DNA of 61,923 nucleotides, filler included, from Sphacelaria rigidula (GCA_964200075.2; 9 parts of 9 records of this genome joined end to end with filler, not necessarily neighbours in it), one strand, 5' to 3'; positions 1-61,923 are shown, numbered from the whole stretch's first letter. The notes: generated by a model from the sequence alone, not told the origin. A program made the numbers and translations.

Positions 1-266
1 AACCGAAAAGCACCTAGTGGGCAAAAATACCCCGTCCCTAGCGTGTGAACCATCCAGAGTTAGGTCAGAGTTAGGATTTGGGCTATGGTCTAACCCTAGC
101 CGTAACCAACGCCCGTGGGTAACTCATACGTTGCATGTCTAGGTCAATGTGCGCTGATCGAGCGTGGCTAGGGTTAGACCATAGCCCAAATCCTAACTCT
201 GACCTAACTCTGGATGGTTCACACGCTAGGGACGGGGTATTTTTGCCCACTAGGTGCTTTTCGGTT
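1..266. repeat. Perfect 101-bp inverted repeat (1-101 / 166-266) with a 64-bp spacer, at a contig start
   Basis: 1-101 is the exact reverse complement of 166-266. The spacer 102-165 recurs at 420-483 with one mismatch (a141 vs g459). Confidence 0.95.
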
Positions 267-1134
267 GGTCGAGTGCTTGAGTCCGATATGGTGCATGAAG
301 GGCCGTGTTCATTGATTGCCTTAATTCTTGAAGATCATTGGCGAGACCGCCTGTTGCGGCGTTTTCATCAGGTATATTTGCACGTCTAGAAAAAACAAAA
401 AATCTTAAACATCCTAGCCGTAACCAACGCCCGTGGGTAACTCATACGTTGCATGTCTGGGTCAATGTGCGCTGATCGAGCGTCGTCCAGTGCATCCGAA
501 TGGGACAAGCATAGGAGCTAGCGTGAGCTGGTAAAGCATCATACAATGTGTTGTGGTAGGACAGGCGTCTGGTCTGGTGTGTGCTGGTAGAGCACCGTGC
601 GGTGTGTGGGGTGGTTAGGCGTAGATAAAGACATGCGTACTCTGGTGAAGCATAGTGCAAGGCACGATGGGGTGGCATACGTCTCGGTTTTCTGTGCGCT
701 GGGTAGATCGCCGTGATGTCTACCCAGAGATTAATGCCCCACGTGGACATCCTCGGGATAAATGTGAGGTTCAAGACGAATGTGTAGTCTCGGTGGATGT
801 CCAAGATGGAGTTTTCGGTCGGATATTCATCTCGGAATAGATGTCCTAGATGGATCCGACAAGATGCCTGATGAGTAGTGTCTCATATGGACGCCCGTAT
901 CTCCAGGTTGAGTTTACGCGACACGCACGATAAAGAAGAAAACAATAGTATATATATAGCTTGCACCATCATCTACCCCCACCCTGACCCTAGCTCTAGC
1001 CTCATCAATTTCCCTTCGCTTTCTCTGCCGTGACCTCAACATGCTAGGCACGCGCAGTTCATACGGCTTAGCCGACCACAAGCAAGAGAGACAACAAGAG
1101 AAACTGCACGAGGTCATCTTTCTAAATACGCTCC

Positions 1135-1465
1135 CCGTATTCCGCACGGCGCCAGTATCCAGTACAGTATCACCCGTACCTGCACACTGGCCACGGCCAA
1201 TATTCACCCGTATGAGGCGGCAAAAATACCCAGTATCAGCCCGTATCCGCCAGTATCCGCCAGTATTAGCCTTCGAAATACGCAGTATCGCCACTATCCA
1301 CCAATATTAGGAGGCAAATAATGCAGTATCGCCCGCATCTGCCAGTATCAGGCTGCAAAACACGCAGTATGACCAGTATCCACCACTATGAGATGAGGAA
1401 CTACGGGGGGCGTACGGACACGGGCCAGTACGGAAATCCATCCATACGGGCCATACTGGCACGGA
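1135..1465. repeat. Cluster of short C(A/C)GTAT(C) motifs, probably transposon subterminal repeats
   Basis: More than a dozen irregularly spaced cagtatc/ccgtat motifs, with inverted copies (atacggg, atactgg) at the right end. Confidence 0.55.
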
Positions 1466-1974
1466 TCATACGGGGAGCATCTTTGCATATTTCTTATCGA
1501 CGATGATTGTATTGACTTCGAAGAAACAACGACCTCACGCATCGAAATTGTTACCTCCTGACTGTATCTTTCTGACCTACAGACCAATGATGCCTTGAAG
1601 GAAATCGCGACCTCATGCGCCGAATCATCCACCTATTGAGCGTATCCCCCTCGAACCTAACCCGTACCTCCCTTTATTTGCCATCTCTTGTGACAACATT
1701 GATTCATTAACGCGCGTTATACAGCGACATTGCCGAAGGCCGACTTGTTTTTTGGGACCCCGTCAACTGCAACCACGGTCCCGGCCTGTTCGCCATCGCC
1801 GAGGGTATTCTGTGCAGGGCGCACGACACCGACGGCTGCCGTTTCTGCCGCGAATCATGCGACGATGTCGAGGTAAAAATGTGACAAAAAAAAGAAGAAA
1901 TCAACGGGACGGACGGGTGTACCCGTTTCTTGATAAAAATATGAGCAAACAAACGAATGAAATATTGCGCACGC

Positions 1975-2268
1975 CCGACAGCTCACGGGCTAGCCCTAAA
2001 TAGCTAACCGAAGATAATTCCTCAGATCTGTTGGCCAAAAACACAATCGTGACAGCGGGACCTGAGAAGTCAAATTGCTACTTTTACGCTACTGCGCATG
2101 CTCGGCGTTCAGCGCTGTAGGGGGAAAATATCATAAAAGGAAGGGGGGGCGGGGGGGGGGGGGGGGGCCACTTTCTACGAAAGCCCCCCCCCCCCCCCAG
2201 GGCCGGGNNNNNNNNNNGCCGTGCACGGCGTGCTGTAGGGCGGGGGGGGGGGGGGGGGGAGGAGGGGG

Positions 2269-2307
<39 letters not shown>

Positions 2308-2630
2308 GACACTTTCTACGATAGCCCCCCCCCCCCCAAAGTGCCTGGTTTGGAGAGGCAAAATCTTCACGTCAACCGAAATGAAAAACGTCGAGCACAA
2401 CGAGCACCTGGAAATTCCCACGCTTGGGTTCGTTCTCGCCAATGTCACCCGTATGAGGCGCTTCATGCAGCCTGAACCCAAACATCAGGCGCTACATGGC
2501 CATTCTTTTCGTGACACTTTTCGGCTGGTTTGGGGGGAGCTATCGTAGAAAGTGTTCGGAATGAGCTAGTTCATGATTTTGATCAGTATACTGATGAGAA
2601 GTAGTATTGAGGTAGCTCATGAGTTGACCG
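1975..2630. mobile_element. MITE family M1 copy with a nested TIR element at 2309-2555
   Basis: Ends are cgacagctcacgggcta and tagctcatgagttgaccg, and the body matches 14173-14425. The nested insert has TIR acactttctacgatagc / gctatcgtagaaagtgt. The poly-G and N stretch at 2140-2306 is low quality. Confidence 0.7.
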
Positions 2631-3129
2631 ACGTGTAGAATATTGAGAAGCTGTGTAAATGTTGGTGTGTATCATGTAGTAGTAGTAGTAGTAGTAGTAG
2701 GGCTCAGCGGATTTCCGCGTTAAGATTTTTTTTTTTTGTAATGATATTGCGGACAAAAGAGAACACACGACACGGATGGAAATACATTGAGAAGTTCGTC
2801 GGGAACCAGATTCCCTTCGCTATGACACAATGTACAGCCGATTTTGGGCGTAAGATCTTCGAAATTAAGTGTTGGGGGTAGTGCGAATGGCGGGCATCAT
2901 GTATGGTATCGCCACGCTTCCAATACATACAAGACGACAGATTTCTCACACAACGGTCTCAAGATGGACTTTGAAGTAGTATTCGTTAAAACCACTACAG
3001 ATAAACAACAAACAGTCAATATGCGCTCGTGCATACATCACGAACGCGAAGGGGACCGAGGAATATATTTGGAACGTCAACCGTAGATCAAGTTCGCCCT
3101 ACAGCAGCCTGAAGTTGATGCGGCGCATG

Positions 3130-3285
3130 TCATAAGGGCGCCTTCGTCTTGCGGTGTGGTAGACTTTGTGGCTTTTTGAAGTCGATCAACTGTTCCGCTC
3201 GCTGTTCTTTATCGACCGAAGAACTACGTGCCATGTGTCTCTCTTGTCTCTCTGCCTCTTTGTTTCTCTCCCTCCCTCTCCAGTA
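3130..3285 (-). CDS. Probable terminal exon of an unidentified gene (YWRGRERNKEAERQ...KAPL*)
   Basis: Acceptor ttctaatccag precedes a 52-codon charged frame ending in TGA. No family recognised. Confidence 0.35.
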   Translation of the reverse strand, partial: YWRGRERNKEAERQERHMARSSSVDKEQRAEQLIDFKKPQSLPHRKTKAPL

Positions 3286-3398
3286 CTGGATTAGAAGCCA
3301 AACGTCACGGTTAGTTACCACTGTCCTGGAGGTTTTCTCTGATGGCCAACGGCATTTTCATCGATATACCCACCGAAGGGAAAAACATGAATGCCTGC

Positions 3399-3669
3399 AA
3401 GCTTGCACGGTTCGGACGATTCATCGCCGGTTCGAGTCACCAAATCCACGATTTTTCAGGCCTGATTGCTCGAAAGAGAGAAAAAAAGTCGACCGATGGT
3501 CAAAAAGGTTCCCACGCAACTCTTGCGCCATTTCGCGCGCCTGGGCTGCGCGTACCTGGATTGCAACAGTGAAAACAAAGCCCAAGGATTGATTCGTACG
3601 GTACGAATCAGTTACACTAAATCCAAGCAATTTCAACATGAATCATTCATTCGTCCGACCCGTGCAAGC
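3399..3669. mobile_element. MITE family M2 (~270 bp)
   Basis: TIR gcttgcacggttcggacga / tcgtccgacccgtgcaagc, with internal palindrome tgattcgtac-g-gtacgaatca. Other copies lie at 20420-20576, ~32140-32330 (degenerate, inverted) and 57936-58206 (inverted). Confidence 0.8.
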
Positions 3670-4581
3670 TCGTGCCCCGTACGGTACTGTGGACGCACCT
3701 TTTTCATCACCAGATATTCTCTGTTTTGTCCATCTATTTTCCTTCTGTCATTTCTCGTTATTGCCCCGTTTCTCGAGTCGATTTCCTTCAGAGTGTGTTC
3801 CCCATCGGGTACAATACGTGTATCTAATGACCATGACTAGTTCGTAGCGGTTTCCTTAACGTGCGACAGTCAAACCGATCAAATCCGTCGGAACCTTAGC
3901 TTCAACCAGCCGCCCTTCTCCGCGCACAGCCCCTGAGGACGCGCTTTCACATAATGTTTTTCTTTTATTCACACTGGACACAAACGGCCGCCGATCTACA
4001 CCAGCAACCATCGTATGGTTGTGTGAACAGTTCAGTAAGTGAGAAGGGGCGGCTGTGTTGACACATATGTTTCTGTGAAAGCGATAGTGAGTAAAACTCG
4101 ATGCCTCTTGTGGTCAGATACTAGCGGTACCAAAATTCGACCTTGTTGGACCAGCTCTGAGCACGTACCGCACCTCATATCGTACGTGAAAGTCAATTAA
4201 GATGTATTAATGTTTCGACAATGAGAGAGACGCACCGGGACGCCGCAGGCACCATAGCTCGGTGCGGCCCGAAACTGCCAAAAGCAGTCCGGGGGGGAAA
4301 CGACGAGGGCATGAACCACACGGTTCTCGCGCAAGCCGTGCAGTAATGTGTCATCTTCATCAACATCCCCATGCACGAAATAGCCGTTTCGACCCCGATC
4401 CGCCTCACCCAGCTCATACGTACCGCGTGTATTTATCGTAATTTACTTTTGATCCTAGACAGTTGGATTGTTTTCTATCTTGATCTCAATTCATAGTGTC
4501 GGAGCAGTCCACGCTAGTACATGGTTCAATTCATTTTCGTGGTGCTTCTCCCCCCCTATTCCCCCCCCCCCTCGCCCCCGC

Positions 4582-5215
4582 TGCGAGGTCAATGGTCTGA
4601 TGACTATGGCATGCATGATCATGAGTACACCCCCCCCCCCACTTGCCCCCTCCCTGGTGCAGCGAGAACCCGGCGTGCTTTGTCCTGGCTTCGTAGGGAC
4701 GGACCCCTCGTGAGGTTGGCGTCGGTTGGCAATGACGCTGTGAAACACGCCACTCACTGGGTTAGCTGGGCAACCACGTTACCGTTTGGTTTTTGCGCGC
4801 TTGCGTCTTTTTGCGGTAACCATGATGGTGGCCGAGCTAGATCATATTGTGCGCGGTCTTCGAACCTCAACTCCGCGCAAAGGGAATGATCAAACCACGT
4901 AGTGTTTAAATTGTAAGACACCCATGAGGCAGTGTGGACGCCGTGGCTGTCCCTGGAAGTGGCGATACAAGAAAATGAAGCAACGCATTCGAAGTTGTCA
5001 TCCGTATGCGAGATGGTCAGTACGCTTCGGGCGGAACAACCTTTGCAGGATGCAGCTCACCCTTCATGAGACTCGCCGAACACATCACGGCGCTTCGCGC
5101 TTGGTGATGGAGTGCGAGCCTGGTTCAGCGAAAACCCGGCGTGCTCCGTCTCGGCTTTGTAGGGATGCGAGGTCAATGTCTCATGCCTACGGCATGCGAG
5201 ATCATGAGTACTCCC
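4582..5215 (+). mobile_element. C-tract element family A: 3' fragment (4582-4630) followed head-to-tail by a ~560-bp full-length copy (4656-5212)
   Basis: Colinear with the reverse complement of 11177-11735. Both parts end ...gatcatgagtac followed by a C-run. Confidence 0.85.
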
Positions 5216-6047
5216 CCTTCCCCCTCCCCTCTCGTTACATAACTTCCTTTCACTTCAATATCGAGCATAGAAATAGCAGCCCGTCTCCAGCAATCCGTTG
5301 ACCTCTTTTTATCCACTTCCTCGCTTGCGGCAGTTAAACCAACTCTTATGCTGACGTTGCTCATACGACGGGGGAACCCCCCCCCCCCCCCCCCCCCCTC
5401 CCAAACCAGCCCCACAACTGTCACGAAGAAAAATGATTATACAGTCCGTGATAGCTAGATTCAGACTTCATGAAGCGCCTCATATGGGCGAAACCGGTAA
5501 AAATCGTCCCGAATGCGGGAGTTCCCAGCCGCTCGGTGTGCTCGGCTCTCTTCATTTTGATTTACATGTAGGCTTCACCGCCTCAAACCAGCCACTCCTC
5601 TAGGGGGATGTTATCGCGACATCAGCCGGTCGCAGGGTTCAAAACCCACAAAATCTGCTCATCACCGGAGCGCGACCGCAACATGTAGAGCAATGCTACG
5701 ATAGAGGCGCACTTTTTTCGCGAACTATTGTCTGGTTCAGGGGCTCGTAACGATTGTAGATGCACAATAATATGGGTCAGGGGCATCCCAGTCTGCAAGT
5801 CTATTCGGGATATCCCCGGCACATTGGAGTAGTAATCCTGGCGTACTTTCACATATTTTCATAAGTGGTGTTTTGCAGGAGATCAAGGGCTCCTAACAAT
5901 TCTGAACTCAGAAAATGTTTGTTCACGCCTACCGTAGCATCACTCTGTACCCACCTGTAATTCTGTACCCGGAGCGGAACGAATGGCGTTGTCCGTGTGC
6001 CCAACATCTAAAAGTAGTTTCGCACGGAGTGGACCGAACAAGCATGA

Positions 6048-6048
<1 letters not shown>

Positions 6049-6113
<65 letters not shown>
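6049..6113. repeat. (CA)n microsatellite
   Basis: Direct observation. Confidence 0.97.
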
Positions 6114-6115
<2 letters not shown>

Positions 6116-6354
6116 GACCAGTGAAAGTACTGCACGCTTAATCCCTGCAGACGCACAGGATACCTGCAGGTAGCTTGCAAAAACTTGTGTAAAAACTCGC
6201 ATTAGTCTGCAGGAGCCCTGTAGGCCTGCAGGATCTTTTCATCATTGGTCGGGATGTGGAACACTCAACACTTCCCGCCGGGGCGTCCCACCTTCCTTGG
6301 GTGCACGTACCCAACCCATTCAGGGATCTGTGAATCTTCTGCGACCGTGATGCT

Positions 6355-6792
6355 TTGTTGATTGTCTTCGCGTGTTTGTAGCCGATCAGACACCCATGGG
6401 GCAGTGTAAAAGCCATGGCTGTCTCTGGAAGTGGCGATGCCACAAAATTAAGCAACTCATTGTAGGCTGTCATCCAAATGCAAGATAACCAGTGCGCTTC
6501 GAGCCGAACAATCTTAGCCGGATGCAGCTCATCCTTCATGCGACTCGTCGAATTTGAGTGCAAGCCTGGTCCGGCTTTGTAGGGATGCGAGGTCAATGGT
6601 CTTATGACTATGGCATGCATGATCATGAATACACCCCCTGCCTGCTCCGTCTCGAAAGGGATGCGTGGTCAATGGTCAAACGGCTAAGGCAAGCAACAAG
6701 TGAGTACGCCCCCCCTCCACTCCTGCCCCATCGGGCTGCAATGTCAATCGCTATATGACTACGGCATGCAAGATCATGAGTACACCGCCCCC
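6355..6792 (+). mobile_element. Tandem A-B-A cluster of C-tract elements
   Basis: Truncated family A (to 6633), family B (6643-6710) and a family A 3' end (6733-6786), separated by C-rich linkers. Confidence 0.85.
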
Positions 6793-6892
6793 NNNNNNNN
6801 NNNNNNNNNNNNNNNNNNNNNNNNNNNNNNNNNNNNTTAATTAATTAANNNNNNNNNNNNNNNNNNNNNNNNNNNNNNNNNNNNNNNNNNNN
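6793..6892. other. Artificial contig spacer (also 13685-13784, 20577-20676, 27469-27568, 34360-34459, 41251-41350, 48142-48241, 55033-55132)
   Basis: 44 N + TTAATTAATTAA (stops in all six frames) + 44 N, recurring every 6892/6891 bp. Confidence 0.97.
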
Positions 6893-7285
6893 AATTGTGC
6901 AAACCGGGCCCATAGTGGGGGCCCCGCCCGGTTTGTCGGGCGGTCTCCGGTGCACTTTTGGGGGGGGGGGGGTTGGGCCCCATGACAAATCATACCCTTC
7001 CCCTGACATGCTCCAGCAAGGAGTTGAGTAGACCATCACAAGCCGGAAAAAGAGTACCGCTGCTTGGGCAAGAGTTGCTTGGGCTAGAAACACGTTTTTT
7101 CTTCTTTTTTTCTTCTTTTTTTTTTCAGGGGGGGGGGGGATACTCATGTGCTGCGTGCCTCAGTCACTTGACCATTGGGGGGACAGGGGAAGGGGCAGGG
7201 GGGCGAACTTCATCATCAGCACGTGGGATTTCAGCGAACATGCAATGCTTTCATTTACTTGTAAATTTCAATTGTTGCACCAAGA

Positions 7286-7595
7286 ACCCCTCCCCCTTCC
7301 TCGGGACGAGTCTGTGGTGTCAAGGAGTATCCGTCCCTCTCTCCCCGGTACACGCTTGCATTTTGGTCTCGCGGATTGGGTCATGACTATCACCATTCCA
7401 CTCCTGCACCGCATCAGCTCTCGTCAAACAAACTCAGTCAACTGTCTCGTCAAACAAACCCATATACTCACGCTTTCTTCGACAGTGGAAATCAGAAACT
7501 TCAAAGAAAGAAAACAACGCGTCGGCATTCGAACCCGCACCCTCTCCATCCTAATGATCATCAGACAGTCGGACGATTACACCACCGGGCGCGGC
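7286..7595 (-). mobile_element. tRNA-headed SINE
   Basis: The minus strand has A-box-like TGGTGTAATCG and B-box GGTTCGAATGCC. The body aligns with 60150-60445 and 29690-29990. Confidence 0.75.
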
Positions 7596-7744
7596 TTAAC
7601 TTGATGACATCATGTTATATACAGTATTCTCCCGGGGTTCCTGAGTATTATTTCACCCACCACGCGGGTCTGACCCACGAACTGACACATCCAAAACAAA
7701 AAGGGGAAAAAAAAAGCTCGACAAAACGAGAAGGTCGTCGTCAC

Positions 7745-9198
7745 CTGGAAGTAGCTCCCAGTGAAAGACTTTTGCTTCTCGATCGCGTCCCCTCCGCGCT
7801 TCTTGCCCGACAGCTGTTTTTCGGGGGTGGATTCGGCAGAGCCGGCAGACGAAGAATCCTTCTTCCCATCTCCCAGAACACCCACACTTCCGGAAGCCCG
7901 TGTGCGTTCCTTGCCCTTCGTCACGGGTGTTTCTGGGGGAGAAACCTGTTGGCACAAAAGTGAAAACAGTTGGTGCAGGACAAAGAGAACACCAATTCAT
8001 TCCTACACAGCATGTCTTCACACTAGCCCGTTCATTCAGATCGGCAATATAAAAGAACCACGCCAAACCGGTGCACATCTCCCTTACGGGGGCGGGGTGT
8101 GTTATTGCTCCTACTAATACCGTTGGGGCAGAAAATGATCAACTACATGAGGCGGCATGACTCGTCTCCCTCCCGCTTTCTCCTGTCTTGTGCGTTTTAG
8201 CGCCCAAAGTCGTCTGTGCCCACGACGCTGACACCAGCTGACATGCAGTGTGGGCGGTCTAGCTATTAATTTTGAGGCATCTTGTGATTTTTTCGTACTT
8301 GGCGATTTTCTTGGGCTCTTTTCGCTCGTCATCGCTCATCACATTGGGGATCTGAAGGTACTTGTATCCGCTCCACATTTCAAGATAAATAAAATCGTCT
8401 GTACTTAGTACTGAGTGACTCACGGGCTGACCGATCATCAGGGGTCCCGACCACGTTTCAGCCCAGATTCTTACTCTTCGGTACTTTCGGTCGATCCAGC
8501 CTGTCCCGATCATATTTGTGAAAAATTGTACGGCCTTATGTTTTTTTATTTCCACCTACTCATTGCACTAGAGCCGAAAAATTGTGTTTCACGGTCAACA
8601 ACACCCTCCTGATCAACGGGGTATTTACTCGTATCACCCGATTACACCAACCAACACTGACTTGGGCACTGTGTGTCGAGGATGATCTGTTCATGGTGCC
8701 AAACTCCACAGACGTTAGCAATCTCGAGTTCTATCGAAGAGTAGTGTGCGAGTAAAACCCCAAAACACTCCTCAATAGTTGGACCGCCCACTGCGGTACT
8801 ACGCACGGCACGTGTCGCGACGATACTGATATTTCGAAAAACTCTTCATGGAACATCATGCTACTCGCATCATACGGGCGAAGGGAATGGGGTGAACACC
8901 GCCAAACACGGCATGGCAAACGTAATACCAGAACATCGGGGCAGAAAAATCGGATTGGAAAATCCATGCTTCGGGACTGCAATCATGACATCCTCACCTG
9001 GAACACCGACGTGACGCTTTCCCGGTCGTCCTCCAACTTGAGCGGTTCAGGTAAACGCTTTGTTCCCTCCGTAGTACTAGTGGCTGTAGCGGCCACCTCC
9101 GAGTCCTCGTCAAAGCCCCGGTCGATCAGATCCGACACATTCGAAGATGCACGGGATCTCGTCTGCATTTCCGAAAACAGTGAACACATGTAGTGGGG

Positions 9199-9255
<57 letters not shown>

Positions 9256-11972
9256 CAACCCCTGGGTCCAGGTATTAACCCAAGCCATCTATCCTCTGAG
9301 GATAACAAGTGTGTAAACGAGTCAACAGTGTTAATATAATGTATACTTGCTTCGCCGCATGAAGTTGCTTCGGCATTCTGTATTTGATACCCAAAGCTGC
9401 AGTACTGCATACATCGCAATCAAGATGATGTGAGTTGGAGGCAACAGCAAAACCCGTATCCCCATCTTCCGGGAAAAACAGATTTCGCCGGCAACCTGTC
9501 CCGTGTCTGCTCTACAAGTAAGTCAAGTGAGTTATCCACGATGGGGGGGAGGGGAGGGGAGGGGAGGGGAGGGGAGGGGTACTCATGATCGTGCATGCCA
9601 TAGTTATATGACCGGTCGACCTCGCATCCCTCCCTACGAAGCCGGAACGGAGCACGCCGGGTTTTCGCTGGAACAGGCCTACCTACGATGAAGGGGGGGC
9701 GGGGGTTGATCCCACGAAAAACAGGGGCTCACAAGTGTGTCAGGCAACCCAACTACTCGCGGTGCGCTTGCCTTTGGGTGAACAGGGTCAAGGGGTACGG
9801 ATGAGGGTACCTGTACCTTGTTGGCGTCAAGCGCGTTCGAACCAACCCTGCTGCCTTCGACGACGACGGGACGATTTGAGGTGGAACAAGATATGGCCAA
9901 AATTCCTCCTAATACCCCTCTATCGTAGCAACACTCAAGTACAGTGTAGTAGGTCATGTGCGAGTAGTGTACTGGTGACCCTCGTGTACGGAACTGTACT
10001 TTGCAGAATTCGAGGAGCACTTGCCTGCGTGCTGCCGGTCCAGTTAGTCTGAGCGCTATCCTTGCTGGTTACCGAAACTGCTGCCACGTGATCCTCCGTG
10101 CTCAAGTCGGGTGATCCCTCCCTGGACACCACAGACGGCGCCGCTTGCTGCGGCCTGACGGAAACAATAATTTTTGGGCGCTAGATAAATCAACAGGAGA
10201 TATCGCCACTCGCGGAAGCGCAACACTCGCAGGAAGATCCATCATCTCGACATGGATCAATGATGGGGTACGGAGGCCACCAGTTCGGCACGGACGACTC
10301 TCACATCCGATTCGTGTGTACGATGGAATTAATTTCCCTTGTGATGGCGAGTTGGGCTGGTTTGATCCTCTTGTTTCCTCGCTTCATCCAATGGCATCTT
10401 GTGTGTTCATTTTTACTGAGTAATTGATATATTAGTCGATCGATGTGGTTGGTTAATTATGCATTGAATCAGGCGCTTTGAATCGGTGTTGGCTTGATCT
10501 TTGCTTTCGTTTTGTCTTCGTTGGAAAGTGCAGTGGGAGGCAGTGCGGATAGTTCTGTACTCACACAATCGTACTCGCTAAATACTGCAAAGCACCATCT
10601 CTGTGTAACGCGTGACCATCAGAGCCCCCGTTTTCTCGTCTTTATAGAACGCAACTGTGGTTCATCACATTTCATGGGGACAGACGAGCATCAACTTCTC
10701 CACGGTGAAGGAATTAATGTTCGCATCGGGAAAAACGAACGTTATATCGTCACGATCTCCTATCGTTAGTATCATTATTGACGTTACTATCTTTACAAAG
10801 CTGGCCGCACTCCCATGGCATGAGAGTGAATATTTCTTGGACGGCACGTACTTTCCGGGGGGAAGGGGGGGGGGGCATACTCATTTGTTGCTTGCCTCAG
10901 TCGTTTGACCATTGACCACGCATCCCTTTCGAGACGGATCGCCGTTCCTATCCCCAATAGACACCTCCAACATTTCGGCGCTCATCGCGTTTCTTCCATA
11001 CATCACACAAAAATCGTCTACATATCTTATCCCGGTCCTACTTCGTCGTCTGTGACCATCGTCCATCTCGTAGTATAGCCATCGTTTTCTCTCTACTGTC
11101 TGACCAATCCAATGATTCCATACCATCTTCGTTCATCTCCCGCATTTCCCCCTTCAAGCTTTTGGGGGGGGGGGGAGGCTCATGATCATGCATGCCGTAG
11201 TCATCAGACCATTGACCTCGCATTTCTACTAAGCCGGGACGGAGCACGCCGGGTTTTCGCCGTATCAAGCTCGCACTCAATCACCAAGCGCAAACCGCCG
11301 CTCTGTGCTCAGCGAGTCGCCTGAAGGATGAGCTGCATCCTGCTAAGATTATTCGGTCCGAAGCCCACTGATTACCTTGCATTTGGATGACAGCCTACAA
11401 CGAGTTGCTTTATTGTCTTGTATCGCCACTTACAGAGCCAGTCACGACTTATACACTGCCTCATGGGCGTCTCACCATTTACACACAACGTAGTACGATC
11501 ATCCCCTATGTGCGGAGTTGAGCCTCTCCCACACCGCACAAGATGATCTAGCCCGGCCACCATCATGGTTACCGCAAAAATGACGCAAGCGCGTAAACAA
11601 GTCCGTGAACCTAGTTACCTATCTTACGCAGTGAGTTGCGTGTTTTACAGCATCATCGACAACCGACACCAACCCCATGGGGGGGTCCGCCCCTACAAAG
11701 CCGGGACGGAGCACGCCGGGTTTTCGCCGAACCGGGGGGAGGGGGGGAGGGGGGCGTACTCATCTGTTGCTTGCCTTAGTCGTTTGACCATTGACCACGC
11801 ATCCCTTTCGAGACGGAGCACGGGGGGGGCGAAGAACGGAAACGATCAACAAGGAAAACAATATATGCAGTTTATGAAGTACACACCTATCTGTGTTGGA
11901 GCGGCTAAATCCTTGCCGAGAGGCCGGCACTTCGCCAGCGGGAGAAACGCACTCATACGGGTTCCACGCCAT
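7745..11972 (-). CDS. Spliced gene fragment encoding a low-complexity Ser/Thr/charged protein of unknown function
   Basis: Phase-compatible exons 11972-11953, 10121-10025 (GC donor), 9810-9733, 9162-8998 and 7945-7745. The last two have strong cag acceptors and GTGA donors. The first three are less certain. Confidence 0.55.
8278..8790 (+). repeat. ~510-bp interspersed repeat, second copy at ~33066-33587
   Basis: Colinear similarity throughout, e.g. tttcttgggctcttttcgc, cactgacttgggcactgtgt, ctatcgaagagtagt. Confidence 0.85.
9205..9252. repeat. (CA)n microsatellite
   Basis: Direct observation. Confidence 0.97.
11177..11822 (-). mobile_element. Family B module (11754-11822) head-to-tail with full-length family A (11177-11735)
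   Basis: Reverse complement of 4656-5212 plus the ~70-bp B module. G-runs lie at all three junctions on the plus strand. Confidence 0.85.
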
Positions 11973-13324
11973 GTTCGCCTCCCGACCAGGCAGCGACTGC
12001 TCGTACGTTCATCACATTCATCACATTCATCCGTGCACACGCGGGAAGTTCGTTTTCCCACTATTTCTTCAAAATACATTCGACGACTGAAAAGGGTTGT
12101 GTATAGAGGGAACAGTGCGAGGCCCTTGTACTGATTCGCTGATTCACCGAAAAACACGGGTCCAATGAAAACAGTACGCGCTGCTTGCCACCGAATTGGG
12201 CAATTGTGAGTACAAATACAACATCAGCAACAATCAGACCATCGAACAGACGATTCTTGGTCGCATGGAGGTTCCGTGGCTTCAAATCAGAGTACAGTGA
12301 ATCGTTGCCTCGTTGCCAACACTTATTGCTCGCAGTAGTTTGTACATGAGCCGCACTCCTTTCCCACGATTTTTTTCCTTAACGATTGGGTATGAGTACA
12401 AGTATGGTTTTTGCGCAAGACCTTTTACACCCTAGTCATGTGGTCGAGGCCGGCCAAACCCATTTTTCTTTTTTTTTCTTCTTTCTTCTTTTCTTCATCT
12501 ACTCTCGACTGTTCTACCTTTTCTGTTTTTTCTCCAATCTTCTCCAGCGAGTGTTTCAGTTTTGATGCTTCTCGCGTACATTTATCATGTGACTACAGCT
12601 CGATCCCTGGGGACGGTCGGTTCACATTAGTCAAGGGGCGACAATCAACCAACCGATTAATCCATGAATGAATCAATTAATCAATTGAAGGGGCGCTTCC
12701 GTATAATATTTTGGTACTGGCGCAAAATAAATAAAAGCAACGACAGATAAATCTCGGTTTTTCGAAACAAACTCGCCCGTCGAAGATATCATGGGCCACC
12801 TACCTAAAACAACTAATCGAAGAGTATTTTCAGACCCCTTATCGAAGAACACAAAATACGTGATCGCGGGGTCTGAGAAGCCAGAGTTCTACCTTCGCGC
12901 TACTTGGCGTGCTCGACGTGAAGCGCTGTAGGAAGCAAACATGGAAAAGGGGAGCCAAATGAACTAGGTCATCATCCGGATCAGTACACAAATTAGAAGT
13001 CATTTCTAGGAAGCTCATCAACTACCCCACGTGTGGACAAAAACGACCTCACGTGGATACACACGCCCGTCGCAGAGACTGTACATGTCGTTCGTGGCCA
13101 CACGGGGATTTTTTTCAGCTTGCTCTATTCCCTCTCTCCCCTTTTTCTTCAGGTTCCCTCTTCTTTAGCAGAGTTTCCTTGAGCGAGTCTTCACCGTTTG
13201 ATTATCAATGAGGTACTGCGTATGAGCCAGTCAGTTCCACCATGTGTGCGCAACAACCAATCAAATCCATCAAAGCGATCGTAACAACCAATCGGACCGA
13301 CCATTCCACTCCATCCGTCCATCA

Positions 13325-13470
13325 ATGTGTGTGTGTGTTGTTGTCTCGTCCATTCTGGACGCCGGTCTACCTTTCGCTATATGTGGGCGCATCAGCCGGA
13401 GTCACACAGGACGGACGTCAACGCAGAACTTTTCTTCGTTTTTATTTTGTTTTTTAGTACTCCACCTTCC
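13325..13470 (+). repeat. Interspersed repeat, (TG)n-headed in two copies; other copies at ~33630-33790 and ~36540-36660
   Basis: Shared core: ttctggacgcc..tctacctttcg..at.tgtgggcgcatcagccgg.gtcacacagga.gga.g.tcaac. Confidence 0.8.
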
Positions 13471-14172
13471 TTTTGCGGTGCATAGGGGAGTGAAATGAAA
13501 TAAAACATCTACAGACTCACAAACACACAGACACACACTCGCTAGATAGAACCTCGACGAGAAGGGTCGAAATAAGTGCGCGAGGGCGGGCGGGGGGGGG
13601 GGGCGGCCTCCTTTGTTGCTTGCCTTAGTCGTTTGACCATTGACCCCCCACCCCTTTCGAGACGGAGCGGGGGGGGGGGGGGGGNNNNNNNNNNNNNNNN
13701 NNNNNNNNNNNNNNNNNNNNNNNNNNNNTTAATTAATTAANNNNNNNNNNNNNNNNNNNNNNNNNNNNNNNNNNNNNNNNNNNNAGATAACAAAGCAACT
13801 CATTGTTGGCTGTCATCCGAATGCAAGATAATCAGTAGGCTTCGGGCCGAGCAACCTTAGCAGGATGCAGCTTACCCTTTATGCAACACACCACGGCGCT
13901 TCGCGCTTGGTAGTTTGAGTGCGAGCCTGGTCCGGCGAAAACCCGGCGTGCTCCGTGCCGGCTTTGTAGAGATGCGAGGTCAATGGTCTGATGACTATGG
14001 CATGCATGATCATGAGTACACCTCCCAGGGATCCAGCCGTGGTCACATTCGTGTGCAGCAAAAAATAAAAATAAAAAGTGTTCTAGTAAAAACGACATGA
14101 TGGCGTTCTCGAACACTTTCACCACGTACGTACTGCTGGGTTTGTCATGTCTACGTTTGTGCACACTTCGAA

Positions 14173-14425
14173 CAGCTCATGAGCTACCTGAAACCACTAA
14201 TTGAAAAGGAATTTCAGATATATTGTCCAAGAACACAAGATACGTGACCGCGGGTCCGAGAAGCAAAAGCGCTATGTTTGCGCTACTCCGTGCGATCGAA
14301 GTCCAGCGCTGCAGGGAGCAAATCAATATGGAAAAAAGGGGCCAAATGAGCTAGTAATATTATAATTCACGATCCGGATCAGTACAGTAATAACAAGTAA
14401 TCCTCAGATAGCTCATGAGCTGTCC
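14173..14425. mobile_element. MITE family M1, uninterrupted copy
   Basis: TIR acagctcatgagctacctga / tcagatagctcatgagctgt. Related copies lie at 1975-2630, ~12785-13030 and 60462-60948. Confidence 0.8.
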
Positions 14426-14924
14426 GACATATGCATATATATATAAAACATTTTATTTTTTGCCATGTTGGTCATTTCTACATGTGTGGAGAATACCTTT
14501 CTTCTTCTCCTTTTTTTAAAATACTTTTCACCATTATAAACCTCCGTGCGGGGGCACGATCCCGCCCAAGTAGTGTCATAAGGATCACATCACCGCTCCC
14601 TTTGCACCAACCCTAACTCTAACCCTAACCCCAAACCTGTCTGCGAGTAGAACCCACGAAATCCCCCCAGAAAATTTGGGGCAAGAGCGAACACACACCC
14701 TACCAGAGTTTGTGGACGACAAAACATTTTGTTTGCGGTGGCATCAACGATAGAACCATCCGTCACGGGAGATCACAAAAGGTCGCGCGGGTTCGAAACT
14801 GGCCTCGGGTCACCGCAAAACCAGAGGGTTCGAATAATGGTCCAAACGCGTTCGTGACGGTGGTGCTCCGAAGTAAAGCAAAGCGTGGCGGGTTTTTTTT
14901 CTAACATGCCAGTTGCAGGCGCAC

Positions 14925-17900
14925 CTGCATGGGCACGAGAAAGGCCAGAGCGACGAAGCCGGCCAGAAACGACACCCCCACAGCGGAGATACCGAAGTAC
15001 AGGATGACCAGGGTTTCCAAAGGCGCCAGCCAAAGGTAGTTGAAGAAGGTTCCGGATAATTGAAACCGCTCCACGTCTGTCGTCGCGAGGTTCACCAAAT
15101 GTCCCGCTGTCACCTGATGTTTCATGTTTTCGTGCGGATTTTCCCACATGCATAACGTACAGGGGTAGTATTGAAGTAAATCGCAGCCCACAAATACCGA
15201 AAAACGCCTCACAATAGTGTATAGTACCTCACAGTAATGGATAGTTAGCCGCACAATCGCGGCCATCTTTTTCATTTGCATGGCTCAGTCCTGAGTCACG
15301 GTCTTTTCTACTCGATACGGCGTCAGGCACGCCACACGACACAACACGTGTTTCAGTTTGAAAATGAACCGGCTTTCACCACACCAGCAAAACTCAGTAG
15401 TATCCACCACTTGATCGATTGGAAATTTCCCGGAATGTTATTCGGATCTTCAGTGGGGCTGACAGCCTCACGTGCTGCGAGCGCGCATAGAACGCGTTTC
15501 CGTCAAAATCGGCGCCTACGGCGGTCGATTCAAAGCCTGCCCCCGCAACACTTTGCCAACGGCACACTTTGTACCTCCCTCGCCCGAGGGCTTCTCGGCA
15601 TGCCTTGCGTTGGGGTGAGGGTTAGGATTTGCGTTAGTTCAAACAATGTATATTTCCGAGAGATTCCTTTGAAGAGTCAGCCGACCACGTGATCGAACAC
15701 ACCTCACCAAACTTGCCGTTTTGCCACTACCCCGCAAGTCGAATGTCCAACTTCGCGAAGGACGACGTGAAACCTGAATGTCCGTCCACTACAGTAGAAA
15801 ACAAGACGGTCCCCTACAGCAGCATTAAGACGGGCACGGTCCAAGTCATGCTCGGAGACTCTGCTGGCTCCTCGACTGGTACGGTCGGTACGTCATTGGG
15901 GAGAGAGTTTGTTCTATCACCCGCGCGCGCGTACGTGCGTGTGCACGTGTGTGTCGAGCGGGAAGTCGGTAGGATGCGGATCATGACAAAGTAGCACGAA
16001 GGAACCAAAAAACAAATCGTCACCCCGTGCCGCCGCTTTGCAAACAGTACGAGAAAAAAAGGCTGAATGGCAAAAAACAAGAAATCGGTCATGTCCCGTT
16101 AAGTAAGAACCGTTTCATATCAGAAAATTGCAATATCAATAACAAAAACAACAACAACAACAACAACAAGGCTAGACACAAAAGTGAACTCTAACGTCAT
16201 ACATTTGTCGATCGTTTGGAAGATACCTGTCCGAGCGAGCTGAGCCGGAGCCGGAGTATCTTATCGTAGATGACCGTTGTCGTGGCTATTCGGAGCTCCA
16301 AACCAAGAAGCCAAGCTTGGAAGAAGTACGTGTGGTGGCAGAAACTGCTCGGGACGCAACAGCACACGATTGGTCAACTTTGGGTCGGTGACGGCTCGAC
16401 CTCCCACGGTGGACCGAACGTGTGTATCACGGTGTCGGGGGTTGCGCTGTCAAACAGATCGGTGAAATGTTCGGATCGACTTCTACTTGCTTACAATCGC
16501 CACAATCGTTGCCGGTTCCGACTCAGTGTCTTGTCGTACTGTAATGCGTGAGAGGACCGCCTCCTTAGAGGACCGCATCGGAATTTCAACATCCCTATGG
16601 TTGGGGGTTTTAGTGTTGGGGGATAGGGTCAAGGGCGCGGTCCCTGCAGGGACTGGCCCGATTGGTTTTGAAAAACGTCGATCCTGAGGTGTTTCGAACT
16701 ACGATGCGATTCCCTAAGCACGCGATCCTCTCATCACGCATCACAGTACAGTAAGTAGAGACCAATATCGACGTGGGTTCACAAAATATAAGACTAGTTC
16801 TCTAGGTCGTTCAGATGTAGTCCTACATCGACACAAATCGGAACAACTATTTTGCCCCCCGTGTTCGTCGTAGCATTGAATCCCTCTGACCGCGAATCGC
16901 CCCATTCGAGTCCACTCCGCTATGCCAATCCACCACTTTGTGTTCCAAGTCTTTCATGGACGTGTCACAAGGCTCAGAGGCCGTACTGGATTTTCGCTAC
17001 ACAAGTTCCCCTGTGCAGACCGCACCCGCAGGGGCCGTTGTACGGAATCTTTGCTGCCATTCATGAAATATGCACACTTGCTAGGTGCCGTGCAAGATCC
17101 GTTGTCTGCCCGGCTGCAAAGTGAGCAGGGACCATGCGTCCCGTGGCCGGTGAAATTGGTTGCAAGTCACTCTATCAGTGAGGCTAATGCTTCGATTCTC
17201 AGTTCCGCAACTTCGGAAAAAAACGTAGAACGCTTCCCCGCGGCGGGGAGGGGAGATAATGAGCTGATGGGAGTGCTGCAATAATCACTGCGTGACAGTG
17301 CAAGGCAGGCACAGGGGGGCCAGACCTCTAGTCTGAGGAACCCCGGTGCTGTCGGCTGCGAGACAAGCGGAACGGAAACAACAAACACACAGACTGCTGT
17401 TCGCGTGCATCCTGAATCGTAACGTAACAGGGAAAACGGTATACTTCCTCTGTTCCATTAGTCTGGGCACTTAGAGTTGTACGAGCCCTTGACGGTGTGA
17501 TACTTAATTTTCGATCTTTCGTTGCATTCGTCGGCGTTTTTTTTAGCTAATACCAACATTTTTTCTACAACGTGGGTGCTTGACCCATACAGCCGCGCCG
17601 CCGAAAAAAAGTAGGACGGTCCAAAAACGGTCATTTTTCGCTCCTTTTCCCAGGAAAGCATGAGAGACCTGGGAACACGAAAAATCGCGAAAAATGGGCC
17701 AGAAAATGTGAAAATCGCGAAACCGCCATTGATTTTGGACATGTCCGCGATGTTAACCTACGCATGCCCCATCCAACATTTTGTTAGCATGTAAATGCTG
17801 ATGCTCGACGTGAAAACGTCCAAAATCGGTCAATGATGAGGTATGATAAGTGGATCAAAACGGGCCAAAATGGGTATATTTGGACACTATTTCAGTGTAG

Positions 17901-18723
17901 ATAACTAACTATTTTTCTTTTTCTTTCATGCATCAGCTTCGTGGGCAATTTATCTTTTTAACGAACCCAACTATAGGATGATCGTCAACGTTTGAACACC
18001 CAAACGATCAAATGCCCATAAGGTCCCAGACTTATGGGAAGGAGCAAGTAGACCCCAACGGCCAGTCAATTCGGCGATACGCGACAGCGCGGTGAACGCA
18101 GCAGGTACCGCAGCTCCTTCCCCCCAACGGTCAAAGAGAGCGACTCTGTCTCCGAAACATAGAGTGCATGCATTGACGTACAATAGCGTCAAGCCACTCT
18201 TGTCAATCCACGGTACCTGTAAAACAAGACCCCTAAGCACGACACAGAGAGCATCCACGGTACCTGAAAACAAGACCCCTGAGCACGACACAGAGAGCAC
18301 CCACGGTACCTGAAAACAAGACCCCCGAGCACGACACAGAGAGCGTAAAGCCATCCCTCCCAGTTCTCGGCATCCTCGTTCTCGAAGTACCCGACCAGCC
18401 ACCCCAGAGAAATCGCCTGGTCGGTACATTGGTTGTACACCATTAAAAACAAAACAAAAACGCAACGAAATGCGAGATAGGAAACAGACCGGAAGGCGTG
18501 TACGTGAGCGGAGATAGAGAATAAAGCGTTGTTTGGTTTCGCAATTCGAAGGGTTTTCCCCTCTGTCTGCACGCCTGTCTTACGTGTCCTGAGTGTCAGG
18601 TGTTAAGCAAGTCAGCCAGTCGCTCCCACCCTATCATTCATGTAGCTGTCTGGGTTTCGGTGCGCCTGGGTGTAAGTTTGTGTGTGTGCTTGTCTCTAGC
18701 TTTTTACCGCCCCAGTGACTTGA

Positions 18724-18765
<42 letters not shown>

Positions 18766-19671
18766 ACTACTGCTACTCCTACTACTACTACTGCTGCGGC
18801 TGCTGCTGCTACTACTAGTGCTGCTGCTACTGCTACTACTACTGTGGAGCACAACGGGAAACATCCAAACCGGCCAAACCCTCTTGGCAAGAAAACAGCC
18901 TGGGATATATAAACCAAAGAAGGAATGCGAGCGGCGATGGGCCAGGACAGGTAAGAAGCAGCCGACGATCGTGACTGTCACGGGATTCTCCCCAGCATTT
19001 TTCGCACTTCAGAACACAATAAAGAAAAAAGATGCGGATCTATGAACGGCCTGCGCGGGCTAAAGACACACACACCGTACAATCAGACCTGACCAAAACC
19101 TCACCAGGAGGAGGGACAAAAAACAGTACAGGAATCTGTGTGCACGCTTCCCACCCACTCTCCGACAACCATCTGATAGTACGAGGAGCCAGTATGGCTC
19201 TCCCTCAAGAACCTAATGGTTGTTGAGATGCCGCACGGACTATCTTTTGAAACGAACTATTCACGAATTCCCAACGTGAGGAGACTCTTCGTATTGGCCC
19301 GCCTGGCCGACGACAAAAAAAGCCTCCAGTCGCCGCTGAAACACCCTCCTGCTGCTCCCAACGAATTTTTTGCGGACAGGTCAAGGCGGCATAGTAGAAG
19401 TCGAGAAAAAGCCAACAGCCCCACAAACCTCTTGGTGGTTTGGAGCTCCGGTTTCCGAAACGGGTACCATAGTCATGCTCCACTTTTACGCACCTGGAAT
19501 ATGTGCGCCGCGCTGACTAGAACGAGGAGAAAAGCCGTCCGAATCACGTTTCCTTTGAAGGCCGCGGTCAGGGCGCGTAGCAAGATGAGGCCTCGTCGCC
19601 TCCCCTTCATCCCTTCCCCCGCAATGCCACCACCTTCCTCGGCGTTTCCGTCTCTCATTTTCGCCCTCTCC
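14925..19671 (-). CDS. ABCC/MRP-type ABC transporter, internal exons of transmembrane domain 1 (partial gene)
   Basis: Phase-compatible GT-AG exons 19671-19494, 18416-18310, 16344-16227 and 15113-14925. They translate to ...AISLGWLVGYF...EGWLYALCVVL...HHTYFFQAWLLGLELRIATTTVIYDKILRL...TAGHLVNLATTDVERF...YLWLAPLE...VPMQ, which matches ABCC TMD1 motifs. Confidence 0.88.
16539..16746. mobile_element. Tc1/mariner (Stowaway)-like MITE in an ABCC intron
   Basis: ~40-bp imperfect TIR ctgtaatgcgtgagaggaccgc / gcgatcctctcatcacgcatcacag flanked by TA on both sides. Related ends lie at 40100-40174 and 40455-40602. Confidence 0.75.
18208..18345. repeat. Three tandem 46-47 bp units overlapping an ABCC exon end and splice donor
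   Basis: Units start at 18208, 18255 and 18301 (ccacggtacctg(t)aaaacaagacccc..agcacgacacagagagc). Confidence 0.95.
18725..18844. repeat. Compound (CTA)n/(CTG)n microsatellite (intronic)
   Basis: Direct observation. Confidence 0.95.
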
Positions 19672-21973
19672 CTATCGAACAAAAAACGGATGGCTTTACT
19701 GGCACTTCGGGCTCGTTTGTCAAGATGTCAACAGAGGGGCGACATTGACTTTTGTTAGTGCACCTGACGTTTTAATTCAGGCGCTGCCCGAGTGGTATTG
19801 ATTGATGCTATTTCACGCGACTTTCTGCGCAGGAAATGAAGATCAACCGAGAGCGTGTTTGACAGGTATTTCCTTCATATGGGTATTTTCAACAATCGTA
19901 CTGTCGGACCATATTCTACTTGGCGTTGCACGTCGAGTTGGAAAGCTGGGTGCCACCCCCTGATGTCCGAATGGCCACCTGCGGCACCGGATCTTCTGAG
20001 GTTAGTCATATGTATTGCCCATCTTCTTTATTATTTATCCATGTTTTGCTTGTATCGCGTTTTGTGAGTTTTAATCTAGGTCTATCTTGTTTTTTTTTCG
20101 TTTTTTACTAGCCTGTGATCACGGAAGGCGTCCGCATCAGATGCCCAGTACGAATGTACCGCGCAGATATCGGAACGGTTTCTCCATTTGGAGACAACAA
20201 CAGCAACAACTCCGAGTACCCAAACATACTCGGGTAGACTATTGACATCCTACTCAACAATACCCAGATATTATTAGAGAGTTTAAAAAATACGTTTTTT
20301 TTTCGTCATTTCAGAGTGCAAATGTCTCAGGATCAGAGTGGATGATAAAAAAAAAGCACCTCCTCGAAGAAAAATGGAGGGGATACCACATTTTACGGAG
20401 GGGGGAATAATTATTCGTTACACGGTTAGGACCAATCATCACGGCTCTAAGAATCACCGAATCCACGATTTCTTCGGCCTGATTGCCCAAAAGGGAGGAA
20501 AAAAGTTGACCGGTGGTCCAAGGGGTATCCACGCAACTTTTGCGCCATTCCACGTGTCTGGGCTGCGTGTACCTGGNNNNNNNNNNNNNNNNNNNNNNNN
20601 NNNNNNNNNNNNNNNNNNNNTTAATTAATTAANNNNNNNNNNNNNNNNNNNNNNNNNNNNNNNNNNNNNNNNNNNNGTGTTTCCTGTCACAGAAATCTAA
20701 TACCGAATCTGGAATAGCCTGAGACAACAACCAATTTGAAAATTGGAAAGGCCAATGAGACATTTGATACATCATCAGCAGGGCTCACGACATCGTGGTT
20801 TTCGGAAGCCTTGGAGCCTCACGTACAGAGAAAAGACAATTTCAACAGCAAGTAATCGATACGATGCATATTCGCGATGTTGCTTCACTGACTTGGGAAG
20901 TATTAGAGGCCTCTCTATGATTTATCCATGATCCTTGAAGGGGTCAGCTGTCGGGTCGGCAATATTTTCACTCAAACAATGAACGTCAGACCCGTGCGGA
21001 TGACTCACCCTGGCGGTCGAAGAGTTTATAAGCGCCCGCAGATACACCCCTGAACCCGACCGTTCGCCCTTTCTTCCAGTAAAAATAATGTTGATTCAAG
21101 AAATAGACACACCTCGGCGGACTGTGGGCACCGGATCTCTTTTCGGATCAAAACCGCCGGCTTGCCTTCAACGCCGGTGGCCCCGACGCTATAGCTAAAC
21201 TGCTCATGTCTGTTTGCGAGTACCACCACACCAACGTACATATACAATACAGTGTATTCCGTGGTTCCCATGCCCTTACCCACGTAGTTTGGTCAAAGCA
21301 TTTATTTATCGCATATTTGGCACGAAAGTGTAGGTGATATTGAAATTCCAACAGACGTAGGTCTCGTGAGGCTTCCACCACCCAGCCACCCAGCTCCTAC
21401 AAATATTTACAACGTGCATCAGTCAATCATTGTCGAGATACGATGACATCCAGCGCCGCCCAACCGATCAGGACGCCGTTTCGCGTCATCAAGACGTACA
21501 GCCTATGCTCGAATGAAGACGACGTTGTCACGTAGTCCCAACGTGAGACCTGTGCCGGGGTTACACATCAAACAAATATACCGACAGCGGAACTCAATGG
21601 AGATCGGCAGAGAGCGAAGGTTGCAAACGCCACAACCTGAAAAATTTTACACTCGGTACGGTAAATGACATACTTAAATCTCACTACTGGGTGGTACATA
21701 TGCTCTGAGAACGTGCTTACCGCCGCAAAAATTCCGAATATATATGTTGTACTGGCCAGACCTCTGTTTTACCTCCAGATGACTAGCGTGCTTAGTCTAG
21801 CAAATCACGCGTCAACCTCAGCGGACGGAGCTACTGACAGCGTGTGCGCCTTCAAACACTTGAGCATTCCCGGTTGATACAGGATACTACAGATCCATCT
21901 GTCCAAGGAGCTGAGCATCCTAGTACATGTGGCGCCAGCATGCACGTGGTGATCTACATGTGCATGAGACGTT

Positions 21974-24695
21974 CTAAAGTACTGAAGGTGGCGGAAGTCC
22001 AAGTCGGACCCTTGCGAGGCGCAAACTCTCGCGTGCATTTCCCGAGACAACTCGATCGGGCGGCAGAGTTCCATCCAACACGCCAACAACGGCATCACAA
22101 ACTTCTCCAAGCACGCGCTCTCCTGCTTCTTCTGTAGATCCCCCAACGTGCGGTGTACAAATCACGTTCGGCAGCCTGTAACAGAAGCGGACGAGCGACG
22201 CACAACAATGAAGACGGAATCCGAAGGCATTAATTCATAGCGCCCACCGTGAACAACAATTGCGCACTTTCGAGCAGAAGGGACACCTGTACCGAGTGTA
22301 CGCTGTTCCCAAACATTCCATCCCATTTAATCAGCATACTGTGTCTAGCAAAGCACCAAACTCTGGGAGTCAAATGCCACCTGCTGAGACGAACCACGTG
22401 CTCCTCAAGCGGTGAGCTTTCCTTGCCAAAAACATCGAGGGCCGCCCCTCCTAATCGCTCCTCCTCCAAGGCCGCAAGCAGGGCTGTTCAAATCGGCAAG
22501 CATTCGGTGTTCTGACTACTGGAGTGTGGAGATTTAGGGAACACACGGCTGGCTTTCACGACGTTCGGCAGGGTTGGCTCGCTTCACCGCAAAACACGCC
22601 CACGAAGAGAAGCGTGACACACCATGATAGTGCCAACCAAGGCAATTGCGTGTCTGACAATACGTCTTGCCATGTGATTGCAGTGCCCATGGGGTAGAGA
22701 AAGCTCGGGACATGCAGAGTACTACATACTACAAGAGTAAATGCATCGTTTGTTGTGGTCATGCAGGTAAATCGTCGCACCGTGTTCATCCACCACTCCA
22801 CCCCTAGCAGCGTTGATTACCACAGCTGAAGACTTCATGATCGCTAGTTCATCTTCGCCAATTAACCCTTTCGTGTCCGGCGTCAACGGCACATGCACGC
22901 TGAGAAAGTCGCTTTGAGGAAGGAGCTCGTGCAGAGACAAGGGCGATGTTTGCACTCCAATCTTCTTCGCCACTGCAGCCCTTTCCTCATTTGCACCGGG
23001 ATGAGGTGATGTGCTGTGATTAGCGATGATAACCACCATGCCCAAAGCAATCGCCATTCTCGCGAGCTGAGATTCGTGGTGTACACAAAAGCATCAAGCA
23101 TAGGCGGTCGATCAGTTGAAGCAGGGAGCTACGGATGAAAAGACGGATTTCCTGGTTATTGCTGCTGTTATTTCCACATGTTAGTTCGATTTCTCGAACC
23201 TCTTGTCACAGATGTAGACTCGCCTTTCCTGTATCCTCGCGGCGATTCCCTACATGAGATAGAGCACGCATTGCTCCGAGACTCCGAAAACAAAAAACAC
23301 ATAATGAAATAATACGAGAGAGAGATGTCAAGAAAACAGAAGGGAAGAAACTCCCCTCAAGTTGGTCGAGATGTGGTAAAAACAAATACGTCGGATTTGC
23401 CAATATAGTAAACACACGTGAAGGAGGGTGTACTCATAATCTTGCATGCCATAGTCATACGACCATTGACCTCGCATCCCTACGAAGCCGGGACGGAGCA
23501 CAAAAGGGGGGGAACACACAAGGAACTGAGATGGATACCGAGGGGAGGTCGAACAATAAGCTCAGGTGACCACAGCTGTTGAAAAGACGGCAGACGCACT
23601 AGCGAGTGTACTATGAGACAGTCTACTCGTTACGCGTCGGTTGCCCTCGATAGGCACAGAGAGGACTCTAGCGGTAACACAGCAAATAATTCCTCAACAT
23701 GGCGCGCTTTGGTCCTAATAAATGCTGTCATTCTACCGTACCCTTGTGTGAGCATCACTGTAATGCACTACTCGATATCAAACAAAAAAAACGATCGTTC
23801 CAACCACTACGCAGCAACTGTGACCCCTCTTCAAATGCGGCCGAGTGCAATAATTCACACAACTGACACTAGGTTTGGCATTACACACACCTCTTGACCC
23901 ACAGAGCCGAATCCGATCACTCCCAGGGTTTTCCCGTATAGAGTGTGTCCGTTGAATCTGCTCTTCGCCCACTCGCCCCTCTGCATGCTAGCATGTGCTT
24001 CAGGTATACTGCGGGATATGCCCAGCATGAGCCCAAACACAAGCTCTGTCGAGAAAGGTTCGTACATGACACTGTTAGTCAGCACTGTGGAGAACTCCGG
24101 TGAGATGTCTCCCATCTATTGTAGCACTTCAAACAAGAATTGCATGGTTGGATCTATAGCCAACTCGATGTAGGATCTTAGCGGTAACGTGTGTAGCTAC
24201 TGCATGTCAACGAGGATCTGATGAACCACTGCAGTGAAAGCCACCGTTGATTACACTGTTAGTGCCACCACGTAGCATCGATACCAGAGGCAGGCCATGA
24301 GTAACACGCTCACAGCCTGTCTACGCGCGTTTGTGCCCTCACCGAAACATTTTCCCGGAGCAGCATTCCCATGGCCACGAACTGTCACGAATGATCACCA
24401 GCATACGCAAACTACTGCACACAAAAGTGCGAGGAACAAAACGTGTTGAGGTCATCTCACCTGCAACCGACCGCGCGTTTCCCGTGGGAGAATTCACGAC
24501 AGGGACACCGAGTTCAGCGGCTGCAACGAGGTCAATATTGTCCACGCCACTCCCTGCACGACCGACTGCCGCCAACCGTGGACTCGCGGCCAACATACTC
24601 CGGGTAACTTTGTTTGCTGATCGAACAATAACAGCATCGTAGGCTGGAAGCACGCGCTCCAGCTCGGCGTTGCTCACACCTCTCTCGGCTGTAAC
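21974..24695 (-). CDS. PHGDH: D-3-phosphoglycerate dehydrogenase-like (D-isomer-specific 2-hydroxyacid dehydrogenase); first exon unresolved
   Basis: Phase-compatible exons 24695-24461, 24045-23891, 23066-22781, 22483-22381 and 22175-21974. Motifs include VIVRSA, VGRAGSGVDNID, GNARSVAE, GKTLGVIGFGSVG, SVHVPLTPDTKGLI, INAARGGVVDE, GGAALDVF and TPHVGGSTEEA. Confidence 0.88.
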
Positions 24696-25721
24696 CTCCA
24701 GTGGGGAAAGAAGGAGTGTGTGGGGGTATCTGTTAGCTCCAACATCGTGAACAATTCAGCGTATACGTATACCGAAGACTGCTGCTTGATCAGCCGTCAG
24801 CGTTGTTGTTGACGTGCCGCGAGATCATGGCCACGACCAGAGCAACACGGAGGGCGGCGCGGATCAACACATCCTTGGCTCACTCGTTCTATGTTTCGCC
24901 TGTCTAAATTTCAATCGACTGCGGGGCAACGCGCGTTTGATTTGTGCCACGTGCGATGTAGTTATCGCCGTTGATGAGCTTCAAGTTTCGATTCCTCAAA
25001 GGAAAGCACGGACGACTCAAAGTCGTTTTTAACGGGACTGTTTTCTTTTTGACTTGTTCGACTTTTTCCGAAAAAAGATCCTCAACGATAATGTGACAGC
25101 AGATTTCTCAACCGGATGAAAGAACAAAGTTAAGACTGACCACATACTACTCGGAAAATATAGCGTTGGATTTTTCTTCAGCTTTTTTTGTTTTTGGTTT
25201 GAAAAGTCATGACTTTTCCGGGGGGATTTTTTTTTTTAAGATTCTCCTTAAAACGGCCCTCAGCAAATACTCACCATGTTCACCAGTGGAAATCAAGTGG
25301 CTGCTTATTCACCATACAGCATCTTATACACGGTAGGCACCGCTCGTGAACAGGCCAAGAACATAAACTCTAACTGCGTTGTGGCCACGCCTCTGCTATT
25401 AATAACTGCGAATCGAATTGTTGATTGTTCCACGCCAAATATTGGGCACATCATTCGCTCAACCCGAAATTCATACGAAGTCGCTACAAAATTGTACCAA
25501 ATCGCCAAATGATTGCATGCTTGAAAAAACAAGATTTTAGCTCGGATTTGCTAAGAGACTCCGCATCCCACGCCTAATCAACACACAGCTCTACTTTTTT
25601 TAAGTGGAGTACGCTTTCGGCTCGTCTACTTCTTTGTGCCAGTGAACCCTGTCGAGAGCCGCCGGATGCAGCAAGAGTAGGCAGACAGTCACGCCTCCGG
25701 CACATCAACTCTTTCCCAACA

Positions 25722-25986
25722 ATGAGCCATAACGCGAAGTGCAGTCAAATCGTCAACGTCGCGGGGGATTGGTAACATGCCTCCGGGCCGAGCAGTGTGG
25801 ATCGGGCTCAACCTCAACCATGGTGTTCCGCATTGCTCTACACAGAAACTTCAAAGAACATGCATGTGGCCCATTCCGAACACATGACCCCTCACCTCAT
25901 ATCCTGCTGCTTCCAGCTCCTGCGTCCAAGTGCCAAATACGCAAACGACGGACGACGAGCGGGCCAAAACGATGAGGCGCTTGCAG
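25722..25986 (+). CDS. Possible first two exons of an unidentified gene divergent from PHGDH
   Basis: 25722-25771 (ATG..TG|gtaac) and 25917-25986 (ttccag|..CAG|gtgc) join in frame as MSHNAKCSQIVNVAGDCSCVQVPNTQTTDDERAKTMRRLQ. Confidence 0.35.
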
Positions 25987-27063
25987 GTGCAGGGTTTGCA
26001 GGTGATGATGGTGATGATGTTGGTGATGTGGTGGTGTTGGTATGTATGTGTGTCATCCGCGTCTTGAATCGCGGTTCGGGCAGTCTCATAGTTTCACCCT
26101 CCAGTGGTGAAGTGAACAAACATGCGCTGCTTAAAGGCCGGTTCACGCTTGTCACTCCAAGCGTATTCATCTGTAAAACCTCACGCCGGATTCTGGACTT
26201 AGACTCCGAAAAAAAAGAGACTCTGAAAATTTGCACGCATTTACTCCAGGTCATTGCAATTTTTTTAGGACTGTTTCTTTACTAATTTCGTCCGTTACCG
26301 AGGGTCCCAGGGATTTCGGGGATTTGGGAGGATCAGACACCGTTCTGGGTCCCCGATAACCGGCGCGCCTCGATACGTTTCATAACGGCCTAAACATACA
26401 TGTGTGAAAAATGTTAGGTTCTAACTCCAAAAACAGGTGTGAGTTTTTGCGGATGAATGCGCTGAAGTGTACCGTGCCTCGTACAACCTTGTAGTTATTA
26501 TAGCTGATTTTAGTAAGACTCGTCCTTTCCACGTACGTTTGATGTGAAAACGACTCCATTGCATCAGTGTATCGACCTTAAGAACGGAAGTGAAGTACAA
26601 GTGTTCCTTGGACTACCTTACATTTAACATTGTTTGCTTCGAGGCATTCTCCACAGGTTTGCAGGGGGCTCCACGCCTGGATCTCCGAAAGTCGGTGATG
26701 AGCGGAGGAAGTTGGAAATAATTACAGCAATGCATTTTTCTATTAGGAGCACCACTACCTACCGAACTGCCAAGTTTGAGGGCAATCTGAGCTTTCGTCC
26801 GACAGATATAAGGTAAATCATCACGAGGTCTTTCTGGGTCTTTGGTGCATACCATCGACATACCACGATTCTGGGTCCATAATTCGATCCCATAGTGAGC
26901 GTTTTCAGACCTGTTGTTCCATGAGGTTCCCGAGTTGATGGCGGTTACAAAGATTTCAAGCATGAGATTGGGTGAAAGTTGGGTTGGAAATTCGTATTTT
27001 TAATCTCAATTTTGAAGGCCGCTTATTGATCGAGGTACCTTTTCTCCGCTAGCACTACTCTTG

Positions 27064-27222
27064 TGATCGAATGGTGCCACGGTACCGGTGCACGTTTTCG
27101 GCCAAAAGGTGTCTGACGTGGCACACTTGGGTCTAGATGTTTCTCATTGATGGGCTCCTGAAGTGCTCCTCAAGACCCTGACAAAATATTTGTGCACCCC
27201 TGCCGTGGCACCGTTCGATCTC
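27064..27222. mobile_element. Small TIR element (MITE)
   Basis: gatcgaatggtgccacggtaccggtgcac / gtgcacccctgccgtggcaccgttcgatc. Confidence 0.65.
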
Positions 27223-27790
27223 AAACAATAATCCGACTATGTCACCCTCTCAAGTTGTCCACGACGGTCAGTATTATACTATGTACAGTATCCGAATATT
27301 GGGTGTACGTACTGCGCGCGGAAGACATCTCCTGATTTGTGATTTCAGGGTGATGAGCGTAAACCGGCCTGTAGCAGAGGTTCATACCGTGCGCGCGCGT
27401 TATTCCTACGAGCTGGGCCAGCCCAGAAACGGATTTAACCTGGCAGAGCAATATCTCATCACCGGAAANNNNNNNNNNNNNNNNNNNNNNNNNNNNNNNN
27501 NNNNNNNNNNNNTTAATTAATTAANNNNNNNNNNNNNNNNNNNNNNNNNNNNNNNNNNNNNNNNNNNNTTCTTGATTTTTAAAAATCCTGAGCCTGGCTT
27601 TCTTAAAAGTGCGTTTCTTATGAGCGGGCCGATACTGTACTACTAATAGTATTTTGTTTTGTTTTCGATGTGGGGAGCTGGAGGGAGAGGGGCGAGGCAG
27701 ACGCCGGATCGGTACTGCTTACGTACTTCCTCGGCTCAAGCAAGAATTCTCCTTTTTTGTTTGTTTGTTTCGTCACCACGTTCAACCCCT

Positions 27791-27893
27791 CCCCTTCCTC
27801 GGGATTCGCTCCGTCTCGAAAAGGATGCGTGGTCAATGGTCGAACGACTAAGGCACGCAACAAATGAGTACGCCCCCCCCCCTTCCTCGGGAT
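27791..27893 (+). mobile_element. Family B module with a 15-bp target-site duplication, inside a SINE fragment
   Basis: ccccttcctcgggat at 27791-27805 and 27879-27893 flanks the module. Uninterrupted SINE copies carry this motif once (e.g. 7292-7306). Confidence 0.85.
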
Positions 27894-28104
27894 GAGCCCA
27901 TGAATTCAAGGAATCAACCCACACTCCTTACATTTGGATCAGCACTCCCGCGCACGCCGCGTCGACTGTCGTGAAATAACTCATTCTTGTAAAGTTGTGT
28001 TCTACAATATAGGGTATACCCGAAAGTGGGGGATTGTTGGTCAGCATACCAAACCATACCGAAATGTGTACCGAAGATTTCGGTTTGGTTCGGAAGGGTA
28101 TCTA

Positions 28105-29412
28105 CTAGGGCACTAATCGTTATACGTCACAAAGGTTCGTTACACGTCACAAAATTCGATACACGCGGGAGCCCTGTTCAAAGTGAAGTCGAATCAAATT
28201 AAGCGTCGGGCCAGGCTAGTACTACGGTGGGGGATCACGGTGATCCTTCACCGTACGAGCTGGGCCGGCCATCAGTGATTCCAAACGAAGAGTGCAGATG
28301 CATTTGGCAAATCGAAGAGGTAGGCGCTGAAATTTTGACACAACATTTTCATCATCAATCCGCGCAACACTCCGAGTGGTGCAAGAAAAAAAAACAAGAA
28401 GTTAGAGTGACTTGAAGTTTCAGCAAAATCAGGAAAAATGCTGTAACTTCCTTAAAAAAATGTTTAAAACGATGACAACGCTCGGGTACATACGAGCACT
28501 CGCATCACCCACATCCTTGTAAAGTTTCAGCCGAAAATACGTAAAATCGGGGTTCGCGTCGCACTTTTTGTGTGACCCCGGTGGTCAAACTGATACAACA
28601 ACCTCAGAACACACAGGTCATGAGTTCGAATCCCGGTATGACCACTTCTGTTTTTTTTAAAGGGCATGACCACATGCATGATGCCATGCCCGTATCATCA
28701 GTTGCGGTATCTGCGTCCTACGATACAGCCGTGCACGCGCTGTAGGAGCTGCATGGCGCTTTTGCTTCGACGAGTTCTCATGTCAAGTACGACCAACAAC
28801 CTCTTATCGCAGAGTGTGGCCATGTCTGTTGTAGGAGCATGAAACGGGGCGGAGACAGGTGCGATTTCGCTCGGCAAACGTGTCTTGTGTGATTTCGGGA
28901 GAACACTGTACAATCGTTTCAACACGACTGCAGCTTTCATCGCTCTGTTGAACCTGCCTTTACTCCCGAAAGGCAGGGTCGCGCAGGTTTTATGCTGTTA
29001 GCGACATTGAGTTGTGTTGTAGAGGTTGCAGAACTCTTCGACTGCTTTCGCCTGCACATATCGGGTGTTCGCGTGCCTGTGCGGCGGAATTTACAATCGT
29101 GATTCCACCGCATTTTGTGAAACGCAAGTCTCCAGACGCGCTATCGCACGGAGAATTGGGACGTACTCGGTACTCAATGCAGTACAAAAATATCATCGCC
29201 AAAAGTGCACCAATCGAGCAGCGGCGGTTCCTATGTTACCAGGTTAGTCTGCAGTTCACAGCGATATGCTCAGGTCGTGCTGATTTGGGAAACTTGAAGA
29301 GTTGTGGTGACGACAGAGGATGCTGGGTTTATGGCCGGCCCAGCTCGTAGTACTAGCCTGGCTTAACCTGTGATGTGTAACGAACTTTGTGACATGTAAG
29401 GTCAAGTGCCCT
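28105..29412. mobile_element. ~1.3-kb non-autonomous element with inverted ends and an internal tRNA-like segment
   Basis: gtcacaaag(g)ttcgttacac..ccaggctagtactac..cgagctgggccggccat on the left is mirrored at 29330-29400. A B-box gagttcgaatccc lies at 28622-28634. An inverted partial copy lies at ~61170-61780. Confidence 0.65.
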
Positions 29413-29689
29413 GGTATTCATCGATAACTTCCTTTCATATACTTGTGTAAATGCCCGAATTTCAGGCGGTATACCCTTCCTACAGGACCCAACCCTGCAT
29501 CTTTACCATGATACTCCCATTTCTCACGTCCGCAATAATAATATCGGATATTTCTGGGAAAAAAAATCAAATGCATCTGTTGACCGGGGAACCTAACCCG
29601 CATTCTCCCGATCTAATAATCACTTCGAATGTAACATTACACCACCACCACACGGGGGGCGATGTGGTACCTTTTTTTTTTCGGTCACA

Positions 29690-29990
29690 CTCCCAAACCC
29701 TCCCCTTACTCGGGACGAGTCCGTGATCTCGAGAAATGAATCAACCCATCTCTCCCCGGTACACGCCTTGCATTTTGGTCTCGCAGATTGGATCATGACC
29801 ACTCCCGCACCGCATCAACCATCGTAAAAGGAAGTCAGTTAACTGCTTTTTTGTTTGCTTACGTACTCACGCTTTCGACGGTGGATATCGTATCCTTTGC
29901 GAAACAACAAAAAACGCTTTGGGAATCGAACCCACATTCTCTCCGCCCTACTGATGATAGCCGGACCTTTTTAATTTACGCCACCGGGGG
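29690..29990 (-). mobile_element. tRNA-headed SINE copy
   Basis: B-box GGTTCGATTCCC on the minus strand near 29921-29932. The body matches 7286-7595. Confidence 0.7.
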
Positions 29991-30178
29991 TAGGCGGCAT
30001 TACGGCGTACAGCCTTCACTCCGTTTCGCGGTTGTTTAGAATCTTGCGATGCCCCAGATATCTGCGTTGTTTCGCACATGGCTCAGCCAATAAACATAAG
30101 TGGGATCCGTGGACGACGGAGGCAACTTATCTTACCCAGGACACGGATGTGCAGGTTATAGCTTCTCAATTGGTGTAG

Positions 30179-32970
30179 GGTGTACAGAGCGTATGGGAAC
30201 GCGAGGTGGACATGGAGTCGGTAAGCCTCGAAGAGTAAGGCCTAGGACAAGGTAGGGACTGACGGGCGGTGGGCGCGGGGGGCACTGCGCCTTGAGTGAG
30301 GGGTATGACCATATCCCGAACAGGATATTGGAGAATGGCACGGTCCGGGTCGAACGAACGGGTCATTAGTAAGCGGGTCGAGTCATATGCAGGTGGTGAT
30401 CTCAACCAGTATCTCGAAGTTGACCCGCTGTTGCCTTGTTTCACCTGTCCTCCGTCTACTCTTGGATTTCAGTTACATTTTCCCGTACAGCCGAAACCTC
30501 AATCATTTACAGTTTCCGCGTGCCCAGCCCCTCAGTTGGCATCTCTGAAGATTTTTGACGGTTGTGATATTGGTATGTGTCTCGCATTATTTCACCGCTT
30601 GTCCTCCGTGCGTCTCATTGCCACCGTCCTGCTGTTGTGAAAAAGTTGGAGCTAGGTGTGCTACGCCTGCGACCTCGTACCGTCTGCGCTACACCTGCGT
30701 CATCCTCCACCACCGTTCGAGGAGTTAGGCATGTGACGAGAAAAGCCACACGGTTGTCGGGGTTGTCCGCTGTACTTCCCGAGGCCGATGTGGCTTTCGA
30801 GGTGAGACTGCCAGACGGCTAGCGTTTCCTATGGGGGAAAACGACTATTCAATGATGACTGCATTTTTCGTCATATGTTTGTCACGATTTCCCCCCGCCC
30901 TCTTATTTTCTTTTCTCAAGTCTGCTCTGTTTCGTCTACCCTTTTTTTGTGTTTTGTTTTTCTTCATTTTTCTTCAGCGTGGGCACACGATGGCCATCAG
31001 AAGTTACACTACATCCACCCAATACAACGTACATGCACAGCATGTCCATTCTTCAAATAGATCCCTACCTCTCCCTCCCGAGCTTCGTGTCCAAAGGGAT
31101 GCGTGGTCGATGGTCAAACGACTGAGGGAAGCAACAAATGAGTACGCTCCGCCCCCCCCCCCCCCCTCACCCCACCTCACCCCTGACATCGATGTCACCA
31201 TTGTTATTGACCCACCATGCAGGTAGGAGCAGCCACGCCCATACTGGAGGGTGTTTTCGCCATCCTGAGGGGATGCAAGGGCTTCGAAGAGCAAGCCCTA
31301 GTACGAGCGACCGCCTTCATGGGCGAAACACACGGAGTGTCTGGTCGGACGGAAGAACTGAAAAAATCACGGGAGGCGTTCATGGCAACGCTTTTGGAGC
31401 ACGCCGTGGCTGCGAACCGTGCGTGTGAACAAAGCGGTGAGGGCGAGCCGTCGACGGGGTTTGGCAGACTTACCACAAGGAGATTACAGGTGCGGTGTGT
31501 GTGTGCGTGTGTGTGTGCGTGTTTCTTGAAATAAGGAGGAAACCTGACCCAACACTTTCCTCTCAAGCGGGCTGGTATGCCGATTACCGGGGAGGCTCGC
31601 TAGACTCCCTTGCTTGTGGGAGTCATGTGGGTTAGGCGCTTCGAGTGTCGGGAAGCTTTGCTCAAGGCAGTGTGGGGGTCCGATCCTCTAAAAATACCCC
31701 GTCAACTTGGCGCAGTGCATGTGCCGCCCCACTCTCATGAGCTTCGGCCCCAAGTGGTGCAGTGTTTGTTTGTTCATGTTTGAGTATGTGGGTCGGAGCG
31801 CACAATGGTCGGTTTGTTAGAGTCACGTTGAAGTTTTACGTCATTTCACTGTGGGACTACTACTACTGTACAGAATTTACACACCCTGGACAATGGCGAT
31901 ATGTGGTCAATATTAACAGATGTAATAGACAGGATATGTACTGGATAAAGTATAGGCCTAGTGCAACTATTGACGGCCGGCAAAAGTTGCAATAGGTCTA
32001 TACTTTTACCCAGTACACTTGTTGTCTATTGCATCCATCTATTGACCATATACTGTCATTGTCCAGCGTGTGAAGAAATTCCCCAAGAGTCGGATGGATA
32101 ATGATTCGTTTGAATGTTGAGTGATTTTTACTGTAGTTGATTCGTAACGTACGAATCAAGTAATCCTTCAGCCGTGTTTTTCAGCGTTGTACCTCAGGTA
32201 AGCGCACCCCTGGCACGTGGAATACAGCAAAATTTGCATAAAGACGTTTTGACCCGCGATCGACGTTGGTTCTCTCTTGCGAGCACTTGGGTCTCGGAAA
32301 TCGTAGATTTGGTCATAAGAACCGGCCATAATTTGCCCCATACTTGAAATGTTCTCTACCTTCCTCCCCTCCGCCCCCTATCCCCTAAAAGGGAAATGAA
32401 AAAATGCCGAGGCGATAAACTACGATGACTTTTTTTCGAGGCTTTTTATTGTTGGTTTCTTGCTTTCCTCTTGTCAAGACACGGCCTACAGACGTTGATG
32501 CTTGTTGGGCGATTCAAGGAAAGCGGTGTGTAAAGCCGAGTTTTTTTTTAACAGGATATGTAAGGTTTGCCTGTAGGATCGGAGCGTGTGCCGCTGTGGT
32601 TCGTCGAGCTGTTGTTGAGGCGTGTGTTAACCGACGCTGTATAATCACTGAGCTCCGTGTTGCGTCCTGCTTGCTACGCTTCGACGGATGATTGCAAGGA
32701 CGAAGAAGAGGCAGTTGTTTGTTCTCCCATTATGTTCAGGTTTTACTTCACGCGTACATCATCTGTCGATCATCCATGCCGTCGGTATTGAACGAGGGAG
32801 GGGCAAAAAATATTGTGAACGCCCTCATGCAGCGCAGATTGCGCCTTGGTATGAACATCACCGGAGGGTTCGGGGGCTCCTTTTACGCACGACAGAATCT
32901 TGCGAAGCTGGCTCTCGTGTGCCGTGCATCACTTGGCACACATGGTAACCTCCTGACTAGATTTGACGCC
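30179..32970 (+). CDS. Spliced gene fragment, tentatively a divergent MCM-family (MCMDC2-like) AAA+ region
   Basis: Phase-compatible exons 30179-30220, 30491-30572, 30656-30801, 31223-31489 and 32740-32970. The exon structure is well supported. The MCM assignment rests on by-eye motif spacing only. Confidence 0.6.
31874..32080. mobile_element. Fold-back MITE (whole-length imperfect palindrome) in an intron
   Basis: cacaccctggacaatggc..tggtcaata..aatagaca..tgtactgg..aaagtatag..tgcaact is mirrored around ~31975. Confidence 0.8.
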
Positions 32971-34641
32971 GTGAGCGAGGCAGGTTCCGTGCTGCACAAT
33001 GACTTGATGATTGGCAGTTCCCATTTCCCGTACAGTTGTGGGCGGCCTAACTGTTCATTTTGTGGCATTTTGTGATTTTTTTGTAATAGTCAAATTTCTT
33101 GGGCTCTTTTCGCCTGCCACCGCTTATCACATTGGGAATTTGAAGATATTTGTTTCTGCTCTACATTCCAGGAAAATATATATATATATATATATCTGTA
33201 CACAATATTGAATGACCTACGGGCTGACCGGTCATCGGGGGTCCTGCCACGTTTCAGTCCAGATTCTCACTGTTCGATATTTTCGGTCGATCGAGTCTGT
33301 CCCGACCATATTTGTGAAGAAATGTACAGTTTTATTGTTTTGAAATTATACCTACTCATTGCACTGGAGCTGAAACACTGTATTTCACGGTTTATTACAC
33401 CGTCCTGATAAACGGGGTGATTACTCGTATCGCCCGATAACACCAACTGACACTGACTTGGGCACTGTGTTTCGAGGATGATCCACTTGAAGTACCAAAA
33501 TCCACTGACGCTAGCAATTTCGAACTCTATCGAAGAGTAGTACGCGTGGGAAACCCCAAAATACCCCTGAATACTTAGACCACCCACTACTGTCTTTCAT
33601 AAGTATTGAGGATCATGTTCTGCAGGGTATGTGTGTGTTGTCGCCCCTTCTATTCTGGATGCCGGTTGACACCTTTCGATATATGCGGGCGCACCAGTCT
33701 GGGTCACACAGGAGGATGGCCAACACAGGAGTTTTGTTCTCTCGTTCGTTTGTAGTCTCCTCCTTCATTCTGCGATTCTTGCCTTTTTTTTTTATCGCGA
33801 GAGGGCTTCAGCAGTACCTTTTCCTCGTCGACCATCAAGTCGAATTTTGTGTACCCACGACATAGTCGCTCTCCACCGTCGGGCAAAGTGTGAGAAAAAA
33901 TCCCAGATCGTGTGACTGCACCGAGATTATGAACCGACTACCCAACCGTCAGAAGGCTACGAGGTTACCAACTGAGCCACCGGGGCGGGGCATACCGGCT
34001 GAGATTGGGGCCATACGAAAGTATGAAAGAGGTATTTTTTCTGTAAATATCCTTCTAAACCATACCGGATCTTTCGGAACAATGCCCGATACCGTACTGG
34101 TACCGGACAGATACGGGAATATTAGGTACACATTCCCGCACGGTTTAGTATGCCACCCGAAAATCCCCGCCTCACGGTATATATACCCTACAGAACACAA
34201 CCTTGTTGATAGTGAATGTATATATATATTGTTTATTTAATATAATTTGAATTTAATTCGTTAGTTGTTTGGGAGTTGTTGGAGTTGAATTATGTCTGAG
34301 GACCGACGCCCGGATGGGTAGGGTGACTCGTGTACAGAGTCGAGCTAGGACATTGTAGGNNNNNNNNNNNNNNNNNNNNNNNNNNNNNNNNNNNNNNNNN
34401 NNNTTAATTAATTAANNNNNNNNNNNNNNNNNNNNNNNNNNNNNNNNNNNNNNNNNNNNGTTTTAGGCTTGAGCCTCATCTCGAAGTTAAACCTCAATTC
34501 TCACAATTTGTTGTTATACGGTGTTCAACCGAAGGAAACACTTAAAAAAGGAAAAACGTGCCTGTTTTTAGCACTGCGGCTCGTGTTGAAGTAGAAGCTG
34601 GGAAGCTGATGACGTTGTCGTTTTGGACGTGGCTTGTTTAT

Positions 34642-34922
34642 TGGCGTTCGGATGCTAGAGTGGGTGACGCGCGTGTCGAGGGATATTACTGCTGCCGATC
34701 TTGGGTACCGCGTACTGCCCCGCTTAGCTCGAAAGTACAAAATAAAGATGAATACATGCCTTCGGGGCTCCTCCGCCCATCTGGGATAATAGCTGAGAAA
34801 CTGTGATTTTGTTGTCCTTGATGCAGCTGCTCACTGGCGTTTGGATGCTAGTGTTGGTGACGCGCGTGTCGGGGGGTATTTCCGCTGTCGATCTTGGGTA
34901 CACCGTACTGTCCAGTTAGCTC
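34642..34922 (+). repeat. Two ~88-bp direct repeats (34642-34730, 34836-34922)
   Basis: ggcgtt.ggatgctag.gt.ggtgacgcgcgtgtcg...gatcttgggtac..cgtactg..c..ttagctc occurs twice. Confidence 0.85.
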
Positions 34923-35558
34923 TTGTGGTGCTGCGATGCTGTCCGTTGATGCTGTTGCCCTTCTTGTTGTCTGCGGCCTATGCGCGTTTCGATGCCTCGT
35001 TGAAAAACCCGTTTTAACTCTCCTTCTGAATACCGTAGATAGTTTATATCATGTTTGACGTTTAAATAAAACCTCGAGGTCGCCTGAGCGAAGCGTAGCC
35101 TGATCTAAGCCTACGACGTGTATATCCCTAGCAGTCCGTACATGTGCCCTGACCCAGGTCATGCTAGCATAATAGAAATCCTCATGTACCGGGTGCATTG
35201 TCGCGGGAAGTTGTAAGCTTGCCATGGCCAGTTGAGGCCAGATATCATCTATGAAATTAATTCACCCATGTTTGCCCACTCACACACACTGAAACCACCA
35301 CTGAATCAGACCACACCGCACGAACACCTAACCGAAAACCACTGAACGAAGTGGGGTAGTCATTCCTGGGGAAAACGCTCATACAAACATGACATGTCAT
35401 AATCCCATATTTTCGGCACGCGAAAAGGCGTGTGCCCCCAGTAGATTTGTACTGCAAGTACCACACCGGGTATACCTCAAATAACAGGACTAGTCTCTTA
35501 TTCGTACTTCCCCTGTACGTCATGATCCAATCTTGATATCCATTTCCCCTCTATCCAG

Positions 35559-38500
35559 GCAGATCCTGGAGCGTAAGTATAATCGATTAAATTTGACTTG
35601 CTTTTGAAGGAAAGAGAAGAAAATCCAGTATAACAGTATCCTACCTGCCTGCTGTGCTGCACAGACTGCACGATACGGCACCGTCCGTGCGATATGTAAT
35701 GTCTACAGAGCTTGTGGTTTGGTGAGTTTTTCTAAGCGCACGACTGACCGAAGGCAAGCGTACTTGAAAAATGCAATCTGGCATTGAGCTTCTGGGTGCC
35801 TCTTGTTGTTGTGTCCGACAGCGATCTACTGCCGCTACCGACCCCCGCGACAGCAAAGATTGAAATCCTGAGCGATTTTCCAGACACAACGCAGCTGTCC
35901 GGCTGTCTGCGCAGAAACAACAGCAGACCACAGCATCATGAAGCAGGTAGTTGCTCGTGGCAACAAACCGTGTGGCTGTGACGTAGAATGCATTTTGTTA
36001 AGAAGCCACGCATCGACTGGTGAGAAAGTTGGGGTCGGAATTTGGGGAGGTTGGGGCTGGACCGTTGGAAAGGGTGGTGAAATACGATTAGGATGCTTTG
36101 ACTAAGAGCTGGGACTATCTACTACTAGCATTGAGTTCCAGTGATGGCAATGACGGTTAACGTTTTCTTTTTGTACCCCCCTCGCCCCTCCCCCCCTAGT
36201 TTGACACCCATGATGCAGTGTAAAAGCCGTGGCTGTCTCTGGAACTGACGATACCACAAAAAAAAGCAACCCATTGTTGGCTGTCATCCAATTCCTAGAT
36301 TATCAATAGGCTTCGAGCCGAACAATTTTAGCAGGATGCAGCTCACCCTTCATGCAACTCGTCGAATACACCACGTCGCGTCGCGTTTGGTGATATGAGT
36401 GCAAGCCTGGTCCGGCGAAAACCCGGCGTGCTCCGTCTTGGCTCAGTAGGGATGCGCGGTCAACGGTCGTATGACTATGACATGCATGATCATGAGTGCA
36501 ACCCTCTGCCTCCCGGACTGTGTTGTGATTGCCTTGGCATCCCATGTATTCTCGACGCCAGTCTACCTCTCGAAACTTGTGAGCGCATCAGCCGGGGCCC
36601 CACAGGAGGAAGGTCAGCACGAGAGTTTCTCCTTCTTTTTTTTTCTTCTTAATCCACCGTCCTTGTACGGTGGAATAGGGGCGAATTGCCGCCATCGCCG
36701 GGCGGAAGAATTATTTCTCGGCCGTTGGCCCATGCAGGGTAGTGCACGAGCAGGGGAAACAAAAACAAAAAAATCGACTGGAGAATGCAAACTATTCCAT
36801 CAAAATGATTGCGTACGCATCGGACACGTTTAAGGGCCCCGCCTGCGTGAAATACGTAACTCGTGGCATAGAGGAGTATATAGTTACCGGTCGATTACGC
36901 ACTTGCCTTTCCGATTACCCCTCCATTTTCTTCAGAGAGAGGTCACGAGAAAAAGTATCTACCGTACTTAAAAGCGTAATTCATGCGCAGCCAGCACCAT
37001 CCTGTCTTGGCATGGGACCGAGAGCGGACAAATCGTCCGATGCCGCTTATTTTTGTAGTACGAAGCAGTTTTCCCAAAACGCCTTATATCGCGAATTCAG
37101 TGCGAATTCTTGCCAGAATAAGGAGTTCAGCGGATGATGCTACTTCAAATCGACTTGTCGCTGCTTCAGTGCGAATTTTCGCTGGAATAAGGGGTTCGGC
37201 CGGTTGTGCCACCTCGAAAAGACTTGTCGCTGCACTCACTTCGAGGGCCCTAGCGCACTCATTCGATATTCAGTGTCCCCAGTTTGACTTTAGGCCAAGT
37301 GAATGCTTTATCAAGCAACCCCGAAATTATACTACCGTTTTTTTCTGGGATCATTATCATTATCGCACAATAGCCCCGTCTCTCGAACCCGTGGTCACAG
37401 GCGTAGACTCTCGCTTTTCCAGTGCCGTCACCACTCTCCCTTGCATGAGATGGAAGCGCCCATTGTGCGGCTTCGTCTAAGACTCCCAAAACAGAGCAAA
37501 ATAGATATGTATCAGTAAGAGATGGACGTCAAGGAAACAAACGACAACCACCCCCTCCTGAGTTCGTCGGGGTGTGGGAAAACAAACATCAGGTCTGCCA
37601 AAGAAGTAAAGAAACGGCATGGAGACCAAGTAAGGATCAAACTACATCCCCAGGTACTCACGGAGAGAAACATGACCGTTTTCAGGGATACGGCAGACAC
37701 ACGAGCGAGTACACTACTTGATGGGCTACTCGTTGTATTCCGACGATCTTCGATAGACACAGAGGGAATTCTAGTGGCAAAGCAAAAAGTTGATTTACAT
37801 GGCGTGGATTGGTCCAATCCGTCATGCGCTTCTTAGCTGCTTCCCCTACGACCCGGTACGACTCTGGACCATTTTTCCGATTTACGTCCATCATGTTGCA
37901 TCTATTCCGAAGGTGAAGCAGTACTCAGGGATACGGTGTTGCAAGCGTTTCGCGATTTGGCCTGCCTTCTTGTCTCCTCCGACCATTTCTCCACGCATGA
38001 CGATGTCGAGGAGGCGCTCGTCGAGCTTGCGCGCGACGTGGCCAGCATACAGTAGGACTTGCCTCGATAGCCTCGATGCAATCGCAGACAGCCCCCTCGA
38101 TACCCTGGCAGCAGGCATCATAAGGTAGTGCGGGGCGCTGTGCGTTAAGATGTGCTTGTTGCGGCACCTGCGGCACCTCAGCAGTAATCCGCGGCGGGCT
38201 TTGCGTAACAGGCTGATTGGGTGAGAAGGTTTGAATCACCCAGCCGTAACGCATGATCTCAATCACTTCCGACGCCAGGAAACGAGCATTTGCGGCCAGA
38301 GCAATGTAGGCGTTGCTGCATATCGGTCTGCTGCACTCGATGAAGTACTTCCAGGCCTGGCCAATGCCGCGGTTGACGTCAGTGGTGACGTCGCCGATGC
38401 TGTTTACGGTACCGCCGAGATGGACGAAAATACTCCACTTGCTCGCGCCTTTGGTCTGCCGCCTCCACCTCAACCACGTCCGCCTCCACTCCCGCATGTG

Positions 38501-40047
38501 TATGGTTACCGTCTTCTTTATCGCTACGGCGAGACAGAACGCCGCACAGACTTCGACGCTGGGCGTAATCATCTTTGTCAGGCTTGGTCGAGATCACGAC
38601 GTGATACCAGCGTCTTCGCCTCGCAAAGCAGGTCCATGGTGTTCCCACCCCTGGTAAACTTAGCAATGCGAATGAAGTCATCCACCGCAGCCTCACCGAT
38701 CGACAAGCGATCGAACGTCACCCTCACCATTACCGCGAAGAAGATGCTGAGCACATGGGCGATCTCACAGCCTTGGCAGGGGCCCTGATCAACGTCAAAA
38801 TACTCTGAAGTATCGCCGCTGTCAAGGTGTCCGCACGCCCGCATGCTATCGTGGAACTGGCTGACGACGGACATCATCTTGACGGGAACGCCGTATCGTG
38901 CAAGCACCTTTCATAGAAGAGTGTGGTCGACTGAACCGTGCGCCTTCCGGAAGTCAATGAAGCACATGTACAGCGGAAGATTCTTCTCTCTGGCCAGATT
39001 TTAACACCTGCGCACGACGTACATCATGTCGACTGTCGACCGGTGGGGTCGGACATCGCGGTGAGCTTCCGGGAGGATTCTCTTTTATTCGCAATATTTG
39101 CTGAGGCGAATTGTCGCTATCTTCAGAAGCACCTTGCCCTCGTGGGACCCTAGGGAGATGCCGCGGTAGTTGTCGCATTTGTGCGAGTCCTTTTTCTTGA
39201 ACAGCACCGTGATGGCAGCGCCTTTTTATTCTTGAGTCAATCTGCGATACGGGGAGGTGGGGAGGGGGGGGGCGTATTTAGGGCCATTCTTTCCACGAAA
39301 TTCCACTTCAAATCACCGTCGAACGCAGAACCAAGTGTTGGTCGAACGCCCTTGTTACCGATAAATAGCACTCACTCATTTCGCTTGACACGGGTGTTTC
39401 CCAAATAAAAAAGAGTGTGTTGGTCGTCGGACACACCTATGAGTCCATTTGCTCTCGTAGAATCCCCGCCCCCCCCCTCCCTCCTCCCCCCATCGCAGGA
39501 TCATTTTCCTGTGGCACTACTTCCAAACGCCACACAGTAAGCATGAAGCTGTGGAGGCACTTCATTGTGGCAGAGTCCTCGGTCAGGCCGGGCATGAATA
39601 GGTCGTCACACAGGTTGTAAGCCTCAACAGCCTGGTCGTTTGCCAGCTTGCCCGATGCTGCATCCACTTCTTCCATCGAGGGCTCGATCGCGAGCTCTTC
39701 GTTCCCCGGCATCTGTTCGACGGCGTCGATGGCAGAGTTGCTGAGCGTAGACGAGATGATGTCCAAGAGCTTCTCGAACCGCCTTTTCCACCTCTGGAGG
39801 ACGTTGCTTGTCCCGCAACAGCTCGCCAGACGCGCTCATGATGTAGGTTTAGTCACACCCCTTATTCCTTTCCATTTCCAAGGACTTGCTATGCTGGGTA
39901 TACAGCATTTACTGGTCCTTCCTGCGGGGCAACTCCGCTGTCCTGGCGGTGAACTCAAAATATATTACTACGTTGTTTCTCTGAGATCGTCGGTGTGTGT
40001 TTTCAGAGGTTACTGAATGTTTCATGGCCTGTTTGACAAGTCGATAA
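35559..40047 (+). CDS. Tentative exon chain of an unidentified gene, including a 14-nt micro-exon
   Basis: 35559-35572, 35822-35946, 39883-39948 and 40007-40047 are phase-compatible with pyrimidine-rich acceptors. No family recognised. Confidence 0.35.
36197..36502 (+). mobile_element. 5'-truncated family A C-tract element
   Basis: Aligns with 4917-5212. It begins right after cccccctcgcccctcccccc and ends catgagtgcaaccct. Confidence 0.85.
37096..37233 (+). repeat. Tandem duplication of a 69-bp unit
   Basis: ttcagtgcgaatt...gaataagg.gttc...gacttgtcgctgc occurs twice in tandem. Confidence 0.85.
37800..39840 (-). pseudogene. 5'-truncated, degraded non-LTR retrotransposon (RTE-like LINE) reverse transcriptase
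   Basis: Broken frames read [62 protein letters not shown] and QGPCQGC, with many stops and frameshifts. A TIR insert interrupts it at ~39235-39505. Confidence 0.88.
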
Positions 40048-41350
40048 TCCTTCCAAAAGTCAAAGCGGGCGCCCGAAAAAAGTCGTGATTTCCGGCGATA
40101 TCCTAACCCTAACCATAGGGATGTTCAAATTTCGATGCGGTTGTCTAAGCACGCGGTCCTCTCACGCAGTACAGGAGGTACTGCTGAGACGCGCACACCG
40201 CCTTTCGGCGCTGAAGAAGCACTCGTTGCAGAAGAACTCGATGTATCGGCATGTGGGTGATGTGCGGCAAAAATGGGTCGTGACATTGTGGCGCGACAGT
40301 TCGAGGGAAAACAACTTCTCAATTGAAAAAAACTATGAAGAAGAAATGTTGGCGATCCAGCGCTAGTCTTCGCTGTAGTACCGTACAATATAAACAATAG
40401 TACGGGGCATCGCGGATTGTGCCACCCCGGAGAGTCTTGCGGTACTTGTTTTCGGAGAGGGTTGTTAGTGTTAGTGTTGGGGTTAGGGTCAGGGGCGTGG
40501 TACCTGCAGGGACTGGCTCGATTGGTTTTGAGAAACATCTATCCTGGTGTATTTTTACCTACGGCGCGGTCCTCTAAGCACGCGGTCCTCTCACGCATTA
40601 CAGTAGCAACGACCCAGACGAAAAACGGCCGAAAACATGTGCGGGGAAAAACACCACCAAACGAAAATTTCGGACAGCATTCTCTCCATCTCCAGGAGGA
40701 AAATTTTGCCACATACATGCCGTCGCGATGGGCATTAGTTGACATAATATGACATCTGTTTCCCATACTCGAGGCTTTCGTTCAAGCTATGGATCGTTGC
40801 GGACTCCTAGTATATCAAGATATATGTCCCCATATTATCGGCACCAAATCACAGCTTTTCGATGTTTTGCTGTTCTTACAACTCTCGTAACGCGAAAAGA
40901 TGACCCCGATTTGCGTGATGTAATTCAATGCGTTTAAAATAATTCAATGCAAAGGTTACCCTATGGGTGTGGAGCCATCACCGCAGCATGTTGTCTTCTC
41001 CGTGTGGTTCACAATAGCCGACACTCCAGCATTCGTCCCCTGCCCGCAGCTTCCCTCAATTGCTTCTCTTCTGCCTTCAGGCTTGACTTTTTAGGTGAGA
41101 TTGGGTTCGTAGCCATCCAGGTCTAACAGTAGTTTCGTGAGATTGAGAGTGGATGGTGCGATTGAGAGTAGGCTTTTCGAGGCTCTCTGCGGCGGGTTGT
41201 GCCTGCATTAATGGACACAACGCTTATCTCGTACAATGGTGCAATATTCTNNNNNNNNNNNNNNNNNNNNNNNNNNNNNNNNNNNNNNNNNNNNTTAATT
41301 AATTAANNNNNNNNNNNNNNNNNNNNNNNNNNNNNNNNNNNNNNNNNNNN

Positions 41351-41970
41351 CGCCCGCCCTGTCAGCCCCTGCTGCGTCCTCTAGTTCTCAGGCGTTAGCC
41401 GGCCACCACTCGGCAGCACCTTCCGTCGCGGCGTTCAACAACCACCTGGCGGTCTCACCGGGCTCATACGGCGTGCCCTTCATGCAGCAAAGTTCAACAC
41501 CCATCAACCCCGGTCCTCGCACCACGACTCCGGGTCATGCCGTCGCACCCCGCGCGGCAGATTTGCAGCACAAACCCCGGGCACCGCCGTCTAGCAGCGC
41601 TTCGCCGCCACCGACACCCGCCACATCCGCCCAACCAGTCGGTCCGGCCTCTACTCCCGAACCATCCGCACCGCCGATTTCCGCGGGACGCGACGCAGTG
41701 GTTACCTTCTTACGTGATCGTAAAATCTGTTTCGGTTACGCATTCGCCGGCTCGTGCCGTCACCGGGGCAACACCCCCTGCCCCTGGACGCACGGTATCA
41801 TCTCCGCCGCACACTACAGCGGCCTACCGGCCCGCCGCAAGACGGCCATTCCCCAACGCCGGCTAGCCGTGCTCACGGAAGCGCAATACTTGGCGGCAAT
41901 CGACCTGGGTCTCATCGGCGAAGGCGACGACGATGACGGCGAGGAAAAGCTGCCGCTGGAGACACACTAG
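41351..41970 (+). CDS. gag: Ty3/gypsy gag 3' part (Pro/Ala-rich, CCCH finger), cut by the contig start
   Basis: Open frame immediately upstream of the protease, containing CFGYAFAGSCRHRGNTPCPWTH. Confidence 0.65.
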
Positions 41971-42068
41971 CCGACGCGTGAAGGCGCGCCCCAGGTGAAA
42001 TTGACCTGGGGAACCTCCGCCGACCCAGCGCCACCACAATATCCCAGCGTCGAGGAAGTCAACTTTGG

Positions 42069-45000
42069 GTGACAGGCGAGATCTGGCACCGACGGCGTCT
42101 CCGTCGGCCGTGGCCGATAGAAGTCTTGCTGGACACGGAAGCGGGAGGAGGAAACTATATGTCAGGAGCGTTATGGCGCAGCTTACACAAGGTCAACATC
42201 CTGGACGATACGCCAAACCCTGAGGCGGCAGTTGTTCTCCGTGCAGCTAACCCATCCCAGAGTAAGGTTCCCCCAATGCGCATAATCGGTTCCGTGACTG
42301 TGCCCTTGCTTTTGACCTCCGACTCACGGGTCCGTAATGTACCAGTGTGAGTAGTGGAGGGCCTACCGTACGGCTTCATTTTACGTGCATATTATTTTCA
42401 GTACAATAACAGTATCCTAGATTTCGCCCCAGGAAAAGGGTTCCGCCCCTCGCCAGCGGCACCATGGATCCCGTTCCTGACGAGCGAAAATCCCACCTAC
42501 CACATTCAAGATATATTAGTAGCCCTGTACACCGCGACGGAAACCACCACCCCCCTAGCTGCGCTCGCTTGTCCGTCCATCCACAACTATCCCAGCTACC
42601 GTGACATAGCTTGGGAAGACGACAGTACCCTAGAGTGGAAGCTGCGCTTGGTCGGACAAACGATCACGCTCAGCGGCTTTATCAGCGCCGCGGTAGAAAC
42701 AGCCGCGATTGGTCCTCAACCACAGGATAAGCAGCTTGTGCTTGTACTCCCACAAGCAAAGTTCGACCTGGACACGGGGGCAGAGATGGGGATCGCGAAG
42801 GGAGTATCGTGGTGGCAGCCCGGGTCGCCGATGTACTGTAAACCTGTACATAAAAGTAAGGAGCAGGTGGCGGTGAAACCTACTGGCACGGTCGCGCGTA
42901 TGATAGCACTGAACGTACGCGATCCCGCCAGCTTTTTCTCACTGTTTGACCCCCATCCGTCTACGACAGACCCCCCGTGGACCCCCCACCCCGCGCCTCA
43001 CATTCAGACAGTAGTTGCTCGGCCCAACGAAATCCTAAGGTCAACGTGAAAGACGCCAACATGGGGCAGCTTGGAGCAGCGGAAAAGAGAGAGATGGTAG
43101 ACACGCGCTGCTGAGCTTCATCGAAGCTGGCCTATTCCCCACGGACCCCAAGCGGGTTCCCGCTTGAATCAACGGTGAGCTCGAACTCCCCCTAACTAAC
43201 GAGTCATGTACGCCATTCGCAGCTGAGCAACGTCGATTTTCCCCGGAGGAACGTCACATGGTCCGCGAAGAGATACGTAAGCTTCTTGACCGTGGGATCA
43301 TTCGACCCTCAACCTCCCCGTGGGCAGGCAGCCCAATGCCTATGCGTGAAGAAAAAAGACGGCACCCTGCGCTTGTGCATTGATTGGTGTGAACTGAACA
43401 AACTCTTAGTGTCGGACAGCGGGGGTCTCGGGGATATGCAATCCATTTTCGACGGCCTTAAAGGTAAGCGTTACTTCACCCAACTCGACCTGGCCTCCGG
43501 TTTCCACCAAATCGAGATCGCCGAGAAAAATCGATTTAAAACGGCGTTCCGAGACGCAGATGGCCTCTTATACGAGTTTACACGAGCAGGCTTTGGTCTA
43601 ACAGTCCTACCCGCCGCATTCACCCGTCGGGTAAAAGGTATGGTGGGACAGCTGGATGGAGTGTTCACTTGGCTTGACGATATTCTTATCACGACCACAT
43701 CCTGGGACGAGCATCTAGCCCTACTCGTGATCGTATTACAACGCTTGTTGGTCGCGGGATTCTCGGTGAACTGCGCCAAGTGCATTTTTGCATCGGCGTC
43801 GCAAGAGTTTCTGGACTTGCTGGTAGATAGCAGCGGCCTTCAGCCCGCGCCATCCAAGCTCGCCGCCATCGCCGAGATGCCCAGACCATCCACCGTTGAG
43901 AAACTACGTACCTTTCTCGGCCTCACAGGGTGCCTGCGCCAGTTTGTGGAGAAATACAGCCTAGTAGTCGCCCCACTAACCGATTTGTTCCGCAACAAAG
44001 ATTTAACATCCAAGCGTGCACGAAAGCTGTCGATAGCTTGGAATACCGAGCAGGAAGAAGCGTTCCAAGCCCTCAAAGCGGCCTTGTCCTCGCCGAAGGT
44101 ACTAGCCTTCCCCGATCCCAACAATTCGTGTATACTGCAGACGGACGCGAGCGAGATGGGGGCTGGAGCGGTGTTGCTGCTGCCGGTGGGGTGCGAAACA
44201 CGTATTGTATCATTTGGCAGTCATCGACTCTCTCGTAACGGCTCGCGCAGAGCACCCACAGCGCGAGAGTGCATGGCTGTCTTGTGGGCTGTCCAACACT
44301 ATAGACCATACTTGGCGGGAAGAAGGTTCACGTTGATCGCGGACTGTTCGGCACTCATATGGTTGTTCCGTAGCCGCGATCTCTGCCCCAAGTTACACAG
44401 GTGGGCCTTGCAGCTAATGGAACATGACATCGACCTCCAGTGGCGGGAAGGGTCCCAACATGTACTGCCAGATGCCCTGTCCCGACTACCACACGCGAGT
44501 GAGCCACAGCCCGACATTGATGACTCCTTTCCGGATGATTTCACGTCGGGCTCGCCGACACAATTTGTAGGCCCTCAGGGACCTCAACTCGCGGGACAAC
44601 GACTGTCGGACCTACAACCAGAAGGAGCGGATACGTCAGTAAGTGCAGACACAGGTATGCACTCATCGTCGAATGCCAACGATTCACTGGGCATCGCCAC
44701 CCTGAGTCTACTCCCTTTCTCAGAATGCGCAGTCATCAATGATAACCAACCCATGTGCCGTTCAACTCGTGTCCGCAGACCGTCAGTACGCCTGCAACCC
44801 CCCGATGCCGCGTACACAACATCTCTGCCTTTCACTCCTCAAGTAATCGACCCGGATCCGCCCGCAGAGCCAACGCCGAATGAAGTACCGCTACAGGTGC
44901 CGAAACCGATCATCCCCCCGACCACCGGTGAAAGGGTAGAGGTGGGTGAAGTGCTCCTAGCCGGGGGAGAAATGCCTACGGGGTTAACAGATCTGGACTT

Positions 45001-46841
45001 GACGGACACAACGGCGATCGAGCGTGCACTACGGATACTCACCAACGTGAGCAATCTCCGGCACCACCAACAAAGAGATCCCTTTCTCAAACAGGTGCAG
45101 TCAGATCTTGCATGCAGCGAAACACCAGAGACGGTGAGTGAGAGACGGTCAGATTACAAAATAGACGAGCAAGGTATACTGTGGTACCGAGCAGCCGACG
45201 ATAAGGAGCTGCTAGCGGTGCCGAAAACGATGGTAGATGACCTGTTGGTACTCGTGCATACCCTTCATGGACATGTCGGAGTAGGCGCCACCCTTGCTCT
45301 GATACACGATCGCTTCCATTGGCCCACCATGACACGTGACACCAGACAGTACGTGCTATCGTGCAGCTGTAGACGACGCAAGAAGGCAAATAGCCGTCAA
45401 ATGGCGATGAAACCGTGGCGCACTTTACACCCATGGGCTGAGTTGGAAATCGACCTACTAACCATTGATATGATGTCGCACTCGCGCAACAAGTACATTT
45501 TGCTGGTACTTGACCGCGCCTCCCGATTCCCGTTCGGGTTTCCTCTGCCATCAAAGGAAGCGGACGAGGTCGCACGCATCGTAGCAGAGTTGTGCCTAAC
45601 GTTTGGTGTCCCACAAATGATCCGCTGCACCAGGGGCAAAGAGTTCAGGGCCGATGTCGTCACGCATCTGTGCCGGTGGTTGAAGGCAGACATCGTTTTT
45701 GGGCTGTCGGACCACTCACGCGGTGAGAGAGCGGTCGAGCGACTTGGGGGATGGCTGTTGGACATGCTATCGGAACTATGTAGGCTGTGGCCCCAGAGGC
45801 GGGATGAGTATGTCTCACCCGCCCTCTGGATCATGCGCACATTGCCCGACACATCGCTCCCCTCTAACTTGTCCTCTTTGGAGCTCCTGTTCGGTCGCAA
45901 ACCGCGCACATCACTAGACTCGCTCGTGCCTCTCTCACAAGAAGCAGAACCGAGCAAGGGACTAGGTGCCTTCGTTGAACATCGCAGACAGAACCTCCGT
46001 GAGGTCAGGATGGCGATGGACAAGAAGCAGGGGGCAAAAGCAGCGTCGCGGGAGAAGGACAATGCAGCCATCTCGAGGCCATCAGGAGGCGTGTCGGTCA
46101 CGGAAGGGGATCTGGTCATGGTGAGGGAGAGTAAAAGCTCCACGTATCGAGATGGCAGGGGCAGGAAGCTGCAGCACGACAGGTACACAGGGCCCTGGAC
46201 GGTGAAAAGGTACTGATGGTCGGGCACAGTCTCGAGGTAGTGATGCAAAGACGAAAACTACGTACTCGCACAGTAGCCCCGTCTGATGTCAAACCGTACC
46301 ATGTACGACCGCCGCACTTGAGACACTCCATTGCCGACAGTTCGCCCAGTTCGCATGGGGATCGGACTCCGAGATATCGTCTCCGCCTAACTCCCCACCC
46401 CGCCTTCTTACCCTAGTGAACCGCCGCGAGTGCAAATCGGGGAGAGGTGCTGGTTGGGAGTATCAAGGAAGGACGCGGGAGGGGGCGACGTCAGATTGGC
46501 TTCCGGAGAGCAAAATCCTGGAAAGCTTCACACCTCTGCAACTGGATGGTTTCCACGCACTGTGGTGTCTTTACCACCCCCCTAAGACACCAGGTACGCC
46601 ATCTCGCCCGAGCATCCGCCAGACCCCCCTGTCACGCAGTGACGCCCTGAACTTGTTCCCCATAGGTTATACGTTCTGGAAGAACTTCGGCGGGGTCAAG
46701 CAGAGAGGACAAGTGTTCGACTATGGCAAGCGTTTCTGGAGAGTGCGATACGACGACGGGGACTGGGAAGAGTTGTCACAGAGAGAACTCCAACAGCTAA
46801 CGCAGTCGAGCGAGACGGCAACACCGCCAGTGACGAACTAG
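42069..46841 (+). pseudogene. pol: gypsy pol: protease, RT, RNase H, integrase, chromodomain and Tudor-like domain, with stops and frameshifts
   Basis: VLLDTEAGGG; LRLCIDW; LDLASGFHQI..KTAF; WLDDILI; LQTDAS; ECMAVLWAVQHYRPYL; H-x3-H..CSC; DLL..VLDRASRF..AVER; YTGPWTV. In-frame TGA at 42348-42350. Frameshifts near 43030-43110, 43320, 46210 and 46340. Confidence 0.92.
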
Positions 46842-49800
46842 GAAGCGGCGCAATTGGAAAAGAAAAAAGACAAAAAGAAAGAAAAAGAAAGAGAAAGGCA
46901 CTAGATGGGACAAAACGTAGAAGCAGCAACCCTTCAGCACGGTACCTTTGAGAGTGTGTCGTCTACATCGTATTGTCTCCGGTTTTTCTTTCTCTTTTCA
47001 TACGTATATAGTGGAGGAAGTACGAGTCTTGTCTTGAGTTTTTCCCTTAGTTCTTTCCACCCCCCCCTTTTTGTTCTCTCGTCCCCTTTTCCTTTTTAGT
47101 TTTGACATATATAGTCTGGCGAACGGAGCTCGCTGTATTAGCCGTTTCTTTTTCTTTATTTCAAGTCTCCCCTGGGTTCCATAGCCGCTTTTGCTTGTTT
47201 TCTATAGCCTTTTCTGGTCCTATAGCGCCTACGCAGCTCCTCTGTTTCTTGATTTTCTCGTCTCGAATCGATGCAGAGTTGCGGCACCCTTTTCCTGGCT
47301 GTGTACTATTGCTTTATATATATAAATATGTTATTTTTTGTTTTGTTTTTTTGTTGTTGTTCGCCTCTTTGTTTCCGTTGTGGTCAGTCCTAGTTCCGCT
47401 CCACGTTTGTTTCTCTTTATTTTTGATATCTGTGAATGCGGATCCGACCTTAGGGTGCCCCACTCTTTTATAGAGAAAAATCATGTAGAATTAGCATTGT
47501 GCAAGAAGGGGGGGCACGGAGTTCCCGCCTGGACACTGTATCATGACAGAACTCTTAAATATTAGAGCCCCCGGTGTCCAGTAGGTCGGCGGTTGCTGGT
47601 CGACGGGAGAAAGCCTACGCCCTCCCATCAGCCAGCAAACGGATTGGTTTTTTTTTAGTGGGTCAGCTTTTTGCGAGTCCCACACTACTCAGGATCGATC
47701 TAATCGATCACGGGTGTCTAAGCGCCGTTACCACCTGAGGATGGTTTTTTACTATTCTCAGGGGTTTCTGTTTCCAGTGTAACTGGGATCCCGGGACGAC
47801 ATAGCGCATGCGAAAGCACGCGCTATGATCCGAAAGGACGTGAGAGATTTTTTCCCAAATGATGAGGCATTTTCCATGAATACCAGGTTTGGCCCATCTT
47901 TTTATTTCATGACGAGTTTTTCCCGTGGTCATCGCTAGCCTTGAAATTCCGTGGTTTTCTCGTCGATATAAGGCTGATGGCATGTATTTGAGTGGATCTT
48001 TTTCGGTATGAAATGAAGTGATATCCCCTACTTTACATTACAGCGTACACAAAGCAAGAGAGGGGGGTGTGACGGCGGATATCAGTCGCTTATATAGAAG
48101 GCGTTCTCGATGTGCGTGATATGGGCGATAGGTCGTATTCCNNNNNNNNNNNNNNNNNNNNNNNNNNNNNNNNNNNNNNNNNNNNTTAATTAATTAANNN
48201 NNNNNNNNNNNNNNNNNNNNNNNNNNNNNNNNNNNNNNNNNGGTAGTGGTGGTGCTTGGTTGTGGATGAGCTGCTGTGGGCTGTGGTGTGCGTCGGCGGT
48301 TGTGGATGAGCGTGTGTGCGGCAAGCTGTAGTCGCTTGCTTCATCGTGCAGCGGTTGACAGGATTCAGATTTGAACCTTAGCTAAAAATGCCTGTCCAAG
48401 ACGCTGCAACTCTGTTTTTTTTTTTAGTTGCTGTGAGAAGTGGTCGATCAAAAAATACGTCACGTTTTTGTCTGGACAAAAAGTGGGGAAAAATATTTAT
48501 TCTGAGGGTGATTTTTGTTTATTATAGGAAGCGGCCTTAGTAGACAACGGAAAACAGAGTTTTGGAGAAAATGTACATAGCACCACGAGGTATCTCCGAT
48601 CACACAGCATATTCCCACCTTCCCAGGGGCTTCACACGAAGCACAGGTGTGGACATACCCACGTATCCAATGTGTGGGATCTCTGTTCAGCGACAGCGGT
48701 AGAGAGCTATTCATCCTTCAGCCAATGTGTACATGGACTCGGGGGTAAAAGGATGAATACCTTTCAGCAACTTTTTCTGCGTGTCGGATCCCATGTACCG
48801 GTGACGACGCAGTATGGGGGATTTGCCCAGCAGCTAACGCTGCTCGCCATGAATTTCGTTTCCCCCAATCTTTGGATGAACTGGAGGGAAAAGTAAATAT
48901 TCATTTCGAGCTTCTCCTGCCGGTCAAATTCCGAATCTGCCAGTGTGCATGGGATTTGCGTAGCAAAAGGAGCTGTTCGAAATAGATCGTTTTTTCGCCC
49001 ATCTCGCGAAAATGGGCGAAAGAAGGATCGACATTGAACAGCTTCTTCTGCTGTTCTAAATATATCCTTTCCTTTGCCGAAATTAATCGGGCGAGAAAAG
49101 GATATGTTGTGGATCTAGCTTGATCTGCTGTCCAAAATAAATTCGTTTTCGCTCGACTCAAATCGGGTGAAGAGGAATTTACCTCGGACAGGAGGACAAG
49201 GTATTGAAGATATTTATAGATTTTGTACCAAAACATTTGGAATTTTCGAAAAAAAAAAACACTTGAGGTTTTTTCACCAAAACACTGCCACATAACTGTG
49301 CAGGGCTTTGCCGACGTGCCTACACAGGGCTGCAAATCCAACCCTGGGGAAAACCCTATCAAAACGCTGCCACCGGTACAGATTTTGCATTTCACTGTTA
49401 GGGTTTTTTCACAAAGACTGTGGAGGACCCTGTACGGACCCTGCACAGTGCGCGCCACAGGGTGCTATCTGTCCACGTGTGCCGTGACTGGGAGGAAGCC
49501 TCTGGAGCAGCAATGTAACCTTGTCGTGATTGCAGGCAGATTCACAGGTTACACCATCTTCTCAGATGTCTAGCAAACCGCCATTGGGTACGATTGGTGG
49601 AGCCGCTGTCGATGCCCGATCTCACCCGTTATCCCGAGTTGGCTTTCGTTGCGCTTAGTGGTCGTCCCTGGAGTTTGCCATCGCAGGGTTCTCAAGACAG
49701 GTGTACCTGGGGTGTACTTTCGTGCGTCAGGCAATGGCTGTAGCAAAATATCTGCAAAAACAAACACCATGGACGGGTGGGACTATACGCTTGCTAATAT

Positions 49801-50960
49801 GAAAGTGGCAGAAACAAACAGGGAAAATGGCTGTAGAGTAAAATTTCCACGGGGAGTAGAGAGAACATAACTGAAAATGTAGAAAGAGAGGAGACAAACG
49901 GCAGAACATCAAGGGGTAGCATACGGCAGACGGGGGGGTGAAAGGAAAACAAAATCAGTGAGTCGGTGAACGGAGAAAATGATTCCAATAGTGCATCGTG
50001 GGCTACGACTGCTAAATGCGGACGATGAGGGAAAGGGACCACTAGTATGAAACAGTGTGATGACGAAAAAAATAAATAAAAAAGCAAGAAAAATACCAGC
50101 GGAAAAGGAAATAAACGTGGGGAGAAAGTCGCAAAAATAGAAAAGTGGCAGAGTAGGAAAGACATGACTAATACAAAATAAAACATATAGAGGAGGGCAA
50201 GCGGTAGAAAAGAAAACGTATGAAAAAGGCCGCAAATAAGGACAGTATAGTAGTGAAAGAGATGACCAATGATGGAAAAAAAGGGAAGAGAGAGGAAGCG
50301 GAGAGGGGATCAGGAACAAAAAAACAAAGAGAACAAAAGGAGGAAAACCCCACATCATTGGCATGGTATGATGCGATACCAACGACCATGGTATGACTCA
50401 CGGCATTGCGCAGGCACGTTCGGGGCGACAGGAGCGAGCAAAATCGAACAGCAAAAGCGGCAGGGGCGGACGGGGGGCGTAATATTAGTGCGTATTCTTC
50501 CGATGTTCGTGTGCAATGCCGTAACCTCAAAAAAATCAAGACGTGAATAGTAGATAAAAATAGAATGAAATAAAAAATAAAAATAAAAATAAAATGGAGG
50601 TCATTGTGAAGAGAAGAGTCGAACGCAACACTACAGTAGAGAAAGGGTGGGCAAAACAATATCATCAAGGCGTAAGCCCTGCACGTAATATCTTAGACAA
50701 CCGATGTGTCTACTGCTGCCGAGCAACGGCACTGGTTGCCCCAAGTTTCCCGGCGTGAAGACACCCATGTAGTGACGGTTCTCTGAAGTGTAGTGACGGC
50801 CCCATGAAGTGTTGTGACGATCCCATGTAGTGGCGACACAACGAAAATGCAGTGGCGACATGTTGTGGCGTGGAGCGGAAGCGAATCCATACGACTTGAC
50901 CCGCGCAATAACTTTTCACAATGCCGCACATCAATCAATCATACTATTATAGGGACCATT

Positions 50961-52244
50961 TGTCATTTGCCGGGCGTTGAACATGTTTCGCCGCCAGGAT
51001 GACTCCAGCATAGAAGCGCCGTATGTTGGTCAGAAATTCATTCGGACCCACATAGAATGATCCGAATAACTGCTCGAGCAGTCCTGTTAGGTACGAAGTT
51101 GCACAGTGCAAACACGCTGCCAAAGCACACAGTACAGTGCAAACACCATGCGATCACGTACCTGGCTAATATGGTAGGTACCTCGGCACCAGATCTAACA
51201 GGAGCTGTTTTCTGTCACAGTACACACCTGAATGATGAACGTGGGTTACCGTCTCGCCATCCCTCCAGGTGCACAGCCCCAACAACCGCCGCCTACGTGT
51301 ACTTTGCGCACGTATGTTCACCGGTTTCAGTCTCGGGACACTTCACTCTCTAGGAGTGGATCAACAGCACTTACCTCCTGCCTACGGAGCACTTCGTACA
51401 CAGCGTGCCCGCTGTGAGCACTGTATGGGACACATTGATCAAACGTGCGGTACTGTAAGATCCCGACCTGGAATTTTTTTAATTTTGAAATTTGAAATTT
51501 TGAAAAAACAGTCCTCGTACACGGAAGCAGGCGCACGTGAAATGATTAATCACAGGACGCACCTGTGCTGTCGTGTTAGCACGGAAGGTGGCAAGCATAC
51601 GCTGCAGCCAGGTGTCCCAGCTCTGTTCTGCCCAGCTGATGGTCGCTTCGAGGAATCAAAAGGCATGTAAGATTCTGGTACCTGAACACGTGATCGTTGC
51701 TCAGAAGACCCCACGCTGAACAGAAAGCACGATTTATGCACTACTGTACACCGTATGCAGACACAACGCGAAACAGTGCAGCTCTACAGCGATGCAACTA
51801 TGCAGTACTGCTTACATTCTCGATTGGTCACCATGTCGTGGTCGAGTCTCAGGGTGGCGTATCAAGCTCGTGGGACATAGGCTGGGGGTGGTGTACCACC
51901 AGCGGCCAGCATAACCGTTACTGCAGCACACAACGGTGTTGCACCAGAGACTCACCAGAGTTCGGTTCAAACAGCACTGCATGCATCATGCAAAACACAG
52001 GCGCACTTTCACGTGCAGAGAGGTGCTCTTGACTTGCTTGCAAGCGAGATGTCTCCAAGCGGTGGCTGATAGCTCTGTCATTAGTCTTAGCTAGGTAGCT
52101 AAACAAGAATGACCAGCCTGGGGCGACACTGCAAAACCAGGCTGGAATATAACCTGACTAACGTACGGCTGGAATACGACCTATCGCCCATATCACGCAC
52201 ATCGAGAACGCCTTCTATATAAGCGACTAATATCCGGCGTCACA
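50961..52244 (-). repeat. LTR (~1284 bp) of the same gypsy family, followed by a PBS-like TGGTCCCT
   Basis: The minus strand from 52244 matches 48068-48141 with 2 mismatches in 74 nt. The end is inferred from TGACA-aa-TGG at 50965-50956, so that boundary is less certain. Confidence 0.7.
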
Positions 52245-54901
52245 TATGCGCCGGGAAAAATTCTACGATATGATTCCGGAAATCAGACTCATCGCAAACA
52301 GTCCGAGCAGCTGCCGGGGAAGAATCTACCGTAGTACGTAAAGACTCTACAGAAGTAGGGAAATCTGACTCTACAGTAGTAGGGAAATCTGACTCTACAG
52401 TAGTAGGGAAATCTGACTCTACAGTAGTACGTGTATCTGACCATACACTGGTTGGCGAAACGACAGTAGATTTATCTGACCTTACACTGGAGGGCGAAAC
52501 TGTAGTGGTTGAGGGAGTCGAAACTACAGTACTTGAGGGATCAGTCTTACTAACGTTGTACAGGGGAAGACGCGTCGCTACTCGTGATGAAATTCGCGAT
52601 TTGTGGTCAAATCGTAATCTGCCATTGAACAAATGTACTCCAGTGAAATTCAAAACGATATCACGTCGCTCTTGCATGTGGTGAAGAGAGAAAAGATTGA
52701 ACTTGATGCCCTCCACGACGTAGACATCGGTCAACTGTATTGAGAAGTCACGTGGGGGGATTGAAACATCCAAAGATCCCATGTGAAATGTCAAGTTCAA
52801 GCTACCTACTGCCTTCACAGGGAGTCTGGTCCCGTTATACCCGTCTCGAAATGTCTCATGCCCTGAGGAGGTGGTCGTAAATCAAAAACGTCATCTACAC
52901 TACACGTAACATGATACGTAGTGCCGGTATCCGTGAGCCATTCCTCTGCATGATCATCTTCACCAGATGCAGTACCACCACCTAGTACATCATACCTACG
53001 TGAATCGTAATCACCAAGCCGAAAACGAGACTCGCCTACGGGCATGGAACGAGCCATGAACACTCGTGCATGTTCCACAGTGTGCGTATCGGGAGGGGGA
53101 GCAGACGTAGCTGGGGGGGTGCCGGCTGCTGATGCTGCTGCTGCTGGTCGTGAGGTGGAGCTGCGGTCTAGTATTGTTGTTGATTATGGCTGTTGTCAGG
53201 GTTAGGATAGTAGTAAGAGTGATGCTGCTGGCCCGGCGGGTGATACTGCTGGGAATGTTGCTGTTGGGAGTGATCTGTTGGTGGGGGATGTTGATATTGG
53301 GGCAGTGTTCGATGTGACGATGGCTCATGACTCTGCACGTAATCGGCATATCCAGCACCATTGAAACCGTCCTTTCCCGGTGGAGTGAAATCTTCGTCAG
53401 TTGTCAGGGGCTCACTCCACTGTACAAGGTTTGCACGCGAGTGGGACTCCCTCGAATGTCGGGCGTCGTTGAAGTGGTGAAGATCATTGGTGTGATGAGA
53501 GTTGTTGGCCTGAGTATGGGTGTTGGAGTAATGATCACGTGGGGGTGGTTTCCCCCGTGATGAGGGACACGCTGCTCCGGGTTAGGATATCAATTGCCTT
53601 GTCGGCGATCAACATGACTCCGCCCGTCGCCTCGTGTGTGGTAATCAACACCTCGGTCATGGCAAATAGTGCAATTGCGAACATTGCATGATGAGGGTTG
53701 ACGGCTCGAATTGGGGTGGTTGTTGTGTAGCTCATGTGGAGATGAAAAATATGATCGGGAATTAAGCCTTGGCGACGGTTCATGGTCAGGGTGCTGGTGT
53801 GAGATGGAATTCCCACAGCGATCAGATCCACACTCCCGGCAGTGGTGGTTTCGCCTGCCCCCCCTGCCTCGGCGTCGCCTTCCCGATACGTCACTGTGAG
53901 ATACATCTTGAGCTATGGTAAACAAGGCATGGTCATTCGGAGAGTCTATCCTACTCCTTGACAGTTCCAACTCAGCATGGGCAGTTTTCACCGTTTAGTG
54001 TAGGGTCTCTGTATCAATGTCTGACATAGCAAGAAGAATTCCTCTCTAGATGTCTTACTCTGATGACAGCCTGCGTGCATAATGCCTGTTAGCATCAAAC
54101 TCCGAAATCACGTGACCGAAATGATCTCTTTTGTGGCGAATCAAATTCGCCCTCTTCAGAAACACCAGAGGGCTTTCGCCCGGGGACATCTGTAGGTATG
54201 ACCACTCTTGCTCAAGACGAGCCTTTTCAGTGGTGGGCGAAACGGTGTTGTACTGGACAAAATAATGCCAAGACTCACTAGGCGAACCAAGCATCGCAAA
54301 TTCTCCACCATTCCGGGAGCTGTGACTTTCTCGAGTAATATTTCGTGAGCCCGCTAAGCTTCCTGCACTGCCCTGTACCCGTGCTGCGCGATCAATTCCT
54401 CTTCTGGTCCGTGAAACACGTGAATGGGATCCTGAGCGAACAGAACATCATAACATTTCTCGGCACGAAAATATCCGATCCTCTGCACTTGAAACGCACG
54501 AAACTTGGACTCCAAACTTTTGTTATGAAGCGCGGCGTAATGGTGGGAGGGCAGTACGAGGATGAGCCCAGCTATTCGACTGATGGCCTCGGAGGGCTAG
54601 TTGATGTGACCTACGGGTATTCCAGCTAGAGGAGAGGGAGTGGTGTCCGTTGTAACGGTTACAGACACGCCTCCGTGCGCGCCGTGGTTTTCATGACCCG
54701 CTGCGCCCCTTGGTTTTACTCTCTTGACGATGAGCAAACAACGAGCGAAGAGATTATGTGAATCTATTGATGAGGCTATCAAAACCACCACCACGAAAGA
54801 GAAATTGAATCGCTTCTGGAGCTTTGATCACTGTACTGCGTTGGACGTATTTCCTCTTGCTATGCTTCTGCGGGTTGGTTGCTAAACACGGTGAGACAAC
54901 A
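52245..54901 (-). mobile_element. Ty1/copia remnant (gag + protease) interrupted by the gypsy LTR
   Basis: gag-like EKARLEQEWSYLQMSPGESPLVFLKRA and protease EEWLTDTGTTYHV..KAVGSL..LTDVYVVEGIKFNLFSL, with stops and frameshifts. Possible short 5' LTR at 54901-54702 (TGTTG..CA), weakly supported. Confidence 0.82.
52344..52440. repeat. 24-bp tandem repeat (TTVESDFP) in the copia pol linker
   Basis: actctacagtagtagggaaatctg x3 plus a degenerate fourth unit. Confidence 0.92.
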
Positions 54902-55170
54902 TAGTACGGATCCCTGGACCATACTCGGTACGTCAGTATGTGATAAAGGTCGTCATGATAGTTGTTGTTGTCTTCACATTAGAAGCCGTTCTGATATCTA
55001 CGCGGTACATTGGTACTGGGCATCTTATGCGGNNNNNNNNNNNNNNNNNNNNNNNNNNNNNNNNNNNNNNNNNNNNTTAATTAATTAANNNNNNNNNNNN
55101 NNNNNNNNNNNNNNNNNNNNNNNNNNNNNNNNAAAAAAAAAACCCTTTTTTGAGTAAAAAAAAAAAGAGC

Positions 55171-55213
<43 letters not shown>

Positions 55214-55501
55214 GGGGAGCGAGAGGGTCACAGTTACAGGGAAAATGTATGAAGACATGTCCCGACGAAATACCATCATGTCGTAGCATCATGTACTAGA
55301 AATACTAAGGATAGGGTAACGTGACTGGGCGGGACAGAAGAAAAAGTACGGACACGACAGGACAAGAAAAAAAAATAAAAAGCAAGGCTGAAGAGGGGAG
55401 GAAACGTGAAGAAACACAACCGCACGAGAAATTGAAGATCATCACGATCCAAAAACCGAACTTTGAAACGATAACAGGATAAAAAATACCGGGGAGCTTG
55501 C

Positions 55502-57736
55502 CTGCCGTGCCATATATGGACGGGGTGTAGCACCTCCGCGCCGCGCACGAGCTCGTCCTCGAGAAGAGTGTTGCGCAGCGCGATGGCCACCTCGTGGGTG
55601 ATAGAATCCTTGCCCTCCTTGATCTCCGTTACGTGCTGAATCAGCTCCTGCTCCATCATCGGAGAGATGGGCAGACGGACAGACGGACGCGGTGTGATTT
55701 GTCATGTTCCACTTAAAGTAAAAAAAAAAGCAGACGCATCACACTCATCGCGAGCGCGGTATAGTACCATATTCCTAAAAGTGTAAGAAATGAGGGAGGG
55801 GGAGGGGGAGGGTGGGGGGGGGGGTATACATCAATTATATGTATACATGCATCGCAAGAGCCGCACAGCGCAGCGTCGTATTATTCCAGTGTAAGCGATT
55901 AACTGGGAGGAAACACCTACATCATCAACTCAGAGGGAGAAGAAAGACGAGAGAGATGGAGCGAGAGAAACCACATTGGCATGCTAATAAAAATAATAAA
56001 AAAAAATAAGCGCATGCAAATCGTGCCTCGAGCGAATAACGAAAAAGCCGTGAAATGTAAAAAAGACGACGAGCCAATCAAGAACTTTCATGCATGGCCG
56101 TGGAGGCCCACCTTACGTGTCGGACATCGCGCAGCGGTGATCCTAACGGTACGTCTCAACAACGGTCAGGGAGAGGTGCCACGGTGCGGGTGCATAAATA
56201 TTTTTCTAGATTCGAATCGTGAAGAGCCCTGCATCTCATGCAAAGACATCTTATTGGGCCATGCTGCGGTAGGGGCTGCACGTTTCAGCCCAGATGTTTC
56301 TCATTCAGGGGCTCTTCGAGTCAGGAGCTATATTAGACAAACAATATGGGTCAGGATACTACCGTTTCCAAAACTCATTCGGGATATCCTCCTTGTCCCT
56401 TGCAATGCCAATCGTGAGCGTGCTCTCACATATTTCATATACTATTTTTTGGGATCAGACGAAGGGTTCCTGACAATTCAAAAGGCAAAATATTTGTGCC
56501 CCTCTACCGCTGTAGCACCACTATGATGATTTTTTCTTTTCTTTTATTTGTCGCACTTTGAACCCCTCCCCTTGCTCGGGATGAGTCCGTGGTGGTTCTA
56601 AAGGGATCAACCCATGTATCCCCGGTACACGCCTTGCACTTTGGTCTCGCGGATTGATTGGGTCAGCACTCCCGCACCGCGTCAACTCACGCCCAACGAA
56701 CATAAATCCCTCTAATTGAAATATGTGAGAGCACGCCACGACTAGCATTCAAACGGGCTAGGGATGTCCCGAATGGGTTCGGAAAAAGCCAAAGTCCTGA
56801 TCCATGTTCTTGTATAGCCTCTAACTTTGGGAGCCCCCGATTGGGAAAGATCTGGGCCCAAAATATGCATCCCCTCTCGTAGAATGACACCAGGTTGGGG
56901 TTGAAACGTCAACCCCCGACAGGATCTTGAGTTTGCCCCCGGCGAATATCTGATTTCCGACGTTAAACACGCGAGGACGCAAGTAAAGGCGGTGCGCAAG
57001 TACTGAATCCAACCCGCCCAGAGTAGCCAGCGCTTTCCCATTTCCGCACGTCTCACTATAACGCCTCATTATTCAGCGAAAACCAATTGATGTATTTACC
57101 GTGTCGAGGACGGGGAAAGGTTGAAGCACATCACACACACATATATATATATATGATAAGCATTTAGATATCTTTACATCAACATATGAATACATGAATA
57201 AGTATATCGTACAGATGTTCACCACAGCAAGGGTGACAAATATGTTTAATAATAATTAAAAAAACGATATAGAATCAACAGAATACAAGAAAAAGTGGTG
57301 CAAAATGTCAACTTTCCGAGTATCTTCACCATCCTATTTACCGGCCGCGCGTTCCACGTCTTCGATATTTTGTAGCGCAACAGTACAGTACCGCGAATGT
57401 GTACAGTGCAGCAAAGTAGATATTAGGGGCGTGCATCTCATCCACCCGTCCACCCAGCTTCGCCATCACGACCTACAACATCTTCGATTTTGTCCTCCCC
57501 CCCCCCCCCCCCCCCTTTTTTCTCGTCCTCTTTTCTTTTCATTTTTATTTCATTTCGCACCTGGGTGTACGGAGCTTCCAGATACCCGCTTTCGATGTCG
57601 CTGGAACCGTTCGAGTTTTTCCACAAGGCCATCTCGGAAAAAGCACGAATAGCAATCATGGCCGTTACACTGCTAGGGTCTAATGCTTCCTGCACGAAGG
57701 TCGCCTTCGACATTCCCACCAAGGCTTCGGACGACC
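55502..57736 (-). CDS. Two internal exons of an unidentified protein
   Basis: 57736-57561 (SSEALVGMSKATFVQEALD..GYLEAPYTQ|gtgcga) joins in phase 0 to 55647-55502 (ELIQHVTEIKEGKDSITHEVAIALRNTLLEDELVRGAEVLHPVHIWHG, GC donor). Confidence 0.65.
56270..56880. repeat. Diverged ~170-bp inverted repeat arms (56270-56438 / 56717-56880) flanking a SINE 3' fragment
   Basis: gcgtgctctcacatatttca / tgaaatatgtgagagcacgc and cattcgggatatcc / ggatgtcccgaatg. The SINE body lies at ~56540-56700. Confidence 0.7.
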
Positions 57737-58563
57737 CTGTACAGTGCGAGTTGTTGAAATTGATTGAATCAGGCACAACCAAAAGCGGGCGCGAGGACAG
57801 GAGGGGGGGGGGAGGGGGGCGTACTCATTTGTTGCAGGCTATAGTTTCATTTGACCATTGGTCATTGACATTTGACCACGCATCCAGTCCGAAGCGGAGC
57901 ACCGTTTCTACTCCTCATGGAGACACCTCCGAGGTTTGCAAGGGTCGGACGAATTAAATATCCGGAAAGTCCGGAAATTACTTGATTTTAGTGTGATTGA
58001 TTCGTACGGTACGAATCAATCATTACGCTTTGTTTTCAGCGTTGCAACCCAGGTACGCGAAGCCCAGGCACGTGGAATGGCGCTAAAGTTGCGTGGAGAC
58101 CTTTTTGACCAGCGGTCGACTTCTTTTCTCTCTTTCAATCACATCAGGCCCGAGAAATCATGGATTTGGTGATTTGAACCGGCAATGATTCGTCCGAACT
58201 GTGAACATTCGGGCGCGCTCATGACGGGTCAGCGGCGGGGGGCGGGGGGGCATGATTGGAAACATAATAATCAATCACAAAGTCAAAGCATAGTTTTTTG
58301 TTCGACAAGACATTATTAATTATTATACTACAGCGACAGACTAGCACCCGCATCAGCAGCAGCTTCTTTCTCCACTTCTTATATTCAATCGGTGCGGACA
58401 ACGCGAACATTCCTACAATACCGCAACAACAACAAAAATGGATTTTTATCAATCGTATGAATCACAAAAAAAAAAAAAATCATCGCATTTGCGTCAGCGT
58501 GTCTACAATATTTCAGCGAAATCCTCCATTGTGAAGATAATGCTGCTGCATCGTCTTTTTATT

Positions 58564-59469
58564 TCGAGATGTGCTCCGTTTTAATTCTTCAAACGAAGCG
58601 GATTTCGGATTTTCGGCAGCCTTATCCGGATCAATCCGCGGATTGAAAAAAGTGGCGGATATCCGGATATCCAGCTGTTCGATTTGCAGATAGATTTCGA
58701 GCAAAACGAGCGATGGGTACTCCTCAACTCTCCTCACATGCATGTTGCGCACGTCTGAAAGGGAGTACCCAAGCCTTGCATCACGTATCACGAGCCAGAT
58801 TTACAGATCAAATGTAGAAAAGATTGTCGTCGTTTTTCACGCATTGCGCCAGCGATGTGCAAGAATGATCACCTTTTCCAGGGCAAGCCGGAAAAACCAA
58901 GTCCTACCACGACATCCAACCTTCGCAAGGCCCCTAGTATACAAACCACAGCACGCGTGTGATGGGATTCATGACCAGTTGCATCGGCTGCTCCGTCTCT
59001 TCCCGCGAGGACATAACTTACGATTTCACGACCATCTACTTACTGGGTGGCAACGACTCTGTCGGATTCTTTTCAATTGAGTGCTGATCGACTAAACTTC
59101 TCAGCCGCCTCCCAAGAATCCTTTGGAAACATTGACGTCTCAAGCCGTTCCGGCCCGGCTTGAGTCTGTTTCTTCATTGCGTCATGATAAGCCCATTCCA
59201 CGACAACACTCGCTCTGAGGGGGACTTGACGATGCCAAAACAGTCAGGGCGTTCCGAGCGACACGCGCGATGAGTGGGTACTTGTGTGCATTCAGCGCCC
59301 GCCACTTGAGCGGGTTCTCGTTGATGGCCGGAGCAGGTTCCATCGCAATATTCAAAATATATATTGATGATAAAAGTCCTCGGACTTTTTTTTTAAACGG
59401 GGCGGATTAGGGTCGGGTTCAAACGGGGTGGATGGATATCCGGAGTGGACGGACCGGAGCACATCTCTA
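58564..59469 (-). mobile_element. hAT-family deletion derivative retaining the C-terminal dimerisation domain
   Basis: TIR gagatgtgctccg / cggagcacatctc, with similar tttttat flanks. The minus strand 59343-59150 reads NENPLKWRALNAHKYPLIARVARNALTVLASSSP/SERVLSWNGLIMTQ*RNRLKP. Confidence 0.82.
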
Positions 59470-60149
59470 GTTTTTATCAAGACGGTCCCTTTCGAAGCAG
59501 TTAATGCCGGTTGGTCCAACTGGTCCCATTAGGGTGGAGAGAACATGTGTTTGGTTTCCGCTGGATGCGCCGGGGTTTTTTCCGTCAAACTACCTTGTTT
59601 CCACCGCTGAAAGCGTCAGGACGTGATTCGGAAAAAAAAAAGTTGGCTGAACTTGTTCGACGACAGTCAACACGGTGCGGGAGTGTTGGGTCATGATGCA
59701 ATTCCCCACACCAAAATGCAAGGCGTGCACCGTACCGGAAAGAGATGGATTGATCCCTTGAGACGGACCACGGATCCGTCCCGAGTCCCGAGGAAGGGGG
59801 TTAAGGTTGAAAGCATCATGAAAATAAACATACATGTACATATATATATGTACATATATATGCATTTGTATGTAGAGATCACGTAACGATGGTCATTTAT
59901 GTTTACATACGTATCACGTAACGTCGGTCAATCCTCACGCGAAACGTGGTCATCACGCGTGAAAAAAAAAAAAAAACAGACAAAAAAATCAAGCTGGTTG
60001 ATCGGTTGGCGGCGAAAAATGGTTGGAGGCGAAAAAACTTGAGGTTCAAGACAAAGTGTAGTATGGTACACTTATACTTCAGCCCTCACACATCGGTCGT
60101 CTACATGACCATAGTATGGAACCAAATCAGGTGAAAATCTTCCACTTGC

Positions 60150-60445
60150 CGCTGCGACCCGCTGGTGTAATGGTCCGACTGTCGCCATCAGGATGGAGAG
60201 AACGGAGGTTCGATTCCCGATGCGTTGGTTTTTTTCTTCGTAATGTATGATTTCCACCGTGGAAAGCTTGAGAACGTGAGTAAACAAAGTAATCCACTGG
60301 GGTTTATGTGACGTGAGTCGACGCGGTGCGGGAGTGCTGACCCCATCCGCGAGACCAAAATGTAAGGCACGTACGGGGGGAGAGAAGGGTGGATCCCTTG
60401 AGACCACAGATTCAACCCGAGGAAGGGGAAGAGTTCGAAGTGCGA
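60150..60445 (+). mobile_element. tRNA-headed SINE, best-preserved copy (partial copy at ~59595-59812)
   Basis: A-box TGGTGTAATGG (60163-60173), B-box GGTTCGATTCCC (60207-60218), and an A-rich end. Confidence 0.78.
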
Positions 60446-60655
60446 GGGAAAAAAAAAATGTTGGACAGCTAGCTCATGAGCTACGTCAAACAACCAATCC
60501 GAAGAGGACTCTCAGATGCCTTGTCCAAGAACACAAACTACGTGACAGTGGGGTTGGAGAAGTCAAAGCGCTACCTTTCCGCGACTCCACTTGTACGGCG
60601 TCCAGCGCTATCGGGAGAAGTATGGGAAAAAAAAGGGGGGCCAAATGAGCTAGGT

Positions 60656-60881
60656 GAGCAATGCTACGATAGGGGTTGCACTTTTTGTTTCTGGGTCTAG
60701 TTTTTGTAGGGGCCCAAATATATGGGGATTACTGTGCAACACAAATCTCCGGGGACAGGGCATGGAGATGCACACAGGGGCCTTTTCGTGAATCGGCACC
60801 ATGCCGATTCTTAAAATGATCCGTGCAACACTCCGAGAAACATTTTCGCTCAAAAAGTGCAACCCTACCGTAGCATCACTC
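60656..60881. mobile_element. 226-bp MITE with GAG..CTC termini and a 4-bp TSD, nested in an M1 copy (60462-60948)
   Basis: TIR gagcaatgctacgataggggttgcactttttg / caaaaagtgcaaccctaccgtagcatcactc, with AGGT on both sides. Confidence 0.85.
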
Positions 60882-61923
60882 AGGTCATGATTCAGATCAG
60901 AACAGTAATGACAAGTAATGTTTGGGTAACTCATGAGCAGCTGTCCGGCGTATGAAAGACAGGGAAAGATTTCAAGCGTGTGTTGGGTGAGGTATGTCCT
61001 TCACTTGAGTATGTTGAGAAATCGAACTCTTTCAAAGTACCCAAAACTTGGGGGTAGAGGATTGAGAGATCGTACTCAACAACACCCAGATATTGGGTGA
61101 GAGTATTGCGACCGTACCTCACTTGGACCAATATTTGGATTGAGTTTGGAGATCGAACCATCGCAACACATACGAGCTGGGTGGGCAGTGAACCCCACAT
61201 TCTCTCTCCACACCACAACTTCTCAAGTTTCCCAAATCAGCGCGACTTGAGCACATCGCTGTGAACTGCAGACGAACCTGGTAACACACGGCACCACCGC
61301 TGCTTGATTGGCACAGTTCCGGCGATGATGTCATTGTGCTGCGTTGAATACCGATTACGTCTCTTGTCGTTGCGTGACACCATGTCTGGAGACGTTTCGT
61401 TTCACAAAATGCGGTGGAATTACAATAGACCGTTGCGCCGCATAGGCACACGCACACCCGACATGCCCAGGTAAGAGCACACTGGTCGTGCTGCAATATG
61501 GCATCAAGCTCGTCATGAGCTCAGTCATGGGGGAGAACCTCCGAGACAACTGTCGTATATCACCACACGAGGGAGAAGTACTACTTGAAACTGCGCTATA
61601 CCTCACCCCCAAAGCAAGACCGTCATCAAAATATCTAGACCATTTGCAACCCGGAGGTACGAGATATCATGCACGATGAGATTATGCACACAATTTTTCT
61701 TGTCGTGTCGGGATTCGAACTCGTGACCTGTGTAATTTGAGGCTGTTGTATCAGTTTGGCCACCGGAGCGCAGCCGTGTCATACGAAAAGGGCGACGCGA
61801 AGCCCGATTACAGGTATTTTTGGCTGAAACTTCACCAGGAGGTGGTTGACGCGAGTGCCCGCATGTGTTCGAGCGTTGCACGGTTAGGACAAATCATCAC
61901 GACTCAAAATCACCAAATTCACG

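What the first reader, a model, noticed from the sequence alone, without database searches (positions are those of the whole stretch)
4582..57902. Abundant poly(C)-tailed, C-tract-associated element family with a covarying structured 3' module
Seen: about 17 copies in two related types. Type A lies at 4582, 4656, 6355, 6733, 9578(-), 11177(-), 13785, 23428(-) and 36197. Type B lies at 6643, 7140(-), 10876(-), 11754(-), 13602(-), 27808, 31082 and 57818(-). A = GTGCTC CGTCCC-ggctttgta-GGGATG CGAGGTC AAT GGTC-tgat-GACT ATGGCATGC..TGAGTAC-ACCCC. B = GTGCTC CGTCTC-gaaa-GGGATG CGTGGTC AAT GGTC-aaac-GACT AAGGCAAGC..TGAGTAC-GCCCC. Stems are kept while loops change: the 9-nt loop becomes a GAAA tetraloop, and the second loop is tgat/ttat/gtat/aaac/gaac/aagt. 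One pair swaps (gcgAgg..gcaTgc vs gcgTgg..gcaAgc). GTGCTC can close with GAGTAC. The G-U pairs work only on the C-tailed strand. 3' ends are shared while long copies have variable 5' ends. Known: a fixed 3' end with 5' truncation is the signature of target-primed reverse transcription, and some non-LTR elements target simple repeats. Inference: a non-autonomous retroposon system that targets C/G homopolymer tracts through a structured RNA 3' end, with a C-tail rather than an A-tail.
Basis: partly seen in the sequence, partly recalled or inferred. Interest (0 to 1): 0.78.

Follow-up and report, generated by a model that had tools for sequence, protein, structure and literature searches.

The report
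Poly(C)-tailed LINE and its short partner
The repeats are insertions of a brown-alga jumping gene (an RTE-type LINE) and of a short non-coding element that borrows the LINE's last ~70 bases and its unusual string-of-C tail; the kind of system is well known and the family seems to be catalogued already in Ectocarpus.

Summary
The repeat family is real: all 17 listed copies were recovered. The window comes from a brown alga and is made of 9 joined pieces.

- **Type B** is the 3' end of an autonomous non-LTR retrotransposon. A 1253-aa endonuclease plus reverse-transcriptase ORF on related contigs runs through the module. Its stop codon lies in the closing stem, then 4-5 bases, then poly(C).
- **Type A** is a ~573-nt non-coding partner sharing the last ~70 nt and the C tail. 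By description it matches RTEX-N1_Ec32, published for Ectocarpus in 2025.
- **The module** is an island of nucleotide conservation. A 14-16-mer is identical in LINE lineages only 36-48% identical in protein. Two hairpins keep pairing through changes on both sides, which points to an RNA signal read by the reverse transcriptase.
- **The tail** is lineage-specific: relatives end in (ATT)n, not C.
- **The target:** one insertion has a 15-bp target duplication starting CCCC, and paralogous empty sites carry only that CCCC. So the C tail arrives with the element and a long C tract is not required.
- **Insertion pattern:** copies pile head-to-tail onto earlier C tails, and many start exactly at the module's first base.

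This is a new member of a known kind.

The parts
4582..4640 (+). Type-A partial module (starts inside the module) plus C11 tail. It lies directly upstream of the full-length A copy.
4653..5229 (+). Full-length type-A non-autonomous element (~573 nt). It has a 47-nt terminal direct repeat (4653-4699 = 5119-5165), the module at 5141-5211 and an interrupted C tail.
6372..6638 (+). 5'-truncated type-A copy with an internal deletion; module at 6566-6632. First member of a three-copy head-to-tail array.
6642..6715 (+). Type-B 'mini' copy (module only) plus C tail; second member of the array.
6730..6792 (+). Degenerate type-A partial module plus C tail; third member of the array. It runs into the piece edge.
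7128..7177 (-). Type-B partial module (last ~38 nt) plus C12 tail.
9557..9690 (-). 5'-truncated type-A copy (~110 nt) with a (CCCCT)n tail.
10865..11157 (-). 3' fragment (~280 nt) of the autonomous LINE, matching P0001 residues 1162-1253 with stops, plus C11 tail. It starts just after the tail of the A copy upstream.
11164..11736 (-). Second full-length type-A element with C12 tail. It starts just after the tail of the B mini copy upstream.
11742..11829 (-). Type-B mini copy (module 11756-11821, near consensus) with a C-rich tail and a C8 run on its 5' side.
13592..13684 (-). Type-B mini copy with C12 tail and a C16 run on its 5' side, at the piece edge.
13785..14026 (+). Type-A copy whose 5' part is cut off by the piece edge; module at 13948-14019.
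23423..23503 (-). Type-A copy consisting of the module only. It starts at GTGCTC and has a short C tail.
27791..27893 (+). Type-B mini insertion (27806-27872) with C10 tail, flanked by the 15-bp target-site duplication CCCCTTCCTCGGGAT (27791-27805 and 27879-27893).
31080..31166 (+). Type-B mini copy plus C15 tail.
36197..36505 (+). 5'-truncated type-A copy (~305 nt) with a degenerate tail.
57800..57938 (-). Type-B LINE 3' fragment (~120 nt, with an internal duplication in the second hairpin) plus C tail.

Best explanation
The copies are insertions of one retrotransposon system of a brown alga.

- **Type B** is the 3' end of an autonomous, single-ORF non-LTR retrotransposon with an apurinic-type endonuclease and a reverse transcriptase. 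It is RTE-like, probably the RTE-X clade.
- **The ~66-nt module** is the last ~20 codons, the stop codon and 4-5 untranslated bases. A poly(C) tail follows.
- **Type A** is a ~573-nt non-coding element of unknown origin. It carries the same ~70-nt module and C tail and is copied in trans by the LINE protein.
- **Role of the module (inferred):** it is the RNA signal that the reverse transcriptase recognises ('stringent' 3'-end recognition). It folds as a closing stem, a hairpin P2 and a hairpin P3 on a longer arm.
- **Role of the tail (inferred from one clean site):** the C tail pairs with the G run exposed when the endonuclease nicks the opposite strand at a short C run. This is analogous to poly(A) pairing with T at L1 targets.
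- **Consequence:** because every insertion leaves a new C tail, later insertions land in or beside earlier tails and build head-to-tail arrays.

Shown here: the LINE partner, the shared module, its nucleotide-level conservation, one target duplication with empty sites, the C tails and the arrays. Inferred: recognition by the RT, priming on the G run, and dependence of A on the LINE.
For: **LINE partner.**
- On metagenome contig L014 a 1253-aa ORF (P0001) with Exo_endo_phos and RVT_1 domains runs through the type-B module and stops in ...AAATGAGTAC, followed by G and C8.
- L094 carries a 95%-identical LINE ending in C13.
- Window 10865-11157(-) is a fragment of this LINE.

**Host.** The closest named relatives of the LINE are Ectocarpus proteins at 47-71% identity. 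A host gene exon is 64-79% identical to brown-algal proteins.

**Non-autonomous partner.** Type A shares only the module with the LINE. Its body gives no match to L094 or L014 by nhmmer or blastn.

**RNA-level constraint.**
- LINE lineages only 36-48% identical in protein keep the 14-mer TGCGTGGTCAATGG exactly.
- The codons TGC GTG GTC AAT are identical at their third positions in 3 lineages.
- The ~700 nt of ORF before the module do not align at all by blastn.
- The non-coding type A keeps the same bases.

**Structure** (35 distinct sequences).
- 89.0% of cells pair, against 82.6% in shuffles (0 of 500 reach it) and 31-52% with slid partners.
- Both-sided changes occur at P1 pair 1 (G-C/A-U), P2 pair 3 (U-A/C-G) and P3 pairs 3 and 4 (U-A/C-G; C-G/G-C/A-U).

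**Insertion.**
- A 15-bp target duplication flanks 27806-27872. Three paralogous empty sites carry only CCCC where the filled site has C10.
- 13 of 16 assessable 5' flanks have CCCC within 20 nt, against a 5.7% background.
- There are five head-to-tail adjacencies in three arrays. A simulation gives P about 2e-4 for four or more.

**Genome scale**. Contigs of the same organism (X1, X3), of a ~1%-diverged strain (X4) and of another species (X8) show long C tails and module-C9-module joints.
Against: - No full-length LINE lies in the window. The partner is seen on contigs from other samples. Their module is about 90-96% identical to the window's mini copies, and their last ~235 nt are about 82% identical to the window's LINE fragment.
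- Thermodynamic support is weak and mixed. Type-B z-scores are -0.2 to -0.7, or -2.0 for the exact 66 nt. Type A gives -1.2 to -2.8. The distant lineages give +0.97 and -1.27.
- RNAalifold on its own kept only 3 pairs of P3.
- The count of pairs with a both-sided change (6) is reached by 95 of 500 shuffles. The changes come from only about 3-4 lineages, and the alignment was fitted to the structure.
- In L096 a long alternative helix competes with P2.
- Only 1 of 16 copies gave a clean target duplication.
- RTE-X membership and identity with RTEX-N1_Ec32 rest on a published description, not on a sequence comparison.
Confidence: 0.8

Rival explanations
1. Strict site specificity: the element needs a pre-existing C/G homopolymer tract as its target, like LINEs that target microsatellites.
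For: - 13 of 16 5' flanks carry a C run.
- Several copies have C8-C16 on both sides.
- Copies form head-to-tail arrays, and module-C9-module joints occur across the genome.
Against: - The only insertion with a clean duplication and paralogous empty sites went into CCCCTCCCC. There is no homopolymer tract there, and the C10 tail is new.
- 3 of 16 copies have no CCCC upstream.
- 11 of 24 long C/G runs have no module nearby.
Confidence: 0.25
2. The arrays and the C runs at 5' junctions arise within single insertion events. On reaching the 5' end of one RNA, the reverse transcriptase jumps onto the C tail of another RNA and copies all or part of it. On this view they do not come from serial insertions into old tails. 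This does not exclude the main explanation.
For: - The upstream members of arrays are often short or truncated at odd points (4582, 6730) or are C runs alone.
- The junctions are C-rich with a few other bases.
- All array members share one orientation.
- Template jumping is known for R2 and L1 enzymes (recalled, not checked here).
Against: No array has a recognisable duplication flanking the whole array. Members of one array differ in type and apparent age (scores), which fits serial insertion as well.
Confidence: 0.35
3. The module is conserved because of the C-terminal peptide it encodes (..GCVVNG..), not because of an RNA function.
For: The peptide motif is kept in homologues at 35-40% identity, and the module lies in frame in all three lineages.
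Against: - Third codon positions of four codons are identical in three lineages.
- The residues after VVNG differ while the hairpin stays paired through double changes.
- The non-coding type A keeps the bases but would change Val to Glu in that frame.
Confidence: 0.1
4. The module is a self-cleaving ribozyme or a tRNA-like processing signal that cuts the RNA at its own 5' edge. That would explain why so many copies begin exactly at GTGCTC.
For: - 6 of 17 window copies start within 3 nt of the module's first base.
- Many contigs leave the sequence at that point.
- The layout of a closing stem, one unpaired base and then CCC resembles an acceptor end (my reading).
Against: - Rfam gave nothing at the gathering threshold.
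- Rfam gave nothing at E up to 1 or 5 on type-A and type-B regions, apart from a chance snoRNA hit at E=2.5 on the other strand.
- ARAGORN found no tRNA-like gene.
- CUGAUGA occurs only in some type-A loops and is not conserved.
Confidence: 0.1
5. The module-plus-C-run units are a minisatellite amplified at the DNA level by unequal crossing-over or slippage, not by retroposition.
For: Tandem module-C9-module joints were seen in 15 contigs of X1, 4 of X3 and 5 of X4. The window holds a three-member array at 6566-6792.
Against: - Array members are of different types (A, B, A; and B, A, LINE fragment).
- Solitary copies exist, one with a target duplication.
- All copies end at the same base followed by a tail.
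Confidence: 0.07

Closest known systems
RTEX-1/RTEX-2_Ec32 LINEs and their partner RTEX-N1_Ec32 in Ectocarpus (PMC12477816, Genome Biol 2025; passages read)
   Same: - The host is a brown alga.
- A ~600-bp non-autonomous element of unknown 5' origin has a 3' end conserved with autonomous LINEs, and it is the most abundant family.
- The window also holds a Tudor-domain Gypsy element like the Gypsy-10_Ec32 described there.
   Different: The passages I read say nothing of poly(C) tails, C-run targets, a structured module or the module-only copies. The window's species is not one of the brown algae in the protein collection: best exon identity is 64-79%.
Stringent-type LINE/SINE pairs, for example eel UnaL2/UnaSINE1 and RTE-clade pairs such as the tobacco TS SINE with its RTE LINE (PMC3747384, passages read; PMC4176376, search listing and start of abstract only)
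   Same: The non-autonomous element shares ~70-100 nt of the LINE's 3' end. A stem-loop in that tail is taken to be the RT recognition site. The tail is a simple repeat rather than poly(A).
   Different: Here the recognised element lies almost wholly inside the ORF, with the stop codon in the closing stem and a 4-5-nt UTR. The tail is a C homopolymer. The review's tables list (TTG)n, (CA)n, (CAA)n, (CCAT)n, (ATT)n and the like for RTE, RTEX and RandI, and no (C)n.
L1 with Alu: the poly(A) tail pairs with T at a TTTT/AA nick (recalled from general knowledge, not checked here)
   Same: A homopolymer tail pairs with the complementary run exposed by the endonuclease. The target duplication starts with the tail's base. 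New copies tend to land in the tails of old ones.
   Different: L1 recognition is relaxed and needs the tail only. Here a specific structured module is kept as well, and the base is C, not A.
Microsatellite-targeting LINEs, such as Tx1-clade elements in (TC)n or (TTC)n and R4/Dong in (TAA)n (recalled, not checked here)
   Same: Insertion is associated with a simple repeat that matches the element's own tail.
   Different: The one clean empty site here has only CCCC, so a repeat tract is not required.

Membership tests
LINE plus LINE-dependent non-autonomous retroposon (stringent 3'-end sharing) | An autonomous element encoding endonuclease and reverse transcriptase ends in the same 3' sequence. 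| tested here: met
   The L014 and L094 ORF (1253-1360 aa; Exo_endo_phos plus RVT_1) ends in the type-B module and a C tail. A window fragment lies at 10865-11157(-). The full LINE is seen only on contigs from other samples.
LINE plus LINE-dependent non-autonomous retroposon (stringent 3'-end sharing) | The non-autonomous element shares only the 3' end with the LINE. | tested here: met
   The type-A module matches model R1. The type-A body has no match to the LINE.
LINE plus LINE-dependent non-autonomous retroposon (stringent 3'-end sharing) | Target-site duplications and 5' truncation. | tested here: met
   A 15-bp duplication with three paralogous empty sites was found for 1 copy. The other 15 of 16 copies gave none or only C runs. 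5' ends vary.
LINE plus LINE-dependent non-autonomous retroposon (stringent 3'-end sharing) | Mobilisation of the short element depends on the LINE protein and on the shared tail. | not testable with these tools
   This needs a retrotransposition assay.
RTE group / RTE-X clade of non-LTR retrotransposons | One long ORF with an N-terminal AP-type endonuclease and an RT, with no RNase H domain. | tested here: met
   Pfam finds only Exo_endo_phos(_2) and RVT_1 in P0001. P0002 is 1360 aa starting at M. A separate upstream ORF1 was not looked for.
RTE group / RTE-X clade of non-LTR retrotransposons | A very short 3' UTR ending in a short simple repeat, not poly(A). | tested here: met
   There are 4-5 nt between the stop codon and the tail. 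The tail is (C)n in the brown-alga lineage and (ATT)n or (TTTA)n in the related lineage.
RTE group / RTE-X clade of non-LTR retrotransposons | The RT domain groups with RTE-X reference elements in a phylogeny. | not testable with these tools
   No Repbase or Dfam reference RTs are on hand. The assignment rests on the published Ectocarpus annotation.
RTEX-N1_Ec32 (Ectocarpus) | Sequence identity to the published consensus. | not testable with these tools
   The supplements are closed. Only the description matches: ~600 bp, non-autonomous, 3' end shared with RTE-X LINEs, most abundant family.
SINE in the strict sense (Pol III transcribed) | A head derived from tRNA, 5S or 7SL with an internal promoter. 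| tested here: not met
   ARAGORN found 0 genes in the window. Rfam found nothing at the gathering threshold or at E up to 1 on 4500-5300.
Ribozyme-bearing retroelements (HDV-like 5' ribozymes, hammerhead retrozymes, Penelope-like elements) | A match to a known self-cleaving ribozyme motif. | tested here: not met
   Rfam gave no ribozyme hit at E up to 1 (4500-5300) or E up to 5 (10800-11900). CUGAUGA is not conserved. A new ribozyme class is not excluded.
Simple-repeat-specific LINEs | The empty site is a tract of the repeat. | tested here: inconclusive
   The one empty site has CCCC only. However, 13 of 16 5' flanks carry C runs, and 5 of those are tails of upstream copies.

The most novel reading that the evidence does not exclude
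The ~66-nt module plus a C tail is a complete retroposition cassette in its own right.

- RNAs consisting of just this three-helix element, with a precisely defined 5' end at GTGCTC, are copied by the LINE in large numbers. That would make it the smallest LINE-dependent retroposon.
- Together with C-run-primed insertion into earlier tails, it builds module-Cn arrays and seeds the long C/G homopolymer tracts of brown-algal genomes.
- The element would be an ancient RT recognition signal embedded in the last ~20 codons of the ORF. It is held at nucleotide level across lineages whose proteins have drifted to ~36-48% identity, while the tail repeat changed from (ATT)n to (C)n.
- The sharp 5' end would then need an RNA-processing or protection step that is still unknown.
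Probability: 0.3. Interest if true: 0.6.

Novelty: new member of a known kind. Interest (0 to 1): 0.4.

Why it matters
The finding explains an abundant repeat and roughly half of the long C/G homopolymer runs in this window. It ties them to a LINE family that dominates brown-algal genomes.

Three points go beyond what I could find in print:
- the tail is a C homopolymer;
- the element the reverse transcriptase presumably recognises lies inside the end of its own ORF and is conserved at base level far beyond the protein;
- module-only copies with a fixed 5' end are common.

These give a compact, testable model for how a 'stringent' LINE picks its template and primes on its target. Long G/C tracts can also form G-quadruplex or i-motif structures and break assemblies, so their origin matters for genome annotation in these algae.

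Tried and rejected
**Known RNA families and genes.**
- Rfam at the gathering threshold on the whole window: 0 hits.
- Rfam at E up to 1 on 4500-5300: 0 hits.
- Rfam at E up to 5 on 10800-11900: only SNORD73 at E=2.5 on the other strand, which I take as chance.
- ARAGORN: no tRNA or tmRNA.

**Searches of sequence collections.**
- The window's own genome is not held.
- Metagenome pattern scan: of the 84 stretches found (80 listed, L001-L080), only 3 carry the module (L014, L063, L024); the others are chance matches to an 18-base pattern.
- Viral-contig pattern scan: 9 loci, none real; L091 is a chance match.
- Viral-contig protein scan: none.

**Origin of the type-A body.** It has no similarity to the LINE's upstream 1.4 kb or its ORF. 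Its origin stays unknown, as the Ectocarpus paper also states.

Rejected as a base pair; see the observation check.

**Target duplications.** The search on 16 copies gave only one clean case.

**5' junctions of the LINE.** L014, L063 and L024 all run off their contigs.

**More distant LINEs.** L103 and L109 (23-28% identity) show no recognisable module at their ORF ends.

**Literature on poly(C)-tailed retroposons.**
- 'poly C tail' plus 'non-LTR retrotransposon': 0 papers.
- A five-term search including 'poly C', 'LINE' and 'homopolymer': 0 papers.
- 'poly-C tail' plus 'retrotranspos': 4 papers, unrelated judging by title.
- Supplements of PMC12477816, and Repbase and Dfam, could not be seen and may describe the tail.

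**Sequencing runs.** Parts of the stretch without cover in X8 are not evidence of absence.

**Earlier findings of this scan.** Nothing for this genome or sequence. The word search found only poly(A)-tailed LINE fragments of a red alga, which do not bear on this.

**Failed call.** (a Pfam scan of an RT fragment) failed because the frame has stops. I did not repeat it.

Full report
**1. What the window is**

The 61,923 bases are nine equal pieces of 6,792 nt joined by 100-nt linkers (44 N, TTAATTAATTAA, 44 N). Neighbourhood across linkers therefore means nothing.

The DNA is eukaryotic. It holds a Ty3/gypsy pol (RT, RNase H, integrase) followed by a Tudor domain, and an exon of a 2-hydroxyacid dehydrogenase. 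The best named matches of that exon are brown algae: Ectocarpus sp. 6, Hapterophycus and Pylaiella, at 64-79% identity over 52-63% of the query. No whole genome is held for the window.

**2.

- The core 11-mer occurs 12 times against 1.3 expected; 0 of 100 shuffles reach 12.
- nhmmer finds 18 pieces.
It gives one extra doubtful hit at 120-206(-).
- Of 24 C/G runs of 8 or more in the window, 10 are tails of copies on the right strand, 3 are 5' flanks of copies and 11 have no module nearby.

**3. Type B is the end of an autonomous LINE**

An 18-base pattern scan of metagenome contigs found 84 stretches. Only 3 carry the whole module; the others are chance matches.

On one of the three, L014, a single open frame of 1,253 residues runs straight through the module. 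It has an AP-type endonuclease domain and a reverse-transcriptase domain. The frame stops at the TGA inside ...AAATGAGTAC. One G and a C run follow.

A scan of genome contigs found L094. It carries a 95%-identical element with a C13 tail. The window holds fragments of this LINE:
- 10865-11157(-) matches residues 1162-1253, with stops;
- 57800-57938(-) is a shorter fragment.

The nearest named relatives are unnamed Ectocarpus proteins at 47-71% identity.

**4. Type A is a non-autonomous partner**

- Two full-length copies, 4653-5229(+) and 11164-11736(-), are ~573 nt long and about 80% alike.
- Five further copies are 5'-truncated.
- Type A shares only the last ~70 nt and the tail with the LINE. 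Its body matches nothing in the LINE contigs, no tRNA and no Rfam family.
- It begins with a 47-nt copy of the sequence that precedes its own 3' module core (D11). I cannot explain this repeat.

**5. The module is constrained as nucleic acid**

Related LINEs sit on contigs filed as prokaryote MAGs, which is evidently eukaryotic DNA. They are 36-48% identical in protein. They still end with the 14-mer TGCGTGGTCAATGG exactly, then ..GGCAGCA.., then CATGAG.

- By blastn the RT core of these elements aligns with L094 at 57-59%.
- The ~700 nt before the module do not align at all.
- The module aligns at 77.5% over 40 nt, with a 16-nt exact block against L096.
- The codons TGC GTG GTC AAT are identical at their third positions in three lineages. 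The residues after ..VVNG differ.
- The non-coding type A keeps the same bases.

So the peptide motif GCVVNG seen in distant homologues is more likely the shadow of an RNA or DNA signal than its cause.

**6. Structure**

I counted pairs on 41 hits, 35 of them distinct, aligned to R1.

| Measure | Observed | Control |
|---|---|---|
| Cells that pair | 89.0% | 82.6% in column shuffles (0 of 500 reach it); 31-52% with slid partners |
| Pairs with a both-sided change | 6 | reached by 95 of 500 shuffles |

- Both-sided changes occur at the outer pair of P1 (G-C/A-U), the third pair of P2 (U-A/C-G) and the third and fourth pairs of P3 (U-A/C-G; C-G/G-C/A-U).
- The 12 nt of P3 lie between invariant flanks in all lineages, so that alignment is not in doubt.
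- Four pairs are mostly G-U, so only the C-tailed (sense) strand can fold this way.

Results against the structure:
- The both-sided changes come from three or four lineages only.
- The alignment was fitted to the model.
- RNAalifold alone kept 3 pairs of P3.
- Folding z-scores are modest and mixed, from -2.8 to +1.0.
- In L096 a 7-bp helix competes with P2.

P3 is well supported. P2 and P1 are moderately supported.

**7. Tail and target**

All brown-alga copies end in C runs or C-rich tails. The related lineage ends in (ATT)n or (TTTA)n after the same module. The C tail is therefore a lineage-specific form of the simple-repeat tail typical of RTE-like elements.

The copy at 27806-27872 sits inside another repeat family. 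Three paralogues of that repeat lack exactly the insert.
- The filled site has the 15-bp duplication CCCCTTCCTCGGGAT on both sides.
- The empty sites read ..CCCCT CCCC TT.., so the site had four C's and the C10 tail came with the element.
- The duplication begins with C's. That is what priming of the C tail on the G run of the nicked opposite strand would give. This step is inferred.

Evidence for a preference for C-rich sites:
- 13 of 16 assessable 5' flanks carry CCCC within 20 nt, against a 5.7% background (binomial P about 3e-14).
- Five of the 13 are the tails of an upstream family member. Without those the count is 8 of 11.
- The window holds three head-to-tail arrays, all in one orientation: 4582|4653; 6566|6642|6730; and 11821|11736|11157.
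- A rough simulation gives P about 2e-4 for four or more such adjacencies.

Serial insertion into old tails and template jumping onto C-tailed RNAs both fit the arrays.

**8. Genome scale**

I laid Logan contigs of four runs on 6893-13684.
- X1 and X3 match the unique parts with no differences, so they are the same organism.
- X4 differs by about 1%.
- X8, another species, covers only the repeats (13 of 30 bins).
- Loose ends at the 3' edge of the A copy have a consensus of about 18 C (170 contigs in X1, 199 in X4).
- At the module's 5' edge, one class of contigs continues into LINE sequence (264 in X1, 221 in X3, 261 in X4).
- Another class turns into a C run within about 5 nt (199 in X1, 187 in X3).
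- Joints linking a module's 5' edge directly to the C run of another module occur in 15 contigs of X1, 4 of X3 and 5 of X4.

Summed depth on the elements is orders of magnitude above the unique flanks, but the tool warns that this is not a copy number.

**9. A sharp 5' end**

Six of 17 window copies start within 3 nt of the module's first base: 6642, 11821, 13668, 27806, 31080 and 23501. Random 5' truncation would not give this pattern, and the contig data above agree.

A module-only RNA seems to be a common template. What defines its 5' end is unknown. No known ribozyme or tRNA-like motif was found.

**10. Comparison with what is known**

The Ectocarpus transposon survey (PMC12477816; passages read) reports several points that match:
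- RTE-X LINEs are the most abundant LINEs.
[quoted passage not shown] - There is a Tudor-domain Gypsy element.

All of this matches in description. I could not compare sequences, because the supplements are closed and no Repbase or Dfam is on hand.

The review PMC3747384 (passages) documents LINE/SINE pairs that share 3' ends, mostly in the RTE and CR1 clades. It lists tails such as (TTG)n, (CA)n, (CAA)n and (CCAT)n, and none of (C)n.

Three literature searches for poly(C)-tailed retroposons found nothing relevant.

**11. Verdict**

The system is a stringent-type LINE with a non-autonomous partner, a known kind, and probably the family already catalogued in Ectocarpus.

Three features I could not find in print are worth a specialist's look: the C-homopolymer tail primed on short C runs, the recognition element embedded in the ORF's end and conserved at base level, and the abundant module-only copies with a fixed 5' end.

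Noticed in passing
window 6793-6892, 13685-13784 and so on (8 linkers): The window is a concatenation of nine equal 6,792-nt pieces joined by 44 N + TTAATTAATTAA + 44 N. Two family copies are cut by piece edges (6730-6792 and 13785-).
   Followed up: yes
window 43196-46838 (+): A Ty3/gypsy pol (RT, RNase H, integrase) is followed by a PTM/DIR17-like Tudor domain. This resembles the Tudor-carrying Gypsy-10_Ec32 reported for Ectocarpus.
   Followed up: partly
window 38647-39219 (-): A fragment of a second, different non-LTR reverse transcriptase, 30% identical to P0001 residues 623-822 and with stops. No R1 module was found near it.
   Followed up: no
window 2151-2337: Two ~16-18-nt units (..ACTTTCTACGAWAG..) each have a long G run on the left (G17, G35) and a C run on the right (C15, C13). 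They could form long G:C hairpins, or they could be tail-only remnants of opposed insertions. A 10-N gap lies between them.
   Followed up: no
window 7255-7307, 27753-27805, 29664-29716, 56530-56582: Another dispersed repeat family with a T-rich stretch followed by ..AACCCCTCCCCTTSCTCGGGAY... It served as the paralogous empty site for the insertion at 27806.
   Followed up: partly
window 4653-4699 and 5119-5165; 11690-11736 and 11225-11271 (-): Full-length type-A elements begin with a 47-nt direct repeat of the sequence just before their own 3' module core. The repeat includes the 5' strand of P1 and the whole P2 hairpin. Its origin and role are unexplained.
   Followed up: partly
L094-L121 (genome contigs): Contigs filed as bacterial or archaeal MAGs, some of megabase size, carry many copies of eukaryote-type endonuclease/RT LINEs. 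These bins probably contain eukaryotic DNA.
   Followed up: no
L094 461-519 (-): A module-like sequence lies on the opposite strand upstream of the LINE ORF. It keeps GTGCTCCGTCTC and GGTCAATGG but lacks the P3 hairpin (R1 E=1). It is possibly another family's 3' end.
   Followed up: no
L094 5169-5259: Directly after the LINE's C13 tail and a G-rich spacer comes a fragment similar to type-A positions 78-136. This is another tail-adjacent insertion, in a different sample.
   Followed up: partly
P0001-P0042, N-terminal ~170 residues: The LINE proteins share a conserved N-terminal region ahead of the endonuclease (..VFGV..LE..D.GL..F..G.V..EG.H.R..L..). It has no Pfam match and may be an RNA-binding part fused to the ORF.
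   Followed up: no
window 9557-9577 (-): One type-A copy has a (CCCCT)n tail of about six units instead of a pure C run.
   Followed up: no
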